From: an uncultured Gemmatimonadaceae bacterium
GTDB taxonomy: Bacteria; Gemmatimonadota; Gemmatimonadetes; Gemmatimonadales; Gemmatimonadaceae
Assembly (NCBI GenBank): GCA_963817955.1
Contig: CAWFQK010000004.1
Coordinates: 608,001-672,000 of the forward strand
Reading direction: 5' to 3'
DNA length: 64,000 bases
In this document: positions 1 to 64,000 of the stretch, piece by piece
Layout of the letters: the number at the start of each line of letters is the position of its first letter
How positions within the stretch are numbered: position 1 is the first letter of the stretch
Made by a program: the position numbers and the translations under genes
Notes under the pieces: model-generated
Seen by the model: the letters and a program-made list of their open reading frames with translations, nothing else
The model's database searches: none
Told to the model about the DNA's origin: nothing

Positions 1-1552
1 TCTCCGCGCCGACCTTCTGCGCGTTCTGCAAGGCATCGAGGCCAATCTGGAACGAGCTCAGTCCGATGTAGAATTTCGTGGCCGGGGATGCGGCAATGGC
101 ATCCGCTGACTGCGCCGACTTCAATGCGGCCGCCCAGTCCTCACGGGTCTTTGATTCCTGGGCCTTCTTGACGGCGGCGCCCACGGGTGCCAGCAGGGCT
201 TGACCCAATGCTTCCTTGTCGGCGCCGCCGGCGACCGCACGCTTTGCCAGCGCCATCGCAGTGTCCGGCTGGTTCATGTCGTTCGCGGTCACGATCGCGA
301 ACAGCCAGGCATTCGCATTCTTCGGCTCGAGGGTGGCAGCACGAAGTGCTGCGTCGAGCGCCTGTTGGAGCTGGCCTTGCTTGCGATAGGTCTGGGCCAG
401 CAGGATCTGCAAGCTGGCGTCCTGCGGGAACTTCTGCGCCGCGCGCGCCGTGTACAACTGGACTGCCGTGGTATTGCTATCCTGCTGCGCAGCGCCGATC
501 TGGCGTTGGAAGAAATCGAGCGACGCCGCCACGGTGTCGGCCTTCACGTACTCGTCGCCGGCCGCCATTGCCTGTTTGAACTTGCCCGCCTTGAGGAGGA
601 GCAGCCACTTCGTGTGAAGCATCTGCGGATCGCCCGGATTATTGGCGAGCAGCGAGTCGATGATCGGCAACGCTTTGTCGGGTGCGCCGGACTGTGCGAG
701 CCCCTGGATGATTGCCGGAACAACGGTCGTGTTGGTGGGATCCGCGCGATAGATGCGGAGGTTGTATTCGATGGCTTTGTCTTTCTCGCCCTTCTGCCCG
801 TAGGCTTCGGCCGCATTGCTCAGTGCGAGCACACTGGTGGGATCGATCGCGAGCACCGCGTTGGCCACGCTGATGATCGAGTCCGCCGGCGCCTTGTTGT
901 AGCTATACGCCGAGAGCAGGCACAGACGGTTCAAAGCCGAGTTCGGATATGCCACGAGGCCGAGCCGCGCCTCTTTGGCCGCGTCATCATATTTGTTCGC
1001 GCGCAACGCCTTTGTGCAGAGCGCATACGCAGGCATTGCCTTGAGCGCGTCGGTGAGCGTGCGTTCGAGCAACTTGGCTGCGTCACCCGCATCCTTTCCG
1101 TCCGATGGGGGAAGCGGCTGCGCGAGCGTCTGCGTCCCGGTGCGGCTCAGCACCCGGGCGTCGATTCGAACACCGGTGGGCGTCTTCGTGGCCGTGCCAT
1201 CGACGACGTACTCACCGTGGAGTTGCTTTGCGAGCTCCATGAGGTCCGACGCGTTCAGCGCCGAATCTGGCCGATAGCCGGACGCCTCGAGCGTGGCGTT
1301 GATGTTCGTCTTGGGCACGACAAACAGCTCTTTCGCGCCATGTTCTCCCGCGATGCGTTTGCGGACCTCGTCAGCAGCCTGAACGCCGAGTTGGCGGTCC
1401 GTGCTGTGAAAGGCTGCTACGAGGATATAGGGGGTATCCTGACTCGGGGGTCCCCCGCGCTGGATCTGGGCGGTCTGTGCGTGTAGCGAACTTGCCGCCA
1501 GCGAAAGCGCGAGAAAGCCCGCGGCCGCAGCCGCTTGGCGATGCGTTGACAT
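1..1552 (-). CDS. Secreted helical-repeat (TPR-like) protein, 3' end beyond window edge
   Basis: Not in the ORF track because it runs off the edge. ATG at 1552 follows GGGAGG; translation MSTHRQAAAAAGFLALSLAASSLHAQ resembles a signal peptide; the downstream sequence is Ala/Lys/Gln-rich and helical. Confidence 0.7.
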   Translation of the reverse strand, partial: MSTHRQAAAAAGFLALSLAASSLHAQTAQIQRGGPPSQDTPYILVAAFHSTDRQLGVQAADEVRKRIAGEHGAKELFVVPKTNINATLEASGYRPDSALNASDLMELAKQLHGEYVVDGTATKTPTGVRIDARVLSRTGTQTLAQPLPPSDGKDAGDAAKLLERTLTDALKAMPAYALCTKALRANKYDDAAKEARLGLVAYPNSALNRLCLLSAYSYNKAPADSIISVANAVLAIDPTSVLALSNAAEAYGQKGEKDKAIEYNLRIYRADPTNTTVVPAIIQGLAQSGAPDKALPIIDSLLANNPGDPQMLHTKWLLLLKAGKFKQAMAAGDEYVKADTVAASLDFFQRQIGAAQQDSNTTAVQLYTARAAQKFPQDASLQILLAQTYRKQGQLQQALDAALRAATLEPKNANAWLFAIVTANDMNQPDTAMALAKRAVAGGADKEALGQALLAPVGAAVKKAQESKTREDWAAALKSAQSADAIAASPATKFYIGLSSFQIGLDALQNAQKVGAE

Positions 1553-1637
1553 CACAGTCTTAACCTCCCAGACGTTGAACTGCTGCACCCCAACATGAAC
1601 GCTCGAGTTCGCGATTTTGACAACCAAATGTTCAAAA

Positions 1638-1711
1638 TGGGCGAAGAGGGACTCGAACCCCCGACATCCTGCGTGTAAAGCAGGCGCTCTAACCAACTGA
1701 GCTATTCGCCC
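1638..1711 (-). tRNA. tRNA-Val (anticodon TAC), CCA not encoded
   Basis: Reverse complement GGGCGAATAGCTCAGTTGGTTAGAGCGCCTGCTTTACACGCAGGATGTCGGGGGTTCGAGTCCCTCTTCGCCCA: acceptor stem, D arm, anticodon loop TTTACAC, GTTCGA T-loop. Confidence 0.97.
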
Positions 1712-1731
1712 GGGGGGTGACCTCTCTGCAT

Positions 1732-1902
1732 TTACTTCAAGATTGCAAGCGGTACGAGCACGCAGTAACCGACGGCCAGCAGGATTGGGGCAATCGTTTC
1801 GCCCCCCCGCGCCAAGTCGGCGAATCCAGCGATGATGACGACCAGCGCAATTCCCCACCACATCAAGCCTCGTGTACGAGGCGACGTCTCGATCTCTGCC
1901 AT
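1732..1902 (-). CDS. Small two-TM membrane protein (56 aa)
   Basis: MAEIETSPRTRGLMWWGIALVVIIAGF...IAPILLAVGYCVLVPLAILK; two hydrophobic segments; directly downstream of a consensus promoter. Confidence 0.7.
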   Translation of the reverse strand: MAEIETSPRTRGLMWWGIALVVIIAGFADLARGGETIAPILLAVGYCVLVPLAILK

Positions 1903-1911
1903 AGGGAATAT

Positions 1912-1940
1912 AGTGTAGACCGTCCGGGAAAACCTGTCAA
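1912..1940 (-). promoter_or_regulatory. Sigma70-type promoter for the small protein and tRNA-Val
   Basis: TTGACA (1940-1935) - 17 nt - TACACT (1917-1912); ATG lies 9 nt downstream of the -10 box. Confidence 0.75.
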
Positions 1941-2004
1941 GCAATGTGCTGAAGCGAAGTTACACCGTCATGATCGCTAGATTAGTTCACGATTAAAATG
2001 CCAG

Positions 2005-3010
2005 TCACTCGGGCATTTGGTCCCTTCCCGCGGACGGGTCGTCCCCCCGCAAGAGTGCCTCGATCGCGCTTTCCCGGGCTGCGCGCTCAGCCACTTCATC
2101 CGCGACGCGCATTGCCGCCAGACGCTGCCGATCTCGCTGCCGACGCGCAATATAGAATGGCACGATCAGAACGAGCAGCAACAGACCGCCAATTGCCACG
2201 TTACTCACCAGGGCGAGCGCGCCGTACCGCCGCCGCGTATCGGCCCTCCAACGCGTCTCGAATCCGCTGAGCGTGAGCCCATACGTCGCGCGCATTGCGC
2301 GATCGAGGTCGCCTTCTCGCCGCCACGATTCGAAGAACCGTGACAACCCGCCATCGGGATCGAGCGACGCCAGTTCGACCACCGCGCGGTACGCGAGGGC
2401 ATACGCGTTCTCCGCCGTCGTGGAGCCACCGTTGAGCTGTACATCGAGCTCAGCGAACGTCGGCGACCCGCGCAACGCCAGCGCAATGTTCGCCGCCAGT
2501 GCATCCTCGCGACGCCATTCGCGCGCGGCATAGCTCGCGTAACCTTCATCGAACCAGCGTGGCGGCTGATCGCCGAGGTATTCGTGCAGCGCGAGGTGTG
2601 CGAGTTCGTGTCGGAAGACCTCGCTTGGATCGCCGGCATCCGCGCCGGCGCCGCGGCCCTGCATCACGATACGTCGCGAGTCGGGGAAGGTGATCGCCGC
2701 GCCCCATTCCGGGGCTTCGGGCCCCGCCCATTCGCGGAAACGGCGCGCATCGGGCGCGATCGCCAGCAGCACGTGTTCATGTGGCCGCGGCAGCCCGGGA
2801 AACGTATCGGTGCGCTGCGCCTGCTCGAGCAGCGACGTCGCCAGCACAGCTTCCGTGGGATAGAAGACGGCCGTGAACCGCCCACGATCGATGCGTTTGG
2901 GGGCATCGGCTTGGGACACGGCGCACGAAACACGGGACACGGGAAAAAGCAGCAGGAGTGTTGCGACCGTCGCAGCCAGCCACCGCGTGACGCACGACCT
3001 GCGGAGCAGG
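2005..3010 (-). CDS. Peptidase MA-like zinc metalloprotease with N-terminal signal/TM and C-terminal TM; start codon uncertain
   Basis: HELAH (HExxH) followed by WFDEGYASY (third-ligand Glu); hydrophobic N- and C-terminal segments. No clean ATG/GTG near the upstream stop. Confidence 0.75.
2914..2941 (-). repeat. Four degenerate heptamers (CGTGTCC family) inside the signal-peptide coding region
   Basis: Coding strand CGTGTCC CGTGTTT CGTGCGC CGTGTCC. Confidence 0.55.
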
Positions 3011-3014
3011 TGCC

Positions 3015-3875
3015 CTACGGTTCGCCCCCCGCCTCCACGGTCTTCAGAACCTCCGCGCACCGTTTTCCCCACGGGGTGAACTTGTTCGCCGCGAAACCGG
3101 CTCGCCATGTCTCGATTGCCTCGGCCCGCTGCCCGTTGAACCAGTACGCGCGACCGAGCTCATAGTACGCCTCGATCAAGTTCGGCCCGAGCGCCAGCGT
3201 CTTCTGGAAGAAGGTCTGTGCATCCTCGAACATGTCACGCTCGAGATACACCAACCCGAGATAGAAGTGCGCATACAGCAGTGCCTTCTTATCATTGCCC
3301 AGCCTGATGGCGCGTGACAGGTGCTCGATCGCTTCGCCGAATATGCCTTTCTTGAGACAGATGTAACCCACGTTGATGCGGGCGAGCGCATTCTGCGGCT
3401 CCCGCACGAGCACTTTCTGAAAATTGAGCAGTGCGTCGTCGAACTTGTCCTGCAGCATCTGCGCCCAGCCCAGCAGTGATTCCGCCTGCGGATCGTTCGG
3501 CGCAAGCTCCAGCGCCTTCATCAGGGCCTGCTCTGCGCCGGCATGGTCGCCGAGCGAAATCTTGCTCCATCCCTTCTCAATGAACGTCGAGGCGCCAATG
3601 TGGTCGGCGTGCACCACGGGCTTTTCACCAATGAACGCGGGCGCGAGCGATGGCTGCGCGCCTTTCACGCCTTTCACGCTTTTCCACGTCTCGACGAGCT
3701 GCAGCACTTCTGCTTTGAGCACGACGAGATCCGTGAGCTCCTGCTCGACGCTCTTGAACAGCACGCCGATATCGGTCTTCAGCGCACTGAGGTCGGCTGC
3801 GGCGGCAGGTGAGGCGAGGCGGACGCGGAGCTCGTCACGGCGCACCCGCAGGGCATCCACCAGCCGCTCAGCCAC
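3015..3875 (-). CDS. TPR protein with N-terminal coiled coil
   Basis: Repeated TPR motifs (ALELAPNDPQAESLLG, LVREPQNALARINVG, LALGPNLIEAYYELG); GTG start overlaps the cheW stop. Confidence 0.85.
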   Translation of the reverse strand: MAERLVDALRVRRDELRVRLASPAAAADLSALKTDIGVLFKSVEQELTDLVVLKAEVLQLVETWKSVKGVKGAQPSLAPAFIGEKPVVHADHIGASTFIEKGWSKISLGDHAGAEQALMKALELAPNDPQAESLLGWAQMLQDKFDDALLNFQKVLVREPQNALARINVGYICLKKGIFGEAIEHLSRAIRLGNDKKALLYAHFYLGLVYLERDMFEDAQTFFQKTLALGPNLIEAYYELGRAYWFNGQRAEAIETWRAGFAANKFTPWGKRCAEVLKTVEAGGEP

Positions 3876-4353
3876 GAACAGTAACCTCGGCGGCTCGCAC
3901 GGTGCGCTCGAAGACGATGCGATCGGCGGTGGACAGCACACGGTCAACGTCGAGAATCACCACGAGCTGGTCGCCCGTTTTCACGATGCCGCGAACGAAC
4001 TCGGAAGCAAGGCCGCGGAAGAGAGCCGGCGGCGGCGAGACGCTCGTCGCTGGCACCGCGGCCACTTCCAGCACGGCATCGACGATCGCACCGACGCAGC
4101 CATCCGCGGTGTTCAGGACCAGGATGCGCGTGGAGGACGTGACCGGCGTCTCGGGCAGCTCCATGCGTCGACGCATATCGACGGCAGGGATCACCGCGCC
4201 ACGGTGCTCGAACACGCCTGCGATCCACGCAGGCAGATCGGGCACGTTGCTTGGCGCTGCGTAGCGCAGCACCCGATCCACCGCAAAGATGTCGGCGGCG
4301 AACCGGTCCAGCCCCAAGCGGAAGGTGACGAGCTTCACGACGTCGGTCTTCAT
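3868..4353 (-). CDS. cheW: Chemotaxis coupling protein CheW
   Basis: LVTFRLG...VPDLPAWIAGVFEHRGAVIPAVDMRRRM...GAIVDAV...ILDVDRVL. Confidence 0.9.
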   Translation of the reverse strand: MKTDVVKLVTFRLGLDRFAADIFAVDRVLRYAAPSNVPDLPAWIAGVFEHRGAVIPAVDMRRRMELPETPVTSSTRILVLNTADGCVGAIVDAVLEVAAVPATSVSPPPALFRGLASEFVRGIVKTGDQLVVILDVDRVLSTADRIVFERTVRAAEVTVRG

Positions 4354-4811
4354 GCGATCTCTCCTGGCCCTTCACCCGTCAAAACGGACACGGCCGCCAC
4401 CGCCAGCAACGCGTCCGCGTTGAGCACCGCGATCAATTCTGCTCCACGACGGACGACGCCCGCCAGCATTCCATCCGACGACTGATTGCCCGGCACGGCG
4501 AGCAGCTCCCGGGCCTCGACAGTGATTGCGTCCTGCACATCGTCGACGGCGAAGCCGGCTCGCCGTTCATCGCGTGCGAATAGCAGCAGCACCCCATCCG
4601 CCCGTCCGCCGACGTTCAGGAGCGACCGGGGGTCATATATGGTGACCAGCGCGCCGCGAATAGCCGCGATACCGAGGACCGATGGCGGCGCGTCGGGGAC
4701 AGGATGCATCGCCGGCAAGTCCATCACTTCTTCCACGGATGCCAACTCGACGGCAAAGCGCTCGCGTCCCAATCGAAAGACGAGAAGCCGCGCCGCACCG
4801 TCACGGAACAT
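4350..4811 (-). CDS. cheW: CheW-like protein
   Basis: LLVFRLGRERFAV...VPDAPPSVLGIAAIRGALVTIYDP...GFAVDDV; ATG at 4811 overlaps the cheB stop. Confidence 0.85.
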   Translation of the reverse strand: MFRDGAARLLVFRLGRERFAVELASVEEVMDLPAMHPVPDAPPSVLGIAAIRGALVTIYDPRSLLNVGGRADGVLLLFARDERRAGFAVDDVQDAITVEARELLAVPGNQSSDGMLAGVVRRGAELIAVLNADALLAVAAVSVLTGEGPGEIA

Positions 4812-5868
4812 GCCGCAGCGCCTCCACCATCTCGCTGATGACCGGGGCGATCTCGTGCAGCGGGGCGACGCGATCGGCGCCCGCATGCTGCAGCGCCATC
4901 TGCGGCATGCCGAAAATCGTCGCGGTGGCGCGATCCTGCACGATAGCCCGGCCTCCGGCTTCGCGGATCAAACGGGTCCCTTCGCTGCCGTCTCGCCCCA
5001 TGCCAGTGAGCACGACGGCCACCGTCGCCGCACCAAACACCTCCGCCGCAGAGCGGAACAATCGGTCGGCTGCGGGACGCACGCCCCAGATCGATGGCGA
5101 TGTATCGAGCACGATCGTCGGACCATCGGGGTCGCCGCGCACCCGCATGTGGTAGCCGCCGGGCGCCAAATAGACGTTGCCATGCACAACGGGCTCGCCG
5201 TCCTCGGCCTCGTGGATCCGGATCGGACTCAAGGTATCGAGCCGCTGGGCGAGACTCTTCGTGAACCCAGCCGGCATGTGTTGCACGATGAGCACCGCCG
5301 CGGGGAGTTCGCGCGGCAGATGGGGCATGATCGCCGCGAGCGCGCGCGGTCCGCCAGTCGATGACGCGATGACCACTGCGTGCGACGCGCGCGTGAGCGG
5401 ATCGATGCGCCGGACGCCCTCCAGCGAGGAACGCGCCGGCGTCTTCAGGCCGGCGAGGTTCGCCGCCGCCGCGCCGCGCAATGCGGCCACGAGACGATCG
5501 GCAATGAGTCCCACATCGAGGCTGATCGAGCCCGACGGCTTGAGCACGAAGTCCACCGCGCCCAGTTCGAGCGCCTTGAGCGTCGCCTCCTGCCCGCTGC
5601 GTGTCGTTCCGGCACTCAGCATGACCACCGCGCGCGGCGTTTCGCTCATGATATAGCCAAGCGCACTCAAACCGTCGAGTTCCGGCATGTCCACGTCGAG
5701 CGTGACAATATCTGGATCGAGCTCGTGAATCCGCTTGAGCGCGTCGAATCCGTTCCGCGCCGTACCCGCCACCACGAACTCTCCCGAGTCATCGACGATC
5801 TGCGAGGTCATGCGGCGCATGAACGCGCTATCGTCCACGACGAGGACACGCGGCTTGTCAGAGGACAC
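4801..5868 (-). CDS. cheB: Protein-glutamate methylesterase CheB (REC + esterase)
   Basis: REC: VLVVDDSAFMR, TLDVDMP, FVLKP. Esterase triad motifs SSTGG, VQHMP, TGMGRDG. Confidence 0.96.
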   Translation of the reverse strand: MSSDKPRVLVVDDSAFMRRMTSQIVDDSGEFVVAGTARNGFDALKRIHELDPDIVTLDVDMPELDGLSALGYIMSETPRAVVMLSAGTTRSGQEATLKALELGAVDFVLKPSGSISLDVGLIADRLVAALRGAAAANLAGLKTPARSSLEGVRRIDPLTRASHAVVIASSTGGPRALAAIMPHLPRELPAAVLIVQHMPAGFTKSLAQRLDTLSPIRIHEAEDGEPVVHGNVYLAPGGYHMRVRGDPDGPTIVLDTSPSIWGVRPAADRLFRSAAEVFGAATVAVVLTGMGRDGSEGTRLIREAGGRAIVQDRATATIFGMPQMALQHAGADRVAPLHEIAPVISEMVEALRHVP

Positions 5869-6349
5869 GCGATCCCCCGCGCAGCGAGCGCACTTCCACG
5901 CGGCCATCCGCTAGAAAGAGGTACACGCTGCGGCCGTAGTCGCTCCCGGTGTCCTCGGCCACGATCGGCAGGTTGGCGCCGGCGAGCACTTCGCGCACCG
6001 CAGTGACGTTCCGTTCCCCAATGTTCATGCCGCCCGCCGGAAGGACGTTGCCAAACATACTCGCGCCGCCGGCGATTCTCGCTCGAATGCGCCCGAGGCT
6101 GGCGCCGAGGTCCCGCATCTCGGCGAGCACCAGCGGAACCACCGTCTGTGGAAATTTCGCCGGATTGGATCGATCGCGCGACATGCTCTCGCTTGGCAGC
6201 AGCACGTGAGCCAGGGCGCCAACGCGCGCCACGGCGTCGTACAGAACAATCGCCACGCACGATCCGAGGCCGATCGTCGAGATCGTCCCGTCGGCGGCGA
6301 CGGCATAGTCGGCGACCTTCACGCGCCGCTCGACGGGAATGGCCGTCAT
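5858..6349 (-). CDS. cheD: Chemoreceptor glutamine deamidase CheD
   Basis: TIGLGSCVAI...LAHVLLP...IAGGASMF...IGERN...EDTG motifs. Confidence 0.93.
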   Translation of the reverse strand: MTAIPVERRVKVADYAVAADGTISTIGLGSCVAIVLYDAVARVGALAHVLLPSESMSRDRSNPAKFPQTVVPLVLAEMRDLGASLGRIRARIAGGASMFGNVLPAGGMNIGERNVTAVREVLAGANLPIVAEDTGSDYGRSVYLFLADGRVEVRSLRGGSRVL

Positions 6350-7170
6350 AGGCGCCGAAAGATTCGTTGCCGCGCATCGACGGGCGCGAAGTGGGTGCGC
6401 GCACGTCCGAGCAGGGTCTCGACCTTGCCGAGCACGAGGAATCCGTCCGGCGCCAGCGCGTCGTAGAAAGTATTGAACAGCCGCTCCTGCGTATCCCGGT
6501 CGAAGTAAATCAACACGTTTCGGCACACGATGAGGTCATGCGGCCCCGGCGGCGGCGGCTCGCTGAGCAGATCGCGTCGCTCGAACCGCACCATGCTGCG
6601 AATGGCTGAGGATACGGCGAAGGGCGACGCGACCGCGAAGTACTCCTGTCGCAGATCGCCAGGCGTGTCGTCGAAGTCGCCTGGCTCGAATTGTCCGCGC
6701 CCAGCCGCGGCGAGACATTGCTGGTCGATGTCGGTTCCCACCACCCGCACGCGCCCAATCCGGGCGAGCGAATCGTTGAGGGCCGCGTACCGATGAAACA
6801 GAATGGCGAGCGAATACGGCTCGTCTCCCGACGAGCACCCCGCGCTCCACACGCGAATCGCCGGCTGCTCGCGGCGCCAGAGCGCGGGCACCACGTGCTC
6901 CGCCATCGCCGCGTAGGCATCCCAGTTTCGAAAGAGTTTCGTGACATTGATCGTCAACGCATCGAGCAGCCGGTCGTATTCTGCGGCGTCCCGATCGAGG
7001 AGTCGCGCGTACTCGTCGTAGGTGTGCACACCGCGCGCGCGCATGCGCACGGCAATCCGCCGGCGCAGACACTTCTCCTTGTACGACGCACAGCCGAAGC
7101 CGCGCTCCGCGGAGATCTTGTGCGTCAACTCCAAGAACCCAGCCTGCTCCTGCTCCTGCTCCGGCATCAA
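6346..7170 (-). CDS. cheR: Protein-glutamate O-methyltransferase CheR
   Basis: LTINVTKLFR, WSAGCSSGDEPYS, GTDID, DLIVCRNVLIYF, GFLVLGKVE. Confidence 0.95.
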   Translation of the reverse strand: MMPEQEQEQAGFLELTHKISAERGFGCASYKEKCLRRRIAVRMRARGVHTYDEYARLLDRDAAEYDRLLDALTINVTKLFRNWDAYAAMAEHVVPALWRREQPAIRVWSAGCSSGDEPYSLAILFHRYAALNDSLARIGRVRVVGTDIDQQCLAAAGRGQFEPGDFDDTPGDLRQEYFAVASPFAVSSAIRSMVRFERRDLLSEPPPPGPHDLIVCRNVLIYFDRDTQERLFNTFYDALAPDGFLVLGKVETLLGRARTHFAPVDARQRIFRRL

Positions 7171-8786
7171 TACACCTGCCGAATCGATTCCAGATTCGTA
7201 CGCACGATTGCGTTGTTCGGATCGAGCTCGAGCGCCCGCTCCCAGCAGCGTAGCGCTTCATCGCGCTCCCGCCGCCGCAGGCGAATGTTGCCGAGCTTGA
7301 GATAGACGTCGGCCCCGAGATCCGGGTCCGCCTTCGTCGCGCGCAGGTACGACTCGAGGGCGTCGTCGTACCGGCCGCCGCGGTAGTGCAGGTCGCCCAG
7401 GTTCTTGTGGAGCTGCGGCATGCCGGGATCCTCATGGAGGCCGCGTTCGATGGTCTCACGCGCATTGTCGTAGGCCGTGCTGCGTTCGAGCGCCGCGGCG
7501 AGGTTGTTCCAGAGCGCCGCGACGTGCGGATGGGCCGACACGCCCTCTGTCAGCACGATGGCGGCGCGCGACGTGTCTCCGGCGAGCGCGGCCGCAAGCC
7601 CCATGTAGTGGTACCACGCCGCAGTCGGCGGACGGGTGCCGAACAGCGTCCGCGCCGACGCGAGCAGCGCGTCGGCCTCCGCGACATCGCCCGTCATGAG
7701 CGTCACCACACCGAGCGACGTCTGCACGCGCGGATCGGCCGAACCACCGCGCCGCGCGGCCTCCTCGAGCGCTGCACGCGCTTCCTCGTATCGATTGAGC
7801 CGCTCCAGCGCGTAGGCCAGGTTGTGGAACACCGCCATGTGCGCGCCCGGTTGCGCCGCCGCCTCGGAGAATGTGGCGGCCGCGTCTTCCCACTTCTGCT
7901 GGCGGGCCAGCACGAGACCGATGTAGAACCGCGCCACCGCGTCGAATCCGCGCAGATCGAGCACACGCCGGAATTCCCGCAACGCCTCATCGAGCATATT
8001 GGTCTTGTAGAACGCGATCCCGAGGTTGCGGTGTTCCTCGATGCGCCCTTCCGACGGCGCGGGAGCCGGCGGCGCCGTCTTGCCAATGCGATGGATGAAC
8101 CCCGTGGTGAGCAGGCCGTACAACGCCTTCCCGACCTCGAACTCCACGAGGCCTGACTCGTCGATGATTGCTTGCACGTCGCGCGTGCCGTCGACCAACT
8201 CGAGCACGGCACGCTGCTCGTCGGTGAGCGCTGTTTCGCTCGATAGGACCTTGGCGCGATCTATCTCGAAGACAATGTCGAACGTCGGAATCTTCTTCTC
8301 GACGAGACCCCACTCATCGACTCGCCGGGCACCCTCGAGCAGCAGCGACTCCGGATTGATCGATACGACATGGTCATGCTGATCCGGCGCGACGTCAGCC
8401 TCGAAATTGAATGTCCCCTGGTTCCAGGTGAACAGGAAGTACACCGCTTCCTGAATCTGCACATGGATGGCGTCGTGCAACTGCTGCAGACTGAGCGCGC
8501 CCTGCTCCACCAGCAACTCGCCAAGCCGCTTGTCGCGCCGGCGATCCTGCAGCGCCACACTGGCCTCCAACCGCGCCTGCGTGACGATGCCGCTCTTCAC
8601 CAGCATGTCGCCGAGTCGATCGCGCCGGTTCACGATGGAGGCGTAGCAGATGCGGCCCTTTTCGAAATAGACGTACCCAAAGCTGTTCCGGTGCGTGACG
8701 CTCAGGCACCCCGTCTTCTTCCCCATCGCCAGAAGCTGGAGAACGTCGGGAAGGCTCGCTTCCTTGAGGCTGCCGCGGATGGCCAT
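7167..8786 (-). CDS. DUF4388 (PatA-N-like) + MshEN-like motif + TPR protein
   Basis: AIRGSLKEASLPDVLQLLAMGKKTGCL...WNQGTFNF...ESLLLEGARRVDEW is the DUF4388 signature; two RLGxxL repeats; many C-terminal TPRs. Confidence 0.85.
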   Translation of the reverse strand: MAIRGSLKEASLPDVLQLLAMGKKTGCLSVTHRNSFGYVYFEKGRICYASIVNRRDRLGDMLVKSGIVTQARLEASVALQDRRRDKRLGELLVEQGALSLQQLHDAIHVQIQEAVYFLFTWNQGTFNFEADVAPDQHDHVVSINPESLLLEGARRVDEWGLVEKKIPTFDIVFEIDRAKVLSSETALTDEQRAVLELVDGTRDVQAIIDESGLVEFEVGKALYGLLTTGFIHRIGKTAPPAPAPSEGRIEEHRNLGIAFYKTNMLDEALREFRRVLDLRGFDAVARFYIGLVLARQQKWEDAAATFSEAAAQPGAHMAVFHNLAYALERLNRYEEARAALEEAARRGGSADPRVQTSLGVVTLMTGDVAEADALLASARTLFGTRPPTAAWYHYMGLAAALAGDTSRAAIVLTEGVSAHPHVAALWNNLAAALERSTAYDNARETIERGLHEDPGMPQLHKNLGDLHYRGGRYDDALESYLRATKADPDLGADVYLKLGNIRLRRRERDEALRCWERALELDPNNAIVRTNLESIRQVY

Positions 8787-10708
8787 CAGCGCAGATCCTC
8801 GATCAGGCGCGTGCCGGCGTCGGGCCACTGCCACAGAATCTTTTCGCCGTCGAGAAAGAACGTGTCGGCCGTCGTGCGCATTGCCGCGGCACGGGGCGCG
8901 TCGCCCTGCTCCGGTTCGAGCTCGGCACGAATGAACCCGATCGTCACCGGCACGGCCTTCACTTCGGCCGAGGCGACGATCCGGTTCGCGGCACCGATGA
9001 TCTCGCGCACGCTGGCAACCGGTCGGTCGGCAAGATAGTTCAGCATCTCGCCGGTGGGGTCGAGTCCCAGGTCCTTGAGGAATCGCGCAAAGAGCCGCTC
9101 GCGCAGCGACCGGTCGGGCGACTGCATCGGTACGACCAGGCCGCCCTCGAACCGCGAGCGCAGTCGTTCCTCGAGGCCCGACAACTCGCGTGGCGGTCGA
9201 TCGCTGGCGAAGACGAGCTGCTTGCCGTCGGCATACAGCGCGTTGAATACGTGAAACAGCTCTTCCTGCGTGCGTTCCTTGCCGGCCACGAACTGCACGT
9301 CATCGAGCAACAGCGCCGAGGCAGCGCGATATCGCGCCCGCCAACGATCCACTGTTCCCTCCTGCATCGCGGCGATCAGTTCGTCGATGAACAGCTGGGC
9401 GGGCACGCAGGCGACACTGCCGGTGCCCGCCGACGCTTGCACGAGTCCATTGCCGATCGCATTGAGGAGGTGGGTCTTGCCCACCCCGCTCGGCCCGTGA
9501 ATGAACAACGGATTGTACCGGAGTGCCGGGACGGCGACGATGGCGTCGGCGGCCCGCACGGCAAGCTGATTGCACGCCGCCACTTCGAATCCGGCGCGCG
9601 TGAAGGCGGCCGACGGTCCCGGCGGCGGCGTCGACGTGCGAAGCGCACGCTCGAGCAGTTGCCCGGCCTCCTCGAGCCGATCCGGGTCGTGAAAAGCATC
9701 GTGCTCGGCCAACGCGCGGTCGAGACCTGCCACCTGCTTTTCGAGATCACGCAGCTTCGAGACGCTTCCTTCGAATTCGCGCAGCACCGTCTCGACGCTC
9801 GTCGGCGGCGCAGGATCCTGGAGCATGCGTTCGAGCGCAGCGGCGCGATACCCCTCGCTGTTCCAGTAGGCGATCGCCTCCGTCAGGCGGGTTCTCCACT
9901 GCTCGAGATGCTGTGCGACGGCCGCCGACATATTCGAGAGGAAATTCGCGAACTCTCCGAGCGCCTGCGGTGGATTGGCGCGCGGGCGCTGCTCGGCGAG
10001 GTCGCCGAGGATGCCAATGACCGCGCCGGGGTCGATCTGTTCGCCGCCGAGCGTCTGGAACGCGATGATCCGATTGAGCGCGCCCTGCAGCTCGCGCACG
10101 TTCTTGAATTCCAGACGTCCCACTTCCTCGATGACGCCGGGCCGGAAGCGGACCCCGCGCTCCTCGCACTTGGCCTTGAGAATAGCCATGCGCGTTTCAT
10201 AATCGGGTGCCCCCATGTCGACGATCAGACCACCCGACAGCCGCGTGATCAGCCGCTCGTCCACGTCGCTGATCTCCGACGGCGGCCGGTCGCTGGTCAT
10301 CACGATCTGCTTGCCGGCGGCGGTGAGCGCGTTGAAGATGCGCAGCAACTGCGTCTGCGTCTCGCGATGGCCGGTCAAGAACTGCACGTCGTCGATCAGC
10401 AGCACGCCGATGCCGACATACCGGTTCTTGAACGGTTCTGCCTCGCCGGCCGCGATCGCCTCGTGCAACTCCGCCACGAAGTCGTCGAGCGTGACGAACG
10501 CGACGAGCAGTCCCGTGTGGCGCTGTGTCACGTGATTGCCGATCGCGCTCATCAGGTGCGTCTTGCCGAGCCCCGAACTGCTGTACATGAACAGCGGGTT
10601 GTACACGGCGCCCGGCGCGTCCGCCACCGCGCGCGCCGCGGCCACAGCGAGCCCGTTGGCCGAGCCGACGATGAAATTATCAAACCGGAGCTTCAGGTCT
10701 ACCGGCAC
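8786..10708 (-). CDS. Tandem DnaA/Hda-type AAA+ ATPase (two ATPase modules, no DNA-binding domain IV)
   Basis: Module 1: RFDNFIVGSAN, YNPLFMYSSSGLGKTHL, LLIDDVQFL, SDRPP, NVRELQGAL. Module 2: YNPLFIHGPSGVGKTHL, LLLDDVQFV, SDRPP, RLRSRF, SVREIIGA. GTG at 10708 follows GGAGAGG. Confidence 0.88.
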   Translation of the reverse strand: MPVDLKLRFDNFIVGSANGLAVAAARAVADAPGAVYNPLFMYSSSGLGKTHLMSAIGNHVTQRHTGLLVAFVTLDDFVAELHEAIAAGEAEPFKNRYVGIGVLLIDDVQFLTGHRETQTQLLRIFNALTAAGKQIVMTSDRPPSEISDVDERLITRLSGGLIVDMGAPDYETRMAILKAKCEERGVRFRPGVIEEVGRLEFKNVRELQGALNRIIAFQTLGGEQIDPGAVIGILGDLAEQRPRANPPQALGEFANFLSNMSAAVAQHLEQWRTRLTEAIAYWNSEGYRAAALERMLQDPAPPTSVETVLREFEGSVSKLRDLEKQVAGLDRALAEHDAFHDPDRLEEAGQLLERALRTSTPPPGPSAAFTRAGFEVAACNQLAVRAADAIVAVPALRYNPLFIHGPSGVGKTHLLNAIGNGLVQASAGTGSVACVPAQLFIDELIAAMQEGTVDRWRARYRAASALLLDDVQFVAGKERTQEELFHVFNALYADGKQLVFASDRPPRELSGLEERLRSRFEGGLVVPMQSPDRSLRERLFARFLKDLGLDPTGEMLNYLADRPVASVREIIGAANRIVASAEVKAVPVTIGFIRAELEPEQGDAPRAAAMRTTADTFFLDGEKILWQWPDAGTRLIEDLR

Positions 10709-10730
10709 GCGACGATTCCTCTCCACGTCG

Positions 10731-11336
10731 CTAGGGCGCCGCGCCCGCGCCCGCGCTCAGACGCTTGAGCACGAGCTCCGAGATCGAGCGGAGTGTCTCG
10801 AAGACCCCGGGGCCGTGCAGGGCGTCGGCGCCAAAGTCCGGGACGCCTCGAAAATTCAGGGCGTCCGATAGCTCGGGGACGCCAAGGATGAGATCGGCCG
10901 GCAAGTCCTGCTTGTTGTACTGGAGCACGAGCGGTACGGTGCGCGCATCGATCCCCTGCTCGGCGAGATTTGCGTGCAGGTCCTGAAGGCTCTCGATGTT
11001 CTCCTCCACCTGCCGCGCCTGACTGTCGGCCACGAACACCACGCCATCTGCGCCCTGCAGCACGAGCTTGCGAGTCGTCTGATAGTAGACCTGGCCCGGC
11101 ACCGTGTAGAGCTGGAACTTGGTCGTGAATCCGGAGATGGTTCCGAGGTCCAGCGGCAGGAAGTCGAAGAACAGCGTCCGGTCGGTCTGCGTCGCGAGCG
11201 ACACCATCTTGCCTTTGCGATCGTCCGGGACCTGCCCATAGATGTAGTGCAAATTCGTCGTCTTTCCGGACCGGCCCGGCCCGTAGTAGACAATCTTGCA
11301 CGTGATCTCGCGGGTGGCGTAGTTGACGAGAGACAA
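10731..11336 (-). CDS. mglA: MglA-family small Ras-like GTPase
   Basis: KIVYYGPGRSGKTTN, TDRTLFFDFLP, LYTVPGQV, GADGVVFVADS, YNKQD. Confidence 0.95.
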   Translation of the reverse strand: MSLVNYATREITCKIVYYGPGRSGKTTNLHYIYGQVPDDRKGKMVSLATQTDRTLFFDFLPLDLGTISGFTTKFQLYTVPGQVYYQTTRKLVLQGADGVVFVADSQARQVEENIESLQDLHANLAEQGIDARTVPLVLQYNKQDLPADLILGVPELSDALNFRGVPDFGADALHGPGVFETLRSISELVLKRLSAGAGAAP

Positions 11337-11355
11337 GGGTGTCGAGCGGCAAGGG

Positions 11356-11826
11356 TTAGCGACCGAACATCGAAGCGAGGTTGCGATGCAGCTCAGTTTC
11401 GAAGTTCACGTCGAACATGGGTTCGCGAAGAAGCGGAAGCGGCGGCGCGGCAGCGGCCAGATCGCGGCACAACTCGTCGAAGAACAGACGCACCAGGCCG
11501 AGCGAACTTGCCTGGTCAAAGACGGTAAGACAAATGTAGGCACCGCGGCACGTATCCACCGGCGCGAGATAGAGTTGCTTCTCCAAGCCTTCGTGGTGCA
11601 AGCCGTGAAATGGACGTCCATCCAGCTGCCGGCCAAGCTCCCCCGCGGTTGCGTGCACTGCCGATGCGAGCGCACACGCGGTCATGACGTCCACAGCACG
11701 CGTAAAGCCCGCCTGCGCCACCACTTGACCTGACGGGTGCAGGAGCAGCGCGAGACGCGCGCGCGCCTCGTCGACGAACCGCTTGAGCGGCGGTTCGACC
11801 CACGGCTCGACCGTGGCGATGATCAC
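11356..11826 (-). CDS. MglB-like Roadblock/LC7 protein
   Basis: Roadblock fold pattern (ALLLHPSGQVVAQAG...ALASA...TVFDQASSLGLVRLF); immediately upstream of mglA. Confidence 0.75.
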   Translation of the reverse strand: MIIATVEPWVEPPLKRFVDEARARLALLLHPSGQVVAQAGFTRAVDVMTACALASAVHATAGELGRQLDGRPFHGLHHEGLEKQLYLAPVDTCRGAYICLTVFDQASSLGLVRLFFDELCRDLAAAAPPLPLLREPMFDVNFETELHRNLASMFGR

Positions 11827-12173
11827 GGAAGAAACTCCAGCGCCTTCAGCAGTTCCACGCGAATCAAACCCACGTTGGCCGCAGCCTCAGCCACGACGAC
11901 GATGACGAGGTCACTGCGCCCGGTACCCGCAGCGCAGATCCGTCCCCGCTCGGCGTCGAGCTGGAGAAAGCCGACAGATCCGAGCCGCGCCGCGTTCGCC
12001 GACAACCGCGCCTTGCGGTAAATCGACGCCGCCAACGCCGCAACGCGGTCGCCATCCTGACCGAAGCGCAGGTTGGCGTCCACTACGAGACCGTCACTCT
12101 GCGAGACGATCAAGCTGGCTCGTACGCCACGGAGACGGGTCAGCGATTCGAGCAGATCAGCAAAGGGACTCAT
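11823..12173 (-). CDS. Roadblock/LC7 protein
   Basis: LRGVRASLIVSQSDGLVV...VAALAAS...ANVGLIRVEL. Confidence 0.85.
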   Translation of the reverse strand: MSPFADLLESLTRLRGVRASLIVSQSDGLVVDANLRFGQDGDRVAALAASIYRKARLSANAARLGSVGFLQLDAERGRICAAGTGRSDLVIVVVAEAAANVGLIRVELLKALEFLP

Positions 12174-13012
12174 GCGCTCCCTCCCACTCCCCCTCCCCCT
12201 CCCCCGCCGTCGCCCTGGCCCTGCCGCAGCCAGTCAGACGCCCGTTCGACGCACCGATTGAGCAGCCGCCGCAGGAGGCCCAATGGCGTGGCATGCGAGG
12301 CAGCGACAACGACGAGGCTGTGACCCATTGCCGGCGCCATGGCGACCACGGCAGCCTGCGTTTCGAACACGATTGACCGCCATTCGCCAATGTCGAGATG
12401 CCGCGTGGCCCGTAGCACCTCGTCGGAAATGCCGCTCAGTTGTGCACCGATCTCCTGCGCAAGATCGTTTCCTTCCGAATCGGGGTACGACCCACCGACC
12501 ACGTAGCCGCTGACGTCGAGCAGCAAGGCCGTCTGTCCCTGATCAACTAGCACATCCAGGAACAGCATTTGGGGGTCGGTTGCCGGGGGTGCCTCGACCA
12601 CGGGCGCCGGCGCACTGCCGGACGACCGCCGCACCATTTGCAGCGCAGCGGCTACGTCTCCGCCGCCGGCGGCCGCCGCCCGAATGAGATACTGTTCTGC
12701 GTCATCGAAACGGTGTTGTTGAAAACAGACGAAGCCGAGGCCCTTCATGGCGCCAACGTGGCTTGGCACAAGGCGGAGGACCGTCTGCCATTCCTCTGAC
12801 GCGCGCGCAAGGTCGTGGCGATCCACCGCGATTCGCGCTACCAGGTCGTGCGCCTCGGCGTTCGCCGGATGGCGCTCCAATCCGCGGAGCGCGATTTTGA
12901 GCGCGATTTCCACTTGACCCTGGCGGCGCAGGGCCTCGCTGAGCCGGAGGAATACCAGGCTCGATGGCTCGCGTGCCAGCTCGTCGCTCCACCCGTGGAC
13001 GTCGTCAGCCAT
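12170..13012 (-). CDS. TPR + Roadblock/LC7 fusion protein
   Basis: N-terminal TPRs (EPSSLVFLRLSEALRRQG...GLERHP); C-terminal ALLLDVSGYVVGG...IGAQLSG...TPLGLLRRLL; ends in a poly-Gly tail. Confidence 0.8.
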   Translation of the reverse strand: MADDVHGWSDELAREPSSLVFLRLSEALRRQGQVEIALKIALRGLERHPANAEAHDLVARIAVDRHDLARASEEWQTVLRLVPSHVGAMKGLGFVCFQQHRFDDAEQYLIRAAAAGGGDVAAALQMVRRSSGSAPAPVVEAPPATDPQMLFLDVLVDQGQTALLLDVSGYVVGGSYPDSEGNDLAQEIGAQLSGISDEVLRATRHLDIGEWRSIVFETQAAVVAMAPAMGHSLVVVAASHATPLGLLRRLLNRCVERASDWLRQGQGDGGGGGGGVGGSA

Positions 13013-13841
13013 CGGCGTGCGTCTCCAACACGCGCTGCAGCCGCGCGAGGGCATCGAGCGCATCCCGCGCTTCCGGCGAGCCCGGACCGTTCGGCGAGGC
13101 GCGGAGGAACTGTTCCACTGCCGTGCGTGCACTCGCCAACGCGCCGGTGACCATGCGCGCGGCCGACGTGAACATCGGCGTTTTCGGTGCGGGTTGCGCC
13201 GACTCCGGCAGGGCACGAGACGGGCAGCGCACGTCAACGATGCCAGTCGTCGCCAGACCGTAGGCGATCTTCGCAATCTCGAATTCGTCGCGGCCGAGCG
13301 CCGTGGCAATCGTGCGCACGTCACGCTCGCCGTCGATCATCGTCAGCACCTGCCATTCGTGCGGCAGCAAATCGAGCATGGCGCCCTGCCGGTCATGATC
13401 GACCTCCGCCAGTTCGGGGACGGCATCGACGTTCGGCACCACGTCGGCGATGCGCGACCATTCGTCAATGCGCCGAGCAGCCTCCATGAGGAGCGATTCC
13501 GTGGACACGGTGATCCCCGTGTTGGCCGGCATGTCGCTGCGCGCCCGTTCTTCGAACGAGAAGAAGCCTTCCCGCCAGGACATCAACTCGAACACGACGC
13601 TCTCCAGCTGCAAGCGCAGCTGCCGCTCCAGCTCCTTCCGCGAAATGGCGCCGGGTTCCGTGTGGGGGGGGGCTTTGCTGCGAATCGTCGCCTGAACCAC
13701 GCGTCCGCTGTCGAAATGCACCACGCCCTCGTCCTCGCGCAACGCAGAGTACACGCGGAGCATCCCCGTCTTCCGGCTCAGGTCGAGGAGCTGGAACACG
13801 TCGTGAATGCCGAGTTCGCGAAGGGGACCTTCAATGGCCAT
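13005..13841 (-). CDS. DUF4388 domain protein
   Basis: MAIEGPLRELGIHDVFQLLDLSRKTGML...WREGFFSF...ESLLMEAARRIDEW. Confidence 0.85.
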   Translation of the reverse strand: MAIEGPLRELGIHDVFQLLDLSRKTGMLRVYSALREDEGVVHFDSGRVVQATIRSKAPPHTEPGAISRKELERQLRLQLESVVFELMSWREGFFSFEERARSDMPANTGITVSTESLLMEAARRIDEWSRIADVVPNVDAVPELAEVDHDRQGAMLDLLPHEWQVLTMIDGERDVRTIATALGRDEFEIAKIAYGLATTGIVDVRCPSRALPESAQPAPKTPMFTSAARMVTGALASARTAVEQFLRASPNGPGSPEARDALDALARLQRVLETHADG

Positions 13842-13846
13842 GGGCG

Positions 13847-16540
13847 CTAGTCCTTCCGTCGCGGACCGAGGATGCGTTCCAGATCCGTCACCGTCCGGAT
13901 CTCCCGGCGCGCGCGACGCGCCCACTCCGACGTCGGCCCTAACTCCACGACGCGTTGCCACCGCTCGACCGCGCCGCGGTATCGGCGCTGTTCCGCCAGG
14001 ATGCTGCCTTCATGGAACAGCGCGCCGATATGCGACGGGTCGAAGCGCAGGACGCGAGCGAACGCCTGCACGGCATCGCGTTTGCGCCCGAGCGCGAGCA
14101 GAGTTTCCCCGAGTGCGATCAGCGCATCGAAGTGATAGGGATCGCGCTGCAGCAAATCGATCAGCTGCTCCAGCGCTTCAGCGGGGCGTCCAAGGCGCCG
14201 CCGCAACGTCGCGAGCTCCAGTGTCGCCTCGGCATACGTCGGTACGGCGTCGAGCGCGGCGACCAGCTCCTGTTCGGCTTCGCGGTTCTGCCCCTTTGCC
14301 TGTAACAAGCGCGCGAGCTGGAAACGCACCACCGCGAAATCCTGGTCGAGTTGCAGCGCATGGCGATATGCCGAGATCGCGCCTTCGTTATCGCCGAGGG
14401 ATCGGGCAATGTCGCCCATCTTCTGCTGCACGTCGGCGCGCATGGGCGCGGCGCGCCGCGCCGCATCGAGCACCGACAGCGCCGCCGCGGGATCGCCTGC
14501 TTCCGCGCAGGTGGTCGCCATGAGCATGAGCACATCCACGTCATCGGGACAATGGGTGAGCAGCTGCTGGGCGAGGGGACGGGCCTCCGCGGCGCGTCCG
14601 AGGCGGACGAGTGACGAGGCTTCCCCGATCGCGGCAGCGCGCCTTTCGGGTTCGAGCCGTAAGGCTTCGCGATACCGCTCGAGGGCCTCGCCGAACAGCC
14701 CTTGCTTGGCAAAGACGTCTCCAAGGAGCGTGAGCCCGTCGGCGCGCGCACCTCCGCGAGACATGGCGCGGCTGATCTCGGCCGAGGCGCGGTCGTACAA
14801 TCCTTTGGACAGGTAATCCGCCGCCATCGCGAACGGCGACGCATCCGTGCCGCGCGACGGCGTCACCGGCGACGGAAAGGCGACCGGCCTCAGCTCGGTG
14901 AAGAGCGTGTCGAGCGACTGGGCGTCGAAGCTGAAATCGGCGATCGACGCGTCGGCCAACCGCTCGCCGCCGAAATCCGGTCGAATCGAGAGGTCGGGGT
15001 CCTCGTACTCGACGTCCATGGCCAACTCGAACTTCTGCGGGACGTAATAGGGATCGAGCTCCAGCGCACGCTTGGTTTCGCGTAACGCGCCTTCAAAGTC
15101 ACCGAGGTTCGAGAGCGTGAAGCTCATGTTGTAGTGTGCTTCCGCAACGTCCGGCTTCGACTGGATCGACCGCGCGAACGCGTTCCGCGCATCATCGTAC
15201 TTGTGCAGCTCCGAGAGGACGAGCCCAATGCCGTTCCACGCGACGTGCTGTTCCGGCGCGTTCGTCAGCGCCCGGCGGTACGCATCGAGCGCGGCGGGAA
15301 ATCGTTTGCCGCGTGCAAGGAGGAGCGCCATGTTGAGGTGCGCCTTGACAAAGCTGGGCTGTTCGTCGAGCGCGGTGCGGAAGGCGCCGATGGCCTCGTC
15401 CACCGCACCGCGGTGATACAGCACGACGCCCAGGTTGTTGTGCGCAATGGCGTAGGTGGGCTCGGCCTGCAGGGCGTTCCGGTAGCTGGCCTCCGCGTCG
15501 GGGAAGCACCCATCCTGGTGCAGCGCCACGCCGCGCTCGTTCCACAGCTTGGGACTCGACGGCTGCCGCTCCAGCAACTCGTTGTACAGCGCGAGCGCCT
15601 CGTTCGGCTGTCGCATGAGCAGATGCATCTCGGCCATGGCCTGCAACACGAGATCGCGCTCCTCGCCCCGTTCCAGCGCGACACGGTATTCGCGCATCGC
15701 CTCGGGGAAATACCCGTTGCTGCGGAACGCGAGACCGAGATTGTAGCGCGCGAGTTGGCCTTCGCCCGACACCTGGAGCTCGCGCCTGGCTGGCGCGGGC
15801 CCATCCTCCGGTCGCGCCGCCCGCTGTTGGTCGATCGCCAAATTCGCGTGGGCGCGCGACAACGTGGGATTGAGCGCAATGGCGCGGCGGGTCACGGCCT
15901 GCGCGTCTTCATGCCGTCCCATGTCGCCCAGGACGAACCCCATCAGGTAGAGCGCGTCGTGGTTCTCGGGATTGCGCTCGATCGCCCGTTCCAGGGCCCG
16001 TAGTGCTTCGTCGTTCAGTCCGCGATGATAGAGCACTTCACCGAGCGAGAACTGCAGCAACGAGCTGTCGGAGTCGAGCGTGAGCGCGCGCTCGAGCAGC
16101 TGCTGCGCGCGTTCGATGTCGCCAGTCTCCTTCTCGGCCATCGCGAGCTGCAAGAGCGCGCCGACATCCGACGGGGTGACCTGCAGCAGCGCGCGGAATT
16201 CCTCCGCCGCATCGTCCTGCTGGCCGAGCAGCGCATAGGTGCGACCGAGCTCCCAGCGCGCATCACGATCCTCGGGGCGCAGCCGGAGGCGCTCTTTGAG
16301 TTCCGGAATACGAGTATCGTAATAGCCCGTGTTGAAGTAGGCGATTTCGAGATTCCGTTGCGCGACCTGCATCTTCTGGTCGAGGTCCAGCGCCTTCATG
16401 AACGCGGCGACGGCCTCCCCGTACAGCCCCTTGTTGTAGTACAGCACCCCCAGATTGTTGTGCGCCCCGGCATCCGACGGATCGATCCGCCGGGCAAACG
16501 AACGTAAGACGTCGCGATCGCGTTCCGAGGTGAGTGCCAC
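13847..16540 (-). CDS. Large multi-TPR protein (897 aa)
   Basis: Many TPRs (AHNNLGVLYY, ARWELG, ARYNLG, LWNERG, AHYNMS) interrupted by an acidic non-TPR linker. Confidence 0.9.
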   Translation of the reverse strand: MALTSERDRDVLRSFARRIDPSDAGAHNNLGVLYYNKGLYGEAVAAFMKALDLDQKMQVAQRNLEIAYFNTGYYDTRIPELKERLRLRPEDRDARWELGRTYALLGQQDDAAEEFRALLQVTPSDVGALLQLAMAEKETGDIERAQQLLERALTLDSDSSLLQFSLGEVLYHRGLNDEALRALERAIERNPENHDALYLMGFVLGDMGRHEDAQAVTRRAIALNPTLSRAHANLAIDQQRAARPEDGPAPARRELQVSGEGQLARYNLGLAFRSNGYFPEAMREYRVALERGEERDLVLQAMAEMHLLMRQPNEALALYNELLERQPSSPKLWNERGVALHQDGCFPDAEASYRNALQAEPTYAIAHNNLGVVLYHRGAVDEAIGAFRTALDEQPSFVKAHLNMALLLARGKRFPAALDAYRRALTNAPEQHVAWNGIGLVLSELHKYDDARNAFARSIQSKPDVAEAHYNMSFTLSNLGDFEGALRETKRALELDPYYVPQKFELAMDVEYEDPDLSIRPDFGGERLADASIADFSFDAQSLDTLFTELRPVAFPSPVTPSRGTDASPFAMAADYLSKGLYDRASAEISRAMSRGGARADGLTLLGDVFAKQGLFGEALERYREALRLEPERRAAAIGEASSLVRLGRAAEARPLAQQLLTHCPDDVDVLMLMATTCAEAGDPAAALSVLDAARRAAPMRADVQQKMGDIARSLGDNEGAISAYRHALQLDQDFAVVRFQLARLLQAKGQNREAEQELVAALDAVPTYAEATLELATLRRRLGRPAEALEQLIDLLQRDPYHFDALIALGETLLALGRKRDAVQAFARVLRFDPSHIGALFHEGSILAEQRRYRGAVERWQRVVELGPTSEWARRARREIRTVTDLERILGPRRKD

Positions 16541-16576
16541 GGGTGAATGCTGGGTACGGGTCGCCGGGGCGAACGA

Positions 16577-17194
16577 TCAGGCCACGCGCACGGCTTTGAG
16601 AATCGCCTGCAAGGAGGCCGAATCCGGCAGCAGCAGGAAGAAGCCGTGGAGCCGTTCGCCGATCTCATCCATCAGGAATTCACTTTCGACACAGAACACA
16701 TAATCCTTGTCGCTGCCGAACTGGAGATACGCCGTCGTGAGCACCGCCGTCGACATGTCGATCGCCAGACTGGGCGGCGACGGCAGCAGCATCATGCCCA
16801 TGAAGTCGCTCAGCGCATTCATGTACGCCGAGCTGAGAATGTTGCCGGCTTCCTTGATTGCCGACCGCTCCATCTCCGAGAACTCGTCGCCGGTACTCGG
16901 CCGGCGGAGCAGCATGCCCGCGAGGTGAATGGCGGTGCGCCGTGGAAACACGAGCAGCGTGCGCCCCGTGAGATCGCCCATCATGTGCATGAGCACCGCC
17001 GCCACCGCCTCATCGGGCTCCCCGATCTGCGGCGGGACGTCCTCGAGCCGCGACACGTTGATCCTGGGCACACTGATCATGATCGTCTCGCCGATCATCT
17101 GCGACAGCGCCGTCGCCGCATGCCCGGCGCCGATATTCGCCACCTCGCGCAGCGCGTCCAGTTGGATGGCTTTCAGCGAGCGAAGATCTTCCAT
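16577..17194 (-). CDS. cheC: CheC phosphatase
   Basis: Two active-site motifs DALREVANIGAGHAATALS and SAIKEAGNIL; ends FFLLLPD. Confidence 0.93.
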   Translation of the reverse strand: MEDLRSLKAIQLDALREVANIGAGHAATALSQMIGETIMISVPRINVSRLEDVPPQIGEPDEAVAAVLMHMMGDLTGRTLLVFPRRTAIHLAGMLLRRPSTGDEFSEMERSAIKEAGNILSSAYMNALSDFMGMMLLPSPPSLAIDMSTAVLTTAYLQFGSDKDYVFCVESEFLMDEIGERLHGFFLLLPDSASLQAILKAVRVA

Positions 17195-17200
17195 GGTTCC

Positions 17201-19126
17201 TCAGAGCAGACTACTGACGTCAACGATGAGCGACGGAGTTCCGTCGCTGAGGAGTGTGGCACCAGCGAACACCCGCGGCCCGTCACGCACCGCGTCGTAC
17301 TGCTTGACGACGATCTCTTCCTGCCCCGTGATCTCGTCGATCGCCAACGCGGCGCGACGGTCGCCGACATCGAGCACCGCGGCATGTTCGAACGCGATCT
17401 CACTCGGCGCCTGGTACGGTGGCATGCCGACGATCGATCGCAGGCGCAGCAGCGGCAACAGCTCGTCGCGCGCCAGCACCACCTCGCGCCCCTGCACCGT
17501 CCGCACGATCTCCGGCACGAGCTCGATCGTTTCGCTCACATGAGCCAGTGGAATGGCGTACGTCTCGTCGTCGACCCGCGCGAGGAGCGCCCGCACGATG
17601 GCCAGCGTCAATGGCAGTCGCAGGATCGTCGTCGTACCCTGCCCCGGCACCGAACGGATGTCCATGGCACCGCCGAGCGCGCGCACGCGCGTGTAGACGG
17701 CGTCCACACCGACGCCGCGGCCGGAGAGCCGGGTGATCTTCTCGGCGGTCGAGAATCCCGGACGCGCAAGCAGGCGGAGCAACTCGTCTTCCGTGAGCTC
17801 GGTCTTGTTCGCATCGACCAATCCATCACGTTTGGCGCGCGCGAGCACCCGCGCACGATCGATGCCCTTGCCATCGTCGCTCACCTTGATGACGATCGCC
17901 GAGCGATCACGCGCCGCGCTGAGCACGAGCCGGCCCACGGGCGGCTTGCCCGCGGCGACGCGGGCCTCCGGCGTCTCGAAGCCGTGGTCGATCGAGTTGC
18001 GCAACAGGTGTACGATGGAGTCGCCGATCTCGTCGAGCATCGACCGATCGAGCTCGATGCCTTTGCCGTCGACCTCGAGTTCAATGTGCTTGCCGACGCT
18101 GCGCGATGCATCGCGGACGACGCGTGGAAATCGGTCGAACACCTGCGCGACCGGCACCATGCGGCTCGCCGTAATCTCGTCACGCAACTCGGTGATCAAT
18201 CGCGACGACTGGTTCACAGTTTCCTCGAGCGCGACATCGCCCAGCTCGCCCGCGAGCTGCGTCAATCTGCCGCGCGCGATCACCAATTCACCAACCAGAT
18301 TCATGAGCGTGTCCAGGCGGCGCACGTCGATGCGCACGTGACGCGCCTTGCCGTTCGTCCGCTCCTGGTCCAACGGCAGTCCTTCCGGAGGCGTTGCGCT
18401 CGGGTCCATCGCGGAAACCGGCGGCGCCTGCCGCTCCGGCTGGTCTTCGCCCACCTGGACGTCGGCCACATCGCCCGCGCCGCGCGCGACCCCTTCGACC
18501 TGCGCGGAGTCCAGGGAGGTGACCAGTCGCAGGGCGAACTCTGCGCCGAACGACTCGGCCTGCAGATCGTTGAGCGAGGGTACCGTTCCCGTCACGTCGC
18601 CGATCTTCTTCAGTGATTGGACGATGATGAACGCCCGCACGCCGCGGAGTGGCGTGCTGGGTGCGAGCCGCACGCGCACGAGCGTGCCGGGACCTTCCGG
18701 AGCCGCCACACTCCACCCGCCGTTCAGCCGCTGCGGGTTCGGCAGTCCCAACGCGCGGAGCTGTGCCACGAGCTCGGTGTCGATCACCTCACCTTCACGT
18801 CCCGTGACGGCGGCTTCCACCGCGTGCTCCAGCGCGTCGGAGGCGCGAAACAGCACGTCCACGATATCGGGATCGATCGCCAGATCGCCGCGGCGCACGC
18901 GGTCGAGCAGCGTCTCGAGTTCGTGCGCGAGCTCGGCGACGATGGCGTACCCCATCGTCGCGCCCATCCCCTTGATGGTGTGGACGGCGCGAAAAATTAC
19001 GGCGATCGCAGGCGCCGCCTCGGGGCCCCCGGCATCGCGCTCGAGCTTGAGCAGCGCCTGATGGACCGCCGCGACGTTCTCCCGGCTTTCCGTGAGGAAT
19101 AGTTCCGCGTACTGGAAGCTATCCAC
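17201..19126 (-). CDS. cheA: Chemotaxis histidine kinase CheA
   Basis: Hpt FRAVHTIKG, P2-like region, LDTLMNLVGELVI, HLLRNSIDHG, DDGKGID, GFSTA...SGRGVGVD, LPLTLAI, C-terminal CheW domain. GTG start at 19126. Confidence 0.96.
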   Translation of the reverse strand: MDSFQYAELFLTESRENVAAVHQALLKLERDAGGPEAAPAIAVIFRAVHTIKGMGATMGYAIVAELAHELETLLDRVRRGDLAIDPDIVDVLFRASDALEHAVEAAVTGREGEVIDTELVAQLRALGLPNPQRLNGGWSVAAPEGPGTLVRVRLAPSTPLRGVRAFIIVQSLKKIGDVTGTVPSLNDLQAESFGAEFALRLVTSLDSAQVEGVARGAGDVADVQVGEDQPERQAPPVSAMDPSATPPEGLPLDQERTNGKARHVRIDVRRLDTLMNLVGELVIARGRLTQLAGELGDVALEETVNQSSRLITELRDEITASRMVPVAQVFDRFPRVVRDASRSVGKHIELEVDGKGIELDRSMLDEIGDSIVHLLRNSIDHGFETPEARVAAGKPPVGRLVLSAARDRSAIVIKVSDDGKGIDRARVLARAKRDGLVDANKTELTEDELLRLLARPGFSTAEKITRLSGRGVGVDAVYTRVRALGGAMDIRSVPGQGTTTILRLPLTLAIVRALLARVDDETYAIPLAHVSETIELVPEIVRTVQGREVVLARDELLPLLRLRSIVGMPPYQAPSEIAFEHAAVLDVGDRRAALAIDEITGQEEIVVKQYDAVRDGPRVFAGATLLSDGTPSLIVDVSSLL

Positions 19127-19149
19127 GAGATCCGGGCATCGCGCTGCGG

Positions 19150-19512
19150 TTATCCGAGCACACGCTGCACGGCCTCGAGCACGCGGCTCGGCTGGAACGG
19201 CTTGACGACGAAGTCTTTCGCTCCCGCCTGAATGGCCTCGACGACGAGCGCCTGCTGGCCCATCGCGCTGCACATGAGGATCTTGGCCTCCGGGTCGAGT
19301 TTGCAGATCTCACGCACCGCGTCGATGCCGCCCATATCGGGCATCACGATATCCATCGTCACGAGATCGGGCCGGAGCTGCTGATACCGCTCCACGGCCT
19401 CCACCCCCGTCTCCGCCTCGCCGACGATTTCGAACCCGGCCCGCGTGAGGATATCGCCGACCATGGTGCGCATGAAGATCGCGTCGTCGCAGATGAGAAC
19501 AGTCTGACTCAA
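19150..19512 (-). CDS. cheY: Response regulator CheY
   Basis: ICDDAIFMR, DLVTMDIVMPDMGG, CSAMGQ, FVVKPF; TTG start after GGAGG. Confidence 0.94.
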   Translation of the reverse strand: MSQTVLICDDAIFMRTMVGDILTRAGFEIVGEAETGVEAVERYQQLRPDLVTMDIVMPDMGGIDAVREICKLDPEAKILMCSAMGQQALVVEAIQAGAKDFVVKPFQPSRVLEAVQRVLG

Positions 19513-19538
19513 GAAATGCCTCCAGGAAGTACGAAGTA

Positions 19539-19958
19539 CTACGAGAGCAGGACCTGTGAGATAAGGGCATCGACATCGAGAATGACAACGGCTGCCTCAT
19601 CCAACGTTGCTACGCCGCGCACGATGGGGCCACGCGACCGCGACATGTCGTCGCGCTCATCGATCGCCAACTCGCGAACGTCGACCACCTCGTCGACCAC
19701 CATCCCCACCAGCCGCTCGCGGTAGCGCACGAGCAGGATCGACCCGTCGGCAATGGGCGCGCGCGACGCATCGAGGCGCACTCCCAGGTCGAGCACCGTG
19801 ATGATCGTGCCACGCATGTTGATCAGACCACGCACATGAGCCGGCGCACCAGGGAGCCGCGTCATGCGGCGCAGGGGAATGATCTCCTGAGCCGCCGTGA
19901 GGTCGCACCCATAGACTGTCGCTCCCACGCGGAACAGCAGCGTGGGAGGGAGCGCCAC
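19539..19958 (-). CDS. cheW: CheW
   Basis: TRLPGAPAHVRGLINMRGTIITVLDL...GMVVDEV...ILDVDAL; start uncertain. Confidence 0.9.
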   Translation of the reverse strand: MALPPTLLFRVGATVYGCDLTAAQEIIPLRRMTRLPGAPAHVRGLINMRGTIITVLDLGVRLDASRAPIADGSILLVRYRERLVGMVVDEVVDVRELAIDERDDMSRSRGPIVRGVATLDEAAVVILDVDALISQVLLS

Positions 19959-19959
19959 T

Positions 19960-20934
19960 TCACGGATCGACGTGGTAGAATCCAAAGAATTCAAGCGGGT
20001 TGATATCGGCGATGGTCACGTCGGGGCCGGCGGCGACCACGATCGCGCGGTGCAAATCGTCCGGCAGCGGCGACCGCAGGTCGACCATTTCGCCGGAAAC
20101 CGGATGGCGAAACATCAACCACGCCGCATGCAGAAAGTGACGGCGCGGCGGAAGGTTCAGCAGCTTCCGCCCTCCGCCGCCGCCGTACGTATCGTCGCCG
20201 ACAACCGGATGTCCGATCGACGCGAGATGTACGCGAATCTGGTGCGTGCGTCCCGTGAAGAGGTGCGCCCGCAGCAGGTCGCCGGAGTCGAAGCGCGCAA
20301 GCCGGGTGAGGTCCGTCCGTGCCGGCCGTCCCGTATTGACGATTGCCATGCGCTTTCGGTCTCGCGGATCACGGGCAATGGGTCGCTCGACCGTGATCTG
20401 GTCGTCACTGAGGTGTCCCCATGAGAGGACCGCGTACCGCCGCACGACCTGCCGGGCCTGAATCGCCGCTCCGAGCACGCGGTGGGCCCGATCCGTCTTG
20501 GCGACGAGCAGAAGCCCGGATGTCTCCTTGTCCAGACGGTGGACAATCCCCTCCCGCCCCTCCTCCCGTCCGGCGGACAGGGGCCCGCCCCTTCCCTTGA
20601 GGGCGTTTACAAGGGTCCCAGTCCAATTGCCAGGGGCCGGATGTACCACCATCCCCGCCGGCTTGTCCACGACCAACACGTCCTCGTCCTCGTATACCAC
20701 GGCGAGCGGGATCTCCTCGCCGAGTACCTCGCGGCCGGGTGCTGGCGGAACCTCCACCGTAACGGTCTCCCCCGCAACCGGCCGGTAGGCGGCTTTCTCT
20801 CGTCGGCTGTTCACCAGGACATTGCCCTCGGCGATCAACGTCGCGGCCCGATTCCGTGACAGGTCAAGGCTTGCCGCGACGAACAAGTCGAGGCGGGGAG
20901 CGCCATCGGGCACGAGGAGGGAGTGTGAGGACAT
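19960..20934 (-). CDS. rluD: RluA/RluD-family pseudouridine synthase
   Basis: S4 domain (RLDLF), VVDKPAGMVVHP, GIVHRLDKETSG, TGRTHQIRVH, HPVVGD. Confidence 0.92.
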   Translation of the reverse strand: MSSHSLLVPDGAPRLDLFVAASLDLSRNRAATLIAEGNVLVNSRREKAAYRPVAGETVTVEVPPAPGREVLGEEIPLAVVYEDEDVLVVDKPAGMVVHPAPGNWTGTLVNALKGRGGPLSAGREEGREGIVHRLDKETSGLLLVAKTDRAHRVLGAAIQARQVVRRYAVLSWGHLSDDQITVERPIARDPRDRKRMAIVNTGRPARTDLTRLARFDSGDLLRAHLFTGRTHQIRVHLASIGHPVVGDDTYGGGGGRKLLNLPPRRHFLHAAWLMFRHPVSGEMVDLRSPLPDDLHRAIVVAAGPDVTIADINPLEFFGFYHVDP

Positions 20935-20970
20935 GGAGGACAACCTAATGGATGCCCTCATCCCGAACGG

Positions 20971-21504
20971 CTATCGTTTCGCGGCTTCTGCCGCCGCCTC
21001 AGCCAATACTCGGCGGTCGTCCTTCCAGAGGATGAATGCCAGAAGCACGGCGCCGACGGTGACCGCCGAATCCGCGACGTTGAACGTCCAGAACCGCACG
21101 TCGCCGACACCGATATCGATGAAGTCGACCACGCCACGCGCCGATCGAAAACGGTCGATCAGGTTGCCGGCGGCCCCACCCCATATGAGACCAAGGGCGA
21201 GCGCACGAATCGCGTCATCGGGCGATGTAGACCCTTGCAGCCGCCAGGCATGGTACATCCGCCAAACGATGATCAGCGCGGCGATCGCGAACAGGCCAAA
21301 GAGGTAGCGCGAGTACTGACCGAGCGACATGCTGAACGCCGCGCCCGGATTGAACGCCAGCGTGAACCGCACCACGTTTCCGACGATCAGATGCGGGAAG
21401 GGCTGCAGGTAGCGAACCGCGAGTACCTTCGTGATGAAGTCAACAACGATGACCACGACCGCAGCAGTCCAGAACACGCGGCCGTTGTTGCGAATGGAGC
21501 TCAT
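20971..21504 (-). CDS. lspA: Signal peptidase II (paralog 2)
   Basis: DFITK, FNPGAAFS, GGAAGNLIDR, VVDFID, TFNVADSAV. Confidence 0.93.
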   Translation of the reverse strand: MSSIRNNGRVFWTAAVVVIVVDFITKVLAVRYLQPFPHLIVGNVVRFTLAFNPGAAFSMSLGQYSRYLFGLFAIAALIIVWRMYHAWRLQGSTSPDDAIRALALGLIWGGAAGNLIDRFRSARGVVDFIDIGVGDVRFWTFNVADSAVTVGAVLLAFILWKDDRRVLAEAAAEAAKR

Positions 21505-21518
21505 GTCGCGGGCGGAGG

Positions 21519-22058
21519 TTACGGGAAGTCGCGCGGCTCGGACGTCGCTGGGGCGGTGGCTGCGCTGGCGAGCGACTCTGCCTCGGTATCCTCGCCCCAC
21601 AATACCCAGGCGAGTAGGAATGCGCCGATGCTCACCGCCATGTCGGCGATGTTGAAGGTTGGCCACCGCGAGTCGCCGAAACCAACATCAATGAAATCGA
21701 CGACGCCGAGACTCGATCGAATGCGATCGATGAGATTACCGACCGCACCGCCGCACACGAGCGCCAGCGATACCGCGCGCATCACATCGCCGGAGCGTGT
21801 CGCCCTGTACAGGCGACCGAGTATCACCAGGGCCGCGATCGTGAGGATCGTGAAGATCGAGCGGGAATACTGCCCCAAGTGCAGACCGAACGCCGCACCG
21901 GAGTTGTACACCAGCGTGAACCGCAGCAACTCGCCGTACACGTCGTGCGGCAGGCGCTGCGGAATCAACCGACTGACGGCAATCGCCTTCGTGCAGAAAT
22001 CGGCGGTCGCGACCAACACCAACACGGGCCAAAAGAGTCCCGAGTTACTTCTTCGCAT
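21519..22058 (-). CDS. lspA: Signal peptidase II (paralog 1)
   Basis: DFCTK, YNSGAAFG, GGAVGNLIDR, VVDFID, WPTFNIADMAV. Confidence 0.93.
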   Translation of the reverse strand: MRRSNSGLFWPVLVLVATADFCTKAIAVSRLIPQRLPHDVYGELLRFTLVYNSGAAFGLHLGQYSRSIFTILTIAALVILGRLYRATRSGDVMRAVSLALVCGGAVGNLIDRIRSSLGVVDFIDVGFGDSRWPTFNIADMAVSIGAFLLAWVLWGEDTEAESLASAATAPATSEPRDFP

Positions 22059-22461
22059 CTTCCTCGCGCTGCTTGCAGTCGATGCAGTAGCGGGCGTGCG
22101 GCAGCGCGTCCAGGCGCTCGAAGGCGATCTCGTTGCCGCATTGGTGACACTTGCCGAAGGTCTCCGGCGCGTGGAACAAGCGCCGGAGGGCCTCGTCGAT
22201 GTGCCAGAGGAACCGGCCCTCCTGGCTCGCGAACAGAAACGCCTTTTCGCGTTCCATGGCATCGGTGCCCTGGTCGGCCATGTGGAACGAGTAGCTGCTC
22301 AAGCCCCCGTCGGCCGATTGCGGCGTCGCTCCAAACGCCTCGTCCGCACGTCCGAGCTCCTTGAGCACGCGGCGGCGCTCTTCGGTCAACCGCTTCTCAA
22401 AGTGCTGGAGCGACTTCTTCGTCATGCCTTTCGGCTTCTTGGCGCTGTTGGTCGTCGGCAT
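22045..22461 (-). CDS. TraR/DksA C4-type zinc-finger protein
   Basis: Coiled coil with HMADQGTD tip; CHQC...ERLDALPHARYCIDC. Confidence 0.9.
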   Translation of the reverse strand: MPTTNSAKKPKGMTKKSLQHFEKRLTEERRRVLKELGRADEAFGATPQSADGGLSSYSFHMADQGTDAMEREKAFLFASQEGRFLWHIDEALRRLFHAPETFGKCHQCGNEIAFERLDALPHARYCIDCKQREEDAKK

Positions 22462-22463
22462 TG

Positions 22464-25400
22464 CTACTGTATCCTGGTAATGGCGACGTAGGCCGTGATC
22501 CCGTCGAGATCGATGGCGGACATGTCGCGTCCCTTCAGTTCTCCCGCGCCCATGAACACGAGCTCGGTTGCCAGCACTTCTTCACTCACCCATGCACCGC
22601 GCGCGTCGATCACCGCCCGCACTTCGTCGCCACCTGCCACGCTCAGCACAATCCGGTCGCTGATCGCGAATCCCGATTCCTTTCGCATACGCTGTACCCG
22701 ACTGACGAGCTCCCGGGCATAGCCCTCGAGGCGCAGTTCCGGCGTGATCGTCGGATCGAGTGCCGCGAAGAATCCGCCGTCCTCCTGCACCGCCAGTGTA
22801 CCTGACGCTCGACGCACGATCGTGAGATCGTCCGGCCCGAGTTCGTGCGAATCCCCCTCAACGCTAACGACGAGGGGCTCGCCGCGCAGGAATTCACGCA
22901 ATTCCTCGCTTCCGAACGCCAGAACGGCCCCGGCCGCCAGTGGCGTCTTCTTGCCGAACTTCTTGCCCAGCGCCCGGAAATTGGGTTTTGCCTCGAGCGT
23001 TACCAGCGCGTCACCCGAGCTGGCAAAGTCGACCACCTTCACGTTGAGTTCCGCGGCAAGGAGCGGAATGAGTGGCGCGAGCGCCTCATTGTTGACGTTC
23101 GGCGCAACACACACCATGCGCGACAGTGGCTGCCGGACCCTGATGCCGACATCCTCTCGCACCGCCCGCCCGAGACGCGCCAAGCTCCGAATGGCATGCA
23201 TAGCCGCATCGAGCGTGGCGTCTGCCGACTCCGATCGCGCAGCGACGAACGGCGCCAGATGCACCGACTCGCCCGTCAGTTCGCGATGGATCCAGTCGCT
23301 CACGAACGGCGCGAACGGCGCGAGCAGGCGGCAGACCGACACGAGCACCGTATGCAGCGTGGCGAACGCCGCGCGGTTGTCCGGCTGATCCACGTCGTAG
23401 AACCGACCGCGATTGAGCCGCACGTACCAATTCGACAGATCGTCGTCCACGAACTCGATGATCGCGCGTGCCGCAGTGGTGGCGTCGAACCCCTCGAGGG
23501 CCGCGTCGACCGTGCGTTCCAGCCCCGTGAGGCGACTGAGCATCCACCGGTCGATCACCGGACGCGCCGCGACCGGTGGGTCCTGTTCGGACGGACTCCA
23601 CCCAAAGTTCGCGTACTCGGCAAAGATACCACTATATACGTTCTTGAACGTTCGCAGGAAGCGTCCAGCCTGCTCGCCGATCAATCGCTCGTCGAAGCTG
23701 CGCGCCACCCACAGGTTGCTCGTCGCCACGAGGAAGAGACGTACGGCATCGACGCCATGGCGCCCAATGACCTCCCACGGATCGACGGCGTTGCCGCGGC
23801 TCTTCGACATCTTGAGGCCGTGCTCGTCGAGGACCATATCGTTCACGACGACGGCGCGGTAGGGCGACGCGCCCGCGTGCGGGCCGGCGTTGTTCGGCAG
23901 GGCATCACCGAGTCCCGTCGCGATCGCGAGGAGCGAATAGAACCAACCACGGGTCTGATCCACACCCTCGGCGATGAAGTCGGCCGGGAACTGCTCCTTC
24001 AACTGATCGCGATTCTCGAACGGATAATGCCACTGGGCAAACGACATCGACCCGGAATCGAACCAGGTGTCGATCACCTCCGGTGCGCGACGCATGGTGC
24101 CATGGCACTCCGGCTCGCGACACGCCCACGTGTGACCGTCAACATTGGGCTTGTGCGGATCGAAGTCCTCGGCCAGTGGGGCGCCGGTGCGCTCGGCGAG
24201 CTCGGCGTAGCTGCCGACACAATCGGTGTGTGCCGCCGTGGCGTCGCAAATCCAAACGGGCAACGGCGTACCCCAGAACCGGTCTCGCGAGATGGCCCAA
24301 TCAATGTTGTTCTTCAGCCACTCGCCAAAGCGCCCCTCGCCCACCGACGACGGATGCCAATCGACCCGTGCGTTCCGCGCCAGCATGGCGTCGCGCACCG
24401 CCGTCGTCCGCACGAACCAGGAAGTGCGCGCGTAGTACAGCAGTGGCGTGCCGCAGCGCCAGCAATGCGGGTACGGGTGTGTGATCCGGCCCGCCTTCCA
24501 CAACACATCGCGTCGCTTCAGCTCCTCGATGAGCAGCGCGTCGGCGTCCTTCACGAACAGACCGCCAACGACTGGCATTGATGACGGAAATTCGCCGCGC
24601 GCGCCAACCGGCTGCAGAAAGGCGAGATTGTGACGCTGTCCCGCCGCATAGTCGTCGGCACCAAACGCCGGCGACATGTGCACCACACCGCTGCCGTCCC
24701 CGGCGGAAACGAAGTCCTCGCCAACGATGATCTCGTGGTTGGTCCCTTCCGGAAACTCCAGCCAATCCAAGGGGCGTTCGTACCGCATGCCGACGAGGTC
24801 GGCGCCGCGCATCCTTCCCGCCACCGACCAGCGGTTCTCGTAGTCGTCGCCAAGCACTGCCGTCACGCGCGACTCGGCGAGGATGATGGATCTCTGGTCT
24901 TTCCCCTCCTCGCGGCGCACGAGCTCGACGTAATCGAGATCGGGATGCACGGCGAGCGCAGTGTTCGACACCAGCGTCCAGGGCGTCGTGGTCCACACGA
25001 GGATGCGCCGCGTCGTCGCCACTCCAGCCTGATCGACGAGGGCCAGCGCGATGTACACGCTCGGGTCTTCGACGTCTTCGTAGCCTTGCGCGACCTCATG
25101 GCTGGACAACGCGGTGCCGCATCGCGGGCAGTACGGCAGAATCTTGTGCCCGCGGTAGAGCAGCCCCTTGTCGTATAGCGTCTTGAGCGCCCACCACACG
25201 CTCTCCACGTACTCATTGCTGTACGTGACGTACGGGTGCTCGTAGTCCAACCAGTAGCCAATGCGCGTGCTGAGGCGCTCCCAGTCGCCGCGGTACTTGA
25301 ACACGCTCTCGCGGCACAACCGGTTGAACTCGGCCACGCCCAGCGCCTCGATCTGCTGCTTGCCGCTGATGCCAAGCTGCTTCTCCACCTCGATCTCGAC

Positions 25401-25679
25401 CGGCAGCCCGTGCGTGTCCCACCCTGCCTTGCGCGGCACCCGGAAACCCTTCATGGCCCGGTGGCGGCAGAAGAGATCCTTGATCGTCCGCGCGAACACA
25501 TGGTGGATGCCGGGACGACCATTGGCCGTCGGCGGGCCTTCAAAGAATACGAACGTCGGCGCATCGGCGCGCGCCGCCAGCGTCTGACGGAAGAGATCTT
25601 CTTCCTCCCATCGCGCGAGCAACTCGCGCTCGACGTCATCGGCGGCGCGGCCCGGCGGCAGCAATTGGTATCGCGTCAT
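22464..25679 (-). CDS. ileS: Isoleucine--tRNA ligase, type 2
   Basis: EGPPTANGRPGIHH, GWDTHGLPVE, WTTTPWTL, HCWRC, DWAISR, EGVDQTRGWFY, KMSKS; long IleRS2-type C-terminus. Confidence 0.97.
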   Translation of the reverse strand: MTRYQLLPPGRAADDVERELLARWEEEDLFRQTLAARADAPTFVFFEGPPTANGRPGIHHVFARTIKDLFCRHRAMKGFRVPRKAGWDTHGLPVEIEVEKQLGISGKQQIEALGVAEFNRLCRESVFKYRGDWERLSTRIGYWLDYEHPYVTYSNEYVESVWWALKTLYDKGLLYRGHKILPYCPRCGTALSSHEVAQGYEDVEDPSVYIALALVDQAGVATTRRILVWTTTPWTLVSNTALAVHPDLDYVELVRREEGKDQRSIILAESRVTAVLGDDYENRWSVAGRMRGADLVGMRYERPLDWLEFPEGTNHEIIVGEDFVSAGDGSGVVHMSPAFGADDYAAGQRHNLAFLQPVGARGEFPSSMPVVGGLFVKDADALLIEELKRRDVLWKAGRITHPYPHCWRCGTPLLYYARTSWFVRTTAVRDAMLARNARVDWHPSSVGEGRFGEWLKNNIDWAISRDRFWGTPLPVWICDATAAHTDCVGSYAELAERTGAPLAEDFDPHKPNVDGHTWACREPECHGTMRRAPEVIDTWFDSGSMSFAQWHYPFENRDQLKEQFPADFIAEGVDQTRGWFYSLLAIATGLGDALPNNAGPHAGASPYRAVVVNDMVLDEHGLKMSKSRGNAVDPWEVIGRHGVDAVRLFLVATSNLWVARSFDERLIGEQAGRFLRTFKNVYSGIFAEYANFGWSPSEQDPPVAARPVIDRWMLSRLTGLERTVDAALEGFDATTAARAIIEFVDDDLSNWYVRLNRGRFYDVDQPDNRAAFATLHTVLVSVCRLLAPFAPFVSDWIHRELTGESVHLAPFVAARSESADATLDAAMHAIRSLARLGRAVREDVGIRVRQPLSRMVCVAPNVNNEALAPLIPLLAAELNVKVVDFASSGDALVTLEAKPNFRALGKKFGKKTPLAAGAVLAFGSEELREFLRGEPLVVSVEGDSHELGPDDLTIVRRASGTLAVQEDGGFFAALDPTITPELRLEGYARELVSRVQRMRKESGFAISDRIVLSVAGGDEVRAVIDARGAWVSEEVLATELVFMGAGELKGRDMSAIDLDGITAYVAITRIQ

Positions 25680-25690
25680 GCTCGGCGCAG

Positions 25691-26560
25691 TCACAGCCGC
25701 TCCAGCACGCCGCAAACCAGCGCGGTCAGTGCCGGCTCGGCGCCGTTCGCCACGCTGATGATGTGTTCCACGGTTGCCGGTTCAAGCGCGTCAGGAAGAC
25801 ACATGTCCGTAATGATGGAAAGTCCGAGCACGCGCATTCCCGCGTGCACCGCCACGAGTACCTCTGGCACCGTCGACATGCCGACGACGTCCGCGCCCAG
25901 TGCTCGCAAGAATCGATATTCGGCGCGCGTTTCCAGATTCGGTCCCGTGACCGCGACGTACACGCCTTCTCGCAACAGTCGCTTGCCGTCCATCGCAACC
26001 GCGCGCGCGCTGGCGCGGAGCCCGGCGTCGTACGGTGCCGACAGATCCGGAAAGCGCGGCCCCAGCCGATCATCATTCGGGCCGATCAGCGGACTGTCGC
26101 CGAGCAGATTGATGTGGTCAGCAATGAGCATGACGTCGCCGGCGGACCACATCGGGTTGAGGCCACCGCAGGCGTTCGACACGATGAGCGTGTCGGCGCC
26201 GAGCGCGCGCAGCACGCGCACCGGAAAAGTGACCTGCTGCAACGTGTAGCCTTCGTAGCGGTGCAGCCGCCCCTGCATGGCGATCACCGTCTTACCCCCC
26301 AGCGTGCCGCAGAGCAGGCGTCCCTGATGCGATTCGACGGTCGAGCACGCAAAGCCCGGAATGTCGCCGTAGTCGATCACCGCCTGGGTATCGATCTCCG
26401 CGGCGAGCCTGCCCAGTCCCGTGCCGAGAATGATTGCCGCATTTGGGCGCGTGCTGAACCGCTCGCGCACCGCCATGGCGGCGGCGTCAATGGACTCCAA
26501 CGCATGACAACCCGGCAGCGCTGGCGGTGCCGAATGCAGCAAGGTGGCGTCTGATGTCAT
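25691..26560 (-). CDS. Purine-nucleoside phosphorylase (trimeric type)
   Basis: IILGTGLG, QGRLHRYEG, SNACGG, DHIN, GPNLETRAE, GADVVGMSTVPE. Confidence 0.93.
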   Translation of the reverse strand: MTSDATLLHSAPPALPGCHALESIDAAAMAVRERFSTRPNAAIILGTGLGRLAAEIDTQAVIDYGDIPGFACSTVESHQGRLLCGTLGGKTVIAMQGRLHRYEGYTLQQVTFPVRVLRALGADTLIVSNACGGLNPMWSAGDVMLIADHINLLGDSPLIGPNDDRLGPRFPDLSAPYDAGLRASARAVAMDGKRLLREGVYVAVTGPNLETRAEYRFLRALGADVVGMSTVPEVLVAVHAGMRVLGLSIITDMCLPDALEPATVEHIISVANGAEPALTALVCGVLERL

Positions 26561-27084
26561 TCTTTGACGAGCGATCCCATCCACGCCGACGAGCCCTCAC
26601 GCCCGTCGGCGTCAGACGGCGGAGACTGTTCGGCAGCGTTGATCTCCGAGAGCTGGCGCTCGACGATCATGCGCAGCTGCGCCAGATAGGCGCGGCGTGT
26701 GCGGTCGAGCGCGGCAATCTGATCCTCCATGCGACGAATCTCGACGCGCGCTTCTTCGGCAATTCGGTCCGCGTCGCTGTGGGCCTCGCGGATGATGAGC
26801 TGCCCCTCCTTCTCAGCCTGCTCGCGAATCTCGCCGCGCAGCTGTTGCGCCGAGATCAGCGCCTCGTTGATCGCCTTGTCGCGTTCACGAAATGCCCGAA
26901 GCTGTTCGTGGAACCCGCGGGCCTTGCTGTCGAGATCCTGGTTCAGACGCAACAGGCGCTCGAGCTCCTCGGCCACCTGCTCGCGGAACTGATCGACTCG
27001 CTCGGGATCGTAGCCGCGTAGCGCCTTTCCGAACTCATAGCGGCGCACGTCGAGCGGCGTGAGATGAAAGGTCTCGTCGATCAT
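26557..27084 (-). CDS. divIVA: DivIVA domain protein
   Basis: LTPLDVRRYEFGKALRGYDPERVDQF followed by a long coiled coil. Confidence 0.9.
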   Translation of the reverse strand: MIDETFHLTPLDVRRYEFGKALRGYDPERVDQFREQVAEELERLLRLNQDLDSKARGFHEQLRAFRERDKAINEALISAQQLRGEIREQAEKEGQLIIREAHSDADRIAEEARVEIRRMEDQIAALDRTRRAYLAQLRMIVERQLSEINAAEQSPPSDADGREGSSAWMGSLVKE

Positions 27085-27764
27085 GCGGATCTCGCTCCGA
27101 AGAGAATCGTCCCGAGGCGCACCATCGTGGCGCCCTCCTCGACTGCGACCTCGTAATCGTTCGACATTCCCATCGACAGCTCCGTGGCCTCGTGCCCGGC
27201 AGCGCACAACACATCGCGTGCGTCCCGCGCGCCGGCAAATACGAGCCGGAGTGTCGCCTCGTCAGCATCGAGCGGCGCCATGGTCATTACCCCGCGAACG
27301 CGAATCCCCTGCAAAGTTCGCAATCGCTCCGCTTCTGATTGCCAGTCGACACGCGCAAATCCACCCTTTGAATCCTCTCGCACAACGTTCACCTGAAACA
27401 GCACATTCACCGGCCGAGTTCCCGTCGTCCCAACCTCATTGACGGCGTCCGCGAGGCGGCTGCTGTCGAGAGAATGCAGGAGATCGAACCGCGCCAGCAC
27501 CTTCACCTTATTCCGCTGCAAATGGCCGATCAGATGCCAGCGCACCGGCAGCGACAGGGCATCCATCTTCGGCAGCGCTTCTTGAACGCGATTTTCACCG
27601 ACGTCGCCGACCCCCGCATCCCACGCGGCCTGGACCGCATCGGGTCCATGGGTCTTGGTCACGGCAACAATCGTCACCCTTTGGCCATGCCCGCCGCGGC
27701 GAACGGCAGTCTCGATCCGATCACGCACGTCGCGTAGCCGGTCCGGGAGGTCAGGAAACGGCAT
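27081..27764 (-). CDS. yggS: YggS/PLP homeostasis protein
   Basis: VAVTKT, GENRVQE, WHLIGHLQRNK, LSMGMSNDY, GATMVRLGT. Confidence 0.95.
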   Translation of the reverse strand: MPFPDLPDRLRDVRDRIETAVRRGGHGQRVTIVAVTKTHGPDAVQAAWDAGVGDVGENRVQEALPKMDALSLPVRWHLIGHLQRNKVKVLARFDLLHSLDSSRLADAVNEVGTTGTRPVNVLFQVNVVREDSKGGFARVDWQSEAERLRTLQGIRVRGVMTMAPLDADEATLRLVFAGARDARDVLCAAGHEATELSMGMSNDYEVAVEEGATMVRLGTILFGARSA

Positions 27765-27775
27765 AACGCACCAAT

Positions 27776-29737
27776 TTACCGGAGGTTACAAAGTGAATCA
27801 AGGGAAGCGAATTGTGCAGCAGAGGGGTTCGGCAGGAGGATCGACCGAGGGCAAGACAGGATGCCGGAAAAGTACTCGTGTACGGGGTCCAGAGCGGGGT
27901 GCGGCTCGCGTCCGCGACGCCAGATTTCAATTAATCGGGCGGCGGCGGCGGTTGCCGCGGTGTCGACACGAACACTCGGCGCCATTGCATGCCGGTGGAA
28001 ACTACCGCCGTCGTCAGCAGTATCCGCGAGCAACGAGATTCCGATCACCGTCCATCGATCTCCTAGCCGGTTCCTGTCGCGAGCCGGCACGAGCATGGAG
28101 ACGGCCACGGGGCGACGCTGCGCCAGTGCCGACTGCGCGATCCTCGCCGAGCGTGCCACTACGTCACCTGAAATGACGCCCCCGAACAAGCGCTGGCGCC
28201 GCATCAGCTCGTCACCACTCCATGGCGCGCCCAAGAGCGGCATCGTCACCACCGTCACGTCAGGCCGGCGGTGCTCCACCTGCTGAGCGTACCAGAGCGG
28301 ATATGTGTCATTATCGCCCGCAACAAACAGGACGGTGCGGTGAGGAAGTGGATCGAGGAGCATCGAGGCAACTTCGCGCGCCATGCTCGCCTCCGGCTCG
28401 GATCGCCGGTCCACGGCCGACCAATTGAGGACGATGGGCAGGGCGGCCAGCACGACGCCTAGCGCGGCAGGCGCCGCGAACCGACGGACGAGGGCCACCG
28501 CCCCCATGCCGGCCCAAATGCCCCATGCCCAGAATCCAAGCACGAAGAAGTAATCGCGGTCTCGCGCCTCGTGCCTCGCCTCATCGGGAACGAAGGTCCA
28601 CGCGAACGACGTTCCGACCTTCAGGTCGAGATACGTTATGACGCCAAGCGATCCGCAAATCAGGAGCAGCCCCACCGCCACCCAGGTGCGGCGATCGACT
28701 GACCGATGCCAGCGCGATCCAATCAGCCCAAGCGCGGCGAAGCCGACCGTCACGAGCACACGTCCGATCGATGGAATCACCGTTGGCGCAAGCGACAGCG
28801 CAAACTGCCAATCGGCGTACTCGAACCAGTTGGCAATCTGTAACCAGATCGGCGCCTCACGCGGCCACAGGCCCTGGACGTCGTACTGCCTCCGCCCGAC
28901 CACATACGCGAGTTGGCGCCAACTCGAGGGGTTCGCCTGGTTGATCGCCGGATCGTGTCTGGCGCGGACAAGCAGGAACAGGAGCGCGGATGCCGCGACG
29001 AACGTGACGGCGCAGACCGCGAGCGTGTCGCGGGCCGCAAACCGCACGCGAGATCGCGAAAATCCGAACGTGCTCGCCGCCAACAGCGCCGCGCCGGCGA
29101 CGCTGACGGCGATGGACAATCGACTGACGCCCGCCACGAGCACGCTCACCCCGAGCATCGCCAGGCCGGCGCTCCAGTCCCATGCGCCGTCCTGGCGACG
29201 GATGACCAAATAGATCACGACCGGAGCGGCGACGAGCGCGCTGAGGTGCAGCGGCAGCGACAGCGCGAGCAGGTACGCGGCGAGCACCGTCCAGCGACGG
29301 TCCGTTGCGCGTCCCGCCTGATCGGCGACGGCAATCGCGGCAACGGACAGTACGAGCGACGCCGCGTAGACTTCCGTCTCGGTCGCGTTCTGCCACACCG
29401 ACGTCATCGAGCCTGCTGTGATCGCCGCGGCGAGCGCGTACCAAGGGCGACCGGTCGCGCGCGCGATGAACGCCGCCGTCAATCCGACCGCACCGGCCGT
29501 GCAGACGGCCGAAAACAGATTCGTCGCAGTAGCGAATGGCAGAAACGGGCACAGCTTTGCCCAGACGTTCAGTAGAATGACGAACAACGGCGTGCCGGGG
29601 GGATGCGGAATGCCGAGCACTCGGGCGGCCGCGATGAACTCGCCGGAATCCCAGAACGTTACGCTTGGCGCGAGAGTCGCCACGTAGACGACGAACAGTG
29701 CACCGCCGGCAAGCCATCCGGCGCGGCGTGCGGTCAC
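27776..29737 (-). CDS. DUF2723 / TMEM260-like multi-TM glycosyltransferase
   Basis: TLAPSVTFWDSGEF...LGIPHPPGTPL, ETEVY, RDRDYFF, GDNDTYPLWY; many TM segments. Confidence 0.85.
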   Translation of the reverse strand: MTARRAGWLAGGALFVVYVATLAPSVTFWDSGEFIAAARVLGIPHPPGTPLFVILLNVWAKLCPFLPFATATNLFSAVCTAGAVGLTAAFIARATGRPWYALAAAITAGSMTSVWQNATETEVYAASLVLSVAAIAVADQAGRATDRRWTVLAAYLLALSLPLHLSALVAAPVVIYLVIRRQDGAWDWSAGLAMLGVSVLVAGVSRLSIAVSVAGAALLAASTFGFSRSRVRFAARDTLAVCAVTFVAASALLFLLVRARHDPAINQANPSSWRQLAYVVGRRQYDVQGLWPREAPIWLQIANWFEYADWQFALSLAPTVIPSIGRVLVTVGFAALGLIGSRWHRSVDRRTWVAVGLLLICGSLGVITYLDLKVGTSFAWTFVPDEARHEARDRDYFFVLGFWAWGIWAGMGAVALVRRFAAPAALGVVLAALPIVLNWSAVDRRSEPEASMAREVASMLLDPLPHRTVLFVAGDNDTYPLWYAQQVEHRRPDVTVVTMPLLGAPWSGDELMRRQRLFGGVISGDVVARSARIAQSALAQRRPVAVSMLVPARDRNRLGDRWTVIGISLLADTADDGGSFHRHAMAPSVRVDTAATAAAARLIEIWRRGREPHPALDPVHEYFSGILSCPRSILLPNPSAAQFASLDSLCNLR

Positions 29738-30531
29738 GAGACGACTTCGACGCCAGTTTCTTCCGATATCTGACGCGTGGAGCGGCCGGATACCAGGTCG
29801 CGTACCTGCAGCGTGGTCAGATCGCGATACAGGCGGCGATGGGACGCCACGGTGATCGCCGCCGTCTCCTCGGACACGACGACGACGAGCGCGTCCGTTT
29901 CCTCGCTCAGCCCGAGCGCAGCGCGATGCCGCGTGCCGAGCGATCGATCGGAGAGCGCCGCCTGCGACAGCGGCAGGATGCACCCCGCCCCGACGATCGT
30001 GTCGCCGCGAATGAGCACCGCGCCGTCGTGCAGCGGGGAGTACGGAGTGAAGATCGTGGCCAGCAGGTCGGCGGACACCTTGGCCTGCATGGTCGACCCG
30101 GACTGCACGTACTCATCGAGCGATACTTCGCGCTCGATCGCGATGATCGCGCCGATGCCCGAGCGGCTGAGCCGCTCGACCGCCTCGGCGACTTCGTCGG
30201 CGATCTCCACGTCGTGATGCGCGAACAAGCGTGACAGCGGCGACCGACCGATCTGCGCCAGGGCGCCGCGCAACTCGGGCGCGAACACCACGAGCAACGC
30301 GATCGCCCCGAAGTTGAACACCAATGTCAGCAGATAGGTGATCATGGTGAGTTGCAGGAAGTACGCGACGCCGTACGTCCCCGCGAGCACCAGGAGACCG
30401 GCCAGCACCTGCATGGCACGCGTTCGATGGATGAGCGCGAGCACGCGGTAGAGCGCAAAGCTCACCACGAGGATCTCGACGGCGTCACGCCAGCTGGGAT
30501 GCAGCAGCCGCAGTTGTTCCAGAATACTCAT
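29734..30531 (-). CDS. cdaA: Diadenylate cyclase CdaA
   Basis: Three N-terminal TMs; PLHDGAV and LGTRHRAALGLSEETDA DAC motifs. Confidence 0.94.
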   Translation of the reverse strand: MSILEQLRLLHPSWRDAVEILVVSFALYRVLALIHRTRAMQVLAGLLVLAGTYGVAYFLQLTMITYLLTLVFNFGAIALLVVFAPELRGALAQIGRSPLSRLFAHHDVEIADEVAEAVERLSRSGIGAIIAIEREVSLDEYVQSGSTMQAKVSADLLATIFTPYSPLHDGAVLIRGDTIVGAGCILPLSQAALSDRSLGTRHRAALGLSEETDALVVVVSEETAAITVASHRRLYRDLTTLQVRDLVSGRSTRQISEETGVEVVS

Positions 30532-31385
30532 ACCGCTCCGCTCTGCCTGATCGCCCACGCCACGTCCAACGCCTCGCGGGACGGACGCACATCGTGCACC
30601 CGGAACAGCAGCGCGCCGCGCTCCAGGGCCGACACATTCGCGCCCACGGTCCCCGCCACGCGTTCCCGCGGTGATGTCACCTTCGTGAGTTCGCCGACGA
30701 ATCGCTTGCGCGACGCGCCGACCATGACTGGCCATCCAAGCGCAGCGATGCGAGCCAGGCCGGCGAGGACCGCCAGCGAGTGCTCGCTGCGCTTCGCAAA
30801 TCCGAGTCCGGGATCGACGACGATGCACGCCGCGGGAATGCCTGCCCGCTCGCCCACCGTCGCCATGCCGCGCAATTCCGCCGTCACTTCGCCGACGACG
30901 TCCACGCCGTACACCGCATGCACAAATGTCGCCATGTCGGCCACGTCGCCGCGCGAGTGCATGAGCACCACGCCTGCCCCTCCCGCAGCGCACACACTGG
31001 CCATGTCCGCATCGAGCCGCAATCCCGACACGTCGTTGACGATCGATGCGCCGGCCGCGAGCGCCTCTCGCGCCACGCGCGCCTTGACGGTGTCGACCGA
31101 AATCGGAACACCGGGATGGTCGGCACGCACGGCCTCGATGACCGGCAGCACGCGGCGCAGTTCTTCGTCGGCGGGCACCGGAAGGGCACCTTGGGGCCTG
31201 GTCGACTCTCCGCCGATATCAACCACATCGGCGCCTTCGGCGATCAGTTGATCGGCGTGACGGCGCGCATCGGCCAACGACTGCAACCGCCCGCCGTCGC
31301 TGAAGCTGTCAGGTGTGGCGTTGAGAATGCCGAGGATGTGAGGACGGTCCAGCGACAGAACGCCGGAAGCGTGACGCCATTGCAT
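30528..31385 (-). CDS. folP: Dihydropteroate synthase
   Basis: GILNATPDSFSDGG, DIGGESTRP, SVDT, NDVSG, DPGLGFAK, SRKRF, RVHDV. Confidence 0.95.
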   Translation of the reverse strand: MQWRHASGVLSLDRPHILGILNATPDSFSDGGRLQSLADARRHADQLIAEGADVVDIGGESTRPQGALPVPADEELRRVLPVIEAVRADHPGVPISVDTVKARVAREALAAGASIVNDVSGLRLDADMASVCAAGGAGVVLMHSRGDVADMATFVHAVYGVDVVGEVTAELRGMATVGERAGIPAACIVVDPGLGFAKRSEHSLAVLAGLARIAALGWPVMVGASRKRFVGELTKVTSPRERVAGTVGANVSALERGALLFRVHDVRPSREALDVAWAIRQSGAV

Positions 31386-31432
31386 GCGGTAAGCTACAAC
31401 TCCCGGGTGTACGTGATTCGCCATGGTTGGCG

Positions 31433-31460
31433 AAAAAAGGGAGCGCCAATGCGCTCCCTT
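31433..31460 (-). terminator. Intrinsic terminator after ftsH
   Basis: Minus strand AAGGGAGCGC-ATTG-GCGCTCCC-TTTTTT. Confidence 0.8.
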
Positions 31461-31494
31461 CACTTCGATCATGCCCGACCTGGTTGCGGCTCGA

Positions 31495-33476
<1,982 letters not shown>

Positions 33477-33477
<1 letters not shown>

Positions 33478-34028
33478 TACTGCAAGCTCGCTATATACGG
33501 AAGGTGCCGGAAGTTCTCTGCGTGATCCAATCCATACCCCACCAGGAACTCGTTAGGTGCATCGAACCCGATGAAACGCGTCGGATACCGCAGCTCGGTT
33601 GCCAAGTTCTTATGCAGCAACGCGCAAATTTCCAAGGAACGCGGTTTCCGTGCCCGGAGTATGTCCATCAGCCGGCTCAGGGTGCGACCGGTGTCGACAA
33701 TGTCCTCCACCAGCAGGATATGCTTTCCCTCGAGTTCGGTTTCCGGGTCGTACAACAAGCGGACGTTTCCGCTGGACACCGTGGAGTCGCCGTAGCTAGA
33801 GGCGACGAGGAAATCCACCTGAAGCGGACGCACTACTTCACGTACCAGATCACTGAGAAATATAAAGCTCCCTTTGAGGAGCCCTAGCATCAGCAGCTCG
33901 CCCTCAGGATAGGTGGTCGTGATTTCGGCGCCCAGCTCACGGACGCGCTCGGCAATCTGCTCTTTCGAGTACGCGATGCGGTCGACGGCGCGACCGAGCA
34001 GTCGCGGATCAGCGATTGATGTATTCAC
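33477..34028 (-). CDS. hpt: Hypoxanthine phosphoribosyltransferase
   Basis: LLKGSFIF, SSYG, LLVEDIVDTGRTL, FLVGYGLD. Confidence 0.95.
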
Positions 34029-35313
34029 ACACGAAAGGTAACCCCGGTCGACCGGACCGGTCGGGTGCCACATCGCCGTGGCGCACTCCAGGAATCCAGA
34101 CGATCTGGTCCCCGGCCAACACTACGGGCCACAGGGCTCGTTCGTGTCCGGTAACCCCCGCATCCGACAGGAAATACTTCACCTTTCGTGGGGCACCTGC
34201 CCCGTGCGCGGTCATGACGTCTCCCGCTTGCCATGCGCGGATCGACAGCGGCTGATCCGTAGGCAGCCAGGCAGACCAGGAATCGGCACTGGATGGGCGC
34301 GCCGATGGTTCGAACCACCAGTCGCCCCAACGGGTTGCATTTGATAGCTCCAGCGTCGCGGCGGTCGCCTGGGCGCCTCCGGACGCGCGGAGCTGGAAGG
34401 CGTCGCGCGAGCGCGTCACCTGCCATCCCCCCGCGAGTTGCATTCGGGCCCCAACGCGCCCCTGCTTCGTGAATTCAGCCAAGCGCGCCGTGCCGCGACG
34501 ATCGAGGATCAACCCGGACCGAGCGGCAATGGCTGGCCACAACGCGGCCAATTCGCGTTCAGTGTGCTGCCCAATGGACGCCGCACATATGTCGAGTCCA
34601 TGCCCGTCGGCAACCACCCGCATCTCGACGGACGCCGAGACATGAATTTCGAGATCATCACGCCAACGCGCCGCCTTGCGCGCCACCGCGAGCAAGTCAT
34701 CCTCGATTGATGGGCGCACGTGGCGCAGCGCCGGCAGCAGATCGTGACGCACTCGATTGCGGAAGTACCGCGGGGACATGTTCGACGGGTCCTCCACCCA
34801 GGACAGTCCTTGAGCGCGGGCATATCGCGTGAGATCACGCCGTCTGGTACGCAGCAGCGGACGGACGATGTCGCTTTCAGCGTAGAGGCCGGCGAGCCCA
34901 CGCGCACCGGCGCCACGCAGCACGCGCATGAGGACGGTCTCCACTTGGTCATCTTCCGTATGTGCGGTGCAGACCGCGGCGCCTGTCGCGGCGCTGACCC
35001 CGCGCAGAAAGCGCCAGCGCGCATCCCGGAACTCGGCCTCGCTCGACAGCGCCCCTGTCGCCCGCCCGGTGACGCATTCGATGCCGAGCGTCGCAGCGAA
35101 CTCTTCAACAAGTGTTCGCGCAGCCGTCGCGGCCATGCCAGTGCCGTGGTCGAATGTCGCCACGGTCAGGTGGTCGCGCGAGACCGTGACCGCCGCGGCG
35201 TCGAGGAGAACCATGGAATCGAGGCCGCCAGAGACGGCGAGGACCACGCGCCCATGACGGTTGAGCGTGGCGCGAACAGATTGGCGAATCGACGTCGTCT
35301 CACGGATCGACAC
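34009..35313 (-). CDS. tilS: tRNA(Ile)-lysidine synthetase
   Basis: AVSGGLDS, HTEDDQVET, RPLL, EDPSN, RNRVRH; start uncertain (GTG 35313 or ATG 35334). Confidence 0.92.
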   Translation of the reverse strand: MSIRETTSIRQSVRATLNRHGRVVLAVSGGLDSMVLLDAAAVTVSRDHLTVATFDHGTGMAATAARTLVEEFAATLGIECVTGRATGALSSEAEFRDARWRFLRGVSAATGAAVCTAHTEDDQVETVLMRVLRGAGARGLAGLYAESDIVRPLLRTRRRDLTRYARAQGLSWVEDPSNMSPRYFRNRVRHDLLPALRHVRPSIEDDLLAVARKAARWRDDLEIHVSASVEMRVVADGHGLDICAASIGQHTERELAALWPAIAARSGLILDRRGTARLAEFTKQGRVGARMQLAGGWQVTRSRDAFQLRASGGAQATAATLELSNATRWGDWWFEPSARPSSADSWSAWLPTDQPLSIRAWQAGDVMTAHGAGAPRKVKYFLSDAGVTGHERALWPVVLAGDQIVWIPGVRHGDVAPDRSGRPGLPFVCEYINR

Positions 35314-35416
35314 AATAAATAAGATAGTACACATATTGCTGGATAGCCGGTCACTGGAACGCCGTCGCCGCCGCGGGTATACTTCGGGTGCCGGTTCATC
35401 TGACAGGAGTGTTCGC

Positions 35417-35596
35417 ATGGAAACTCACGGTCCGCTTGGCACCCTTTGGGTCAGCCTGGCGCTCGGCTGCTTCTATATTGCGCTCCTCTGGTTGAATACA
35501 CTGCTCGGATTCTTGCTGACGCCGTTGTTCGTCATTCCGGCGACATGGGTGCAGGATCGGGTGAGTGATATGCGCCGCACGATGTCGCAACGCTGA
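35417..35596 (+). CDS. Small hydrophobic membrane protein (59 aa)
   Basis: AGGAG RBS 7 nt before ATG; METHGPLGTLWVSLALGCFYIALLWLNTLLGFLLTPLFVIP...; followed by a terminator. Confidence 0.6.
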   Translation: METHGPLGTLWVSLALGCFYIALLWLNTLLGFLLTPLFVIPATWVQDRVSDMRRTMSQR

Positions 35597-35626
35597 GCCG
35601 ACGGCGAATGGATTCGCATGTGCAAG

Positions 35627-35654
35627 GACGGGGATGATTCCCCGTCTTTTTTTT
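35627..35654 (+). terminator. Intrinsic terminator
   Basis: GACGGGGA-TGAT-TCCCCGTC followed by T8. Confidence 0.8.
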
Positions 35655-35681
35655 GCGTCCCGTGTCCCGTGTCCCATGTCC
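35654..35681 (+). repeat. Four heptamers (CGTGTCC family) overlapping a start codon
   Basis: TGCGTCC CGTGTCC CGTGTCC CATGTCC. Confidence 0.6.
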
Positions 35682-38564
35682 TGGCTCAGACGCGCTGTCC
35701 TGATCCTGATTCTCGTGCCGGCGGTGGCGAACGCCCAATTCACCGTGCGCACGTGGCTGCCCTGGCGCACCATCGAGACCCCGCATTTCGCGTTTCACTA
35801 TCCGAGGGAGCTCGACGCGTGGACGCAAAGTGTCGCGCTGCGCGTGGAGGCAATCGATTCGGCGGTGTCGCGGCTCGTCGGCTACACGCCGGCGCGTAAG
35901 ACGCACGTTGTCGTCGACGATCCCTATGAAACGCCGAACGGGTCGGCCTGGCCGTATCTCAACGGGCCGGTGATCAGCCTCTGGGCGACACCGCCCGATC
36001 CGCGCGATGACATTGGCGAGTTTCGTGTGTGGGGGGAAATGGTGGTGTCGCACGAATTCGCGCACATCGCGCACCTGACGCGACCTTCGCGGAACGCGTT
36101 TACCAGGCATCTGTGGCAGGCCCTGCCGGTGGACATCGGTCCCGTGGCCATGCGCGCGCCCCGGTGGGCAATCGAAGGCTACGCTACGTACATCGAAGGA
36201 CGCGTCACAGGATCCGGCCGGCCCCATGGCGCATGGCGTGCAGCCTTTCTCCGCCAGTGGGCGCTCGAAGGCCAGTTGCCGCACTACGAACAGCTCGACT
36301 CCTGGGGCGCGTATGCGGGAGGAGAGTTCGCCTATCTTGCCGGTTCGGCGTACCTCGAATGGCTCGTCGCCCACCACGGAGACTCGAGCCTCGTTCAGGT
36401 CTGGCGACGGCTCAGCGCCAAGCAGACACGCACCTTCGATCAAGCATTCACCGGCGTGTTTGGCGAAAGCCCACGCGCCCTGTATGGACAGTTCACCACG
36501 GACCTCACCGCGAATGCGCTCGCCGCGCAACGTCTCATTCGCGCGGCGGGTACGGACACCGGCGCCATCGTGCAACGGTTGTCGTGGGGCACTGGCGATC
36601 CGGCCGTTTCGGCCGATGGACAGCGAATTGTAATTGTACTTCGCTCACCGACGGAAGCCTCGCGCGTGGTGATCTGGGGTTCGGCGCCTGAACCGGACAC
36701 CGGGAAAGCGCGGCGTGATTCCCTGCTGCTCCGCGCAGATCCAGAAGATGTGCCAGCGCGCGCCATCTACCCCGCTCCCAAGAAGGTGCTCGCCACATTG
36801 CGATCGAACGGCGCGTCGTATGACTCACCGCGTTTTCTGCGCGATGGACGGGTGCTGCTCTGGAAGAGTACACCCGTTGGAAACGGCTCATTTCGTCCCG
36901 ACCTTTTCCTGTGGGATCCACGGCGTCACCAGGTACGCCGAGTGACGCATGGAGCGTCGGTCCGCGACGGCGACCCATCTCCCGACGGACGCACCGCCGT
37001 GGCCGCGCGCTGTCATTCAGGATGGTGCGATCTGGTGTCGGTTGATTTGAATGACGGTGCGGTTCGCGTCATCGCGGCCGGGAGTCCCACTCGTTCGTTT
37101 TACCGTCCTCGGATCCGGCCCGGCGGCCGGGACGCAATCGTGTCCGTCCACGACGGAGCATCCTGGCAGCTCGCGCTCGTAACGCTCGCCACCGGCGAGA
37201 TGAGACACCTCGCAACGCCATCCGGTGCGAACTGGTATGACGCCGCGTGGGTGAATGCCACGCAGGTTGTCGCGGTGAGCGAGCGTGGCGGCGTGGCGAA
37301 CATTACGAGCGTCAACGTCGACAGCGCCGAGACACGGGTGCTCACTGCCGTTACTGGGGCAGCCGTGGCGCCGGAACCGAACCCGCGCGACAGCAGCATT
37401 CTCTTCCTATCACTCTATTCGCGCGGCTACGATCTTCGGTCCGTGCCGCGTGGCGGAACCACCGATGCTGCCGTGTCATTGCCGTCGGAGTTGACGCCCG
37501 CTGCCTCACCCCCGCCGCGGCCCCGCCGAGAGTTTCCGGCGAACGGCGTTTCAGCGCCACAGCCCTTTGCGCTGACGCCGCGCCTCTTCCGTTGGATTCC
37601 TCAGCCAGAGTTCGACGCCGACGGCATGAGTCTGGGACTCGGTTTGGTGAGCAACGACATGATTGGACGAAGCGAGGTGATCGCCAAGTTTGCGCTCGGC
37701 GACGCCGCCATGTGGCGCGGCGGCGCGCTCAATACAAACTGGCGTGGGACGCGTCCTGCGATTCACGTCCAATTCTTCGCCGCCGAACAACGTCCGAGCG
37801 AAAGCCACTTGCCGGTAGCGCGGCCGATCGACCTCGATGCGCGGCTGAGCGGCGCCACGTTGGCCGTGGACGGCACGCAGCAATACGAGCGTTGGGCATC
37901 GCGGCTGCGCGCCGGCGGAAGCGTCGGCCAGGCAACGATGCTCGCGGCGCAGACGCCGTCGTCGGCCGAATCGTCGGCCATTCGCGCCCTCGTGTTCGCC
38001 GACGGCGCGCTGGCCTGGACCCAGCGCGGCGCCTTGGCGAGCGTAACCGAATCGTTCGGGGTCAACGCCACCGCCGGGCAGTCGTTCTCCAATCGCTTTT
38101 CGCGGGGCGTCGTGACCGCGAGCCTCTCATCGTCTGGCCAGCGCGCGTTTCCGCTCGGCGTCTCCGCGCTCTACGGTCGCACCAACGCCGACGCCCCGCC
38201 GTTCGAGCAGTTTGCGCTCGGCGGCGGAGCATCGCCGATCATCGATCGCGTGCTGCTCTCCCAACGCGTGACCATGCCAGCACTACCGACAGCCATGAGC
38301 GTGAACTCGTCGGTGTTCACATATCGGGCGACATTGGCCGCCGCGCCATTCGTGTGGTATTGGTGGGCGGGCAGCACGGCGGCGGCCGGCGAGCGGTTCA
38401 CCGCGTGGCAGCGCGTGGCCGGCCTGGAGTGGTCGGAGGCGGTCGGTCCGATCGCCATCGCCGGGACACCCGCGGCACGCATCCAGATTGGCGTCGGCGA
38501 GTCATTAGACGCGCCGTTCCGGCATCGGGTGCGGGCGTACCTGAACCTCGTCCTGGACCCCTAG
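35676..38564 (+). CDS. Exported protein: zincin-like domain + TolB-like beta-propeller + probable C-terminal beta-barrel
   Basis: Signal peptide ending [24 protein letters not shown]...[11 protein letters not shown]40-like repeats (PAVSADG, PSPDG); C-terminal alternating beta strands. Confidence 0.75.
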
Positions 38565-39878
38565 CGCATCACCGACGATCGGCGAGACCATCGGCCGGAA
38601 CTGTTCCGTTTCGGTCGATCCGGCCAGAGCGGCCGTGGACGCGAGGCCGCCGGTGATCGTGGTCAGGATGGAATCGAAGTAGCCGGCCCCCGCCTCACGT
38701 TGATGTTTCGTGGCGGTGTAGCCAACCGATTCACTCGCGAACTCCTGAGCCTGCATGCGGACGTATGCCGGCATGCCCTCGGCGACGTATGCTTTGGCAA
38801 GCTCGAACGTGTAGAGGTTGATGAGATGCCAACCGGCGAGCGTGATGAACTGGAACGCATATCCCATTGCCGCCAGCTCGCGCTGGAACTTGGCAATCGT
38901 GGCCGCGTCGAGATTGTGCTCCCAGTTGAACGACGGCGAGCAGTTGTAGGCGAGCGCCTTATTTGGATATTCGGCGTGAATACCCTCGGCGAACGACTTC
39001 GCTTCGGCCAGGTCGGGAGTAGCAGTCTCGCACCACACGACATCGGCGTATCTGGCGTACGCACGTCCGCGCGCCACGGCCGACCGCATCCCGCCCTTCA
39101 CACGATAGTATCCCTCGGGCGTCCGGTCGCGGGAAATGAACTCGCGGTCGCGCTCGTCAGCGTCGCTCATCAGCAGCGTCGCGCCCAGCGCATCCGTGCG
39201 CGCAATGATCACCGTCGGTATGTCGAGCACGTCGGCAGCCAGGCGGGCCCCGGCCAGCGTACGCTCGAACTGCGCAGTGGGCACAAGCACCTTGCCGCCC
39301 ATGTGTCCGCACTTTTTTTCCGATGCGAGCTGGTCTTCGAAGTGCACGCCCGCGGCGCCGGCCTCGATCATCGATTTCATCAACTCGAACGCGTGCAGCG
39401 GACCACCGAACCCCGCTTCGGCGTCGGCCACGATCGGCACGAGCCAATCGCGATCACCTTTTCCCTCGCTCCACTCCACCTGATCGGCTCGCAACAAGGC
39501 ATTGTTCAACCGGCGAACGAGCGCGGGCACCGAGTTACTCGGGTACAAGCTCTGATCCGGGTAGGTGTGTCCCGCCAGGTTGGCGTCGGCGGCAACCTGC
39601 CACCCGCTCAGGTAGATCGCCTGCAGGCCGGCGCGAACCATCTGGACGGCCTGCGCGCCGGTCATCGCGCCAAACGTCCGAACACTGGATCCAGAGTTGA
39701 GTAGTTCCCACAACCGATCGGCACCGAGGCGCGCGAGTGTATGCTCGATGCGCACCGAGCCGCGCAATCGCACTACCTCGTCGGCTGAATAGCCACGGCT
39801 GATGCCATTCCACCGCGGATCGTTCGCCCATTCACGGTCGATCGCACGACCTTCGTCATTCGCTCGCGTCACGTCCAT
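38505..39878 (-). CDS. aceA: Isocitrate lyase
   Basis: [52 protein letters not shown]. Confidence 0.97.
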
Positions 39879-39900
39879 CGCGTGTCCTCCGCTGGAGCGG

Positions 39901-41502
39901 CTAGTGGTTGTCGCGGTCGTTCAATAATCGGTATCCCGGTATGGTGAGGAATTCCTGGAATTCTCCGAGCACGAGGAGATCGAGCAAGGCCGACGCGTCG
40001 TCCCACCGTGCCCCCTCGCGGCCGTCGGCCTTCAGGGAATGGATGACACGATCGCGAATTTCCTTGTACCCCTGCGCACTCATCGTGCCGTCATCGGCGA
40101 TCGGCGATTCGTGCTGCACCCACTGCCAGAGCTGCGAGCGCGAGATCTCGGCCGTGGCGGCATCTTCCATGAGATTGTGGATCGCCACCGCGCCCTGTCC
40201 ACGGAGCCATGACTCGATGTATTGCAGGGCGACATCGACATTTGTTTCGATACCGGTGAGCGTCACGGCACCGTTCGCGATGGCAAAGTCGGTCAGCTGC
40301 GACGCGTCCACTTTCACATCATCGCGCAGGCGCTCCTTCTGATGCGGCTTGCTGCCGAGGACGCGGTCGAACACCTCGCGCGCCACGGGAACGAGGTCGG
40401 GGTGAGCGACCCAGGTGCCATCGAAGCCATCACCTGACTCGCGCTCTTTGTCCTCGCGTACCTTCGCCAGCGCACGCTCGGTGACGTCGGGGTCCTTCCG
40501 GCTTGGAATGAATGCCGCCATGCCGCCAATGGCATGCGCGCCGCGCCGGTGACAGGTCTTGACGAGCAATTGCGTATAGCTGCGCATGAAGGGCACCGTC
40601 ATCGTGAGCTGCGCGCGATCGGGCAGCACGCAGTCGGCGCGATGCCGGAAGGTCTTGATGACGCTGAAGAGATAATCCCAGCGGCCGGCGTTCAGGCCCG
40701 CGGAGTGCTCGCGCAACTCGTACAGGATCTCATCCATCTCGAAGGCAGCAAGGATCGTCTCGATCAGGACCGTGGCGCGCACGCTGCCGCGCGGGAGACC
40801 CAGCGAATCTTGCGCGAAGTTGAACACATCGTTCCAGAGCCGCGCTTCGAGGTGGCTCTCCATCTTCGGCAGATAGAAATACGGGCCGGTACCGCGGGCA
40901 AGCAGCTCACGCGCATTGTGGAAGAAATAGAGGCCGAAGTCGAACAGGCTGGCCGACACCGGAGCCCCGTCGACGATCAGGTGCGATTCCGTGAGATGCC
41001 AGCCGCGCGGACGGACGACGAGTGTCGCAATCTCCTGGTTCAGCCGATACGACTTGCCTTCCGGCGAGTCGAGCGACAGTTCCCGTCGTACGGCGTCCAT
41101 GAGGTTTGACTGACCGTCGACGACGTTCTCCCAGGTCGGCGACAACGCGTCCTCCAGGTCTGCCATGAAGACCTTCGCACCGGAATTGAGGGCGTTGATC
41201 ATCATCTTGCGGTCGACGGGCCCGGTGATCTCGACGCGTCGGTCATTGAGATCGGGTGGCGCTGGCGCAACGCGCCACCCGCCTTCGCGCACTACGGCCG
41301 TATCGGCTAGAAAATCCAATCGTTCGCCGCCACGGATTCGCACGCGTCTCTCGGCACGGCGCGCAAGGTTTGCTTCGCGCCTCGGGCCGAATTCGCGCTG
41401 CAGCCGCGCCACGAATTCAATGGCGTCAGACGTGAGGACACGCGCCGACTCACGGGTCGGCGCGGCAGCGATCGTAACGTCGTCGGCCGCGTGAATGGTC
41501 AT
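39901..41502 (-). CDS. aceB: Malate synthase A
   Basis: [58 protein letters not shown]. Confidence 0.97.
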
Positions 41503-41751
41503 CGAAGGCTCCGATTGTGAGGGGAATCGATGGAGCCTCGAGCTAAATATATGCCAACGATTAGGACTATTTACCGACGACAGGTGAGCCCGTTCGACCT
41601 ATATTACGCCACCCTGCGCCGTGGGGGGGGCGGGGAGGGCAGCACCGGAGAAGTCAGGAGCGCCGAGTGGGCACGAAGCTCCACGTTCGGCCGCCACATG
41701 CGACGGGCGATTCAAACGAAATCGTCCACGCTACCACCAGGAGGACGGAAG

Positions 41752-43146
41752 ATGAAGTTTCACCGTGCTACACGGGTGTTGCTCGCGTCTGCGGTTCTCG
41801 CCATACCAGCCAGTGTATCGGCCCAGGCATTCGGGCTGAACGAAATTGGCTCCTGCGCGATCGCCCGGGGATTCGCCACGACGGCGTCCCCATGTAAGGA
41901 TGCCTCTACCATTTATTGGAATTCGGCGGCCGCAACGCGGCTCACCGGTTGGAACGTGACCGCCGGCGTCGCGTCGATCGCCGTCAAGGGCGACTTCCTG
42001 CAGGACACGACAGGGCGGAGTTGGGATACCGAAATTCCCACGGCGTACGTCCCGCACGTATTCGTCAACTATCATGCGCCCTCGAGCAGGGCCGCGTGGG
42101 GTCTGGGGTTTTACGTCCCCTATGGCTTGACGTCCCAATGGGGCTCGGATTTCCCTGGCCGATTCTCGGCGATGAAGGCTTCACTGAAGACCTTCTATAT
42201 ACAGCCGAACATCGCGTGGCAGCTCACACCGAAGTGGTCCATCGGCGGCGGGCCGATCGTTGGCCACTCAACTGTAGAGCTGATTCAGGGCATCGATCTG
42301 TCGACGCAGATTGCAGCGCCGAATACGACATTCGGCCAGCTCGGCATCGCGACCGGTACCGAGTTCGCCCGCGCCACATTGAAAGGCAGCGCCACGGGAT
42401 ACGGCGCGCAGGTCGCAATCGTCGGCCAACCGACGCCTGAATGGAGCATCGGCGCACGATACCTGTCGCCAATCACGTTCAAGTACGACAACGCCGACGC
42501 CACCTTCCAACAGATTCCTACGAATCTGGTCCTCGGCGGCTCGCTACAGCCGCCGTTAACGGTGGGCACACCGGTCGATCTGCTAGTGGCGGGCCAGTTT
42601 GCCGCTGGCGGCGCACTGGTCGCCCAGAAAGCGTCGACGACGATCACGCATCCGGCACAGTTTCAGGCGGGCGTCGCCTACTCAGGGTACCGGAACTGGC
42701 TGCTCGAGGGTGACTACGCTTGGGTTGGCTGGAACAGATTCAACACATTGCCGGTGCGGTTCGCCGGTCCGGCCAGCAGCTCGAATAGAGACCTGATCGA
42801 GGCCTACAACAACTCATCAGCCATCCGTCTGGGCGTCGAGTACACCATTCCCACGGACGGATGGAAGCTGCGCGCCGGCTTCGCCGGTGTGTCCAGCGCT
42901 GCCCCGGCGGAAACCGTGACGCCGCTCCTTCCCGAGCAGGACCGTAATTACGCGTCGTTCGGCGCAGGCATTCCGATCATGCACACGTGGACGCTCGATG
43001 CGACGTATTCGCACGTGTACACGCCGGGCGCCCGGGGCCGCATTGTAGAGCGCACGAGCCTCACGCAGACTGCGGCACAATTGAATACCGGCGTATACAC
43101 ACTGGCGGCGAATATTTTCTCGCTGACACTCAAGGCCAACTTCTAA
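41752..43146 (+). CDS. OmpP1/FadL-family outer-membrane transporter
   Basis: AGGAGG RBS; signal peptide; hatch motif DASTIYWNSA; YVPYGL; C-terminal Phe. Confidence 0.88.
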   Translation: MKFHRATRVLLASAVLAIPASVSAQAFGLNEIGSCAIARGFATTASPCKDASTIYWNSAAATRLTGWNVTAGVASIAVKGDFLQDTTGRSWDTEIPTAYVPHVFVNYHAPSSRAAWGLGFYVPYGLTSQWGSDFPGRFSAMKASLKTFYIQPNIAWQLTPKWSIGGGPIVGHSTVELIQGIDLSTQIAAPNTTFGQLGIATGTEFARATLKGSATGYGAQVAIVGQPTPEWSIGARYLSPITFKYDNADATFQQIPTNLVLGGSLQPPLTVGTPVDLLVAGQFAAGGALVAQKASTTITHPAQFQAGVAYSGYRNWLLEGDYAWVGWNRFNTLPVRFAGPASSSNRDLIEAYNNSSAIRLGVEYTIPTDGWKLRAGFAGVSSAAPAETVTPLLPEQDRNYASFGAGIPIMHTWTLDATYSHVYTPGARGRIVERTSLTQTAAQLNTGVYTLAANIFSLTLKANF

Positions 43147-43165
43147 CCGCCCAGGAGAATCTCGG

Positions 43166-44416
43166 ATGTCTCGCACGCAAGCAGTGCTTCGCGGCGCCCT
43201 CCTGACGGGCGCAGCCGCCGTGATGGTCGCATGTGGTGAGGCTGGGACTGTCGTCAACCCGCCCGTAAACAACGCGATCTTCCAGAGCTACGTCGCACTC
43301 GGAAACAGCATTACAGCCGGTTACCAATCGGGCGGCATCAACGATTCCACCCAGAAGCTGGCCTATCCGGTGCTGCTGGCGCACCAGATGGGGACGCGGT
43401 TCGCATACCCATCGCTCAGCATGCCAGGGTGCGCTCCGCCGGTCAACAACTTTCTGGCCGGCACGCGCGTGACGCTCTCTGGGCAGCCGGCCTCGACCGC
43501 CCTCACCTGCGGGCCCGTCGGGGGTGCTCCGCGCAACCTGGCATCGGTGTCGGCGACGATCAACAACGTCGCTGTACCGGGCATCGCCACGGCCGATCCG
43601 TTCGCATCGGGGGCAACTGCGCCGAACAACAACGCGCTCATGCAGTTGTTCCTGGGCGGCGAAACGATGGACCGGAAGGCGCTCGACAATCAGCCAACGT
43701 TCGCGACGGTGTGGGTGGGGAATAACGACATCCTGGCACCGGCGCTCAACGGATTCCCGTCCACGGCGACGCCCGTGGCGACGTTCACGGCCAACTACGC
43801 CAAGATGATGAACGAGCTGATCGCGGGCGCACCGGGCCTCAAGGGTGTGCTGATCGGAGTGGTTCAGGTGGCGGCCGCCCCGTTGATGTTCCAGGCGGCG
43901 CTGATCCGGAGTCCTGCAATAGCAGCCGCAGCAGCTTCGGTGGCTGGGCGGGCGGTAACGCTGGATCCGAACACCTGCACGGCGGGGGTTGGAGATAACG
44001 CGCTAATCAACTTCCAAGCGTTGGCGGCAATCAAGTCGCGTCCGTTGGCACAGCCGGGCACGATCTACTGTTTCCCGGTACTCGGGGGCGGTGCCACCGA
44101 TCCGGGCGATGCCGGCATCCTCGACATCACCGAGCAGGCTACCGTGACCGCGCTGATCAACGGGTATAATGCCTATATCAAGGCAAAGGCAGACAGCATC
44201 GGATTCGGCTACTATGATCCGAACCCCCTCCTGGCGTCCCTCAAGGCCAACGGATCAGTCCCGGCATTTCCGAACCTGACGAGCGCTCAGCCGTTCGGGA
44301 TCTACTTCTCGCTGGACGGTGTCCACCCAACTGGGGCAGCACACCTGCTGATCGCGAACGACTTGATCACGTTGATCAACGGCAAGTTCGGCACGAGCCT
44401 CACGCCGGCGCAGTAA
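43166..44416 (+). CDS. SGNH/GDSL hydrolase lipoprotein
   Basis: Lipobox MVA-C; YVALGNSITAG, WVGNND, DGVHP. Confidence 0.85.
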   Translation: MSRTQAVLRGALLTGAAAVMVACGEAGTVVNPPVNNAIFQSYVALGNSITAGYQSGGINDSTQKLAYPVLLAHQMGTRFAYPSLSMPGCAPPVNNFLAGTRVTLSGQPASTALTCGPVGGAPRNLASVSATINNVAVPGIATADPFASGATAPNNNALMQLFLGGETMDRKALDNQPTFATVWVGNNDILAPALNGFPSTATPVATFTANYAKMMNELIAGAPGLKGVLIGVVQVAAAPLMFQAALIRSPAIAAAAASVAGRAVTLDPNTCTAGVGDNALINFQALAAIKSRPLAQPGTIYCFPVLGGGATDPGDAGILDITEQATVTALINGYNAYIKAKADSIGFGYYDPNPLLASLKANGSVPAFPNLTSAQPFGIYFSLDGVHPTGAAHLLIANDLITLINGKFGTSLTPAQ

Positions 44417-44431
44417 CAGTAGTTCCGCGAT

Positions 44432-44476
44432 GAATAAGGAAGGGGGCGGGCCTCGAGGCCGCCCCCTTCCTTATTC
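44432..44476. terminator. Long hairpin (terminator) after the SGNH gene
   Basis: GAATAAGGAAGGGGGCGG ... CCGCCCCCTTCCTTATTC perfect 18-bp arms. Confidence 0.7.
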
Positions 44477-44534
44477 GTGGGTCCGTGAAATGAGTGGGCG
44501 AATTGATGGGTTCCCTGGGGCCACAGAACAGCTT

Positions 44535-44792
44535 TTAACGCAGAGGTCGCAGAGAACTGCAGGAGAACTACAGAGAACTGCAGAGGAACACCGACCAAAT
44601 CTTATCCGGATGTCTTGGATGATGCCTTCGTGACGCTGGGTCCCGAAGCTGAGAGCTGAGATCAGCTGAGAGATGGGATCAAGAGATGGGATCATCCGAC
44701 TGGTGCATCGACTCTCGCGTTCCACCTCTACGCGCTTCTCTCTTGCAGTTCTCTTGCTGTTCTCTTGCTGTTCTCTGTGTCCTCTGCGTTAA
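44535..44792. repeat. Non-coding element with long imperfect terminal inverted repeats (MITE/REP-like)
   Basis: Left TTAACGCAGAGGTCGCAGAGAACTGCA...; right (rc) TTAACGCAGAGGACACAGAGAACAGCA...; internal GAGAAC(T/A)GCA, GCTGAGA and AGAGATGGGATCA repeats. Confidence 0.7.
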
Positions 44793-45020
44793 GAAGTATG
44801 ACGTCCTGTCCTCGAGACGTCGGGAGTGGCGGGGTGACCTCGATGAGCCGAAGACCGAAGATGAAAGTCTCATTGAACACGCCATCGTATCAATTGTGAT
44901 ATCGCTACAATATGGTTTGGTGCAACAACATAGGCATTCTGATGTGACGAACGATATCACATGATTCTCCACACGGGCCCCATGCGTCACAGAAGGTCGG
45001 AATTCACCCAGATCGCGCCA

Positions 45021-45998
45021 ATGCCTAGCTACGAAACCGTCTTCACCCGCCAGGTCGGTATCGAAATTCCGATCATCTGCGGGGCGATGTACCCGTGCAC
45101 CAACCCGGAACTCGTGGCTGCCGTGTCCGACGCCGGGGCGATTGGAGTGGTGCAGCCGGTGTCGATGACCTACGTCTATGGCCACGATTTCAGGGAAGGA
45201 CTGCGTCTCATCAAGGAGCGCACCTCCCGCCCTTTTGGCATGAACGCTCTCATTGAGCAGTCGTCCAGGATCTACCGCGAGCGACTCGAACGGTGGGTCG
45301 ACGTCGCGCTCGAGGAGGGCGTCCGGTTCTTCGTGACCTCCCTCGGCAACCCCAAATGGGTGGTCGACAAGACCGCCCAGGTTGGCGGAATCGTCTACCA
45401 TGACGTCACCGAATCCAAGTGGGCTCGAAAGGCAATCGATGGTGGCGTGCATGGCCTGATCGCCGTGAACAACGTTGCGGGCGGCCACGCTGGACGGATG
45501 TCCCCTGAGGCACTCTACAAGGACCTGGCACCCCTCGGGCTGCCGATCATCTGCGCTGGCGGCGTTGGCGACCCGGCGACCTTTCGCCGGATGATGGACC
45601 TGGGATATGCCGGTGTTCAGATGGGCACGAGGTTCATCGCCACCACCGAATGCCAGGCCCACGCCGATTACAAGCAGGCGATCATAGATGCCGACCCCGA
45701 GGACATCGTCCTCACCGAGCGTCTCTCTGGAGTGCCTGTAGCGGTCATCAACAACGCCTACATCCGCCGCCTGGGAACCCGCGCCGGGCCGATCGCCCGG
45801 TACATGCTTCGGCACCGGAAGATGAAGTACTGGATGCGATCCATCTACGCGCTTCGGTCCATGCGACGTCTCAAAAAGAACGCCCTGAGCGCGACCGGAG
45901 CCGACGAATACTGGCAGGCAGGCAAGAGCGTGGCTGGCATCCACTCTGTGCAGTCCGCCCGCCAGGTGGTACAGGAGTTCGCGGCGGCGTTGGGGTGA
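45021..45998 (+). CDS. Nitronate monooxygenase / FabK-like flavoenzyme
   Basis: PIICGAM, AVSDAGAIG, AGGHAG, ICAGGVG, GVQMGTRFIATTEC. Confidence 0.88.
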   Translation: MPSYETVFTRQVGIEIPIICGAMYPCTNPELVAAVSDAGAIGVVQPVSMTYVYGHDFREGLRLIKERTSRPFGMNALIEQSSRIYRERLERWVDVALEEGVRFFVTSLGNPKWVVDKTAQVGGIVYHDVTESKWARKAIDGGVHGLIAVNNVAGGHAGRMSPEALYKDLAPLGLPIICAGGVGDPATFRRMMDLGYAGVQMGTRFIATTECQAHADYKQAIIDADPEDIVLTERLSGVPVAVINNAYIRRLGTRAGPIARYMLRHRKMKYWMRSIYALRSMRRLKKNALSATGADEYWQAGKSVAGIHSVQSARQVVQEFAAALG

Positions 45999-46023
45999 GG
46001 GGGGAATCCCGCGCCCCTCGCCA

Positions 46024-46788
46024 TCACCCCAGCAGCAAGAACGCGTCGTACAACGCGTGGGTCCAAGCGGTGATGCCAAACCCACGCGTCAGATACAACG
46101 CGCTGAACGCCACGCCGCTCAGCATTCGGAACACGAACGACTGGACCTGAAACTGGTCGCCGAACGGCCCGATGTAATGAAATGCCGAGAAGATGAAGGC
46201 ACCTACGATGGTCGCCAGGACCCCTGCCCCGCGGCGGCCGAATCCCAGCACGATGCGCGCTCCGGCCGCGAGCCCGGTTACGAGCAGCACGCGGAAGAAT
46301 AACTCCTCGTACAGTCCCGCCCCCAGAGAGAGCATGAGGCGAGTCGTCCAACTCGTCTGCTCCACCGGGCCGAGGCTGAGCGCGTGAAGCGACCCGAGGA
46401 GCTTGGCCGTGGTGACACCAACGACGATTCCGAACACGCCGGCCAGAATCGCCGATTCCGCAAGCATGGCGGCAAAGACCCACGGCCGCACGCCAGCGCG
46501 GCTGGTGCGCATGTCGCGCACGACCAAGCCAACGGCGAGAAGGATGATCGCCGCCATGAAGATCGCGGACCCATGGTTGCCGGCGACGGCGATGAAGGCG
46601 CTTCGCAGAATGACGTCGGCGCCATTGCGGACCTCGCCGCGCCCAGGCCGGGCGAGGAGTGACGCCAGCGCCTCGTATCCAACGAGCAGCGGGAGCGCGA
46701 ACAGAATGCTATAGCGATGCGATCGGCTCGCGGCAAAATACGAATCGCGGCGGACGGGCACGGCGGAACGAACGGCTGTGGCGGCCAT
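46024..46788 (-). CDS. CPBP-family intramembrane glutamic endopeptidase
   Basis: YEELFFR, FSAFH, HALYD motifs in a multi-TM protein. Confidence 0.88.
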   Translation of the reverse strand: MAATAVRSAVPVRRDSYFAASRSHRYSILFALPLLVGYEALASLLARPGRGEVRNGADVILRSAFIAVAGNHGSAIFMAAIILLAVGLVVRDMRTSRAGVRPWVFAAMLAESAILAGVFGIVVGVTTAKLLGSLHALSLGPVEQTSWTTRLMLSLGAGLYEELFFRVLLVTGLAAGARIVLGFGRRGAGVLATIVGAFIFSAFHYIGPFGDQFQVQSFVFRMLSGVAFSALYLTRGFGITAWTHALYDAFLLLG

Positions 46789-46862
46789 GGTAGTTCTTAC
46801 GCCAGTGTGCGTCGAAAAGTTCTGGCTGAGGCAGACCGAGGGAGCGCCGCGCCTGAAAATGG

Positions 46863-46891
46863 TTGCGGAACCCGTGCACGAAAGGTAGGGT
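46863..46891 (+). promoter_or_regulatory. Putative sigma70 promoter of a small transcript
   Basis: TTGCGG (46863-68) - 17 nt - TAGGGT (46886-91). Confidence 0.5.
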
Positions 46892-46896
46892 AAGAA

Positions 46897-47104
46897 TGTG
46901 CGTCGCGAAGGTCGCGACCCGAAGTCATGTCGAACCCGAAACCCAGGAGGTGATCCATTGTCTAACGGAACTCGCAACGGCAGGATCGCCGGAAGTCGCT
47001 AAGCCTGCTCGCCTGAGCTTGGCCAACCGGAAGCCTGCTAGTTCCGGTAAAAAGAAACTGAAGAGGGCGGTCGTGGCGATGCCACGGCCGCCCTCACCGT
47101 TTTC
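46897..47104 (+). ncRNA. Putative ~200-nt small RNA / micro-ORF transcript with extended Shine-Dalgarno
   Basis: Promoter, 5' hairpin GTCGCGA-AGG-TCGCGAC, AGGAGGTGATCCA at 46945-46957, 14-codon ORF 46958-47002, hairpin 47026-47048, terminator hairpin 47063-47095. Confidence 0.5.
47063..47104. terminator. GC-rich hairpin between the small transcript and the convergent dut
   Basis: GAGGGCGGTCGTGGC-GAT-GCCACGGCCGCCCTC followed by ACCGTTTT. Confidence 0.7.
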
Positions 47105-47117
47105 CGCCGCCCAGCCG

Positions 47118-47648
47118 TCAGTGTCCTGTACTACCGAACCCGCCGACGCGGGTCGTGGTGACCCCTACCCTACCCGACTCGATTGGCAGCACCTCATAGC
47201 GCGCGAGCACCATCTGCGCGATGCGCTCGCCGTGGACGATCTGGACGGCGTGTCCGGTGGAATTCCCCAGGATGACCATCCACTCGTCGGGATAGTCCGA
47301 ATCGATCGTTCCGGGCGCGTTGGGAATCTGGAGTCCTTTCTTGAAGCTGGTACCGCTGCGCGGCCGGATCTGCGCCTCCACCCCCTCCGGCAGGCGCGCC
47401 TTGAATCCGAGCGGAATCAGCGCGCGAACGCCATGCTCGAGAACGAACCGCGTGGCGTCGCCTTCCAGGACCGGAGCCGCGTCCCAGGTCCGTTGGCCAT
47501 CCGTACATTTCACCGACCGGCCGCTGAGATACGCACACAGATCGTAGCCGGCGGAACCGGGCGTGGCACGTGTGGGCGGCTGGGCATCGTCGTGGAGTAG
47601 CTCCACGATCAGAGCGGGGCTGCCGGCAGTAGGAGCGGATATGGTCAC
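47118..47648 (-). CDS. dut: dUTP diphosphatase
   Basis: SAGYDL, IRPRSG, NAPGTIDSDY, GERIAQ, RVGGFGSTG. Confidence 0.95.
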   Translation of the reverse strand: MTISAPTAGSPALIVELLHDDAQPPTRATPGSAGYDLCAYLSGRSVKCTDGQRTWDAAPVLEGDATRFVLEHGVRALIPLGFKARLPEGVEAQIRPRSGTSFKKGLQIPNAPGTIDSDYPDEWMVILGNSTGHAVQIVHGERIAQMVLARYEVLPIESGRVGVTTTRVGGFGSTGH

Positions 47649-47753
47649 AAGGATGAGGCTGGGGTCAAAGGGTCACGCAAGATGCACGTCGAACCGCCAC
47701 TGAGGTAGGCCGGCGCTCTTGCCGGACTTTGATAGAGGGACGTAGCCTTGGTC

Positions 47754-50345
47754 ATGCTTTCCTCCCTTCGCTTTCCGGTCCTCGCGCTCCTCGCCGGCAC
47801 CGCCGCGCTTGCCTCCGCCTCGGCTCCAATCGACCCGCTGTTGGGACCCGGCGTATCGCGTCAGCTCGCCACCAGCCGTGCAGCGTTGCTCAGCGACATC
47901 CGCTATGACCTGCAGCTCGCGCTGCAGGCACGCGATACGGCACACGGCGCGGTCACGATCCATTTTACGGCACGCCGTGCCGCCGACGTGATCGTCGACT
48001 TTCGCGGGCCCTCTCTGACTGACGTCCATGTCAACGGCGCCATCGCGGCGATCATGTTCAACGGCGCGCATCTGCGCATTCCCGCGGGCGCCGTGCACGC
48101 CGGCGCGAATGAACTGACGGCGCGCTTCACGACGCCGATCGCGCCAGCAGGCGCCAGCATCATCAAATTCCATGACGACAAGGACGGCGCCGACTACCTC
48201 TATACGCTACTCGTCCCCTCCGATGCCAACCTGCTGTTCCCGTGTTTCGACCAACCGGATCTCAAGGCGCGGATGACGCTCACGCTCACCATGCCAGTGA
48301 CGTGGCGAGCGTTGGCGAACGGCGTCACGGAACACGTGGACACGACGAATGGCGCTGCCACCTATCGCTTCCGTGAAAGCGATCCGCTGCCGACGTATCT
48401 CTTTGCGTTCGCCGCCGGACCCTGGCACGAATTCACTGGCGGCCCCCGTCACACGTCCCTCTGGGTGCGTGAATCGCGCGCCAAGGAAGTGGAAGTCGAT
48501 TCGCTCCAGGCGCAAGTCGCGTCGGCGCTCACGTCGCTCGAACACTACTTCGGCGTGACGTATCCCTACCAGCAGTTTCAGTACATGCTGTCGCCCGCCT
48601 TTCCCTTTGGCGGTATGGAGCACCCGGGCGTCACGATGTTCAACGAGGAATCATTCATCTTTCGAGAGCCGCCGACGCTCAACCAACGCCTCGGACGGCG
48701 CGCCACGATCTACCACGAAGTGGCACACCAGTGGTTCGGCGACTACGTCACCATGAAGTGGTTCGACGACCTGTGGCTGAAAGAAGGCTTCGCCACCTAT
48801 ATGGCGGCGAAGATGCAGGATATCGAAGGGCTACCGAATCCGTGGATGTCGTTCTACCTGCGGAACAAGCCCGCCGCCTACGACGTCGACCAGACCCTCG
48901 GCACCACGCCGGTGTGGCAGCGGCTCGCGAACCTCGACCAGGCAAAGAGCAATTACGGCGCGATTGTTTACAACAAGGCGCCGGGCATCCTCAAGCAACT
49001 CAACTATCTCGTCGGCGACAGCGCCTTCCGCGAGGGATTGCACGAGTTTCTCGTCACCCATCCGTACGGCAACGCCACCTGGCAGGATCTGCTCGCGTCG
49101 ATCGGCAGAGCATCACATCGCTCGCTCGCCGACTGGGGAACGCAGTACATCCTCCGGCCCGGCATGCCGGTGCTCGAGCAACGGCTCGATGTGGCCGACG
49201 GCAAGATCGCGCGGCTGATGTTGATTCAACATCCCGCGCAGCGGCTGTCGGGGCGCGGCGTGTGGCCGATGCGCACCGAGGTTGTGCTGTGGTCGCGAGC
49301 AGGGTCGTCGTCGATTCCCGTCGAGGTCCGCGCCGAGACCACGTTCGTCGCGGCCGCGGCTGGACGCCCCGCGCCGGACTTCGTGTTCGGGAACGCGAAC
49401 GACAACGCATACGGTCTCGTCATGCTCGATGCGCGTAGCGCGCAATGGCTTCAGGCGCACATTGGCGAGGTCCGCGATCCGTTTCTGCGCGCCATGCTCT
49501 GGGGCGCCTTGTGGGACCTGGTGCGCGACGCGCGCCTCTCACCAACACAGTTCCTTGCCGCCGTCACCCGCGAGTTGCCGGCGGAACACGACGAGCAGAT
49601 CGCCTCCGGAATGGTGGGGCGGCTCTCGCGCACGACGTCAACGTATCTGTCGAACGAGCAATCAGCCGCACTGATCGGATCGATTGAGAATTTGCTGCTC
49701 GCGGGCGCATCGAACGCCGCCTATCCGTATGGTATTCGCAAGAGCCAGCTCGACGCATATATCGGACTGGCCCGCACACCGGCCGCGACAGCCCGGCTCA
49801 CGGGGTGGCTCGACAGCAGCACTGTGGCCGGCATGCCGCTCCGGCAGCCGACGCGGTGGTCCATCGTCACGCATCTCATCGAACGCGGAGCGTCGAATGC
49901 CGACGCGCTGCTCGCCGCCGAACAGCGGCACGATACGACCACGAGCGGACGTCGAAGCGCCTTCGTCGCCGGCGCGGCGCGGCCGGCGGCAGCGGTGAAG
50001 CGCGAGTACTTCGGCCGCTACTTCACAGATTCCACGCTGAACGAGGACTGGGCCACGGCGAGCCTGCGTGCCTTCAACGAGCCGGACCAGAGCGCGTTGA
50101 CGCTGCCCTATCTCGTGCCCGCGCTCGATAGCCTGCCCTGGATTCAGAAGAATCGCCGCATCTTCTTCCTCGGCTCGTGGCTGGGAGGATTCATTGGCGG
50201 GCAGCGGTCGTCCGACGCGCTCAAGCAGATCGACGATTTTCTCGCGCGGCGCCCAACGCTCGCGCCGGACTTGCGGCAAAAGATCCTGCAGACGCGCGAC
50301 GATCTCGAACGGACGGTCCGCATTCGCGCGCGGTACGCGCGCTAA
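47754..50345 (+). CDS. Secreted M1-family aminopeptidase
   Basis: Signal peptide; FPCFDQPDLKA, GGMEH, HEVAHQWFG...WLKEGFATY, YNKA; ERAP1-like C-terminus. Confidence 0.93.
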   Translation: MLSSLRFPVLALLAGTAALASASAPIDPLLGPGVSRQLATSRAALLSDIRYDLQLALQARDTAHGAVTIHFTARRAADVIVDFRGPSLTDVHVNGAIAAIMFNGAHLRIPAGAVHAGANELTARFTTPIAPAGASIIKFHDDKDGADYLYTLLVPSDANLLFPCFDQPDLKARMTLTLTMPVTWRALANGVTEHVDTTNGAATYRFRESDPLPTYLFAFAAGPWHEFTGGPRHTSLWVRESRAKEVEVDSLQAQVASALTSLEHYFGVTYPYQQFQYMLSPAFPFGGMEHPGVTMFNEESFIFREPPTLNQRLGRRATIYHEVAHQWFGDYVTMKWFDDLWLKEGFATYMAAKMQDIEGLPNPWMSFYLRNKPAAYDVDQTLGTTPVWQRLANLDQAKSNYGAIVYNKAPGILKQLNYLVGDSAFREGLHEFLVTHPYGNATWQDLLASIGRASHRSLADWGTQYILRPGMPVLEQRLDVADGKIARLMLIQHPAQRLSGRGVWPMRTEVVLWSRAGSSSIPVEVRAETTFVAAAAGRPAPDFVFGNANDNAYGLVMLDARSAQWLQAHIGEVRDPFLRAMLWGALWDLVRDARLSPTQFLAAVTRELPAEHDEQIASGMVGRLSRTTSTYLSNEQSAALIGSIENLLLAGASNAAYPYGIRKSQLDAYIGLARTPAATARLTGWLDSSTVAGMPLRQPTRWSIVTHLIERGASNADALLAAEQRHDTTTSGRRSAFVAGAARPAAAVKREYFGRYFTDSTLNEDWATASLRAFNEPDQSALTLPYLVPALDSLPWIQKNRRIFFLGSWLGGFIGGQRSSDALKQIDDFLARRPTLAPDLRQKILQTRDDLERTVRIRARYAR

Positions 50346-50646
50346 TACTGCTTTGTTAGTGATACCGCGGACGATTGCCGCGGATGACCGCGGATGACTA
50401 CCGCCCTCGATCGGGCGAACAGACCCACGACCATCGCCCCCCCAATGAAACGCGCGGCCGCGACAGCCGGCCCGAGCGAGGAGCCGTCGCGTAGCCGCGC
50501 GACTGACGACTGACAACCGTTTTACTGATGACTGAAGACAGTTACCCGCTGTCCCGATCGCTTGATCTCGCGTAGCGCGCAGGGCCACGTCTCAACGGTT
50601 CGCGCCGGTACCGCCGCCAGCGCTGAACTCGGACAGAGCAGTACTA
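50343..50646. mobile_element. MITE-like element (~300 bp), copy 1
   Basis: Ends TAATACTGCTTTGT ... ACAGAGCAGTACTA are imperfect inverted repeats; internal 41-nt motif shared with copy 2; no transposase. Confidence 0.55.
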
Positions 50647-50699
50647 AGCGATCGGCGCAATCGACTGGCCATGGCTGATGGCCGATGGCCTCCTGGTGA

Positions 50700-51021
50700 T
50701 TCTTTCACTGCCTCCGCTGCTGCGGCGAGCGGCATGATCAAATTGGTCGGCAGGCCGCCGTCAATCAGCACAGCCTCGTGCCGCCGGGCGCTTCGGCCAT
50801 CGCGACCGCCGAAGCGAGCAACGGCTCCGTCGCGACACTGGCCTGCGGCCTCGTCAGCGAGCTCAAGTCCGGGACTGCCTTGAGCCGAATCTTCGCAGCG
50901 GCTGCGATGCCTTCCGTAGCATCGTCGAGCCGTTCAGGGCGGCGAACGAGACGGGGCGTGCCGCGACAAAATCTGCGCTGCGGCAGAGCGTCGCCAAGGT
51001 ACTGCCTTCACGGTATTTCGT
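50700..51021 (-). pseudogene. Degenerate gene for a helical hypothetical protein
   Basis: Protein-like pieces in successive frames: (ACG)KYREGSTLATLCRSADFVAARPVSFAALNGST / IAAAAKIRLKAVPDLSSLTRPQASVATEPLLASAVAMAEA / RRHEAVLIDGGLPTNLIMPLAAAAEAVKES. No intact start; at least two frameshifts. Confidence 0.45.
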
Positions 51022-51109
51022 ATGGCCTTCAGGTGGCCATGAGGACGCTGAAAAAGAACTGCACCACGGCGAGCGCCGGACGCGCCGGAGTAGGAAGCGA
51101 GCAACCGGC

Positions 51110-52368
51110 GTGAGACGTGTCGCGATTGCCGTCGGACGCGACGGAATGGTCGTCGGACGCGACGGAAACGTCGTCGGGAATGACGGAATGGTCGTCGGGA
51201 ATGACGGAATGGTCGTCGGGAATGACGGAATGGTCGTCGGAACCGACAGAGTCGTCTTCGGAAGAGGCGGTGCCTCGTTCCGACCGGTCGGTGTCTGCGT
51301 GAGAAGCGATGGTCTTGCCGGTCACGCGGGGAGTCCGTCCTCGACACGATGGCCTGCGCGCTTCACGATCGGGCGTGGGGCCTGCACAAGAGACGATTCC
51401 ATCGGCTGGGTCAGCTATCCCTGCTGTTACGTCAGCCATCCCTGCTGAACGCGAGCGACTGGGTCCTGAACGCCGAGCCATTGCCTGTGGACGCGGACCC
51501 ATTCCAGGTTGACCAGGATCTATTCCACGTCGACACGGGTCTATTCCACGTCAATGCGGGTGAGTCCCTCGTGGCATCGCGCGAGAGAGGTCTCAACGGC
51601 CGAGAGTCTGACGTTGACGGCGACGACTCCTCACGTGACGCCCGTCGATCCCTCCGGCACGGCGCGCAGTTGGTGGTGAGCACGCGGGCATCCGAGCTGA
51701 ACGAGCCGGAAAGCCTCCTGGACGGCCGCGAGTCCGATGTTGACTGCGAGGAGTTCGTGCTTGCACGCGAGCCGTTCGTGCTTGACCGCGCGCCGTGCCA
51801 TCTCACCACCGGCGAGTCACCCCTCGACGCGCGTGGGTTCCCCCTCAACCGGAAAGACTCCGACCTGACCGAGACGCACTCTCAGGTGGACGTCACGGCA
51901 TCCCAGCGAACGAAGCGAGGATTGTGGGTGGACGCGCGGGAGAGGGGCGTGGACGCGCGGGAGAGGCGTGTTGACGAGAGACGGTCCGGTGTGGCGCGAG
52001 CGGCATTCGGGCTCGACGCCGGGGTGTTCCCTCTTGACCGGAGCGACTCCCCCCTGAACAGCGGCTGGTGCGAGCTGGATGCGCGGGAGTCCCTGCTCGA
52101 TCGGCGCTCATTCCGTCTCGACCGCGAGGACTTCCACCTGCACACGCGTCAATTCGGTCTCGACCGCGAGGGATTCCACCTGCACACGCGTCAATTCGGT
52201 CTCGACCGCGAGGGATTCCCTGTGAGCAGGCGTCGATTCCCTCTGAACACGCGTGCATCCCCTCTTCACGCCGACCGATTCCTTCTCGGCACGGTCGCAT
52301 CCCCTGTGGGTAGCGATCGATTGCCTCTCGACATGGTCGCATCCCCTCGGGCCGCCGATCGATTGCTT
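51110..52368. repeat. Degenerate 21-nt periodic tract (~60 units)
   Basis: Near-identical GTCGTCGGGAATGACGGAATG units at 51128-51274; the register continues as [LV][DN]xxx[FS]x heptads to 52368; 42-nt duplication at 52117-52220. Confidence 0.85.
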
Positions 52369-52496
52369 GGCGCCGCCCGCTCGTCCCGCGATGAGCGTAG
52401 TCCTATTATTAGTTCCGAAAACGAGGGGTCAGCGCAAGGGCCAATGTGACCGATTGACCAAGATCGACATGTTGTGAGCGTGTCAGCGTTAGGACT

Positions 52497-52948
52497 TAGT
52501 GGAGAAGTACGTCAGGCCCGCGTCCCCGAACCCGCGAGAATGTCATTGGAGCGCTTACGCAAGAACTGCGAAGGTCACCAGCATCAGGGCGTCTGGCTCG
52601 CACGCCGGTAAAGCGGCGACCGGTGCAGCGCGGATTGGGCTCCGGATGCTGACTGGCTGGATGTCGCTGGCTGCTCCGTAGTGGTCGGCCCGCCGGTACA
52701 GCGCGCGGATTGGGCTCCGGATGCTGACTGGCTGGATGTCGCTGGCTGCTCCGTAGTGGTCGGCCCGCCGGTCGGCGATAGTGGCCTGCGAGCCAGACAC
52801 CCTGGTGCGCATGCCCCGTATACTCACCACTCACCACTGATAACTGATCACAGTCACCCGTCGTCCCGATCGCTTGCGCCAGCCCCCGCTCGATCATCCA
52901 CCGACTGCGCGGCAGTCGTCCGCGGGTATCGCCGACAAAGCAGTACTA
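52497..52948. mobile_element. MITE-like element, copy 2 (left end uncertain)
   Basis: Right end ...GGTATCGCCGACAAAGCAGTACTA is the inverse of the copy-1 left end; shared motif at 52836-52876. Confidence 0.45.
52628..52772. repeat. Two identical 70-bp direct repeats (75-bp period) inside 22-bp inverted repeats
   Basis: 52628-52697 = 52703-52772; flanks 52585-52606 and 52783-52804 are inverted (20/22 match). Confidence 0.85.
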
Positions 52949-53791
52949 GCGATCCATTGACGTGACGGTGTCCGCGTCGGCGTCCTTCCGCGAGAGCCAC
53001 ATGGGCTGCACGACGCAGCGGTCGAAACTCGCGCCGCCGCAGGTGGAGCGCGCCGACCGCTGCACCGCTCGACGCACGATGTCGGGGTAGCTACGACAGG
53101 TCTTGGTTTCGCGGCCGTGCACGCAGCCGTTGTAATGCAGCAGCGCGTTCCGCCAGGCGCCGTCGCGGCTTTCTACGTCGAGAGCGTTTCCCGCCACCCA
53201 GCCGAGAATGAAGATGCCGTACTTGAGATTGGTGGAGTCGGTGTGGATGTTCGTTCCGAACTTGTGCCCCAAGGCACTGCTCCACGGCTGCGGAGACACC
53301 TGCATCAGACCAATGGCCCCGACGCTCGAGCGCGCTGATGACCGGAGTTCATCATTCTCGGTGAGCATCACGCCGAGGACGAGCGCCGGAGGTACTCGGC
53401 GCGTATACGCCTCTCGAACCGCGACGTCGGCGAGCGTCCGCGCGCGCAACTTGTCGACGTGCCCGGTGCGCAACAGATCCATGGCAAAGAGTTCCCGATC
53501 GCGCAGGAACTGAGGTGTCCTGAGTGCGAGCTCGGTGGACCCTTGCAGCCAAGGAGCGTGGAGTCGTGCAGAATCCACGTACACGTGCTGAATGATCTGC
53601 TCGCCGAGCGGCGCGCGGCTCACGTAGTACGGCCGAGATAGGGTTGTCGATACGACAATCGCCGCCACACAACCGATGGCGAGCGCGACCTGCGACCAAG
53701 TGGAGTTTTTCTGAGGAATGATCTGCCTCCTGGTGGCGACGGACGAGACGTGCAGTAAAAGCGACCCCGAGCGTAGGGCGCCCACGTCCAT
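52946..53791 (-). CDS. Membrane-anchored lytic transglycosylase (SLT domain)
   Basis: LVLGVMLTEN (catalytic Glu), SSVGAIGLMQV, NLKYG, ALLHYNG; N-terminal TM; start uncertain. Confidence 0.85.
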   Translation of the reverse strand: MDVGALRSGSLLLHVSSVATRRQIIPQKNSTWSQVALAIGCVAAIVVSTTLSRPYYVSRAPLGEQIIQHVYVDSARLHAPWLQGSTELALRTPQFLRDRELFAMDLLRTGHVDKLRARTLADVAVREAYTRRVPPALVLGVMLTENDELRSSARSSVGAIGLMQVSPQPWSSALGHKFGTNIHTDSTNLKYGIFILGWVAGNALDVESRDGAWRNALLHYNGCVHGRETKTCRSYPDIVRRAVQRSARSTCGGASFDRCVVQPMWLSRKDADADTVTSMDR

Positions 53792-54016
53792 AGTCGTACC
53801 GGGCACAGCGGGAAACTGTTCCAATCCGCGCGCCCAATCTCATCCAAATGTTTAGCGGACAAGACCTTGTGTAATCAGGCTACACCCCACTGACGATCCA
53901 CGCAACCTCAGCCGTACATATCACATCCGACGGCGCGGCATCTTTCTTGTCCGCGTCCGTCGCTGGGCGCACGAAGCCGCGCGATTCCGAACGCGATTCT
54001 CACTCACTGACACCAC

Positions 54017-54829
54017 ATGGGAAGTTCTATCCCCTCGAGCCCTATCACCAGACCGCAGGAGCGTTCGCCGAGACCACGCCCGCCGCGCACCAATCGCAAA
54101 CGGCGCATGCGCCCCGCCAGCCGCTATGTCCTGCTCGGTGCGGTGCTCATCATGGTGGCGATCTTCGCGCGGATGATCGTGCACATCGCACGCACCGATC
54201 CGCGTGACGCACGCGCCATCGCCGAGCGCGAGTTACAGCTCAACACGTTGCAGCCTGGCGAACGTGTCTACCGCATGGTATCCGTGTTCAAGCGTCCGGC
54301 GATCGATTATTTCCGCGCCACGCGCGGCGTGCTCGTTCTCACCAACAAGAGGTTGCTCTACCTCGGTCTCGCGCCGCGCAATCTCCTCGCTGCGCCGGAT
54401 CTTCCGCCGACGTTCGAGGAACGCGACTTCCCCATCGACACCCTGGTGCACGTCTCGGCCGGACGAACTTTTTTCGGCATTGCGAAGGCAATCGTCATCG
54501 CGACTCCGAACGAAAGACTCAAGCTCGGCGTGCCATCAGGCGCGTGGCCGCAAGCAGAGATCATGATTGTGGCGATGGACGTGCGTCGCGACAAAGCGGT
54601 GGCGCTGAGCGCACTGCAGCGGCAATTCCTGGAGCGCGCCGAGGCACAGCGCCGTGCGGTGGAGGCCGCTCGCCGTCAGCCGAAGTTCTACACCGTCAGG
54701 CGCGGGGACGCACTCGGCAGCATTGCGACAATATGGAACACGACGCCGGACAAGCTGCGGGCATGGAATCGCCTGCCAACGAACACCATCAAGGTGGGAC
54801 AGACGCTGATGGTGAGGCCGGCGATGTGA
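54017..54829 (+). CDS. Membrane-anchored LysM protein
   Basis: TM YVLLGAVLIMVAIF; C-terminal YTVRRGDALGSIA...LRAWNRL...IKVGQTL. Confidence 0.85.
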   Translation: MGSSIPSSPITRPQERSPRPRPPRTNRKRRMRPASRYVLLGAVLIMVAIFARMIVHIARTDPRDARAIAERELQLNTLQPGERVYRMVSVFKRPAIDYFRATRGVLVLTNKRLLYLGLAPRNLLAAPDLPPTFEERDFPIDTLVHVSAGRTFFGIAKAIVIATPNERLKLGVPSGAWPQAEIMIVAMDVRRDKAVALSALQRQFLERAEAQRRAVEAARRQPKFYTVRRGDALGSIATIWNTTPDKLRAWNRLPTNTIKVGQTLMVRPAM

Positions 54830-54838
54830 GCGCTGGAC

Positions 54839-56182
54839 TCAGTTCTCGGCGTGTATCTTCGCCGCCCCGTCAAAGACCACGCGCCCGCGACACTCGCCGA
54901 AACCGATGCGCACCCGTCCGTCACCTTCACAGTGGCCGCGCATGATCACCTCGTCGCCGTCCTGAAGGAACGCACGCGTTTCGCCCGTTGGCAGTTGGAG
55001 CGGCTCAGTGCCGCGCCATGTCCGCTCCAGCAGGCAACCGCGCGACTCCGGCGCGACCCCGGACACTGTACCGCTCGCGAGCAGATCTCCCGGACACAGG
55101 TTGCATCCGTTGCTTGCATGATGCGTGACGAGTTGCGCGGCAGTCCAGTACATGTCGGTGAGGCTGCCACGGCTGACGGTAAACGGTGACATGTGTTCGT
55201 CGCGCATGCGCTGGGAGCTGATGGAGACCTCGAGCGTGACCGCAAAGCCTCCCTCGCGCGCATCACGCGCTGATGCAAGATACGGCAGCGGCGCCGGATC
55301 ACCGGCGGCACGCTCGAACGCGGCAGTGCGAAATGGCGCCAGCGCATCGAGCGTCACGACCCACGGCGATATGGTCGTTGCGAAGTTCTTGGCCAGGAAC
55401 GGGCCGAGGGGCTGGTACTCCCACGTCTGTATATCGCGCGCCGACCAGTCGTTCACGAGACACAATCCAAAGATGTGCTGCTCGGCCTCGTCGATCGGTA
55501 TCGGTGTTCCGAGAGCGTTGCCAGTCCCTACGAACACCCCAACTTCCATTTCGTAATCGAGCCGATTACTTGGACCGAACGTCGGAGATTCCTCAGTGGC
55601 TTCCCGGGTCTGTCCGCAGGGACGGCGGATGTGTGCGCCGCTCACGACAATGGATGACGCGCGTCCATGATAGCCGATCGGGACCCACTTGTAGTTCGGC
55701 AGCAGCGGATTGTCTGGACGAAACATGCGGCCGACGTTCGTGGCGTGATGGATCGACGCGTAGAAATCGGTATAGTCGCCGATGTGTGCCGGCCGTAACA
55801 GCTCCGAGTCTCGCATTGGTACGAGCACGCGTCGAGCAATCGACGCATCGCTGGCCAGCGGAGAGGCAACGCTCAGCAGAGCGCTGAGCTCGCGGCGCAG
55901 CGCACGCACGCTCGCCTCGCCCAATGCCATGAGGCTGTTGAGGCTCGACTCGCGACATCGGTCGGCAGCGAGCGCTGCTTCCCCTGCGAGCAGTCCCTCC
56001 TTGCGGCACGCGACCACATCCATGATCTGGTCGCCGATCGCGACCCCGACGCTCGCGGATTCACCGGCGCCAGCGCGCTTGAAAACGCCGAACGGCAGAT
56101 TCTGAATGGGAAAATCCGTCGCGCCATCATTGGCCGACTCCACCCACGAGCGCAGATCAGGTGCGTGCGTTGCGTCGAGCAT
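54839..56182 (-). CDS. fahA: Fumarylacetoacetase
   Basis: DFPIQNLPFG, GDYTDFY, PIGYHGRASS, LDYEME, NDWSARDIQ.WEYQPLGPF, SGTVSG, IGFGEC. Confidence 0.95.
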   Translation of the reverse strand: MLDATHAPDLRSWVESANDGATDFPIQNLPFGVFKRAGAGESASVGVAIGDQIMDVVACRKEGLLAGEAALAADRCRESSLNSLMALGEASVRALRRELSALLSVASPLASDASIARRVLVPMRDSELLRPAHIGDYTDFYASIHHATNVGRMFRPDNPLLPNYKWVPIGYHGRASSIVVSGAHIRRPCGQTREATEESPTFGPSNRLDYEMEVGVFVGTGNALGTPIPIDEAEQHIFGLCLVNDWSARDIQTWEYQPLGPFLAKNFATTISPWVVTLDALAPFRTAAFERAAGDPAPLPYLASARDAREGGFAVTLEVSISSQRMRDEHMSPFTVSRGSLTDMYWTAAQLVTHHASNGCNLCPGDLLASGTVSGVAPESRGCLLERTWRGTEPLQLPTGETRAFLQDGDEVIMRGHCEGDGRVRIGFGECRGRVVFDGAAKIHAEN

Positions 56183-56184
56183 GA

Positions 56185-57063
56185 TTACGAGAGAAGCAAC
56201 AACCGGCGCAGGTCGTTCACCGGATCGCGGAACGAACACGAACCAAACGACGTCGCAAGGTGCTGGCGCATCCGTCGCAGGTGCGGCGCGGTGAGCACGT
56301 GTGTGCCCCAGCAGATCGACGTCGATGTGAAGTGCAGATCGTCATCATTCTGGAGATCGAGTAACTGCAGCGCGTCGTCGTTGCTCATGCCGTGCGCCAT
56401 GAACCCCGCAGCGAGGAAGAGTGTGATAAAACCAAACATCACGCCGCGCGGTGCGGTCTCCTCGTACGTCAGCGGATACTCGCCCCGTAGCGGATGATGG
56501 AGCCCGGCGGTGGCTTTGAACGCAACGTTCGCCGTGGTACACGCGCGAATGAATTGGACAACCTCGCCGGGCGACGGGAACGCCTCCGCGGTGACCCCAC
56601 CGGTGCGAATCTTCGCGCGCATTCCCGCGCGCGCAATGGCCGGGACGAGCGCCGGCGCCTGGCACGGTGCGATTTCGACATACATTGCCAAATCGCCCGA
56701 CATGCCGGTCGCGGCGGCAATGGCATGCTCGGTTTCGAGCTTGGCCTCGAGCGAGCCGATCCGCGCGCGATCGCGCTGCATTTCGTTGAAGGCGCGCGCC
56801 GCCGCGATGTCGCCCTGCACATCTTGGCCGACGAGCGCCGTCAACGGCCACACCACATCCGACGCTGTGCGCGACGCATCAAGCGCCTCCGTGAACTCTT
56901 CGAGCCGTGCGACTGGCACGACGAATCGGCCAAGCATCCAACTCGCGTCGTCGGCGCGGCAGAGGGAGTACTGGCGAACGGCAGCCGGCATGTCGAGACC
57001 CGCTGGAGGAAACAGACCCGCGTAGTCGACGATGCCGGCCAGCAACGCCCGCAGCGCACTCAC
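56185..57063 (-). CDS. Conserved hypothetical protein (DYAGLFPP / KxRTGG / FKATAGLHH motifs)
   Basis: GTG overlaps the SET-gene stop; ends 2 nt before the fahA start; enzyme-like motifs. Confidence 0.8.
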   Translation of the reverse strand: MSALRALLAGIVDYAGLFPPAGLDMPAAVRQYSLCRADDASWMLGRFVVPVARLEEFTEALDASRTASDVVWPLTALVGQDVQGDIAAARAFNEMQRDRARIGSLEAKLETEHAIAAATGMSGDLAMYVEIAPCQAPALVPAIARAGMRAKIRTGGVTAEAFPSPGEVVQFIRACTTANVAFKATAGLHHPLRGEYPLTYEETAPRGVMFGFITLFLAAGFMAHGMSNDDALQLLDLQNDDDLHFTSTSICWGTHVLTAPHLRRMRQHLATSFGSCSFRDPVNDLRRLLLLS

Positions 57064-57638
57064 CGCGTGAGCTTCCTCTTCGTCTTCACGATGGTCCCGC
57101 GGCATTTCGCCGCGCCGCACCGGCAGGCGTAGAAACGAAGATCCTCTTCGGTATACTTGGGGTCGTCTTCGAACTGGTAGTCGTAGACGAGCTCCGTGCC
57201 TTGTGGAATGCGTTTGATGGTTTCGATCCAGATGCGGCCGCGATCGATCACCGCTTCGCAATTCGGGTCACATGAGTGATTGATGAATCGCGTCTCGTTG
57301 CCGTCGAACGCCGCGTCCAGGCACGTCCGGCTGTTCAGAATGAACAGGAACGTGTGATGCCGCGTCATGGACTTGTCGTCGTAGCGACGATCCGATTCGG
57401 CGTTGGTGATCTTCTCACCTTTGTACTCGAGCACACGCGTGCCCTTGGGAATGTCCGCACTCGCGAAGGCGCCCAGGCCGTGGATCGGAGATCGGCGCAA
57501 CTGCACCCACTCGTTCACCGGTCCAACGCGGCCCGGCGGTGAGGGACGTGCGCGTTTGCGCGCCGTGACGCGCTTTGTGGCGGTGCGTCGCGTAGCGGAC
57601 GGCCGCTTCTTGGTCAATTTGGATTTCTTGGTCGCCAT
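57060..57638 (-). CDS. SET + post-SET protein-lysine methyltransferase
   Basis: IHGLGAFA, EYKGE, RFINHSCDPN, ELVYDY, CRCGAAKCRG. Confidence 0.92.
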   Translation of the reverse strand: MATKKSKLTKKRPSATRRTATKRVTARKRARPSPPGRVGPVNEWVQLRRSPIHGLGAFASADIPKGTRVLEYKGEKITNAESDRRYDDKSMTRHHTFLFILNSRTCLDAAFDGNETRFINHSCDPNCEAVIDRGRIWIETIKRIPQGTELVYDYQFEDDPKYTEEDLRFYACRCGAAKCRGTIVKTKRKLTR

Positions 57639-57692
57639 CGGGGTCGGATGAAACGTGACGCGAAAAGTACACACGCCGAGCCCCGAAATGCG

Positions 57693-57725
57693 ACACGAGG
57701 ACGCCATGAGTCGGCGTCCTCGTGT
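57693..57725. terminator. Hairpin downstream of the OMP gene
   Basis: ACACGAGGACGCC-7nt-GGCGTCCTCGTGT; no clear U-tract. Confidence 0.5.
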
Positions 57726-57746
57726 GCTGGGATTCGGTTCGATCGA

Positions 57747-58385
57747 TCAGAAGTCCAGGCGAAGTCCGGCGCTGAAGGCGATGTTATGCGCCGTTTGTCC
57801 GGAAATGCCGAGCCCGGTCGCGTCCTGAAAATTGAACTTGCCAATGTAGTCCTTGGCCAGAACGCGCAGCGCCATGCCCTTACTGAGCGAGAAGTCCGCG
57901 CCAAGACCGAGATTGCCGGCCAGATTGGTTGCCTGCGTTTGCAGGACCGACTCGGTGATGGTGTAGCGAATTGCGCCGACGCCCGCTTGCACAAAGGGTG
58001 AGAACGCCGTGGTGCCCGCCTTGGACGCTCCGAGATTGTACTCGAGCCCCGCGTCGTAGATGAGCATGTCGCTATGTCCCACGGAAACACCGCCAAGGAA
58101 CGGAATGCCCACGGTCAGGTCGGACGATGTATAGCCGACATTTCCGATGAGCGAGACGTTCGGCGCGAGCGACAATCCGACTTGCGTTCCATATATCGGC
58201 GCGGACGCATTGCTGATCGTGGTGCCAACAGGGCCCGTGAGATAATTGCCGAACACCATGTAGCCGACATACGGCGTCACGTGCAGCACGGTGCCGGAAT
58301 TTGGCGCCTGAGCAAGGGCGGCGGCGGCGGTGAAGGACATCGCGAGAGTAGCGATGCCGACGAGACGTTGATTGAGCCTGCGCAT
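57747..58385 (-). CDS. Small outer-membrane beta-barrel protein
   Basis: Signal peptide ALA-QA; amphipathic strands, PFVQAGVG, C-terminal GLRLDF; AGGAG RBS. Confidence 0.85.
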   Translation of the reverse strand: MRRLNQRLVGIATLAMSFTAAAALAQAPNSGTVLHVTPYVGYMVFGNYLTGPVGTTISNASAPIYGTQVGLSLAPNVSLIGNVGYTSSDLTVGIPFLGGVSVGHSDMLIYDAGLEYNLGASKAGTTAFSPFVQAGVGAIRYTITESVLQTQATNLAGNLGLGADFSLSKGMALRVLAKDYIGKFNFQDATGLGISGQTAHNIAFSAGLRLDF

Positions 58386-58487
58386 GATCTGAGGAGCTGA
58401 AGGTGAACGACGGTGCGTCACATACCAGATGAAGGCATGGACGGGACCAGCGCACCCTTCAGGATCAACACGTTGCCGGCATTGCGT

Positions 58488-58901
58488 TTACGGGTCTCTG
58501 CTCCGCGTTCTCCCAGTATGCGTCGTCCGCATTTGCGGACGCGAAGGTGTCCTGGCGGGAAGGCAGAGCGGCAACGTTTCGCCAACGCGCCAGCCGTAGC
58601 ATGCCAGAGAAACGCGGCCCGCCGCATCCACGATCACACCCTCGCTTTGCAGGCGCATGCGCTGGGTAATGCCTGTAGCCGGCGCAGCGTGCTCAAGACT
58701 CAGCTTGCCTCGAGCATTGACGACACGATGCCACGGCACCGCCGATCCGTCGCGTAAGGCGTTCAGCGCGTAGCCGACGAGTCGTGCCTGTCCAGCGAGA
58801 TCAGCCAATCGCGCCACCGTTCCGTACGTGGTGACGCGACCTCGCGGAATCTGTCGAACGACAGCATAGATGTGGTCATATGCCGTCGCCGCGCGCGTCA
58901 C
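58488..58901 (-). CDS. Alkyltransferase-like protein (ATL, MGMT family)
   Basis: VRQIPRGRVTTYG...ARLVG...PWHRVVN; Trp replaces the catalytic Cys of PCHR. Confidence 0.88.
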   Translation of the reverse strand: MTRAATAYDHIYAVVRQIPRGRVTTYGTVARLADLAGQARLVGYALNALRDGSAVPWHRVVNARGKLSLEHAAPATGITQRMRLQSEGVIVDAAGRVSLACYGWRVGETLPLCLPARTPSRPQMRTTHTGRTRSRDP

Positions 58902-59845
58902 GCCTGCGCGACCACGGCCTGCCCCGGCCACTGAACCGATCCGGCGACTGACGGTCGGCAGGACAGCCGCTCGCGAATCAATGCGCGCACAGTTTCCAGC
59001 TCCTCGCCCACCAATTCGAGTCGCGGCGGCCGCACCACAGCGTTCCCCTGTCCCAGCTCTGCCTGCACGAGCTTGATGAGCTGTACGAACTTTGGCACGG
59101 TGTCCAGCCGGAGCAGTGGCAGAAACCACTCGTACAGAGCACGTGCTTCGTCCGAACGCCCGGCGCGTGCCGCCTCGAACACGCGCACCGATTCAGCCGG
59201 CAGCGCGTTGACCAAGCCGGCCACCCACCCACTCGCGCCCATTGGGATGGACTCGAGAATCGCGTCGTCCATACCTGCAAAGATGACGAGGCGGTCCCCG
59301 TTCTGCTCGCGAATGGCAGTCACACGCCGGACGTCGCCGCTCGATTCTTTCACCGCATGCAAGTTCTCATGCCGCGCCAGCTCGCCCATCTGCGCCGCTG
59401 ACACATCCGTGCCGTACGCAATGGGATTGTTGTACAGCATGCACGACAGACGGGTGGCGCCAATCACGGCATCGAAGTGCGCCTTGCTCTCGCGCCAATC
59501 GCCGCGATACACATAGGGCGGCAACACCATCAGTGCGTCACACCCCACCGCTTCCGCGCGCTTCGCCAGTGCCACGCACTCCACCGTGCTCAGGCCGGCG
59601 ATACCGGCAATGAGTGGGACGCGTGCGCCGAGCGCCTTCCGGCAGCTCTGGAGAATGCTGATCTTGTCGTCGAAAGAGAGCGTCGCCGCTTCACCAAGTG
59701 AGCCGAGAGCCACGATGCCGCGGCATTCATGTTCGATCAACCAGCGAACGTGCGTCGACAGGCGGGCGTGATCGATGGAAAGATCATCGAGAAAGGGCGT
59801 GGTGATGGCCGGAAAGACGCCGTGCCAGTCAGTCTGCTGCATCAT
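58898..59845 (-). CDS. DHDPS-family enzyme, probable pyrroline-4-hydroxy-2-carboxylate deaminase
   Basis: GVFPAITTPF, GSLGE, LYNNP, AVKESSGD; context of a hydroxyproline operon. Confidence 0.85.
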   Translation of the reverse strand: MMQQTDWHGVFPAITTPFLDDLSIDHARLSTHVRWLIEHECRGIVALGSLGEAATLSFDDKISILQSCRKALGARVPLIAGIAGLSTVECVALAKRAEAVGCDALMVLPPYVYRGDWRESKAHFDAVIGATRLSCMLYNNPIAYGTDVSAAQMGELARHENLHAVKESSGDVRRVTAIREQNGDRLVIFAGMDDAILESIPMGASGWVAGLVNALPAESVRVFEAARAGRSDEARALYEWFLPLLRLDTVPKFVQLIKLVQAELGQGNAVVRPPRLELVGEELETVRALIRERLSCRPSVAGSVQWPGQAVVAQA

Positions 59846-61145
59846 CGCGTGCTCCATGGTGCGCGGCAGGTGCCGCCGTTTGAACGAGAAAGGTGGCGAG
59901 ACGCGCCGGCTGAATGGGCGGACGTACCGTATCTGCCCGGCGCCCCATGATGGATTCTAATGCGCCGCCGCAGATGCGGCCCTGACACGCGCCCATTCCG
60001 GCGCGCGTATACAACTTCGTTTGGCGGGCGCTCCAGCCGGGCTCGAGATCGCGTAGCCGCACGTCTTCGCAGCGACAGACGATCGTATCGGGACGCGCCA
60101 GAGAGAACAGCTCGGGTCGAAGCGCGAACGTGTCACGCAGTCGCGCGGCATAGCGCTGCAGCGCGGTGCGGCGCGACACGAGCGCCTCGGTTGGCGGACG
60201 GCCGGCCGCCGCGAGTCCGGCGATCTCACCTTCGACAATCGACAGATCGACACCGCCAATGCCCGTCGGCTCACCGGCGCAGTACACGTGCCGCACGCTC
60301 GTCTCCTGTCGGGCATCGACCTGAACGGCGCCCTGTTCGCACGCGCACCCGAGGAGGCGCGCGAGCTCGGAGGTGGGCACCAGCCCGAAGGCGGCGCACA
60401 ACACGTCGCACTCGAGGGTGCGCGTCGACGAGCCATCCGTTACCGTGACGCTCCGTACGCAGTCGTCGCCCTCGGCGGACGTCACCCACGTTCCCGCACG
60501 ATAGGGCGTTCCGATGAAGGCGGAGCGCAGTCCAACCGCCTGGGCGATGAGCCCTGGCTTCCGCCAGAGCGACGCAGCGAACCGGCGAACGGATTGTGCC
60601 CCTGCCTGTTCGGCGACGAGCGCCAAACGTGCGCCAGACCGAGCGAGCGACGCGGCGACGGGAAGCAGCAACGGTCCGGAACCGGCGATCACCACGCGTT
60701 TGCCGCGGAAGGTGGTGCCGTTCTTCAGCAACGCTTGCGCACCGCCGATGCCAAATACGTTCGGCAGCGTCCATCCCGGAAAGGGCAGAAACCGCTCGCG
60801 CGCTCCGGTCGCGATGATGAGCGATGTCGCCTGGATCTCCACTCCCGCTCCCTCATGCTCGGCAAGGACGCACCATCCGGCGCTGCCTTGCCACGCGTCG
60901 ACGACCGCCGTGGAACCAAGCATCACCGCGCCGCTCCGGTCGAGACGTCGCGCCCAGTCGCGCGCACGCCGCGGAACCGATGCATGCGGGCCAGACCGCC
61001 AGACTTGGCCGCCCCCCCCCGGTCTCAATCCTTCATCGACCATCACGACACGTGCGCCACTCTCTGCGGCGCACGCCGACGCGGCCATTCCCGCCGGCCC
61101 GCCTCCTACCACGAGCACGTCGCACGATCGTGGCGCGTCTGTCAT
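59829..61145 (-). CDS. FAD/NAD(P)-binding oxidoreductase, probable D-hydroxyproline dehydrogenase alpha subunit
   Basis: VVGGGPAG, ATGARE..PFPGWTLP, VCRCEDV, GMGACQGRICG. Confidence 0.85.
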   Translation of the reverse strand: MTDAPRSCDVLVVGGGPAGMAASACAAESGARVVMVDEGLRPGGGGQVWRSGPHASVPRRARDWARRLDRSGAVMLGSTAVVDAWQGSAGWCVLAEHEGAGVEIQATSLIIATGARERFLPFPGWTLPNVFGIGGAQALLKNGTTFRGKRVVIAGSGPLLLPVAASLARSGARLALVAEQAGAQSVRRFAASLWRKPGLIAQAVGLRSAFIGTPYRAGTWVTSAEGDDCVRSVTVTDGSSTRTLECDVLCAAFGLVPTSELARLLGCACEQGAVQVDARQETSVRHVYCAGEPTGIGGVDLSIVEGEIAGLAAAGRPPTEALVSRRTALQRYAARLRDTFALRPELFSLARPDTIVCRCEDVRLRDLEPGWSARQTKLYTRAGMGACQGRICGGALESIMGRRADTVRPPIQPARLATFLVQTAAPAAHHGARDDAAD

Positions 61146-61399
61146 AACGTGCCGCCCCCCCCACCGGTCACGATCTCCATGCCGTCGCGCACCTGGGTCA
61201 TGCACGCACGCTGATGCGGATGACCGTCAACGGAAACGCGGCATTCGTGGCACACGCCCATTCCGCACAGGGGGGATCGCGGCTCGCCCGATGGCGATTG
61301 ACGGAATGTGGTGATGCCGTGGTCGAGCAACGCCGCGGCAACCGTCACGCCGGCCTCGCTGGACAGCGTCGTGCCGTTGACACACAACGTAATCGTCAT
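61142..61399 (-). CDS. 2Fe-2S protein, probable D-hydroxyproline dehydrogenase gamma subunit
   Basis: TVAAAL...CGMGVCHEC...RAC. Confidence 0.88.
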   Translation of the reverse strand: MTITLCVNGTTLSSEAGVTVAAALLDHGITTFRQSPSGEPRSPLCGMGVCHECRVSVDGHPHQRACMTQVRDGMEIVTGGGGGTL

Positions 61400-62535
61400 C
61401 GGTGGGCTTCCGCGGGGGCCGATGCGAGTACCCTCATCGGCGCGTACGGTGCCGCGTCGATCGCCGTCGGTCGGCCGATCGCCTGGTCCACCACCAGGCG
61501 TGCGGTGGCCAGCGACGTCGTGATTCCCAGTCCCTCGTGTCCCGCCGCAACCCACCACCCTGGAACCGGTTCCCATCGGCCGATCAACGGCAGCTTGTCC
61601 GGCGCCGCCGGGCGAAATCCCGTCCAGCATCGGATGATCGAGAGATCACTAATGCGAGGCATGAACGCGGAAGCGCGCGCCAGCATACGGCGCAAGATGT
61701 CGTGATTGAAGGAACTGTCCCAGCCAACGAGCTCGCGCGACGAGCCGATCAGCACCTGCCCAGTGGAGCGCGGCTGCACGTTGAACGCCACGGATTCGGT
61801 GGTCATCACGTGTGCACTTGCGAGGTACCCGAGCTCTACGATCTGGTGGCGGCAGAACGCCGGGTAGCGGTCGGTGATCGCCAGGTGGCCCTTGCGCGGG
61901 ACGATCGGCAGGGCCGACAACAGTCGCGGCGCGGACGCGCCGGCAGCATTCACGATGACATCGGCATGGAACGTTTCTCCGCCGCACCGCACGGCGTGCG
62001 GGAGCGCTTCAAGCGCCTCGATGTCGTGTCGCACCACAGCCCCGCAGGTTGCCGCGAGGTGGAGCAACCGCAGCGTCACCCCGGGCGGATAGACTACGGC
62101 GTCCCCGGGCACGAGCAGCGCCCCGGCGAGATCGTTGCGCAGCTCGGGCTCTGCTTCCCGGAGCTGCCGGGCGTCGAGCAACTCCGTGGTTACTTGGGCG
62201 GCGGCGTAGACGATGCGCTTTGTACGGAGGGCCTCGACCTGTGCGTCGTCCTCAGCCACCCACAGCGTGCCGCACCGGTCCATCTCCGAGCGCACGTCGA
62301 GCTCAGGACCAAGAGTTTTCCAGAGGCGAGCGGCATACGCGGTGAGCGCGAGCTGCGGGGGCGAATCGTCCATGACAACGACGTGCCCCATGCCCACGGA
62401 GGTGGTGCCGGCCGACGGAAATGCTTGTTCGATAACCGTGACGCGCCACTCCTCGCGCGCGAACGCCGCGGCGCACGCCGCACCAACGATCCCCGCGCCG
62501 ACGATGATCGCCGAGGGGCGGTCGCCGCTGCTCAC
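61396..62535 (-). CDS. FAD-dependent D-amino-acid oxidase family, probable D-hydroxyproline dehydrogenase beta subunit
   Basis: IVGAGIVG, PRKGH, WTGFRP, GHEGLGIT. Confidence 0.85.
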   Translation of the reverse strand: MSSGDRPSAIIVGAGIVGAACAAAFAREEWRVTVIEQAFPSAGTTSVGMGHVVVMDDSPPQLALTAYAARLWKTLGPELDVRSEMDRCGTLWVAEDDAQVEALRTKRIVYAAAQVTTELLDARQLREAEPELRNDLAGALLVPGDAVVYPPGVTLRLLHLAATCGAVVRHDIEALEALPHAVRCGGETFHADVIVNAAGASAPRLLSALPIVPRKGHLAITDRYPAFCRHQIVELGYLASAHVMTTESVAFNVQPRSTGQVLIGSSRELVGWDSSFNHDILRRMLARASAFMPRISDLSIIRCWTGFRPAAPDKLPLIGRWEPVPGWWVAAGHEGLGITTSLATARLVVDQAIGRPTAIDAAPYAPMRVLASAPAEAHR

Positions 62536-63485
62536 GCGTCTCCGATACCCAACCGGAATGGATCGGCGGCATCGAAACGCAGCGTCGCCTCACCGGTCAC
62601 GAACGCCATGCCGCGAATGTGCGGAATGAGCTCGCCGGCGGGTCCGCTGGCGAGCCATCCGGTGAACATGCTTCCCGTGATGCTCTCCTGCCGCCACTCC
62701 TGGCCCAGCGGCAGCCGTCCACGCGCGTGCAGTGCCGCCATCACCGCCGACGTGCCGGTGCCGCACGGCGAGCGATCATACTCGCCGCCGGAACAGAGCA
62801 CGAAGTTGCGCGCATCGGCATCGTGACGCGTGGGCGGTCCGGAGATCTCGATGTGATCGACGGGTGCGGTCCCGGCGACGCCCTGCTCGTTGAGTTCGTC
62901 CTGAATGGCTTGAGTGACGCGCGTCAGCTCATCGACGTTCGATAGGTCGAGCGGCAGATCGAGGTGCGTGATGAAGAACCAGTTGCCGCCGTACGCAATG
63001 TCCCCCGTGACGCGGCCGACGCCTGGGACGTCGACGCTCACGTCCAGCGCGTGGGCTCTCGCCGCGACGTTCACGATCGTCACCGCGCCGTCAGCGTGGA
63101 GCTCCGCCGATACCGTCCCCACCGGTGTGTCGAAGCGTGCAATGCCCGGCGAGAGCTGCCCAAGGTACTCCAGGGTGCGCACCACGCCGATCAGTCCGTG
63201 GCCGCACATGCCAAGGTAGGTCTCGTTATTGAAGAACACGATGCCGCAATGCGATCCGTCGGACACCGGCGGCGTGAGCAACGCCCCGACGATGGCCGCG
63301 TGACCGCGCGGCTCGCAGACGACGGCCCGGCGAAGATGATCGTGCGACTGTCGCAACTCCTCGCGCCGTTCCTCCATGGTCGCGGCGTGCACAGCTGGCC
63401 ACCCGGCGATGATCACGCGCGTCGGTTCGCCTGCCGTATGGGAATCGATGACTCGAATGGAATCCGGAAGCACGGCGCTCGTCAT
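62532..63485 (-). CDS. Proline racemase family, probable 4-hydroxyproline 2-epimerase
   Basis: DSHTAGEPTR, EPRG, MCGH and DRSPCGTG (both catalytic Cys). Confidence 0.92.
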   Translation of the reverse strand: MTSAVLPDSIRVIDSHTAGEPTRVIIAGWPAVHAATMEERREELRQSHDHLRRAVVCEPRGHAAIVGALLTPPVSDGSHCGIVFFNNETYLGMCGHGLIGVVRTLEYLGQLSPGIARFDTPVGTVSAELHADGAVTIVNVAARAHALDVSVDVPGVGRVTGDIAYGGNWFFITHLDLPLDLSNVDELTRVTQAIQDELNEQGVAGTAPVDHIEISGPPTRHDADARNFVLCSGGEYDRSPCGTGTSAVMAALHARGRLPLGQEWRQESITGSMFTGWLASGPAGELIPHIRGMAFVTGEATLRFDAADPFRLGIGDA

Positions 63486-64000
63486 GGGTTGATCTGCACG
63501 GTCTTGATCTCGGTGTAGAACTCGCGCGCCGCCGGCCCCTGCTCGCGCGTGCCGGAGCTCGAGCGTTTCATGCCGCCGAACGGCGCATGCGGATCCACAC
63601 CCGTGGTGTCGCCGTTCACGCGAACCATGCCGGCTTCGATGCGATCGATGTAGCTCAGGGCGCTGCGCAGATCACGCGTGAACAGCGACGCGCTCAACCC
63701 GTACGGGGTGTCGTTCGCCAATGCGATGGCATGATCGAGATCATCGGCGGTGAAAGAGACGAGTACAGGACCGAACAGCTCGCGCTGCGCCAGTGCGGAA
63801 TCGGCTGCCGCTCCGCGAACGATCGTCGGGGGCAGAAAGTAGCCGCGCGCGAATGCGTCGGTCGACGGGACGTCGCCGGTGTAGATGCATTCCGCATCCA
63901 TCGCGCCGAGCACGTCGCGAATGGATTGACGTGATTCGGCGCTGATCACCGGCCCAACCGCCGCCGCAGGGTCGGTGACCGGCCCGATCGGCAGTGCCGC
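63482..64000 (-). CDS. Aldehyde dehydrogenase (probable alpha-ketoglutaric semialdehyde dehydrogenase), 5' part beyond window
   Basis: ELFGPV, ANDTPYGLSAS, PFGGMK.S..REQG. Confidence 0.88.
   Translation of the reverse strand, partial: AALPIGPVTDPAAAVGPVISAESRQSIRDVLGAMDAECIYTGDVPSTDAFARGYFLPPTIVRGAAADSALAQRELFGPVLVSFTADDLDHAIALANDTPYGLSASLFTRDLRSALSYIDRIEAGMVRVNGDTTGVDPHAPFGGMKRSSSGTREQGPAAREFYTEIKTVQINP

Follow-up and report, generated by a model that had tools for sequence, protein, structure and literature searches.

Gene content and organisation of the locus

We analysed a 64,000-nt stretch of one contig (the window) from a host described as a soil Gemmatimonadaceae bacterium. Pfam and NCBIfam searches confirmed 19/19 of the genes proposed for an array at 2005..19994, and bore out the original prediction that they are co-oriented, as all lie on the minus strand. 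From the upstream end, the order is CheW, CheY, CheA, CheC, an 897-aa TPR protein, DUF4388/PATAN, TPR with Roadblock, Roadblock, MglB-like Roadblock and MglA, followed by a 646-aa double Bac_DnaA protein, DUF4388-TPR, CheR, CheD, CheB, CheW, CheW, TPR and a Peptidase_MA_2 zincin. The genes and conserved flanks are as follows:

19960..20961, minus: rluD-like pseudouridine synthase, conserved upstream flank (family search and relatives)
19539..19994, minus: cheW1 (PF01584, E 4e-30; likely start 19958, 1 nt past the rluD stop)
19150..19512, minus: cheY, single-domain response regulator (PF00072, E 1e-30; top NCBIfam model CheY_Halo)
17201..19273, minus: cheA, with Hpt, P2, dimerisation, HATPase_c and CheW domains (likely start 19126)
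16577..17194, minus: cheC, CheY-P phosphatase family (PF04509, E 2.6e-22; CheC_Thtogales, E 2.7e-51)
13847..16540, minus: 897-aa all-TPR protein (Pfam), found in 10/10 loci
13005..13961, minus: stand-alone PATAN (DUF4388) protein (PF14332, E 3.9e-26; likely start 13841)
12170..13324, minus: TPR protein with C-terminal Roadblock domain (likely start 13012, Met105 of the long ORF)
11823..12173, minus: Roadblock/LC7 protein, 116 aa (PF03259, E 5.8e-9; 4-nt overlap with the upstream stop)
11356..11826, minus: MglB-like Roadblock protein, 156 aa (PF03259, 23.8 bits; M. xanthus MglB chains, E 3e-10)
10731..11336, minus: MglA paralogue, 201 aa (M. xanthus MglA 5ymx_A, E 1.9e-75)
8786..10726, minus: tandem DnaA domain III ATPase, 646 aa (two Bac_DnaA domains)
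7167..8834, minus: PATAN-TPR protein (likely ATG start 8786; the PATAN domain carries a tandem MshEN-type motif)
6346..7170, minus: cheR methyltransferase (PF01739, E 8.7e-48)
5858..6526, minus: cheD deamidase (PF03975, E 3.3e-28; likely start 6349, 4-nt overlap with the cheR stop)
4801..5907, minus: cheB methylesterase with receiver domain (PF01339, E 1.5e-63)
4350..4886, minus: cheW2 (PF01584, E 5.4e-25; likely start 4811)
3868..4353, minus: cheW3 (NCBIfam CheW, E 8e-19)
3015..3947, minus: 310-aa TPR protein (Pfam), in 9/9 complete loci
2005..3108, minus: membrane zincin, Peptidase_MA_2 (PF13485, E 2.6e-9; HELAH motif)
1..1861, minus: TPR682, conserved downstream flank, extending past the window start (C4:607813-609861)

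The frame at 3944-4375 was also considered as the third CheW gene and rejected, having no family match; it is the overlapping frame 3868-4353 that encodes CheW. According to Pfam, the array CheA carries no receiver domain, and no methyl-accepting chemotaxis protein (MCP) gene was found within the array, with eight MCP matches elsewhere in the genome. Lacking a hydrophobic N-terminus, the 897-aa TPR protein presumably resides in the cytoplasm, where it could serve as a scaffold or as an effector of MglA. The N-terminus of the zincin is signal-like, and a strongly hydrophobic segment spans residues ~295-323.

As the longest ORFs of several array genes run into the gene upstream, junctions were recounted using the starts nearest to the upstream stop, and the start codons on which these counts depend are inferred. 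Counted in this way, about 11 of the 18 intra-array junctions are overlaps and the other 7 are gaps of 4-36 nt, 36 nt being the largest gap inside the array; overlaps measure 1-11 nt, with the exception of the zincin gene (at least 46 nt). The overlapping or abutting arrangement originally described was thus upheld. A gap of 143 nt separates the end of the array from TPR682, the next gene downstream, and promoter and terminator scans gave signals at shuffle level. The che and mgl genes form a single conserved, tightly packed array, and the operon is probably co-transcribed.

Conservation and separability of the array

That the array goes beyond chance rests on its conservation in other families and not on window statistics. 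A synteny search, suggested as a check in the original prediction, found the gene order conserved in relatives. The upstream half, from cheY through PATAN-TPR, keeps the same order in 10/10 loci of f2 and f3, two other families of the order, as well as in f4 and further f2 loci (L120, L124, L127 and L134), and it recurs in another family of the class Gemmatimonadetes. The interleaved layout, with che genes flanking the mgl and ATPase genes, persists between families at ATPase identities of 36-50%, and CheY identity is 78-90% across all relatives examined. In the g19 loci, tblastn did not find the three Roadblock genes or cheR.

Individual components are nevertheless separable, which contradicts the earlier claim that the ATPase is a core part of the Che-Mgl unit. 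The ATPase is absent from two mglA-bearing loci, of which L132 is a che-mgl array and L133 contains mglA, PATAN-TPR and cheR but has no cheA. Conversely, the ATPase, PATAN-TPR and zincin genes adjoin one another without che or mgl genes in 3/3 loci of family f7, where mglA lies elsewhere. At the same time, ATPase and PATAN-TPR genes are neighbours in 20/20 loci holding the ATPase, and here the ATPase stop and PATAN-TPR start share 1 nt. The ATPase does not belong to every Che-Mgl unit as a core component; the gene it constantly accompanies is PATAN-TPR, not mglA.

A second MglA and three Roadblock proteins

In an alignment to M. xanthus MglA, the array protein is ~65% identical and keeps the stretches GPGRSGKTT, TDRTLFFDF and YTVPGQ, which identifies it, at sequence level, as a bona fide MglA. 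A second, canonical mglBA pair is located at C4:956349-957471, and most genomes of families f1-f4 have two MglA matches; the array MglA/MglB pair is a second paralogue, and its MglA is not the cell's only polarity GTPase. The MglB-like protein scored 22 bits against the NCBIfam MglB equivalog (cut-off 200). In the TPR-Roadblock protein, the Roadblock domain of this copy falls below the Pfam cut-off (16.9 bits vs 23), and BLASTP (E 10) found no likeness to the neighbouring Roadblock protein. However, 13/13 orthologous C-terminal domains match Robl_LC7 (best E 4.3e-8), and a profile of these domains finds solved Roadblock and MglB chains with E 6e-5 to 1e-3.

Distribution relative to flagella and pili

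The genome holds two CheA genes, the second lying inside a flagellar region (fliC-fliD-fliS...cheB). In family f2, FliM was found in 24/125 genomes versus 119/125 for the ATPase; in f3, the corresponding counts were 0/3 and 3/3. Since FliM is rare and the ATPase common in f2, the system is not flagellar: the array is a non-flagellar chemosensory system. Five FliM-less f2 genomes (96-99% complete) were tested further; the array CheA is the sole CheA in four of them, PilM is present in all five, and each has 2-6 MCP matches. Of the proposed comparison of pil with flagellar genes, the flagellar side was informative, as the array occurs largely without FliM. PilM presence cannot discriminate between outputs, because it is near-universal in the phylum (281/301 genomes), including families without the array.

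A tandem DnaA-type ATPase and its PATAN-TPR partner

The ATPase is laid out as AAA+ module 1 (residues ~8-245), a helical linker (266-364), AAA+ module 2 (~370-605) and a conserved C-terminal tail (~619-646). Both halves match DnaA domain III of B. subtilis (E 7e-55 and 5e-50), so the protein comprises two complete DnaA domain III modules; each shares about 40-41% identity with the DnaA of the cell itself, a 481-aa protein with a C-terminal domain, encoded on a different contig. Pfam found no domain I, domain IV (the DNA-binding domain) or clamp-binding region. The top Foldseek match was 8bv3_A (TM 0.93), and the relative placement of the two AAA+ modules in the model is uncertain (pTM 0.53). 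In this genome, the Walker A and B, sensor I and sensor II motifs and the box VII arginines of DnaA are all retained in each half. Among orthologues, the N-half ATP site and the C-half box VII arginine are always conserved, and the C-half ATP site is decayed in f7. Its most likely role is that of an ATP-driven switch or an oligomerising scaffold rather than of an initiator that reads DNA. Such a tandem DnaA-motor ATPase is not known to have been described.

Complex prediction among the array proteins, another check named in the original prediction, gave a positive result for the ATPase and PATAN-TPR, placing the ATPase tail in the TPR groove with scores of 0.70, 0.70 and 0.72 (best of three controls, 0.00). 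The mark used for such scores is reached by 116/157 solved complexes and 2/215 mismatched pairs, a calibration that is approximate here, the alignments being self-made. At least 72% of contacts recur between runs, and partner pLDDT is at least 77. The predicted interface is formed by tail residues 619-645, whose WxWP core is found in 20/21 orthologues, and in both ATPase-less loci (L132 and L133) PATAN-TPR can be aligned only to residue 479 of 555. Predicted interface residues are barely more conserved than the other TPR region (0.642 vs 0.581, the former value being reached by 668/10000 random subsets). The TPR domain is predicted, by modelling, to hold the ATPase tail.

The PATAN domain of the same protein (NF053729, 45.7 bits vs cut-off 38) contains two near-perfect 24-residue MshEN motifs at ORF residues 73-126. 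It shares with MshE and PilF (MshEN/GSPII) the tandem motif RLGxx(L/V/I)(L/V/I)xxG(L/V/I)(L/V/I)xxxxLxxxLxxQ, as defined in the available part of the MshEN source (PMC5013675), and a matching helical fold: the modelled insertion superposes on MshE 5htl_B with Z 10.0 and rmsd 2.0 A over 59 residues (41% identity), and on PilF GSPII-B with Z 9.0. Unlike in MshE, the insertion sits in a PATAN domain rather than N-terminally in a secretion ATPase, the motif spacer is 6 residues instead of 5, and a Leu gives way to Val in the first motif and to Ile in the second. Of the 23 sequences compared, 21 carry the first RLG...Q motif; 18 have an intact second motif and 3 (L119, L126 and L120) a degenerate one. 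The stand-alone PATAN protein has no such insertion and no MshEN motif match. Taken together, motif and model make PATAN-TPR a probable c-di-GMP sensor acting through an MshEN-type site.

Proposed pathway and competing readings

We put at about even chances the reading that the array is an operon conserved in the class Gemmatimonadetes and probably transcribed as one unit, in which a non-flagellar chemosensory pathway is wired to a dedicated second MglA-type module. Beyond the observed gene content, conservation, independence of flagella, and motif and fold likeness, we infer the direction of signal flow, the output and all protein contacts other than the modelled one between tail and TPR domain. 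Receptors encoded outside the array would act on CheA, partnered by the three CheW proteins, and CheA would phosphorylate the highly conserved single-domain CheY, with CheC, CheD, CheR and CheB providing signal termination and adaptation. Phosphorylated CheY may then engage the cytoplasmic scaffolds, namely the 897-aa TPR protein, the stand-alone PATAN protein and the three Roadblock proteins including the MglB-like one, which in turn could change which nucleotide the MglA paralogue binds or where it is located. That CheY sets the state of MglA is suggested by gene order. MglA would finally direct machinery at the pole, with type IV pili as the most likely candidate. PATAN-TPR may supply a second input, with the c-di-GMP site in its PATAN domain and the ATPase tail in its TPR groove.

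The array could instead steer cell division, polar growth or budding, with the Che pathway and MglA paralogue marking or switching the growth pole and the ATPase-PATAN-TPR-zincin trio serving as a division-associated module. It lies on one strand between yggS-divIVA-pnp-ileS-rluD and TPR682-mraW-ftsI-murE-murF-mraY-murD (the dcw cluster), both here and in relatives, and in f7 the trio directly follows yggS-divIVA-ileS-rluD in 3/3 loci. This position beside divIVA and the dcw genes would suit division or polar growth equally well and keeps the budding/growth option alive. Moreover, the sole membrane protein of the array is the zincin, with an extracytoplasmic catalytic domain, and cultured Gemmatimonas multiplies by budding as well as fission. 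However, the flank is a widely conserved block that includes the housekeeping genes ileS and rluD, and position by itself is weak evidence; a CheR/CheB/CheD/CheC adaptation set with three CheW proteins is typical of fast taxis-type signalling. Known MglA and PATAN relatives, in the accessible portions of the respective reports, act on pili or gliding (PMC3983030; bioRxiv 10.1101/2021.06.11.447907). We consider the division reading rather unlikely, and consider it improbable that the array is a historical co-location of non-communicating units (che genes, mgl/Roadblock genes and the trio). The partial loci described above (f7, L132 and L133) show units apart from one another and speak for it, but che genes stay on either side of mgl and ATPase at 36-50% ATPase identity, junctions are tight across modules (a 4-nt gap between mglA and the ATPase gene, an overlap between PATAN-TPR and cheR), and even minimal L133 has cheR beside PATAN-TPR and mglA.

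Two further readings were weighed. The tandem ATPase might regulate replication initiation, as a DnaA mimic that lacks the DNA-reading domains and joins or caps DnaA oligomers, with PATAN-TPR tying it to c-di-GMP and polarity. The DnaA motifs kept in both halves and their identity to the cell's own DnaA speak for this, as does a GKERTQEELFH stretch retained in the C half, which we take to be the single-strand-DNA-contacting helices of DnaA. Given the missing domain I, domain IV and clamp-binding region, the decayed C-half ATP site in f7 and the loss of the ATPase from lineages retaining the rest of the array, we regard this as a long shot. A flagellar chemotaxis operon with passenger genes is extremely unlikely: CheC and CheD often occur alongside flagella, and the best-scoring models for CheA, CheY, CheC and CheD are archaeal and Thermotoga-type, but the FliM distribution contradicts this reading, with most array-bearing genomes having no FliM match and the array CheA being the sole CheA in 4/5 of those examined, and the flagellar region has a separate che cluster.

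Relation to known systems

A chemosensory pathway wired to a second MglA module, the reading we prefer, has one of its closest counterparts in the Frz-MglA/MglB(/MglC/RomR) system of M. xanthus, with a Che-type pathway, a group-1 MglA, an MglB-type GAP and extra Roadblock proteins in common. In M. xanthus, Frz and its polarity partners are encoded at separate loci, according to the consulted part of PMC4316618, whereas here they share one operon. The array CheA has no fused receiver, and Pfam found no gene resembling the dual-receiver FrzZ or RomR; the array further contains PATAN proteins, a c-di-GMP motif and the tandem ATPase, and its MglA is a second paralogue next to a canonical mglBA. 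The same part of PMC4316618 describes actinobacterial conservons (CvnA-D), which combine an MglA-family GTPase, Roadblock protein and histidine kinase in one operon; the kinase there is a membrane sensor and the GTPase belongs to group 2, in contrast to CheA and group 1 here, and PATAN domains, TPR proteins and AAA+ ATPases are absent from conservons.

The original suggestion that PATAN and TPR proteins act as couplers fits the literature, as far as the excerpts of two reports go. In Synechocystis, PATAN is an output domain binding PilB1 and PilC (bioRxiv 10.1101/2021.06.11.447907). MglA of Bdellovibrio has a TPR protein as a binding partner, next to a c-di-GMP receptor, at the pole bearing type IV pili (PMC3983030). 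Cyanobacterial Tax/Pix systems with PatA-type (PATAN-REC) regulators also combine a chemosensory pathway with PATAN, but in the array PATAN is stand-alone or TPR-fused, with no receiver fusion, CheY is separate, and MglA and Roadblock proteins are present. The B. bacteriovorus MglA-Bd2492-RomR-CdgA hub, as described in the same excerpt, shares MglA, a TPR protein and a c-di-GMP receptor with the array; the receptor there is a degenerate GGDEF protein rather than an MshEN-type insertion in PATAN, Bdellovibrio has no MglB, and the hub includes no Che genes. Finally, compared with the initiator-clade AAA+ proteins DnaA, Hda and DnaC-IstB, each half of the array ATPase is a full DnaA domain III, but a single chain carries two modules joined by a 100-residue helical linker, has no domain I, II or IV, and ends in a conserved tail predicted to lie in a TPR groove.

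Organisation of the array

The array, a run of 19 minus-strand genes at window positions 2005-19994 that extends from the first cheW to a gene for a membrane zincin (Peptidase_MA_2), is real and conserved, and varies a known regulatory theme in a novel way. Its most plausible interpretation is that of a chemosensory pathway coupled to a dedicated MglA module and receiving c-di-GMP as an input, in which, according to the structural models, the tandem DnaA-like ATPase (window 8786-10726) would be attached to the neighbouring PATAN-TPR (DUF4388-TPR) protein. The source genome measures 4.53 Mb in 9 contigs (94% complete, GC ~65%). Pfam and NCBIfam bore out the 19 genes in the order originally predicted, with the third CheW placed in frame 3868-4353 and no match in either collection for the overlapping frame 3944-4375. 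Taking as start codons those nearest the upstream stops, with translations, the 18 junctions comprise about 11 overlaps and 7 gaps (4-36 nt), counts that depend on these inferred starts; the stop codon of the ATPase gene shares one base with the start of PATAN-TPR.

A gap of 143 nt separates the array from the next gene, the conserved downstream flank gene TPR682. Judging by this packing, the array genes are probably co-transcribed. Scans of window 1-20000 returned 3 promoter-like sites (2.4 expected) and 11 terminator-like sites (11.4 expected), both at shuffle level and uninformative. One scan site lies at 1940-1912 on the minus strand, inside the 143-nt gap. A search of sequencing runs for window 7000-16900 listed none of RNA and only four of soil-metagenome DNA, all from a single study and each with 5-11% of its words.

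Conservation and natural variants

The tandem ATPase was found in 41/41 relatives sampled. At E ≤ 1e-60 it was matched in 194/301 genomes of the phylum sample (190/297 excluding the four unpublished genomes G185, G210, G089, and G128), a tally that admits at least one genuine DnaA (a 463-aa frame in genome G286, aligned to query residues 11-260), so that counts close to the threshold are upper bounds and family f6 is effectively 0/23. By family at the same threshold, matches occurred in 52/69 (f1), 119/125 (f2), 3/3 (f3), 5/6 (f4), and 11/47 (f7) genomes, and in none of f9-f12.

Conservation of gene order, to which the original prediction had looked for confirmation, holds for the upstream half: all 10 fetched loci from f2 and f3 keep the order cheY-cheA-cheC-TPR897-PATAN-TPR/Roadblock-mglB-mglA-ATPase-PATAN/TPR (TPR897 being an 897-aa TPR protein), and the plain Roadblock gene is present in 9 of them. 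The same array occurs in the f4 loci (L120, L124, and the short L123) and in a complete f2 genome (L127). Downstream genes are more variable; among the nine f2/f3 loci uncut by a contig end, cheD and the gene for the 310-aa TPR protein TPR310 were found in 9, cheR and cheB in 8, and the third cheW and the zincin gene in 5.

Several loci depart from this plan. In family f7, all three loci consist of rluD-ATPase-PATAN/TPR-zincin only, preceded by yggS-divIVA-(pnp)-ileS; MglA (58-60% identity) is located elsewhere in 5/5 f7 genomes tested, and no other array gene lies near it in the two f7 mglA regions fetched. Two loci of the genus-level group g19, from complete genomes of 4.6-5.3 Mb, represent a reduced variant, in which tblastn found no TPR-Roadblock, Roadblock, MglB, or cheR genes. 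Locus L132 holds a che-mgl array without the ATPase, and its PATAN-TPR protein is without the MshEN insertion described below; L133 is reduced to rluD-mglA-PATAN/TPR-cheR-TPR310. In L134 (genome G069, f2) the array is full, with an MglA (L134:11837-12415) that is 36% identical and neighbours that are 41-78% identical; ten genomes of its genus have one MglA match each (E 1e-50), and the eleventh, G138, has none. The PATAN-TPR gene is present in 22/22 loci and adjoins the ATPase gene in 20/20 ATPase-bearing loci, and comparison of these variants therefore leaves it as the one constant. They also provide ready comparisons for the dependence of the parts on one another: ATPase, PATAN-TPR, and zincin alone; the array without the ATPase; and a minimal mglA/PATAN-TPR/cheR locus.

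A chemosensory pathway distinct from the flagellar system

The array contains a chemosensory core, namely a CheA with Hpt, dimerisation, kinase, and CheW-like domains, together with CheW. Hallmarks of the Frz type in Myxococcus xanthus are the CheA-receiver fusion FrzE and the dual-receiver output protein FrzZ; unlike Frz, the array has a CheA without a Response_reg match, and its sole receivers are CheY and CheB. No MCP gene lies in the array; the genome has 8 MCP matches elsewhere, and five relatives have 2-6 apiece. An MCP gene (783-aa frame) stands beside a CheW-like gene at G000:C4:1703128-1704460 of the source genome, distant from both che clusters, and together they are a candidate receptor pair for one pathway or the other.

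The genome holds two CheA genes, that of the array and one in the flagellar region, where the cluster reads fliC-fliD-fliS-cheY-x-cheA-cheW-mcp-cheR-cheD-RR-cheX-cheB (x, an unknown 235-aa gene).

Flagellar chemosensory region of the source genome
G000:C7:94000-112000 (L117) and C7:66000-86000 (L118): flagellar che region; its CheA has no P2 match

This flagellar che set lies ~30 kb from fliF, fliG, fliM, fliN, fliP, and flhB, with fliI, fliL, and fliR also nearby. FliM was matched in 76/301 genomes of the phylum sample (f1 34/69, f2 24/125, f3 0/3), far fewer than carry the ATPase. Of five f2 genomes in which FliM was not matched (G171, G027, G025, G033, and G037; 96-99% complete), four have the array CheA as their only CheA. 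The array is non-flagellar.

A dedicated MglA paralogue and three Roadblock proteins

The array MglA aligns with M. xanthus MglA (5ymx_A) over residues 1-199 at E 1.9e-75, including the P-loop GPGRSGKTT. M. xanthus MglA has exactly the same aligned residues in the switch-I arginine stretch TDRTLFFDF and in YTVPGQ (TxxGQ), where Thr replaces Asp; the corresponding positions in M. xanthus MglA are R53 (the intrinsic arginine of switch I), T78, and Q82. Thr78 of MglA is named in the part of PMC3000849 consulted. By its full-length homology and its P-loop, the GTPase belongs to the group 1 MglA family. A canonical mglB-mglA pair is found outside the window (G000:C4:956349-957471, equivalent to L131:6349-7471, minus strand); its MglA is nearer to that of M. 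xanthus (E 2e-84) and bears a ~38-residue insertion before the last helix. As most genomes of f1-f4 likewise have two MglA matches, the array MglA is a dedicated paralogue.

Counting the TPR-Roadblock and plain Roadblock proteins, the array encodes three Roadblock proteins. The MglB-like one just passes the Pfam cut-off for Robl_LC7 (23.8 bits, cut-off 23) and aligns with M. xanthus MglB at E 3e-10, with 22 bits against the NCBIfam MglB equivalog (cut-off 200). In this copy the Roadblock domain of the TPR-Roadblock protein falls under the Pfam cut-off, and BLASTP of its C-terminus against the neighbouring Roadblock protein gave no likeness (E 10); the domain was confirmed through 13/13 orthologues (best E 4.3e-8) and by searching solved structures with a profile.

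A putative c-di-GMP site in the PATAN-TPR protein

Both PATAN proteins of the array match PF14332 (E 8.4e-39 and 3.9e-26), and, unlike PatA-type regulators, in which PATAN is fused to a receiver, neither has a Response_reg match. PATAN-TPR also scores 45.7 bits (cut-off 38) with NF053729, an MshE-related motif of NCBIfam. MshEN, the c-di-GMP-binding module of MshE and PilF, consists of two 24-residue motifs in tandem, according to the portion of PMC5013675 consulted. Residues 73-96 and 103-126 of the PATAN-TPR ORF match the relaxed motif in full and the strict one nearly. The first RLG...Q motif is present in 21 of the 23 sequences compared and the second is intact in 18, with degenerate copies in L120 (f4) and both g19 loci; the motif region is missing from L132.

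The modelled insertion superposes on MshE 5htl_B with Z 10.0 (rmsd 2.0 Å, 59 aligned residues, 41% identity) and on the PilF GSPII-B domain 8pdk_A with Z 9.0, and an MshE-type fold ranks first in Foldseek, though with E 0.023. By motif and by the helical fold of the model, which resembles residues 7-65 of MshE, PATAN-TPR carries an MshEN-type module with a putative c-di-GMP site. A preprint (bioRxiv 10.1101/2021.06.11.447907) has already noted that some PATAN proteins bear a GspE_N annotation, so databases show this combination in part.

Towards its C-terminus (model residues 161-235; protein at window 7167-8786), the PATAN region is winged-helix-like, with subunits of GATOR1/SEA as best structural matches (8fw5_B, Z 9.4; 8adl_S, Z 9.2), followed by many MarR-type winged helices. 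These matches were discounted as an argument for a GAP-like (GTPase-regulator) fold, being too weak: Foldseek E-values were 0.1-0.7 with poor rmsd, and VIA-align restricts the likeness to residues 161-235.

A tandem DnaA-domain-III ATPase

The two halves of the 646-aa ATPase align with domain III of Bacillus subtilis DnaA (E 7e-55 and 5e-50); they share 42% identity with one another, and each shares 40-41% with the DnaA of the cell itself. The AAA+ motif set of domain III (Walker A and B, sensor I, box VII, and sensor II) is present twice, and the score of 511.6 with the DnaA equivalog TIGR00362 (cut-off 343.9) is reached only through the sum of the two modules. Neither domain I nor domain IV was found, as Pfam (E ≤ 0.01) gives AAA+-type families only and the DnaA alignments stop at domain III. 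The AlphaFold model (pLDDT 89.4, pTM 0.53) consists of two AAA+ modules, a helical linker (266-364), and a short tail, with flexible stretches at 244-266 and 609-631; its best Foldseek match is DnaA domain III 8bv3_A (TM 0.93, rmsd 1.7 Å).

Among 21 ATPase orthologues, N-half motifs are intact in 20. In the C half, Walker A is lost in 3 f7 proteins and the Walker B aspartates are altered in 4, with the box VII arginine kept in all 21. The C-terminal tail, REKxVWxWP, retains its WxWP core in 20 of these, one f7 protein having WxWM. In DnaA, the ATP site of each protomer is completed by the box VII arginine of the adjoining one. Together with this role, the pattern of loss and retention suggests that the C half may serve the ATP site of the N half, within or between molecules.

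The public name of the ATPase and its relatives is 'chromosomal replication initiator protein DnaA'. This label is likely a systematic misannotation, because the ATPase has no DNA-binding domains and the genome has its own DnaA (a 481-aa frame on contig C3). Nor does the ATPase fit Hda, the DnaA inactivator, which has one domain III of ~230 aa and a clamp-binding motif at its N-terminus: the ATPase has 646 aa and two modules, and its TIGR03420 score is 166 (cut-off 194.8). A protein homology search with the ATPase was saturated by close relatives, the best 120 matches all being at least 74% identical, and so carries no information on other phyla. Ten distant representatives comprise eight of tandem form (644-660 aa) and two longer proteins (897 and 1990 aa); five of these clusters are named, three with an organism, always Gemmatimonadales. 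The family is one without described function, and the array places this DnaA-derived ATPase in a functional context for the first time and supplies a partner that can be tested.

Docking of the ATPase tail in the TPR domain of its neighbour had been expected before modelling. Modelled together with PATAN-TPR, ATPase residues 370-646 gave complex scores of 0.70, 0.70, and 0.72, with 0.00 for the best of three controls; the mark applied to such scores is reached by 116/157 solved complexes and 2/215 mismatched pairs, a rough calibration since our own alignments were used. Contact agreement between runs was at least 72%, partner pLDDT at least 77, and the modelled interface joins tail residues 619-645 to TPR residues 283-494 (numbering from the ATG at 8786). 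Interface residues show only a weak excess of conservation over the remaining TPR residues (among 10000 random subsets, 668 reached the observed value), and the PATAN-TPR proteins of both ATPase-less loci align no further than residue 479 of 555. The predictions support, short of showing, binding of the ATPase tail by the TPR domain of PATAN-TPR.

We hold it quite unlikely, even taking the two versions jointly, that the ATPase is a new kind of polarity or cell-cycle device, in which the ATP-dependent head-to-tail assembly of DnaA, removed from replication and tethered by the tail to the c-di-GMP-sensing PATAN-TPR, would act as a timer or polar scaffold, or else a DnaA mimic that would link replication initiation to c-di-GMP and to chemosensory/MglA polarity in an asymmetrically dividing phylum.

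Output of the array and its surroundings

We infer that the output of the array is most likely pili or polarity, and the main rival is an output at the division or growth pole. PilM is encoded in all five of the FliM-less f2 genomes and in the source genome; the latter also has ATPases resembling PilB/GspE (five) and PilT (three or four). Co-occurrence with pil rather than flagellar genes had been proposed as a check on the original prediction; on the flagellar side, most array-bearing genomes gave no FliM match, and on the pil side, PilM does not discriminate. It is present in 281/301 genomes, including families without the array, and was set aside as an indicator of output; type IV pili are therefore always available as one. 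The rival draws on the surroundings of the array, a cell-division neighbourhood.

Cell-division neighbourhood of the array
Window 21235-27764 and G000:C4:598240-609861 (L130), minus strand: cell-division neighbourhood; same flanks in relatives

Upstream on the same strand stand yggS, divIVA, a phosphorylase gene (pnp), ileS, and rluD, with one opposite-strand gene between ileS and rluD, and downstream, on the minus strand, follow TPR682, a 153-aa ORF, mraW, ftsI, murE, murF, mraY, and murD. As far as gene order goes, these flanks keep open a possible role in division or polar growth.

In the part of a small-GTPase survey consulted (PMC4316618), group-1 MglA is reported in Gemmatimonadetes with occasional PATAN neighbours, and that part makes no mention of che neighbours or a DnaA-like gene by mglA. 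Neither the arrangement nor the tandem DnaA-like ATPase in Gemmatimonadota was found described in the literature searched; table S2 of PMC4316618 (mglA neighbourhoods) may list the Gemmatimonas locus. The route from chemosensory system to MglA in Myxococcus is still being worked out, and its parts there are dispersed across the genome. Here, one operon offers a candidate parts list, comprising a kinase and CheY, three Roadblock proteins, PATAN/TPR scaffolds, a putative c-di-GMP site, and a GTPase, in a soil phylum that is widespread and little studied.

Other genes in the window were recorded in passing. The gene between ileS and rluD is a 418-aa ORF (window 21235-22491, plus strand) without a Pfam match, found in the same place in four f1 loci (L119, L126, L132, and L133). 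A housekeeping row at 29734-35418 (minus strand) holds tilS, a phosphoribosyltransferase gene, ftsH, and a CdaA-type c-di-AMP synthase with an N-terminal membrane domain, and is adjoined by a TMEM260-like putative O-mannosyltransferase. At 35565-38564 (plus strand) lies a 999-aa ORF with no Pfam family at E ≤ 1e-6. Isocitrate lyase and malate synthase of the glyoxylate shunt are adjacent at 38505-41502, after which the opposite strand encodes a GDSL lipase and an outer-membrane transporter of the FadL type.

Follow-up and report, generated by a model that had tools for sequence, protein, structure and literature searches.

A tandem DnaA-type AAA+ protein without DNA-reading domains is fixed in an MglA, PATAN-TPR and chemosensory gene array of Gemmatimonadota

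The window analysed here, a stretch of 64,000 nucleotides from an uncultured Gemmatimonadaceae bacterium, carries on its minus strand a gene for a protein with two DnaA-type ATPase modules, placed between the gene of the polarity GTPase MglA and that of a PATAN-TPR protein. The open frame reaches an upstream GTG at 10726 (8786..10726, minus strand, 646 aa), and residue numbers below refer to this form. The start at 10708 given in the original prediction is the likelier one, since this GTG lies 9 nt after GGAGAGG and is also the start of the 640-aa database form P0002. The features of the locus are as follows.

2005..19994, minus strand: conserved array around the tandem gene, ~19 genes
7167..8786, minus strand: PATAN(DUF4388)-TPR gene, 539-aa form, proposed direct partner
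8786..10708, minus strand: tandem DnaA-domain-III gene, 640 aa from the GTG at 10708
8788-8786, minus strand: stop TGA of the tandem gene
8789..8860, minus strand: conserved 24-aa C-terminal tail, residues 623-646, ending in ...FFLDGEKILWQWPDAGTRLIEDLR
8861..8917, minus strand: variable spacer 2, residues 604-622
8918..9589, minus strand: module 2 (M2), second DnaA-type AAA+ core and lid, residues 380-603
9005-9007, minus strand: M2 sensor II, R574
9152-9154, minus strand: M2 arginine finger, R525
9299-9304, minus strand: M2 Walker B, D475/D476
9473-9496, minus strand: M2 Walker A, GPSGVGKT
9611..9958, minus strand: conserved all-helical linker domain, residues 257-372
9959..10030, minus strand: variable spacer 1, residues 233-256
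10031..10705, minus strand: module 1 (M1), DnaA-type AAA+ core and lid, residues 8-232
10094-10096, minus strand: M1 sensor II, R211
10241-10243, minus strand: R162 of M1 box VII (R158/R162); M1 sensor I is D146
10388-10393, minus strand: M1 Walker B, D112/D113
10559-10582, minus strand: M1 Walker A, SSSGLGKT
10717..10723, minus strand: Shine-Dalgarno-like GGAGAGG, read directly from the sequence, 9 nt before the GTG at 10708
10731..11336, minus strand: mglA, Ras-like polarity GTPase, directly upstream of the tandem gene, stop TAG at 10733-10731
11356..12173, minus strand: two Roadblock/LC7 genes, 11356-11826 (MglB-like) and 11823-12173

The array runs in the order cheW, cheY, cheA, cheC/X, TPR (897 aa), PATAN, TPR+Roadblock, Roadblock, Roadblock (MglB-like) and mglA, followed by the tandem gene, PATAN-TPR, cheR, cheD, cheB, cheW, cheW, TPR and an MA-type peptidase. 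In the window mglA and the tandem gene are 22 nt apart, and the stop of the latter overlaps the PATAN-TPR start (ATG at 8786-8784) as TGATG. Six distant relatives have this array of about 19 genes in common, and in all 29 relatives' loci the tandem gene has mglA as its immediate upstream and PATAN-TPR as its immediate downstream neighbour. Of the named Gemmatimonadota loci with room, all 72 have fewer than 150 nt between the end of the tandem gene and PATAN-TPR, and mglA adjacency holds in 62 of 69 by a strict rule, the matches overlapping in the other seven. The tandem gene belongs, by fixed position and translational coupling, to the MglA/PATAN-TPR/che array of Gemmatimonadota. The genome has two cheA systems; the che set of the array is the second, non-flagellar one, and the other lies beside flagellin genes on contig C7.

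The two predicted copies of DnaA domain III were recovered as two separate Pfam matches to Bac_DnaA (PF00308), at residues 12-170 (E 2.3e-54) and ~381-532 (E 1.4e-49); both modules cover the family from one end to the other and so still have the initiator-specific insert. Each half also matches the NCBIfam DnaA model TIGR00362, but only at model positions 102-346 and 113-338 of 437, a span that by sequence is domain III with its lid. All motifs quoted originally were found, namely SSSGLGKT and GPSGVGKT, LLIDDVQF and LLLDDVQF, SDRPP twice, the arginine-finger regions DERLITRL and EERLRSRF and the sensor II regions NVRELQGALNR and SVREIIGAANR. Both modules of the protein carry the Walker A lysine, the Walker B acidic pair, the arginine finger and the sensor II arginine, and it is predicted on these features to be a functional AAA+ ATPase. 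The change of the first Walker A glycine to serine in M1 holds for this protein but not as a family trait (G in 21, S in 6 and A in 6 of 33 representatives).

Domains I and IV are absent, as had been predicted: no Pfam match to DnaA_N or Bac_DnaA_C (PF08299) was obtained in any third of the protein even at E<=1, and the chain opens at the motif that starts domain III. Profile-profile comparison (hhalign) of the linker with nine full-length DnaA proteins gave no hidden domain I, II or IV, the sole match being the start of module 2. Among solved structures, the nearest are those of DnaA (8bv3/8btg, E ~1e-54; 2z4r; 1l8q/2hcb), both modules are ~41% identical to domain III of the organism's own DnaA, and M1 groups with canonical DnaA in the module tree (100* branch). 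With DnaA (comparison set 8bv3/8btg, 2z4r, 1l8q/2hcb/3r8f) the modules share the full AAA+ fold with lid, Walker A/B, sensor I, box VII arginines and sensor II. The tandem protein differs in having two modules per chain, no domain I, II or IV, and an added family-specific helical domain and C-terminal tail; its gene is accessory, is not beside dnaN, has been lost in some lineages and sits in a signalling context.

A canonical dnaA, expected elsewhere in the genome, was found on contig C3 at ~101-102 kb (481-aa frame with PF08299) adjoining dnaN at 102558, and the tandem gene is on C4. In G067 and G136, which are complete relatives, the chromosome starts at dnaA, and the tandem gene is found at 1.69 and 1.88 Mb. 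We thus rejected the tandem protein as a replication initiator, given the lack of domains I and IV and the canonical dnaA-dnaN pair on another contig. A helper ATPase of the IstB/DnaC type, from the same AAA+ clade, was also rejected: the secondary matches are weak (PF01695; NF038214 at 98.8 bits versus a cut-off of 200), there is no transposase or helicase context, and the neighbours are mglA and PATAN-TPR.

The tandem gene occurs with intact frames in ~95 of 151 Gemmatimonadota genomes, a recurrence that rules out an assembly chimera, and the most distant full-length relatives are about 31% identical. Pairwise identity is 37-42% in the ATPase modules, linker and tail versus 19% in the spacers. 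Among the 33 representatives, the Walker A lysine is present in 33 (M1) and 32 (M2), the two Walker B aspartates in 33 and 31 (M1) and in 32 and 29 (M2), and the sensor II arginine in 31 (M1) and 30 (M2). The modules are asymmetric at two other positions: the arginine finger is kept in 28 of 33 M2 versus 17 of 33 M1 copies, and the sensor I aspartate in 20 M1 versus 5 M2 copies.

The linker, described originally as helical and roughly 130 aa long, is indeed helical, but it is a conserved domain of fixed length (~115 aa) and not a loose spacer. In relatives it measures 111-116 aa with a mean pairwise identity of 38%, and its conserved residues are F259, F262, G292, L298, D347, P348 and A354; it matches no Pfam family and no specific fold. 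Spacer 1, in turn, varies from 21 to 76 aa with a mean pairwise identity of 19%. The statement that the protein ends soon after module 2 did not hold, as M2 is followed by spacer 2 (8-58 aa in full-length relatives, longer in lid-less variants) and by the conserved 24-aa tail, in which E628, K629, W634, P635 and E643 are each found in 30-32 of the 33 representatives.

Of the 59 tail-bearing representatives, 40 have a P-loop in both modules and 17 in M1 alone; the two that have it in M2 alone are probably truncated. Lid-less M2 variants retain box VII and the tail. The tail is also retained in single-module M1-linker-tail forms (in G049, G106 and five representatives), six of these seven keeping M1's own arginine finger. 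The core of the family is M1, linker and tail, with an M2 that is complete, lid-less, P-loop-less or absent; since single-module forms exist, pairing of M1 with M2 within one chain is not a universal mechanism. One relative (P0194) carries a receiver domain (REC) fused at its C-terminus, and two giant proteins (P0185 and P0189) carry an N-terminal MshEN domain. We found no paper on the family in the literature.

Over the same 151 genomes the tandem gene and PATAN-TPR share a phyletic profile. In family f7, a single genome (G116) has the tandem gene and is also the only one with PATAN-TPR; there the pair stands alone, with no mglA or che genes nearby, so that a tie to MglA is not obligatory. 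Six tandem-less genomes from three genera (G036, G047, G052, G072, G074 and G114) keep a PATAN-TPR homologue, and in all six it ends at query residue 462-489 of 539, the last TPRs missing; these three genera belong to one family and are not independent cases. PATAN-TPR reaches residue 523-539 in 97 genomes, which include the tandem-bearing ones whose PATAN-TPR gene is uncut by a contig end. What the six shortened homologues lack is the TPR stretch with the highest conservation. As a frameshifted, decayed remnant (G084) and clean deletions in genus g5 and in G114 show, the cluster can do without the tandem gene in some lineages, and canonical DnaA stays in those that lost it cleanly. In G127 the gene is split.

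Taken together, we favour, with a probability of about 0.6, a non-replicative AAA+ protein of the DnaA (initiator) clade that would serve as an ATP-controlled adaptor or switch acting with PATAN-TPR, MglA and the second, non-flagellar che pathway. A role as adaptor for signalling and not replication is most likely because two ATP modules without DNA-reading parts are fixed in a polarity/chemosensory operon. Of the two ideas offered originally, a repurposed initiator fold acting in signalling fits all findings, including the position between mglA and PATAN-TPR in the che operon, the coupling, the co-occurrence with PATAN-TPR and the REC- and MshEN-fused relatives; the Hda-like alternative is discussed below.

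Mechanistically, M1 would be the nucleotide-sensing site, completed head-to-tail by an arginine finger as in DnaA. In tandem forms the finger would come mainly from M2, of the same chain or between chains, and in single-module forms from M1 of another molecule. The ATP state could then change conformation or self-association through the conserved helical linker, and the tethered C-terminal tail may bind the co-translated PATAN-TPR protein at its last TPRs. PATAN-TPR would in turn connect with MglA and with the output of the che pathway, probably at a machine of the pilus type or another one at the pole. In a more specific version that we put forward tentatively, the DnaA-derived pair would constitute a third nucleotide switch (ATP) on top of the MglA GTPase and the Che phosphorelay, the M2 finger in the M1 site gating the C-terminal peptide that docks on the last TPRs of PATAN-TPR and thereby setting when the pathway can engage a polar machine, for instance the pilus motor.

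It is improbable that the protein instead regulates replication or the cell cycle, its modules inserting into or capping DnaA-ATP oligomers at oriC (Hda-like or DnaA-titrating) and tying initiation to polarity. The likeness to DnaA described above, in identity, tree position and nearest structures, fits such a role, as does the presence in both modules here of the box VII and sensor II arginines, which in DnaA make protomer contacts. Because of this identity and of the grouping of M1, mixed assemblies with DnaA might form. Hda has ~230 aa, consists of a single module and acts with DnaN; its clamp-binding motif (QL[SD]LF type) is N-terminal. Like Hda/HdaA, the tandem protein is a DnaA-derived AAA+ without domain IV, but it scores far lower on Hda than on DnaA models: the TIGR03420 cut-off of 194.8 bits is missed by the whole protein (166.0) and by the modules (83.6 and 85.7), PDB Hda entry 5x06 matches at 1e-6 only, and no Q-L motif of the clamp-binding type is seen by eye in the first 20 residues (VERNRRVPVDLKLRFDNFIV). 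Its gene lies in a different context, is unlinked to dnaA-dnaN and has repeatedly been lost while DnaA stays, M2 is degenerate in many relatives, and the fusion partners are REC and MshEN, not replication domains. The Hda-like regulator of the original prediction is thus unsupported.

A direct regulator or effector of MglA, in which the ATPase binds MglA (holding MglA-GTP or aiding a GEF or GAP) and PATAN-TPR is a mere neighbour, is unlikely but deserves more weight. The 22-nt distance to mglA, its adjacency in all examined relatives' loci with room, and the tandem-less genomes that mostly have only a second mglA paralogue (G052, G072, G074, G085, G089, G091 and G043) point in this direction; however, G036, G047 and G114 lack the tandem gene but still have the cluster-type mglA, the isolated pair of G116 has no adjacent mglA, and the change correlated with tandem-gene loss is in PATAN-TPR, not in mglA. 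We consider very improbable a nucleic-acid-directed ATPase that binds ssDNA like DnaA domain III, for nucleoid anchoring or pilus-linked DNA uptake. The retained initiator-specific insert and nine T2SSE-family ATPases in the genome are compatible with it, but the conserved array has no DNA-uptake or DNA-processing genes, all neighbours being signalling or scaffold proteins, and M2 is dispensable in many relatives. Least credible, and already disfavoured, is a decaying duplicate without a function of its own: the remnant, the split gene and the clean losses in a few genera are set against intact frames in most sampled genomes, full-length relatives at low identity, modules, linker and tail conserved well above the spacers, and invariant or nearly invariant nucleotide-binding residues.

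The partners of the preferred signalling adaptor have precedents in the literature. In Myxococcus xanthus (Frz, MglA/MglB/RomR and SgmX) a chemosensory pathway is likewise genetically joined to MglA, a Roadblock (MglB-like) protein and TPR scaffolds, but no AAA+ ATPase is known from that system; in Gemmatimonadota, PATAN-TPR proteins and a DnaA-type ATPase are present in addition, all in one operon. The C-terminal TPRs of SgmX are a docking site that binds MglA, and SgmX recruits PilB (PMC11580455). In cyanobacterial PatA-type regulators (PixE and PixG) the PATAN domain acts as output module for a che-like pathway, with PilB1 and PilC of the pilus motor as its binding partners (10.1101/2021.06.11.447907). 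The Gemmatimonadota PATAN differs in being fused to TPRs, not to a receiver domain, and in its pairing with a DnaA-type ATPase.

New here are the fixed-length linker domain, the conserved tail, the M1-linker-tail core, the arginine-finger asymmetry and the PATAN-TPR proteins without their last TPRs upon gene loss. To our knowledge, the only roles on record for DnaA-type AAA+ modules are the initiation of replication and the control of that step (DnaA and Hda). If the preferred adaptor reading is true, the initiator ATP switch is reusable for signalling, in a lineage that dropped all DNA-recognition parts and became hard-wired into a small-GTPase/chemosensory polarity operon, and the MglA polarity toolbox gains an ATPase with no known counterpart in Myxococcus. 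Were the three-switch version correct, the DnaA lineage would have its first described function outside replication, including an evolutionary series in which single-module forms lead on to tandem ones. The source names the protein 'chromosomal replication initiator protein DnaA' because the scores of its two modules on TIGR00362 (277.1 and 236.8 bits alone, 511.6 for the whole protein) add up over the equivalog cut-off of 343.9 bits, and such automatic naming can cause errors in origin prediction and in the number of dnaA genes counted for Gemmatimonadota genomes.

The gene of interest is a single minus-strand open frame (8786..10726, 646 aa, the form used here for residue numbers) encoding two DnaA domain III modules, M1 and M2. 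Translation more likely begins with the GTG at 10708: GGAGAGG precedes this codon at 9-nt spacing, the mglA stop is 22 nt before it, and the product is the 640-aa database form; the original prediction had placed the gene in accordance with this start. Pfam identified two separate Bac_DnaA (PF00308) domains, at residues 12-170 (E 2.3e-54) and ~381-532 (E 1.4e-49), and returned no match to DnaA_N or Bac_DnaA_C even at E<=1. The two copies of DnaA domain III and the absence of domains I and IV are thus as had been read from the sequence, and all of the motifs predicted for the protein were found. In NCBIfam, each half of the tandem protein matched TIGR00362 (DnaA) only at model positions 102-346 and 113-338 of 437, which corresponds to domain III plus lid and leaves domains I/II and IV uncovered. 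Added together, the modules reach 511.6 bits on this model, above the cut-off of 343.9 bits, and hence the database name 'chromosomal replication initiator protein DnaA'; 'DnaA/Hda family protein' and 'DnaA ATPase domain-containing protein' also occur. This is an annotation pitfall, in which pipelines call the tandem protein the initiator DnaA, and one fragment is even labelled DnaC.

The genome carries a canonical dnaA elsewhere, as had been anticipated: a 481-aa frame with PF00308 and PF08299 on contig C3, with dnaN directly after it (C3:102558), while the tandem gene is on contig C4. Two weaker PF00308 matches in the same genome belong to identical 273-aa IstB-like frames (C4:1382147-1382452, L004; C1:550882-551187, L005), each adjoining a 397-aa frame, apparently a duplicated element of IS21 type.

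The tandem architecture recurs in many relatives, which disposes of the concern that it might be an assembly chimera. We collected 119 near relatives (90%-identity clusters; 74-82% identity, 636-646 aa), whose given taxa are all Gemmatimonadetes or Gemmatimonadaceae, and full-length relatives reach down to ~31% identity among 50%-identity representatives, those with a taxon name being assigned to Gemmatimonadales or Gemmatimonadota. In a contig scan with the product of the downstream gene, a 539-aa PATAN-TPR (DUF4388-TPR) protein, every title among the best 80 of 592 loci is Gemmatimonadota or an unclassified 'bacterium'.

Strong tandem matches (E<=1e-67) in a phylum sample of 151 genomes, by family; the tallies take in two unpublished genomes, G057 and G097, on neither of which any conclusion depends by itself
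f1: 21/31 genomes
f2: 67/71 genomes, plus one (G144) with a verified diverged 644-aa copy
f3: 2/2 genomes
f4: 1/1 genome
f5: 1/1 genome
f7: 1/16 genomes
f8: 1/2 genomes
f6 and f9-f12: 0/26 genomes

The tandem gene lies within an array of ~19 genes, in which a full che set brackets a nine-gene MglA/Roadblock/PATAN/TPR block:

2005-19994, minus strand: whole array
Gene order, first half, minus strand: cheW, cheY, cheA, cheC/X, TPR (897 aa), PATAN, TPR+Roadblock, Roadblock, Roadblock (MglB-like)
Gene order, second half, minus strand: mglA, tandem gene, PATAN-TPR, cheR, cheD, cheB, cheW, cheW, TPR, MA-type peptidase
13005-13961, minus strand: PATAN ORF
12170-13324, minus strand: TPR+Roadblock ORF (384 aa)

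As listed, the last two ORFs overlap by ~320 nt; relatives align to the TPR+Roadblock ORF only from residue ~90-105, so that its listed start is probably too far upstream. The MglA of the array matches 5ymx at 1.9e-75 and the MglB-like Roadblock protein matches 6h5b_B at 3.3e-10, and Pfam detected no extra domain in the middle part of PATAN-TPR. Most genomes of the order carry two mglA paralogues, one of the cluster type (72-89% identity to that of the window) and a second one elsewhere, in ~228-aa frames, which is ~62-65% identical across residues 1-161. The array holds no MCP gene. A further cheA gene, the only other one in the genome, has three flagellin genes and MCPs as its neighbours on contig C7, which indicates that the array encodes a second, non-flagellar chemosensory system.

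Gene order around the tandem gene is well preserved. Its stop overlaps the start of PATAN-TPR (TGATG), and in relatives' loci mglA upstream and PATAN-TPR downstream were present in 29/29 cases, with an MglB-like gene nearby in 26/29; the whole array was found in six distant relatives. Adjacency was also counted in 80 named loci, the best 80 of 592 PATAN-TPR matches. Here, the tandem gene ends <150 nt before PATAN-TPR in all 72 loci with room for it, and mglA is adjacent to it in 62 of 69 under a strict rule, the other seven being overlapping matches.

An alignment of 33 representatives divides the tandem protein into seven parts. The linker domain is conserved to the same degree as the ATPase modules and is almost constant in length.

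Parts of the tandem protein (residues; mean pairwise identity; length in relatives)
Module 1: 8-232; 0.39
Spacer 1: 233-256; 0.19; 21-76 aa
Linker domain: 257-372; 0.38; 111-116 aa
Module 2 core: 380-535; 0.38
Module 2 lid: 536-603; 0.37
Spacer 2: 604-622; 0.19; 8-58 aa
Tail: 623-646; 0.42; 24-25 aa

The predicted structure of the linker is all-helical (pLDDT 84.7). Foldseek against the PDB gave nothing at E<=0.001 (best E 0.96), and VIA-align returned generic helical bundles, led by an EzrA spectrin-like repeat with a Z of 6.5, a level that is uninformative for helical models; there is thus no specific fold match, an absence that does not imply a new fold. Pfam holds no family for the linker, with only sub-threshold ABC_tran_CTD coiled-coil matches in 10/27 members, and the ESM Atlas gave no usable match. 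Comparison to DnaA domains with hhalign revealed no similarity, the one aligned stretch being its final 35 columns, where module 2 already begins. The tail has a consensus of roughly FFLDxEKvvWxWPxxxxRLIEE; residues E628, K629, W634, P635 and E643 are kept in 30-32 of the 33 representatives, and the strict tail pattern is present in 55 of 77 representatives of at least 540 aa.

The two modules differ in their catalytic motifs, notably in sensor I and in the second box VII Arg, which we take, by homology with DnaA, to be the Arg finger.

Motif residues kept in 33 representatives
Walker A Lys: M1 33/33; M2 32/33
Walker B first Asp: M1 33/33; M2 32/33
Walker B second Asp: M1 31/33; M2 29/33
Sensor I Asp: M1 20/33; M2 5/33
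Sensor II Arg: M1 31/33; M2 30/33
Second box VII Arg (putative Arg finger): M1 17/33; M2 28/33

The Ser that had been pointed out at the first P-loop position of M1 is indeed present in the window protein, but it does not define the family, in which this position is Gly in 21, Ser in 6 and Ala in 6 sequences. Of the 59 representatives of 540-1000 aa that carry the tail, 40 have a P-loop in both modules, 17 in M1 only and two in M2 only; these last two look N-terminally truncated. Variants of 550-613 aa lack the module 2 lid and pass from box VII through a low-complexity spacer to the tail. In two genomes outside the order, G049 (f5; L150, G049:C18, 897-2084) and G106 (f8; L149, G106:C18, ~2272-3300), the slot between mglA and PATAN-TPR is occupied by a single-module form consisting of M1, linker and tail, and without M2; in the G106 copy, Walker B, sensor I and sensor II are degenerate. 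Five more single-module representatives (345-442 aa) occur among the 50%-identity relatives. In these seven forms, the Arg finger of M1 itself and the sensor I Asp are each kept in six, compared to 17/33 and 20/33 in tandem forms. The conserved core thus consists of M1, linker and tail, and module 2 is a variable partner whose Arg finger is its most constant feature.

Other relatives are fused to further domains. In P0194 (738 aa) a C-terminal receiver domain replaces the tail, and P0185 (1990 aa) and P0189 (1876 aa) begin with an MshEN domain and hold two DnaA-III modules, the first directly behind MshEN and the other beyond a coiled coil of ~1250 aa; a metagenome scan with P0189 gave no match. 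The fused domains are of the signalling or pilus-ATPase type, and not of replication.

Several genomes offer natural experiments on the association between these genes. In G116, the only one of 16 f7 genomes with either gene, the tandem gene and PATAN-TPR on their own take up the chromosomal slot known from the window, bounded by rluD/ileS and the MA peptidase, and mglA and che genes are absent from that slot. In genus g5 (G036, G047) and in G114 a cluster-type mglA is kept and the tandem gene is cleanly gone. G084 carries a decayed remnant (L067, G084:C26, 6647-7423), in which out-of-frame overlapping pieces of M1 and linker remain and M2 is gone, flanked by an intact mglA and a full-length PATAN-TPR. 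Six genomes have lost the tandem gene but retain a PATAN-TPR homologue, and in all six this homologue ends early, at query residue 462-489 of 539, whereas it reaches residue 523-539 in 97 genomes; the missing segment contains the densest run of invariant residues in PATAN-TPR. The six come from three genera of one family and represent at most three events. In G127 the tandem gene is divided into a 232-aa ORF (M1) and a 430-aa ORF (linker, M2 and tail; L062, G127:C1, 9023-11019), an arrangement that could reflect true splitting of the gene, a frameshift or decay, and the PATAN-TPR beside it has an internal deletion (422 aa).

The separation from dnaA, the array context, the loss and co-loss cases and the signalling fusions make it the best supported reading that the tandem protein acts as a non-replicative ATP switch or adaptor, foremost with PATAN-TPR and, via the latter, with MglA and the second che pathway. 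In DnaA oligomers, the Arg finger completes the neighbouring site head-to-tail. Module 1 would sense nucleotide, and an Arg finger would complete its site in the same head-to-tail manner, provided by module 2 where present and by M1 of another chain in single-module forms. The tethered tail would be a putative docking peptide, and the co-loss of the tandem gene with the PATAN-TPR C-terminus points to the last TPRs as its candidate site. A direct partnership with MglA is possible, and fits less well with G116, where the pair stands without mglA in its slot, and with g5, where mglA stays without the tandem gene. An Hda-like or DnaA-capping role could draw on the closeness of the modules to DnaA, but is disfavoured by the scores, by the genes that surround it, and by the fact that the gene has been lost repeatedly and that module 2 is often degenerate. 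Readings of the protein as a DNA-directed ATPase, or as a relic of a decaying duplicate, find little support.

Precedents exist for wiring of the tandem protein, PATAN-TPR and MglA as proposed for the switch or adaptor. According to PMC11580455, SgmX binds MglA through its C-terminal TPRs and recruits PilB to the pole, and 10.1101/2021.06.11.447907 reports that PATAN domains bind PilB1 and PilC. The excerpted text of PMC4316618 notes MglA/MglB genes near PATAN genes, with no mention there of a DnaA-like gene. Full-text literature searches returned no paper linking a DnaA-like protein with MglA, PATAN, chemosensory operons or Gemmatimonas, and none on the tandem protein. The present analysis contributes the recognition of the linker as a domain and of the tail, the asymmetry between the modules, the series of lid-less and single-module forms, the loss of the gene together with the C-terminus of PATAN-TPR, and the argument from the second cheA.

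Regarding ancestry, M1 and M2 share 42% identity, and each is 41% identical to the genome's own DnaA. A quick maximum-likelihood tree of 96 rows (33 M1, 33 M2, 28 DnaA and 2 IstB, not including L041, which comes from the unpublished G097) recovered M1 as one clade (99*) and DnaA as one clade (81), with M1 plus DnaA split from M2 (100*); neither M1 nor M2 nests within the phylum's own DnaA clade (96*). The IstB outgroup joins inside M2 on a branch of length 6.35, an attachment that we rejected as the true root and took as long-branch attraction in view of this very long branch, which makes both the root and the duplication order untrustworthy. The duplication of the modules is old, with both M1 and M2 evolving faster than DnaA.

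Follow-up and report, generated by a model that had tools for sequence, protein, structure and literature searches.

To our knowledge, the rre small mRNAs carry the longest natural Shine-Dalgarno (SD) sequences known. As described for rreB and rreR, their hallmark is a free-standing transcript of ~200 nt that combines an over-long SD with a non-AUG start codon and a short open reading frame (sORF), and rreB of the Bradyrhizobiaceae measures 165 nt, has an SD of 17 nt, and contains a 14-aa sORF (Hahn et al., 2017, RNA Biol 14:1353, PMC5711450). This RNA is reported to co-sediment with 30S subunits, its predicted structure masks the 16S rRNA complement save for the first 5 nt, and the 5' extension of the complement is crucial, a 14-nt derivative being mostly in the soluble fraction (PMC5711450). 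According to the same account, rreB is weakly translated, near the detection limit, with the extended SD and the GUG start both reducing translation; synthetic rreB peptides are unstructured, and exchange of GUG for UAG raised the RNA half-life from 10 to 37 min (PMC5711450). Hahn et al. (2017) further describe that 20-fold overproduction of ribosome-binding rreB left growth unchanged and consider the RNA to be greatly outnumbered by ribosomes. The rre peptides are described as conserved within clades (PMC5711450) but show no relationship from one clade to another; it is therefore the ribosome-binding site, and not the peptide, that defines the class. In the published account, rre genes come from Alphaproteobacteria only (PMC5711450), and a literature search found no rre-type genes reported outside this class, although the extended alignments of Hahn et al. 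(2017) may list further lineages. In the same literature, the 12-mers matched 16S primer lists only, and four specific peptide sequences had no occurrence.

A second described relative is the Caulobacter sRNA CC2171 (Rfam RF01867), which according to a preprint is Northern-validated in Methylorubrum extorquens (bioRxiv 10.1101/2022.01.24.477521). The alphaproteobacterial branch of the class whose peptides begin "MSHC..." is identical with this family, as 5/5 tested loci scored 82.9-120.2 bits with its model.

Organization and conservation of the Gemmatimonadota element

The element described here lies on the + strand of the window, the whole 64,000-nt stretch of DNA analyzed from an uncultured Gemmatimonadaceae bacterium. 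A first-pass annotation had proposed an unannotated small transcript carrying a perfect 13-nt complement of the 16S rRNA tail, and every feature it listed was found in its place. The extended SD AGGAGGUGAUCCA (DNA AGGAGGTGATCCA, 46945-46957) is a perfect complement of the tail of the genome's own 16S rRNA, the 3' end of which reads ...GGCTGGATCACCTCCTTAACGG, and the complementarity is exactly 13 nt, being broken on the 5' side by a C where A would pair and on the 3' side by a U opposite C. It is directly abutted by a UUG start codon (46958) that lies 7 nt from the GGAGG core and opens a sORF of 14 codons, MSNGTRNGRIAGSR, running from 46958 to 47002 with a UAA stop at 47000-47002. Inside the sORF lies GGAUCGCC (46983-46990), a near-copy of the 16S tail (GGAUCACC). 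Upstream are a promoter-like motif TTGCGG-N17-TAGGGT (46863-46891; TTGCGG at 46863-46868 and TAGGGT at 46886-46891), the support for which is its conservation, and a 5' hairpin seen in sequence and fold (GUCGCGA, loop AGG, UCGCGAC; 46902-46918). Downstream are hairpin 1 (46998-47023), the 5' arm of which contains the sORF stop codon, hairpin 2 (CCGGAA, loop, UUCCGG; 47025-47049) and a terminator-like element readable on either strand (47063-47103) that consists of a 15-bp G+C-rich stem (47063-47095) and, on the + strand, ACCG and UUUU. The predicted transcript of ~205 nt extends over 46898-47104, its start placed from the -10 element and its end from the terminator.

The element shares much of its plan with rreB. 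Both appear as stand-alone small transcripts with their own promoter and terminator, these being predicted for the window element and described for rreB (PMC5711450), both carry in single copy per genome an over-long stretch complementary to the 16S 3' tail and reaching the start codon, and in both a non-AUG start opens a 14-codon sORF beginning M-S with its stop codon within the following hairpin (CGCUAAGC in both). In each, the SD is predicted to be largely masked by an internal 16S-tail-like sequence that leaves few 5' bases free, GAGGUGA with UCACCUC in rreB compared to GGUGAUCC with GGAUCGCC in the window element. The two differ in that published rre genes hold at least 16 nt of perfect complement to their own 16S (17 nt in rreB), whereas the window copy has 13 nt and other Gemmatimonadota copies reach 14-15 nt; the last base of the rre complement is also the first base of GUG, whereas here the complement ends one base before a UUG that lies outside it. 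A tiny conserved sORF of one of the two rre lengths (14 or 18 codons) does directly follow the extended SD. The alphaproteobacterial 5' extension is visible as GAAA before GGAGG in 84/90 loci, compared to CCCA and no extension in the window element and to CCGA, TCGA, and similar in 19 pattern-derived Gemmatimonadota loci. The neighbor of rreB, in another phylum, is a tRNA-Gly gene, whereas the window element lies beside a dUTPase gene and an Rce1-like protease gene. The rreR gene of the Rhodobacter/Roseobacter lineage shares this ribosome-binding-site hallmark and likewise has a tiny sORF behind it, but is described with a sORF of 18 codons that starts with GUG and with 16-17 nt of complement (PMC5711450), and its SD-to-downstream pairing was no better than in shuffles in 14/15 loci scored (1/16 was too short to score). 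The window copy is thus a variant of the rre kind.

In the 4.5-Mb genome the 13-mer occurs three times, the other two being 16S 3' ends, and it has no second copy outside rRNA. Prefix counts for 6 to 13 nt were 1662, 369, 108, 36, 12, 6, 3, and 3, and a 12-mer match with at most one mismatch appeared in 20/100 shuffles of the window. By itself the 13-mer site is not significant, one per genome being possible by chance. The surrounding element of ~240 nt was kept in 29/30 genomes of the same genus (blastn, 73-86% identity, window 46862-47104), with matches that start at 46862 and finish near 47104. The core GGAGGTGATCC-W-KTG-TC was found in 99/401 Gemmatimonadota genomes, one copy each, compared to 1/401 for the reversed control, and an order labelled Planctomycetaceae likewise carries such elements. 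The pattern of the phylum and collection scans presets the start as KTG and that of the collection scan also presets the second codon, so uniformity of the start codon in both and of the second codon in the latter is partly built in; one locus (L029, genome G033) was left out of every count because it lacks the exact core under the search pattern. Since it is conserved across genus and phylum, the element goes beyond chance and is a genuine gene, kept among relatives, that encodes a small folded RNA; this supports the claim of a predicted free-standing small transcript unit built around an extreme 16S-tail complement. The search for the 13-mer outside rRNA proposed alongside that claim yielded a single site in the host and a core present in about a quarter of the sampled genomes of the phylum.

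The dUTPase gene is convergent with the element and lies downstream of it in most copies from the genus and in one further genus, and on the - strand the terminator stem is followed by a U-rich run, so the stem may end the dUTPase gene as well. An antisense or cis role on the neighbors was considered and set aside: no dUTPase gene was seen within ~500 nt of 8 copies from other families or genera, and the adjacency is therefore taken to be inherited synteny.

Comparison with RNA families left the element below the thresholds of known models. Covariance model R1, from 12/13 rreB-class loci, scored the held-out copy at 127.2 bits and reported no match on the window element; its best score on an A-type copy (L013) was 15.3 bits (E 0.015), and other alphaproteobacterial classes reached 12.9-18.7 bits. 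CC2171 aligned to the window element over the SD/start and the terminator only, at 21.3 bits against a gathering threshold of 75 (E 0.013 for the 351-nt region, 0.038 genome-wide), and 0/5 Gemmatimonadota loci reached that threshold. The CC2171 consensus opens with AGGAGGUGAUCCA-NUG-UCU like the window element, continues with a closing helix directly behind the start, and ends in a terminator, the difference being that Rfam classes it as a non-coding sRNA. As neither model scores the window copy above threshold, any homology may be confined to the ribosome-binding site, and the elements may have converged on the invariant 16S tail. An Rfam match had been named as grounds for rejecting the proposal; such a match exists below threshold only. 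The novelty suggested for the transcript does not hold, the kind being already in print as rre genes with a branch in Rfam, while Rfam 15 and the scans used call none of these Gemmatimonadota genes. At gathering thresholds Rfam returned only a tRNA over the window and no rRNA, and the 16S match ends after 13 nt on both sides, which clears the element of being an rRNA-operon remnant. Two further resemblances, of the peptide to a small ribosomal protein and of the RNA to SRP or 6S RNA, were dropped; Rfam supports neither, and the peptide is too short for family tools.

Predicted transcript structure and masking of the Shine-Dalgarno sequence

Conservation and folding are consistent with a stand-alone RNA. 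TTGCGG-N17-TAKGGT was identified in 31/39 extracted copies with a spacer of 17 nt every time, the 8/39 copies lacking it belonging to other families or genera. The + strand folded at -87.5 kcal/mol (z = -3.62; 0/200 shuffles as good), compared to z = -2.35 for the - strand, and in the terminator 13/14 stem pairs were changed on both sides with 95.3% of cells paired. A sigma-70 promoter consensus scan and a terminator scan of 46500-47400 each gave 0 sites; the T run of the window copy is 4 nt long and 4 nt off the stem, and those of relatives are longer. The conserved promoter-like motif and the covarying terminator predict an RNA of ~205 nt. For the structure as a whole, 93.3% of cells were paired, compared to 32.5-48.9% for slid controls.

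Most of the SD complement is predicted to be hidden inside a conserved hairpin that leaves a few 5' bases free as a seed. RNAalifold pairs 46949-46956 with 46983-46990 and UGUC with GGCA, so that GGAUCGCC can pair with GGUGAUCC of the SD and AGGA is predicted to be left free; the local masking hairpin was calculated at -14.9 kcal/mol. The motif G[AG]U[CU][GU]CC lies inside the sORF in 57/58 Gemmatimonadota loci, which comprise 55 distinct sequences; its reading frame differs across subfamilies, 41 loci having one frame and 16 another. The SD-to-downstream duplex was better than at least 95% of shuffles in 24/39 relatives. Within the genus the 12 pairs of the masking helix never vary and so give no two-sided covariation; the support is one-sided, from wobble-compatible changes across subfamilies only. 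What is new here, as modeled, is an internal mimic of the 16S tail that would mask the SD and whose reading frame is not the same in all subfamilies.

Support for the remaining hairpins varied. In the 26-copy alignment, the 4 tested inner pairs of the 5' hairpin were 90.4% paired and one pair was changed on both sides. In hairpin 1, the formal count was only 74.2% paired because MAFFT shifts 7 copies with CUGAGC by one column; these have the 3' arm GCUCGG and not GCUUAG or GCUUGG, which would keep the pair as G-C. The same count gave AU 18 and GU 8 for pair 134-159 and CG 16, UA 2, and UG 1 for pair 137-156. The 3' arm of hairpin 2, local in the RNAalifold consensus, has an alternative long-range partner in the single-sequence minimum free energy fold, CGGAACU within the sORF (46966-46973), and as 6/8 pairs never vary, covariation supports neither form.

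Probable selection on the RNA and competing explanations

The element is best explained as a small mRNA of the rre type, a relative from Gemmatimonadota of the alphaproteobacterial rre genes (probability about 0.72), in which docking on the ribosome and being translated are probably selected and not the peptide product, because conservation falls on the ribosome-binding site, on the motif that would mask it, and on the length of the sORF rather than on the peptide sequence. Start codons were TTG in 38/39 copies and GTG in 1/39, 31/39 copies have a sORF of 14 codons, and AGGAGGUGAUCCA is invariant in 26/26 A-type copies. Length is fixed per class while stop codons swap, as in the rreB class, where TAA (5), TAG (5), and TGA (3) all fall at codon 15; the other two frames, unlike the sORF frame, vary widely in length.

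It is improbable that the locus is instead a gene for an abundant functional 14-aa peptide, in which a perfect SD maximizes translation and the peptide is the product. Such a gene would agree with the ideal 7-nt spacing of the GGAGG core, the conserved sORF length and stop position, the conservation of peptides within clades, and the bias of variable sites to synonymous third positions: among 26 A-type copies, 10/45 sORF columns vary, 6 of them third positions (all synonymous) and 3 second positions, with the stop codon (UAA/UGA) accounting for the last. At third positions, however, the majority of sORF columns are invariant, which indicates constraint on the RNA, and a masking motif read in two different frames likewise argues that RNA rather than peptide is selected. 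Within one genus, and at a single locus, two subtypes carry the peptides MSNGTRNGRIAGSR and MSADQTAGEGRRSF, which agree at 4/14 positions. Sequence variation thus suggests that the RNA is selected rather than the peptide, and the "highly translated micropeptide" of the first-pass annotation is unsupported in that form, given these nearly all different subtype peptides and the very weak translation and unstructured peptides described for rreB (PMC5711450). The same annotation listed an upstream 8-codon ORF, MSNPKPRR, which is present in the window but has its ATG 8-codon form in 9/39 copies only, with 1/39 carrying an 8-codon TTG form and 15/39 having no in-frame start. The "MSN" shared by the two reading frames was dropped as evidence for a second peptide since the upstream ORF is poorly kept.

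Just as improbable is a non-coding RNA that titrates free 30S subunits or masks the anti-SD, for instance in hibernation or stress, with an incidental sORF. The 13-bp duplex with the 16S tail (-23.9 kcal/mol, compared to -9.2 for AGGAGG alone), the finding of rreB on 30S subunits (PMC5711450), and the poor conservation of the peptide between subtypes are all compatible with such a blocker. It is disfavored by the sORF stop position, fixed although stop codons interchange, by the single copy per genome, and, from the published rreB account, by the dependence of RNA stability on the start codon, the lack of a growth effect on overproduction, and the large excess of ribosomes over RNA (PMC5711450). 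The earlier proposal of a ribosome-binding small RNA therefore stands in part, with co-sedimentation of its closest studied relative in its favor, and its "30S sponge / hibernation" wording does not.

Far less credible is a CsrB/RsmZ-type RNA with many GGA motifs that would titrate the genome's CsrA homologue. The window copy has five GGA sites (AGGAGG, ACGGAAC, CAGGAUC, and CCGGAAG twice) and a protein of the CsrA family is encoded in the genome (75.2 bits; cut-off 27), but the cross-phylum invariant is the 16S complement with its start and not GGA-in-loop hairpins, most GGA motifs fall in stems of the predicted folds, and the alphaproteobacterial branch includes Caulobacter, in whose control genome the search detected no member of the CsrA family. 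A chance SD-like match or an rRNA-operon remnant with no function of its own, which the smooth decay of prefix counts and the near-matches in shuffles would allow, is refuted by the abrupt ends of the 16S match, the promoter motif and covarying terminator conserved in 29/30 genus members, the phylum count against its control, and the true chance case of a Saprospiraceae match that recurs in 0/60 relatives.

A proposed ribosome-docking RNA and its possible role

For an rre-type small mRNA, the sequence of events would be as follows. The conserved promoter-like motif would drive a stand-alone RNA of ~205 nt ending at the covarying terminator stem, and near its 5' end this RNA would display the 13-nt 16S-tail complement abutting UUG and the 14-codon sORF. 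In the free RNA, eight SD bases and the start region would be masked by pairing with GGAUCGCC, and AGGA with the bases upstream would remain free as a toehold. By analogy with rreB, a 30S subunit would enter via this toehold to form a long SD:anti-SD duplex stronger than the internal hairpin, the RNA would remain docked on the subunit, initiation would be rare owing to the over-long duplex and the non-AUG start, and turnover of the RNA would be governed by ribosome engagement. We infer 30S binding, weak translation, and control of turnover from this analogy, and strong docking may fail here given the missing 5' extension and a complement of 13 nt.

A single-copy design in a quarter of the sampled Gemmatimonadota and in the Planctomycetaceae-labelled order reaches beyond one class of Proteobacteria, and this wider spread argues for a general, ribosome-linked role of the rre design. 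The Gemmatimonadota form provides a natural deletion series, as its duplex still extends on the 3' side as far as the start codon and is without the 5' extension described as needed for ribosome localization in Bradyrhizobium (PMC5711450). The two-frame masking motif together with near-unrelated peptides from one locus makes a case, open to testing, that selection acts on the RNA and its translation and not on the peptide. Tentatively, and with the odds against it, the RNA itself may be the product, a ribosome-docking RNA common to Alphaproteobacteria, Gemmatimonadota, and the Planctomycetaceae-labelled order that, with its SD masked by an internal 16S-tail copy, would act as a gauge of free, initiation-competent 30S subunits or of start-codon proofreading. 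If it is such a gauge, rare initiation at UUG/GUG together with docking would unfold the RNA and determine its lifetime or conformation, and some downstream output would be coupled to ribosome availability.

Genomic context and parts of the predicted small RNA gene

The predicted small RNA gene (46863..47104, plus strand) was housed in a gap of 329 nt between two minus-strand genes coding for an Rce1-like/CPBP membrane protease (46024-46788; PF02517, 40.8 bits) and a dUTPase (47118-47648; PF00692, 76.2 bits). Each feature listed in the first-pass annotation was found at its reported position on the plus strand. The parts included a promoter-like sequence read as TTGCGG (46863-46868) and TAGGGT (46886-46891) with a 17-nt spacer, a 7-bp 5' hairpin (46902-46918), the complement of the 16S rRNA tail, AGGAGGTGATCCA (46945-46957), a short open reading frame (sORF) of 14 codons from TTG at 46958 to TAA at 47000-47002 with the peptide MSNGTRNGRIAGSR, two hairpins (46998-47023 and 47025-47049), and a G+C-rich 15-bp stem (47063-47095) followed by ACCGTTTT. 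As the two 16S rRNA genes of the genome end in ...GGCTGGATCACCTCCTTAACGG, the complement is exactly 13 nt and ends there on both sides. An A-rich run lies upstream of the terminator stem and a T run downstream of it (47050-47103), such that the stem may be bidirectional and could also end the convergent dUTPase gene.

Elsewhere in the window, the only above-threshold Rfam match was a tRNA gene (1638-1711, minus strand; 74.5 bits). The gap at 44430-44800, upstream of a nitronate monooxygenase gene, contained a perfect hairpin of 18 nt (44432-44476), inverted arms of 34 nt (44535-44568 and 44759-44792; 88% complementary) separated by 190 nt, and short tandem direct repeats, and has the appearance of an insert, either structured or mobile-element-like. 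A CsrA-family protein was also encoded in the same genome (G000:C7:57485-57637, minus strand, locus L164; PF02599, 75.2 bits) within an 82-aa open frame.

Conservation among relatives and distribution across bacteria

A chance match to the 16S tail was weighed within the genome, where the 13-mer count by itself is weak evidence for an element. The 4.53-Mb assembly contains the 13-mer at three sites, of which two are 16S ends; counts for the growing prefix dropped smoothly (1662, 369, 108, 36, 12, 6, 3, 3); and a 12-mer match with at most one mismatch arose in 20/100 window shuffles. No start codon lay within 12 bases after the motif at the three other AGGAGGTGATC sites of the genome. It is sequence conservation that settles the matter against chance. 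A 351-nt query matched 43/61 related genomes by blastn, including 29/30 genomes of the same genus (the sole miss being a 74% complete genome), at 73-86% identity and with matches starting at window position 46862, where the promoter motif begins. Among 39 distinct copies (the window's own plus 38 from relatives, leaving out locus L029 that is without the exact core), TTGCGG-N17-TAKGGT was present in 31 with a 17-nt spacer every time, the start codon was TTG in 38 and GTG in one, the second codon was TCT in 38 and TCG in one, and the sORF had 14 codons in 31 and 11, 19, 20, or 21 in the remainder. The upstream 8-codon ORF of the first-pass annotation was unconserved, its ATG form being present in 9/39 copies and an 8-codon TTG form in one more, with no in-frame start in 15.

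A scan of the collection for GGAGGTGATCC-W-KTG-TCT, with one genome per species, returned at least 120 loci. The matches listed included 61 of an alphaproteobacterial "MSHC" type (17-27 codons), 16 of the rreR type (18 codons), 13 of the rreB type (14 codons; next to a tRNA, as originally described), 19 of Gemmatimonadota types (11, 14, or 20-21 codons), and 11 others, among them one in-gene match and one Saprospiraceae gene start. The Saprospiraceae match did not recur in 60 relatives, showing how a chance match looks. The core pattern (SD-W-KTG-TC) was identified in 99/401 sampled Gemmatimonadota genomes with one copy each (98/400 without genome G104, which is marked as unpublished), compared to 1/401 for the reversed control pattern, and was patchy by family (f1, 15/93; f2, 73/166; f6, 9/30; f7, 0/70). 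A further 14/81 genomes with one copy each (control 0) were found in an order labeled Planctomycetaceae from a record title only, comprising the titled genome behind locus L058 and 13/80 others. These copies (L165-L172, genomes G439-G515) had the core in two forms, with TCT or TCG coming after AAAGGAGGTGATCCAGTG. Their sORFs have 10 codons (MSDCIKGLHS-like) or 18-19 codons, and most copies carry a terminator-like stem plus T run; the order possibly adds a third phylum to the range of rre-type elements.

Predicted fold, masking motif, and reading frame

The plus strand was predicted to fold at -87.5 kcal/mol (z = -3.62; 0/200 shuffles as good) and the minus strand gave z = -2.35; G-U pairing in the modeled stems and the T runs of related copies fit the plus orientation. 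For a hand-completed structure on the alignment of the 26 copies that share the window's subtype, A1, standard pairs filled 93.3% of cells vs. 32.5-48.9% with partners slid 1-3 columns, and 16 pairs changed on both sides vs. a shuffle mean of 8.3 (0/500 as high), these two-sided changes coming almost wholly from the terminator (13/14 terminator pairs). In the consensus fold, GGUGAUCC of the Shine-Dalgarno (SD) sequence is predicted to pair with GGAUCGCC (46983-46990) and the start-region UGUC with GGCA. All 12 pairs of this masking helix were invariant within the genus, so that the genus speaks neither for nor against them. The partner motif G[AG]U[CU][GU]CC lay inside the sORF in 57/58 Gemmatimonadota loci (55 distinct sequences), and its variants GAUCGCC, GGUCGCC, and GAUUGCC still pair via wobble. 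GGAUCGCC differs by one base from the 16S tail GGAUCACC, and the element carries a built-in mimic of that tail that, in the modeled fold, can mask its own SD. At 13 bp, the duplex formed with the 16S tail (-23.9 kcal/mol) is predicted to be stronger than the masking hairpin (-14.9 kcal/mol), with -9.2 kcal/mol for an AGGAGG-only duplex. Any of three invariant CGGAA-containing segments (46966-46973, 46991-46996, and 47027-47033) could be the partner of the one GUUCCGG arm (47041-47048), which suggests alternative folds among which the invariant segments offer no covariation to decide.

In the sORF frame, each class had its first stop at one fixed codon, with TAA, TAG, and TGA interchanging (5, 5, and 3 in the rreB class; 2, 10, and 4 in the rreR class), and in the remaining two frames the stop position varied widely. 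Across the 26 A1 copies, 10/45 columns were variable, including six third positions (all synonymous), three second positions, one in the stop codon (UAA/UGA), and no first positions, a pattern that fits a translated frame. A second subtype within the genus (L033-L036, from genomes G002, G024, G016, and G029) lay convergent to a dUTPase gene downstream, as in the window, in 3/4 loci (L033-L035). Its interior was quite different and its peptide, MSADQTAGEGRRSF or MSADLTAGEGRRSF, shared 4/14 positions with that of the window; the SD, UUG start, 14-codon length, and GGGUCGCC masking motif were the same, the motif again having a perfect downstream partner, CGGCGACCCU. The peptide sequence is poorly constrained. 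As the peptide varies, 41 loci read the masking motif in one frame and 16 in another, and sORF third positions are mostly invariant, we conclude that the main targets of selection are probably the ribosome-binding site, the fold, and the length over which translation runs.

Relationship to rreB, rreR, and CC2171

A permissive Rfam scan gave a single suggestive match to the element, RF01867 CC2171 (21.3 bits, E 0.013, gathering score 75), whose consensus start AGGAGGUGAUCCA-NUG-UCU is the same opening as in the element. In the rre study (Hahn et al., 2017; PMC5711450), the rreB of Bradyrhizobiaceae is described as a stand-alone mRNA, 165 nt long, in which 17 nt are complementary to the 16S tail; this stretch takes in the G of a GUG start, from which a 14-codon sORF runs. 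The same work describes rreR as an 18-codon relative with an unrelated peptide. According to the same study, 30S subunits co-sediment with rreB RNA, this localization requires the 5' extension of the SD (a 14-nt derivative was mostly soluble), very little translation takes place owing to the extended SD and GUG start, a GUG-to-UAG change prolonged the RNA's half-life (10 to 37 min), and overproduction was without growth phenotype, the function of rreB being unknown (PMC5711450).

The element has 13 nt of complementarity rather than the rre hallmark of at least 16 nt, and the hallmark GUG start within the complement is absent. It also failed both model-based tests, with the rreB covariance model and with CC2171, and for these reasons was filed as a variant of the kind outside rreB and CC2171 proper. 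The CC2171 model recognized 5/5 tested "MSHC" loci (82.9-120.2 bits) and covered 0/3 rreB, 0/3 rreR, and 0/5 Gemmatimonadota loci. A search requiring 16-17 nt would overlook the Gemmatimonadota forms of 13-14 nt. The 16S tail is CCTCCTTTCT in the Planctomycetaceae-labeled genomes and a Bradyrhizobium genome, and AAA or GAAA precedes GGAGG in their elements. The tail of the window genome is CCTCCTTAAC, yet CCCA sits in the window copy and mostly CCGA or TCGA in the 19 pattern-derived Gemmatimonadota loci among the matches listed, indicating that the 5' extension was not kept. The likeness to rre genes is possibly convergence on the invariant 16S tail.

The element is single-copy, structured, and conserved; it combines 13 nt of anti-SD complementarity with a non-AUG start and an sORF of fixed length, and by analogy it would work like an rre gene. 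As for rreB, the 16S tail may invade using the free AGGA and upstream bases as a seed, and the RNA would then dock on the 30S subunit, here with 13 nt and without the 5' extension. UUG initiation would be rare and RNA turnover would be under the control of ribosome engagement. The three CGGAA segments competing for one UUCCG arm are a candidate switch in the modeled folds. The original observation is confirmed, and the element is a variant, in a new phylum, of a kind already known whose function is unsolved.
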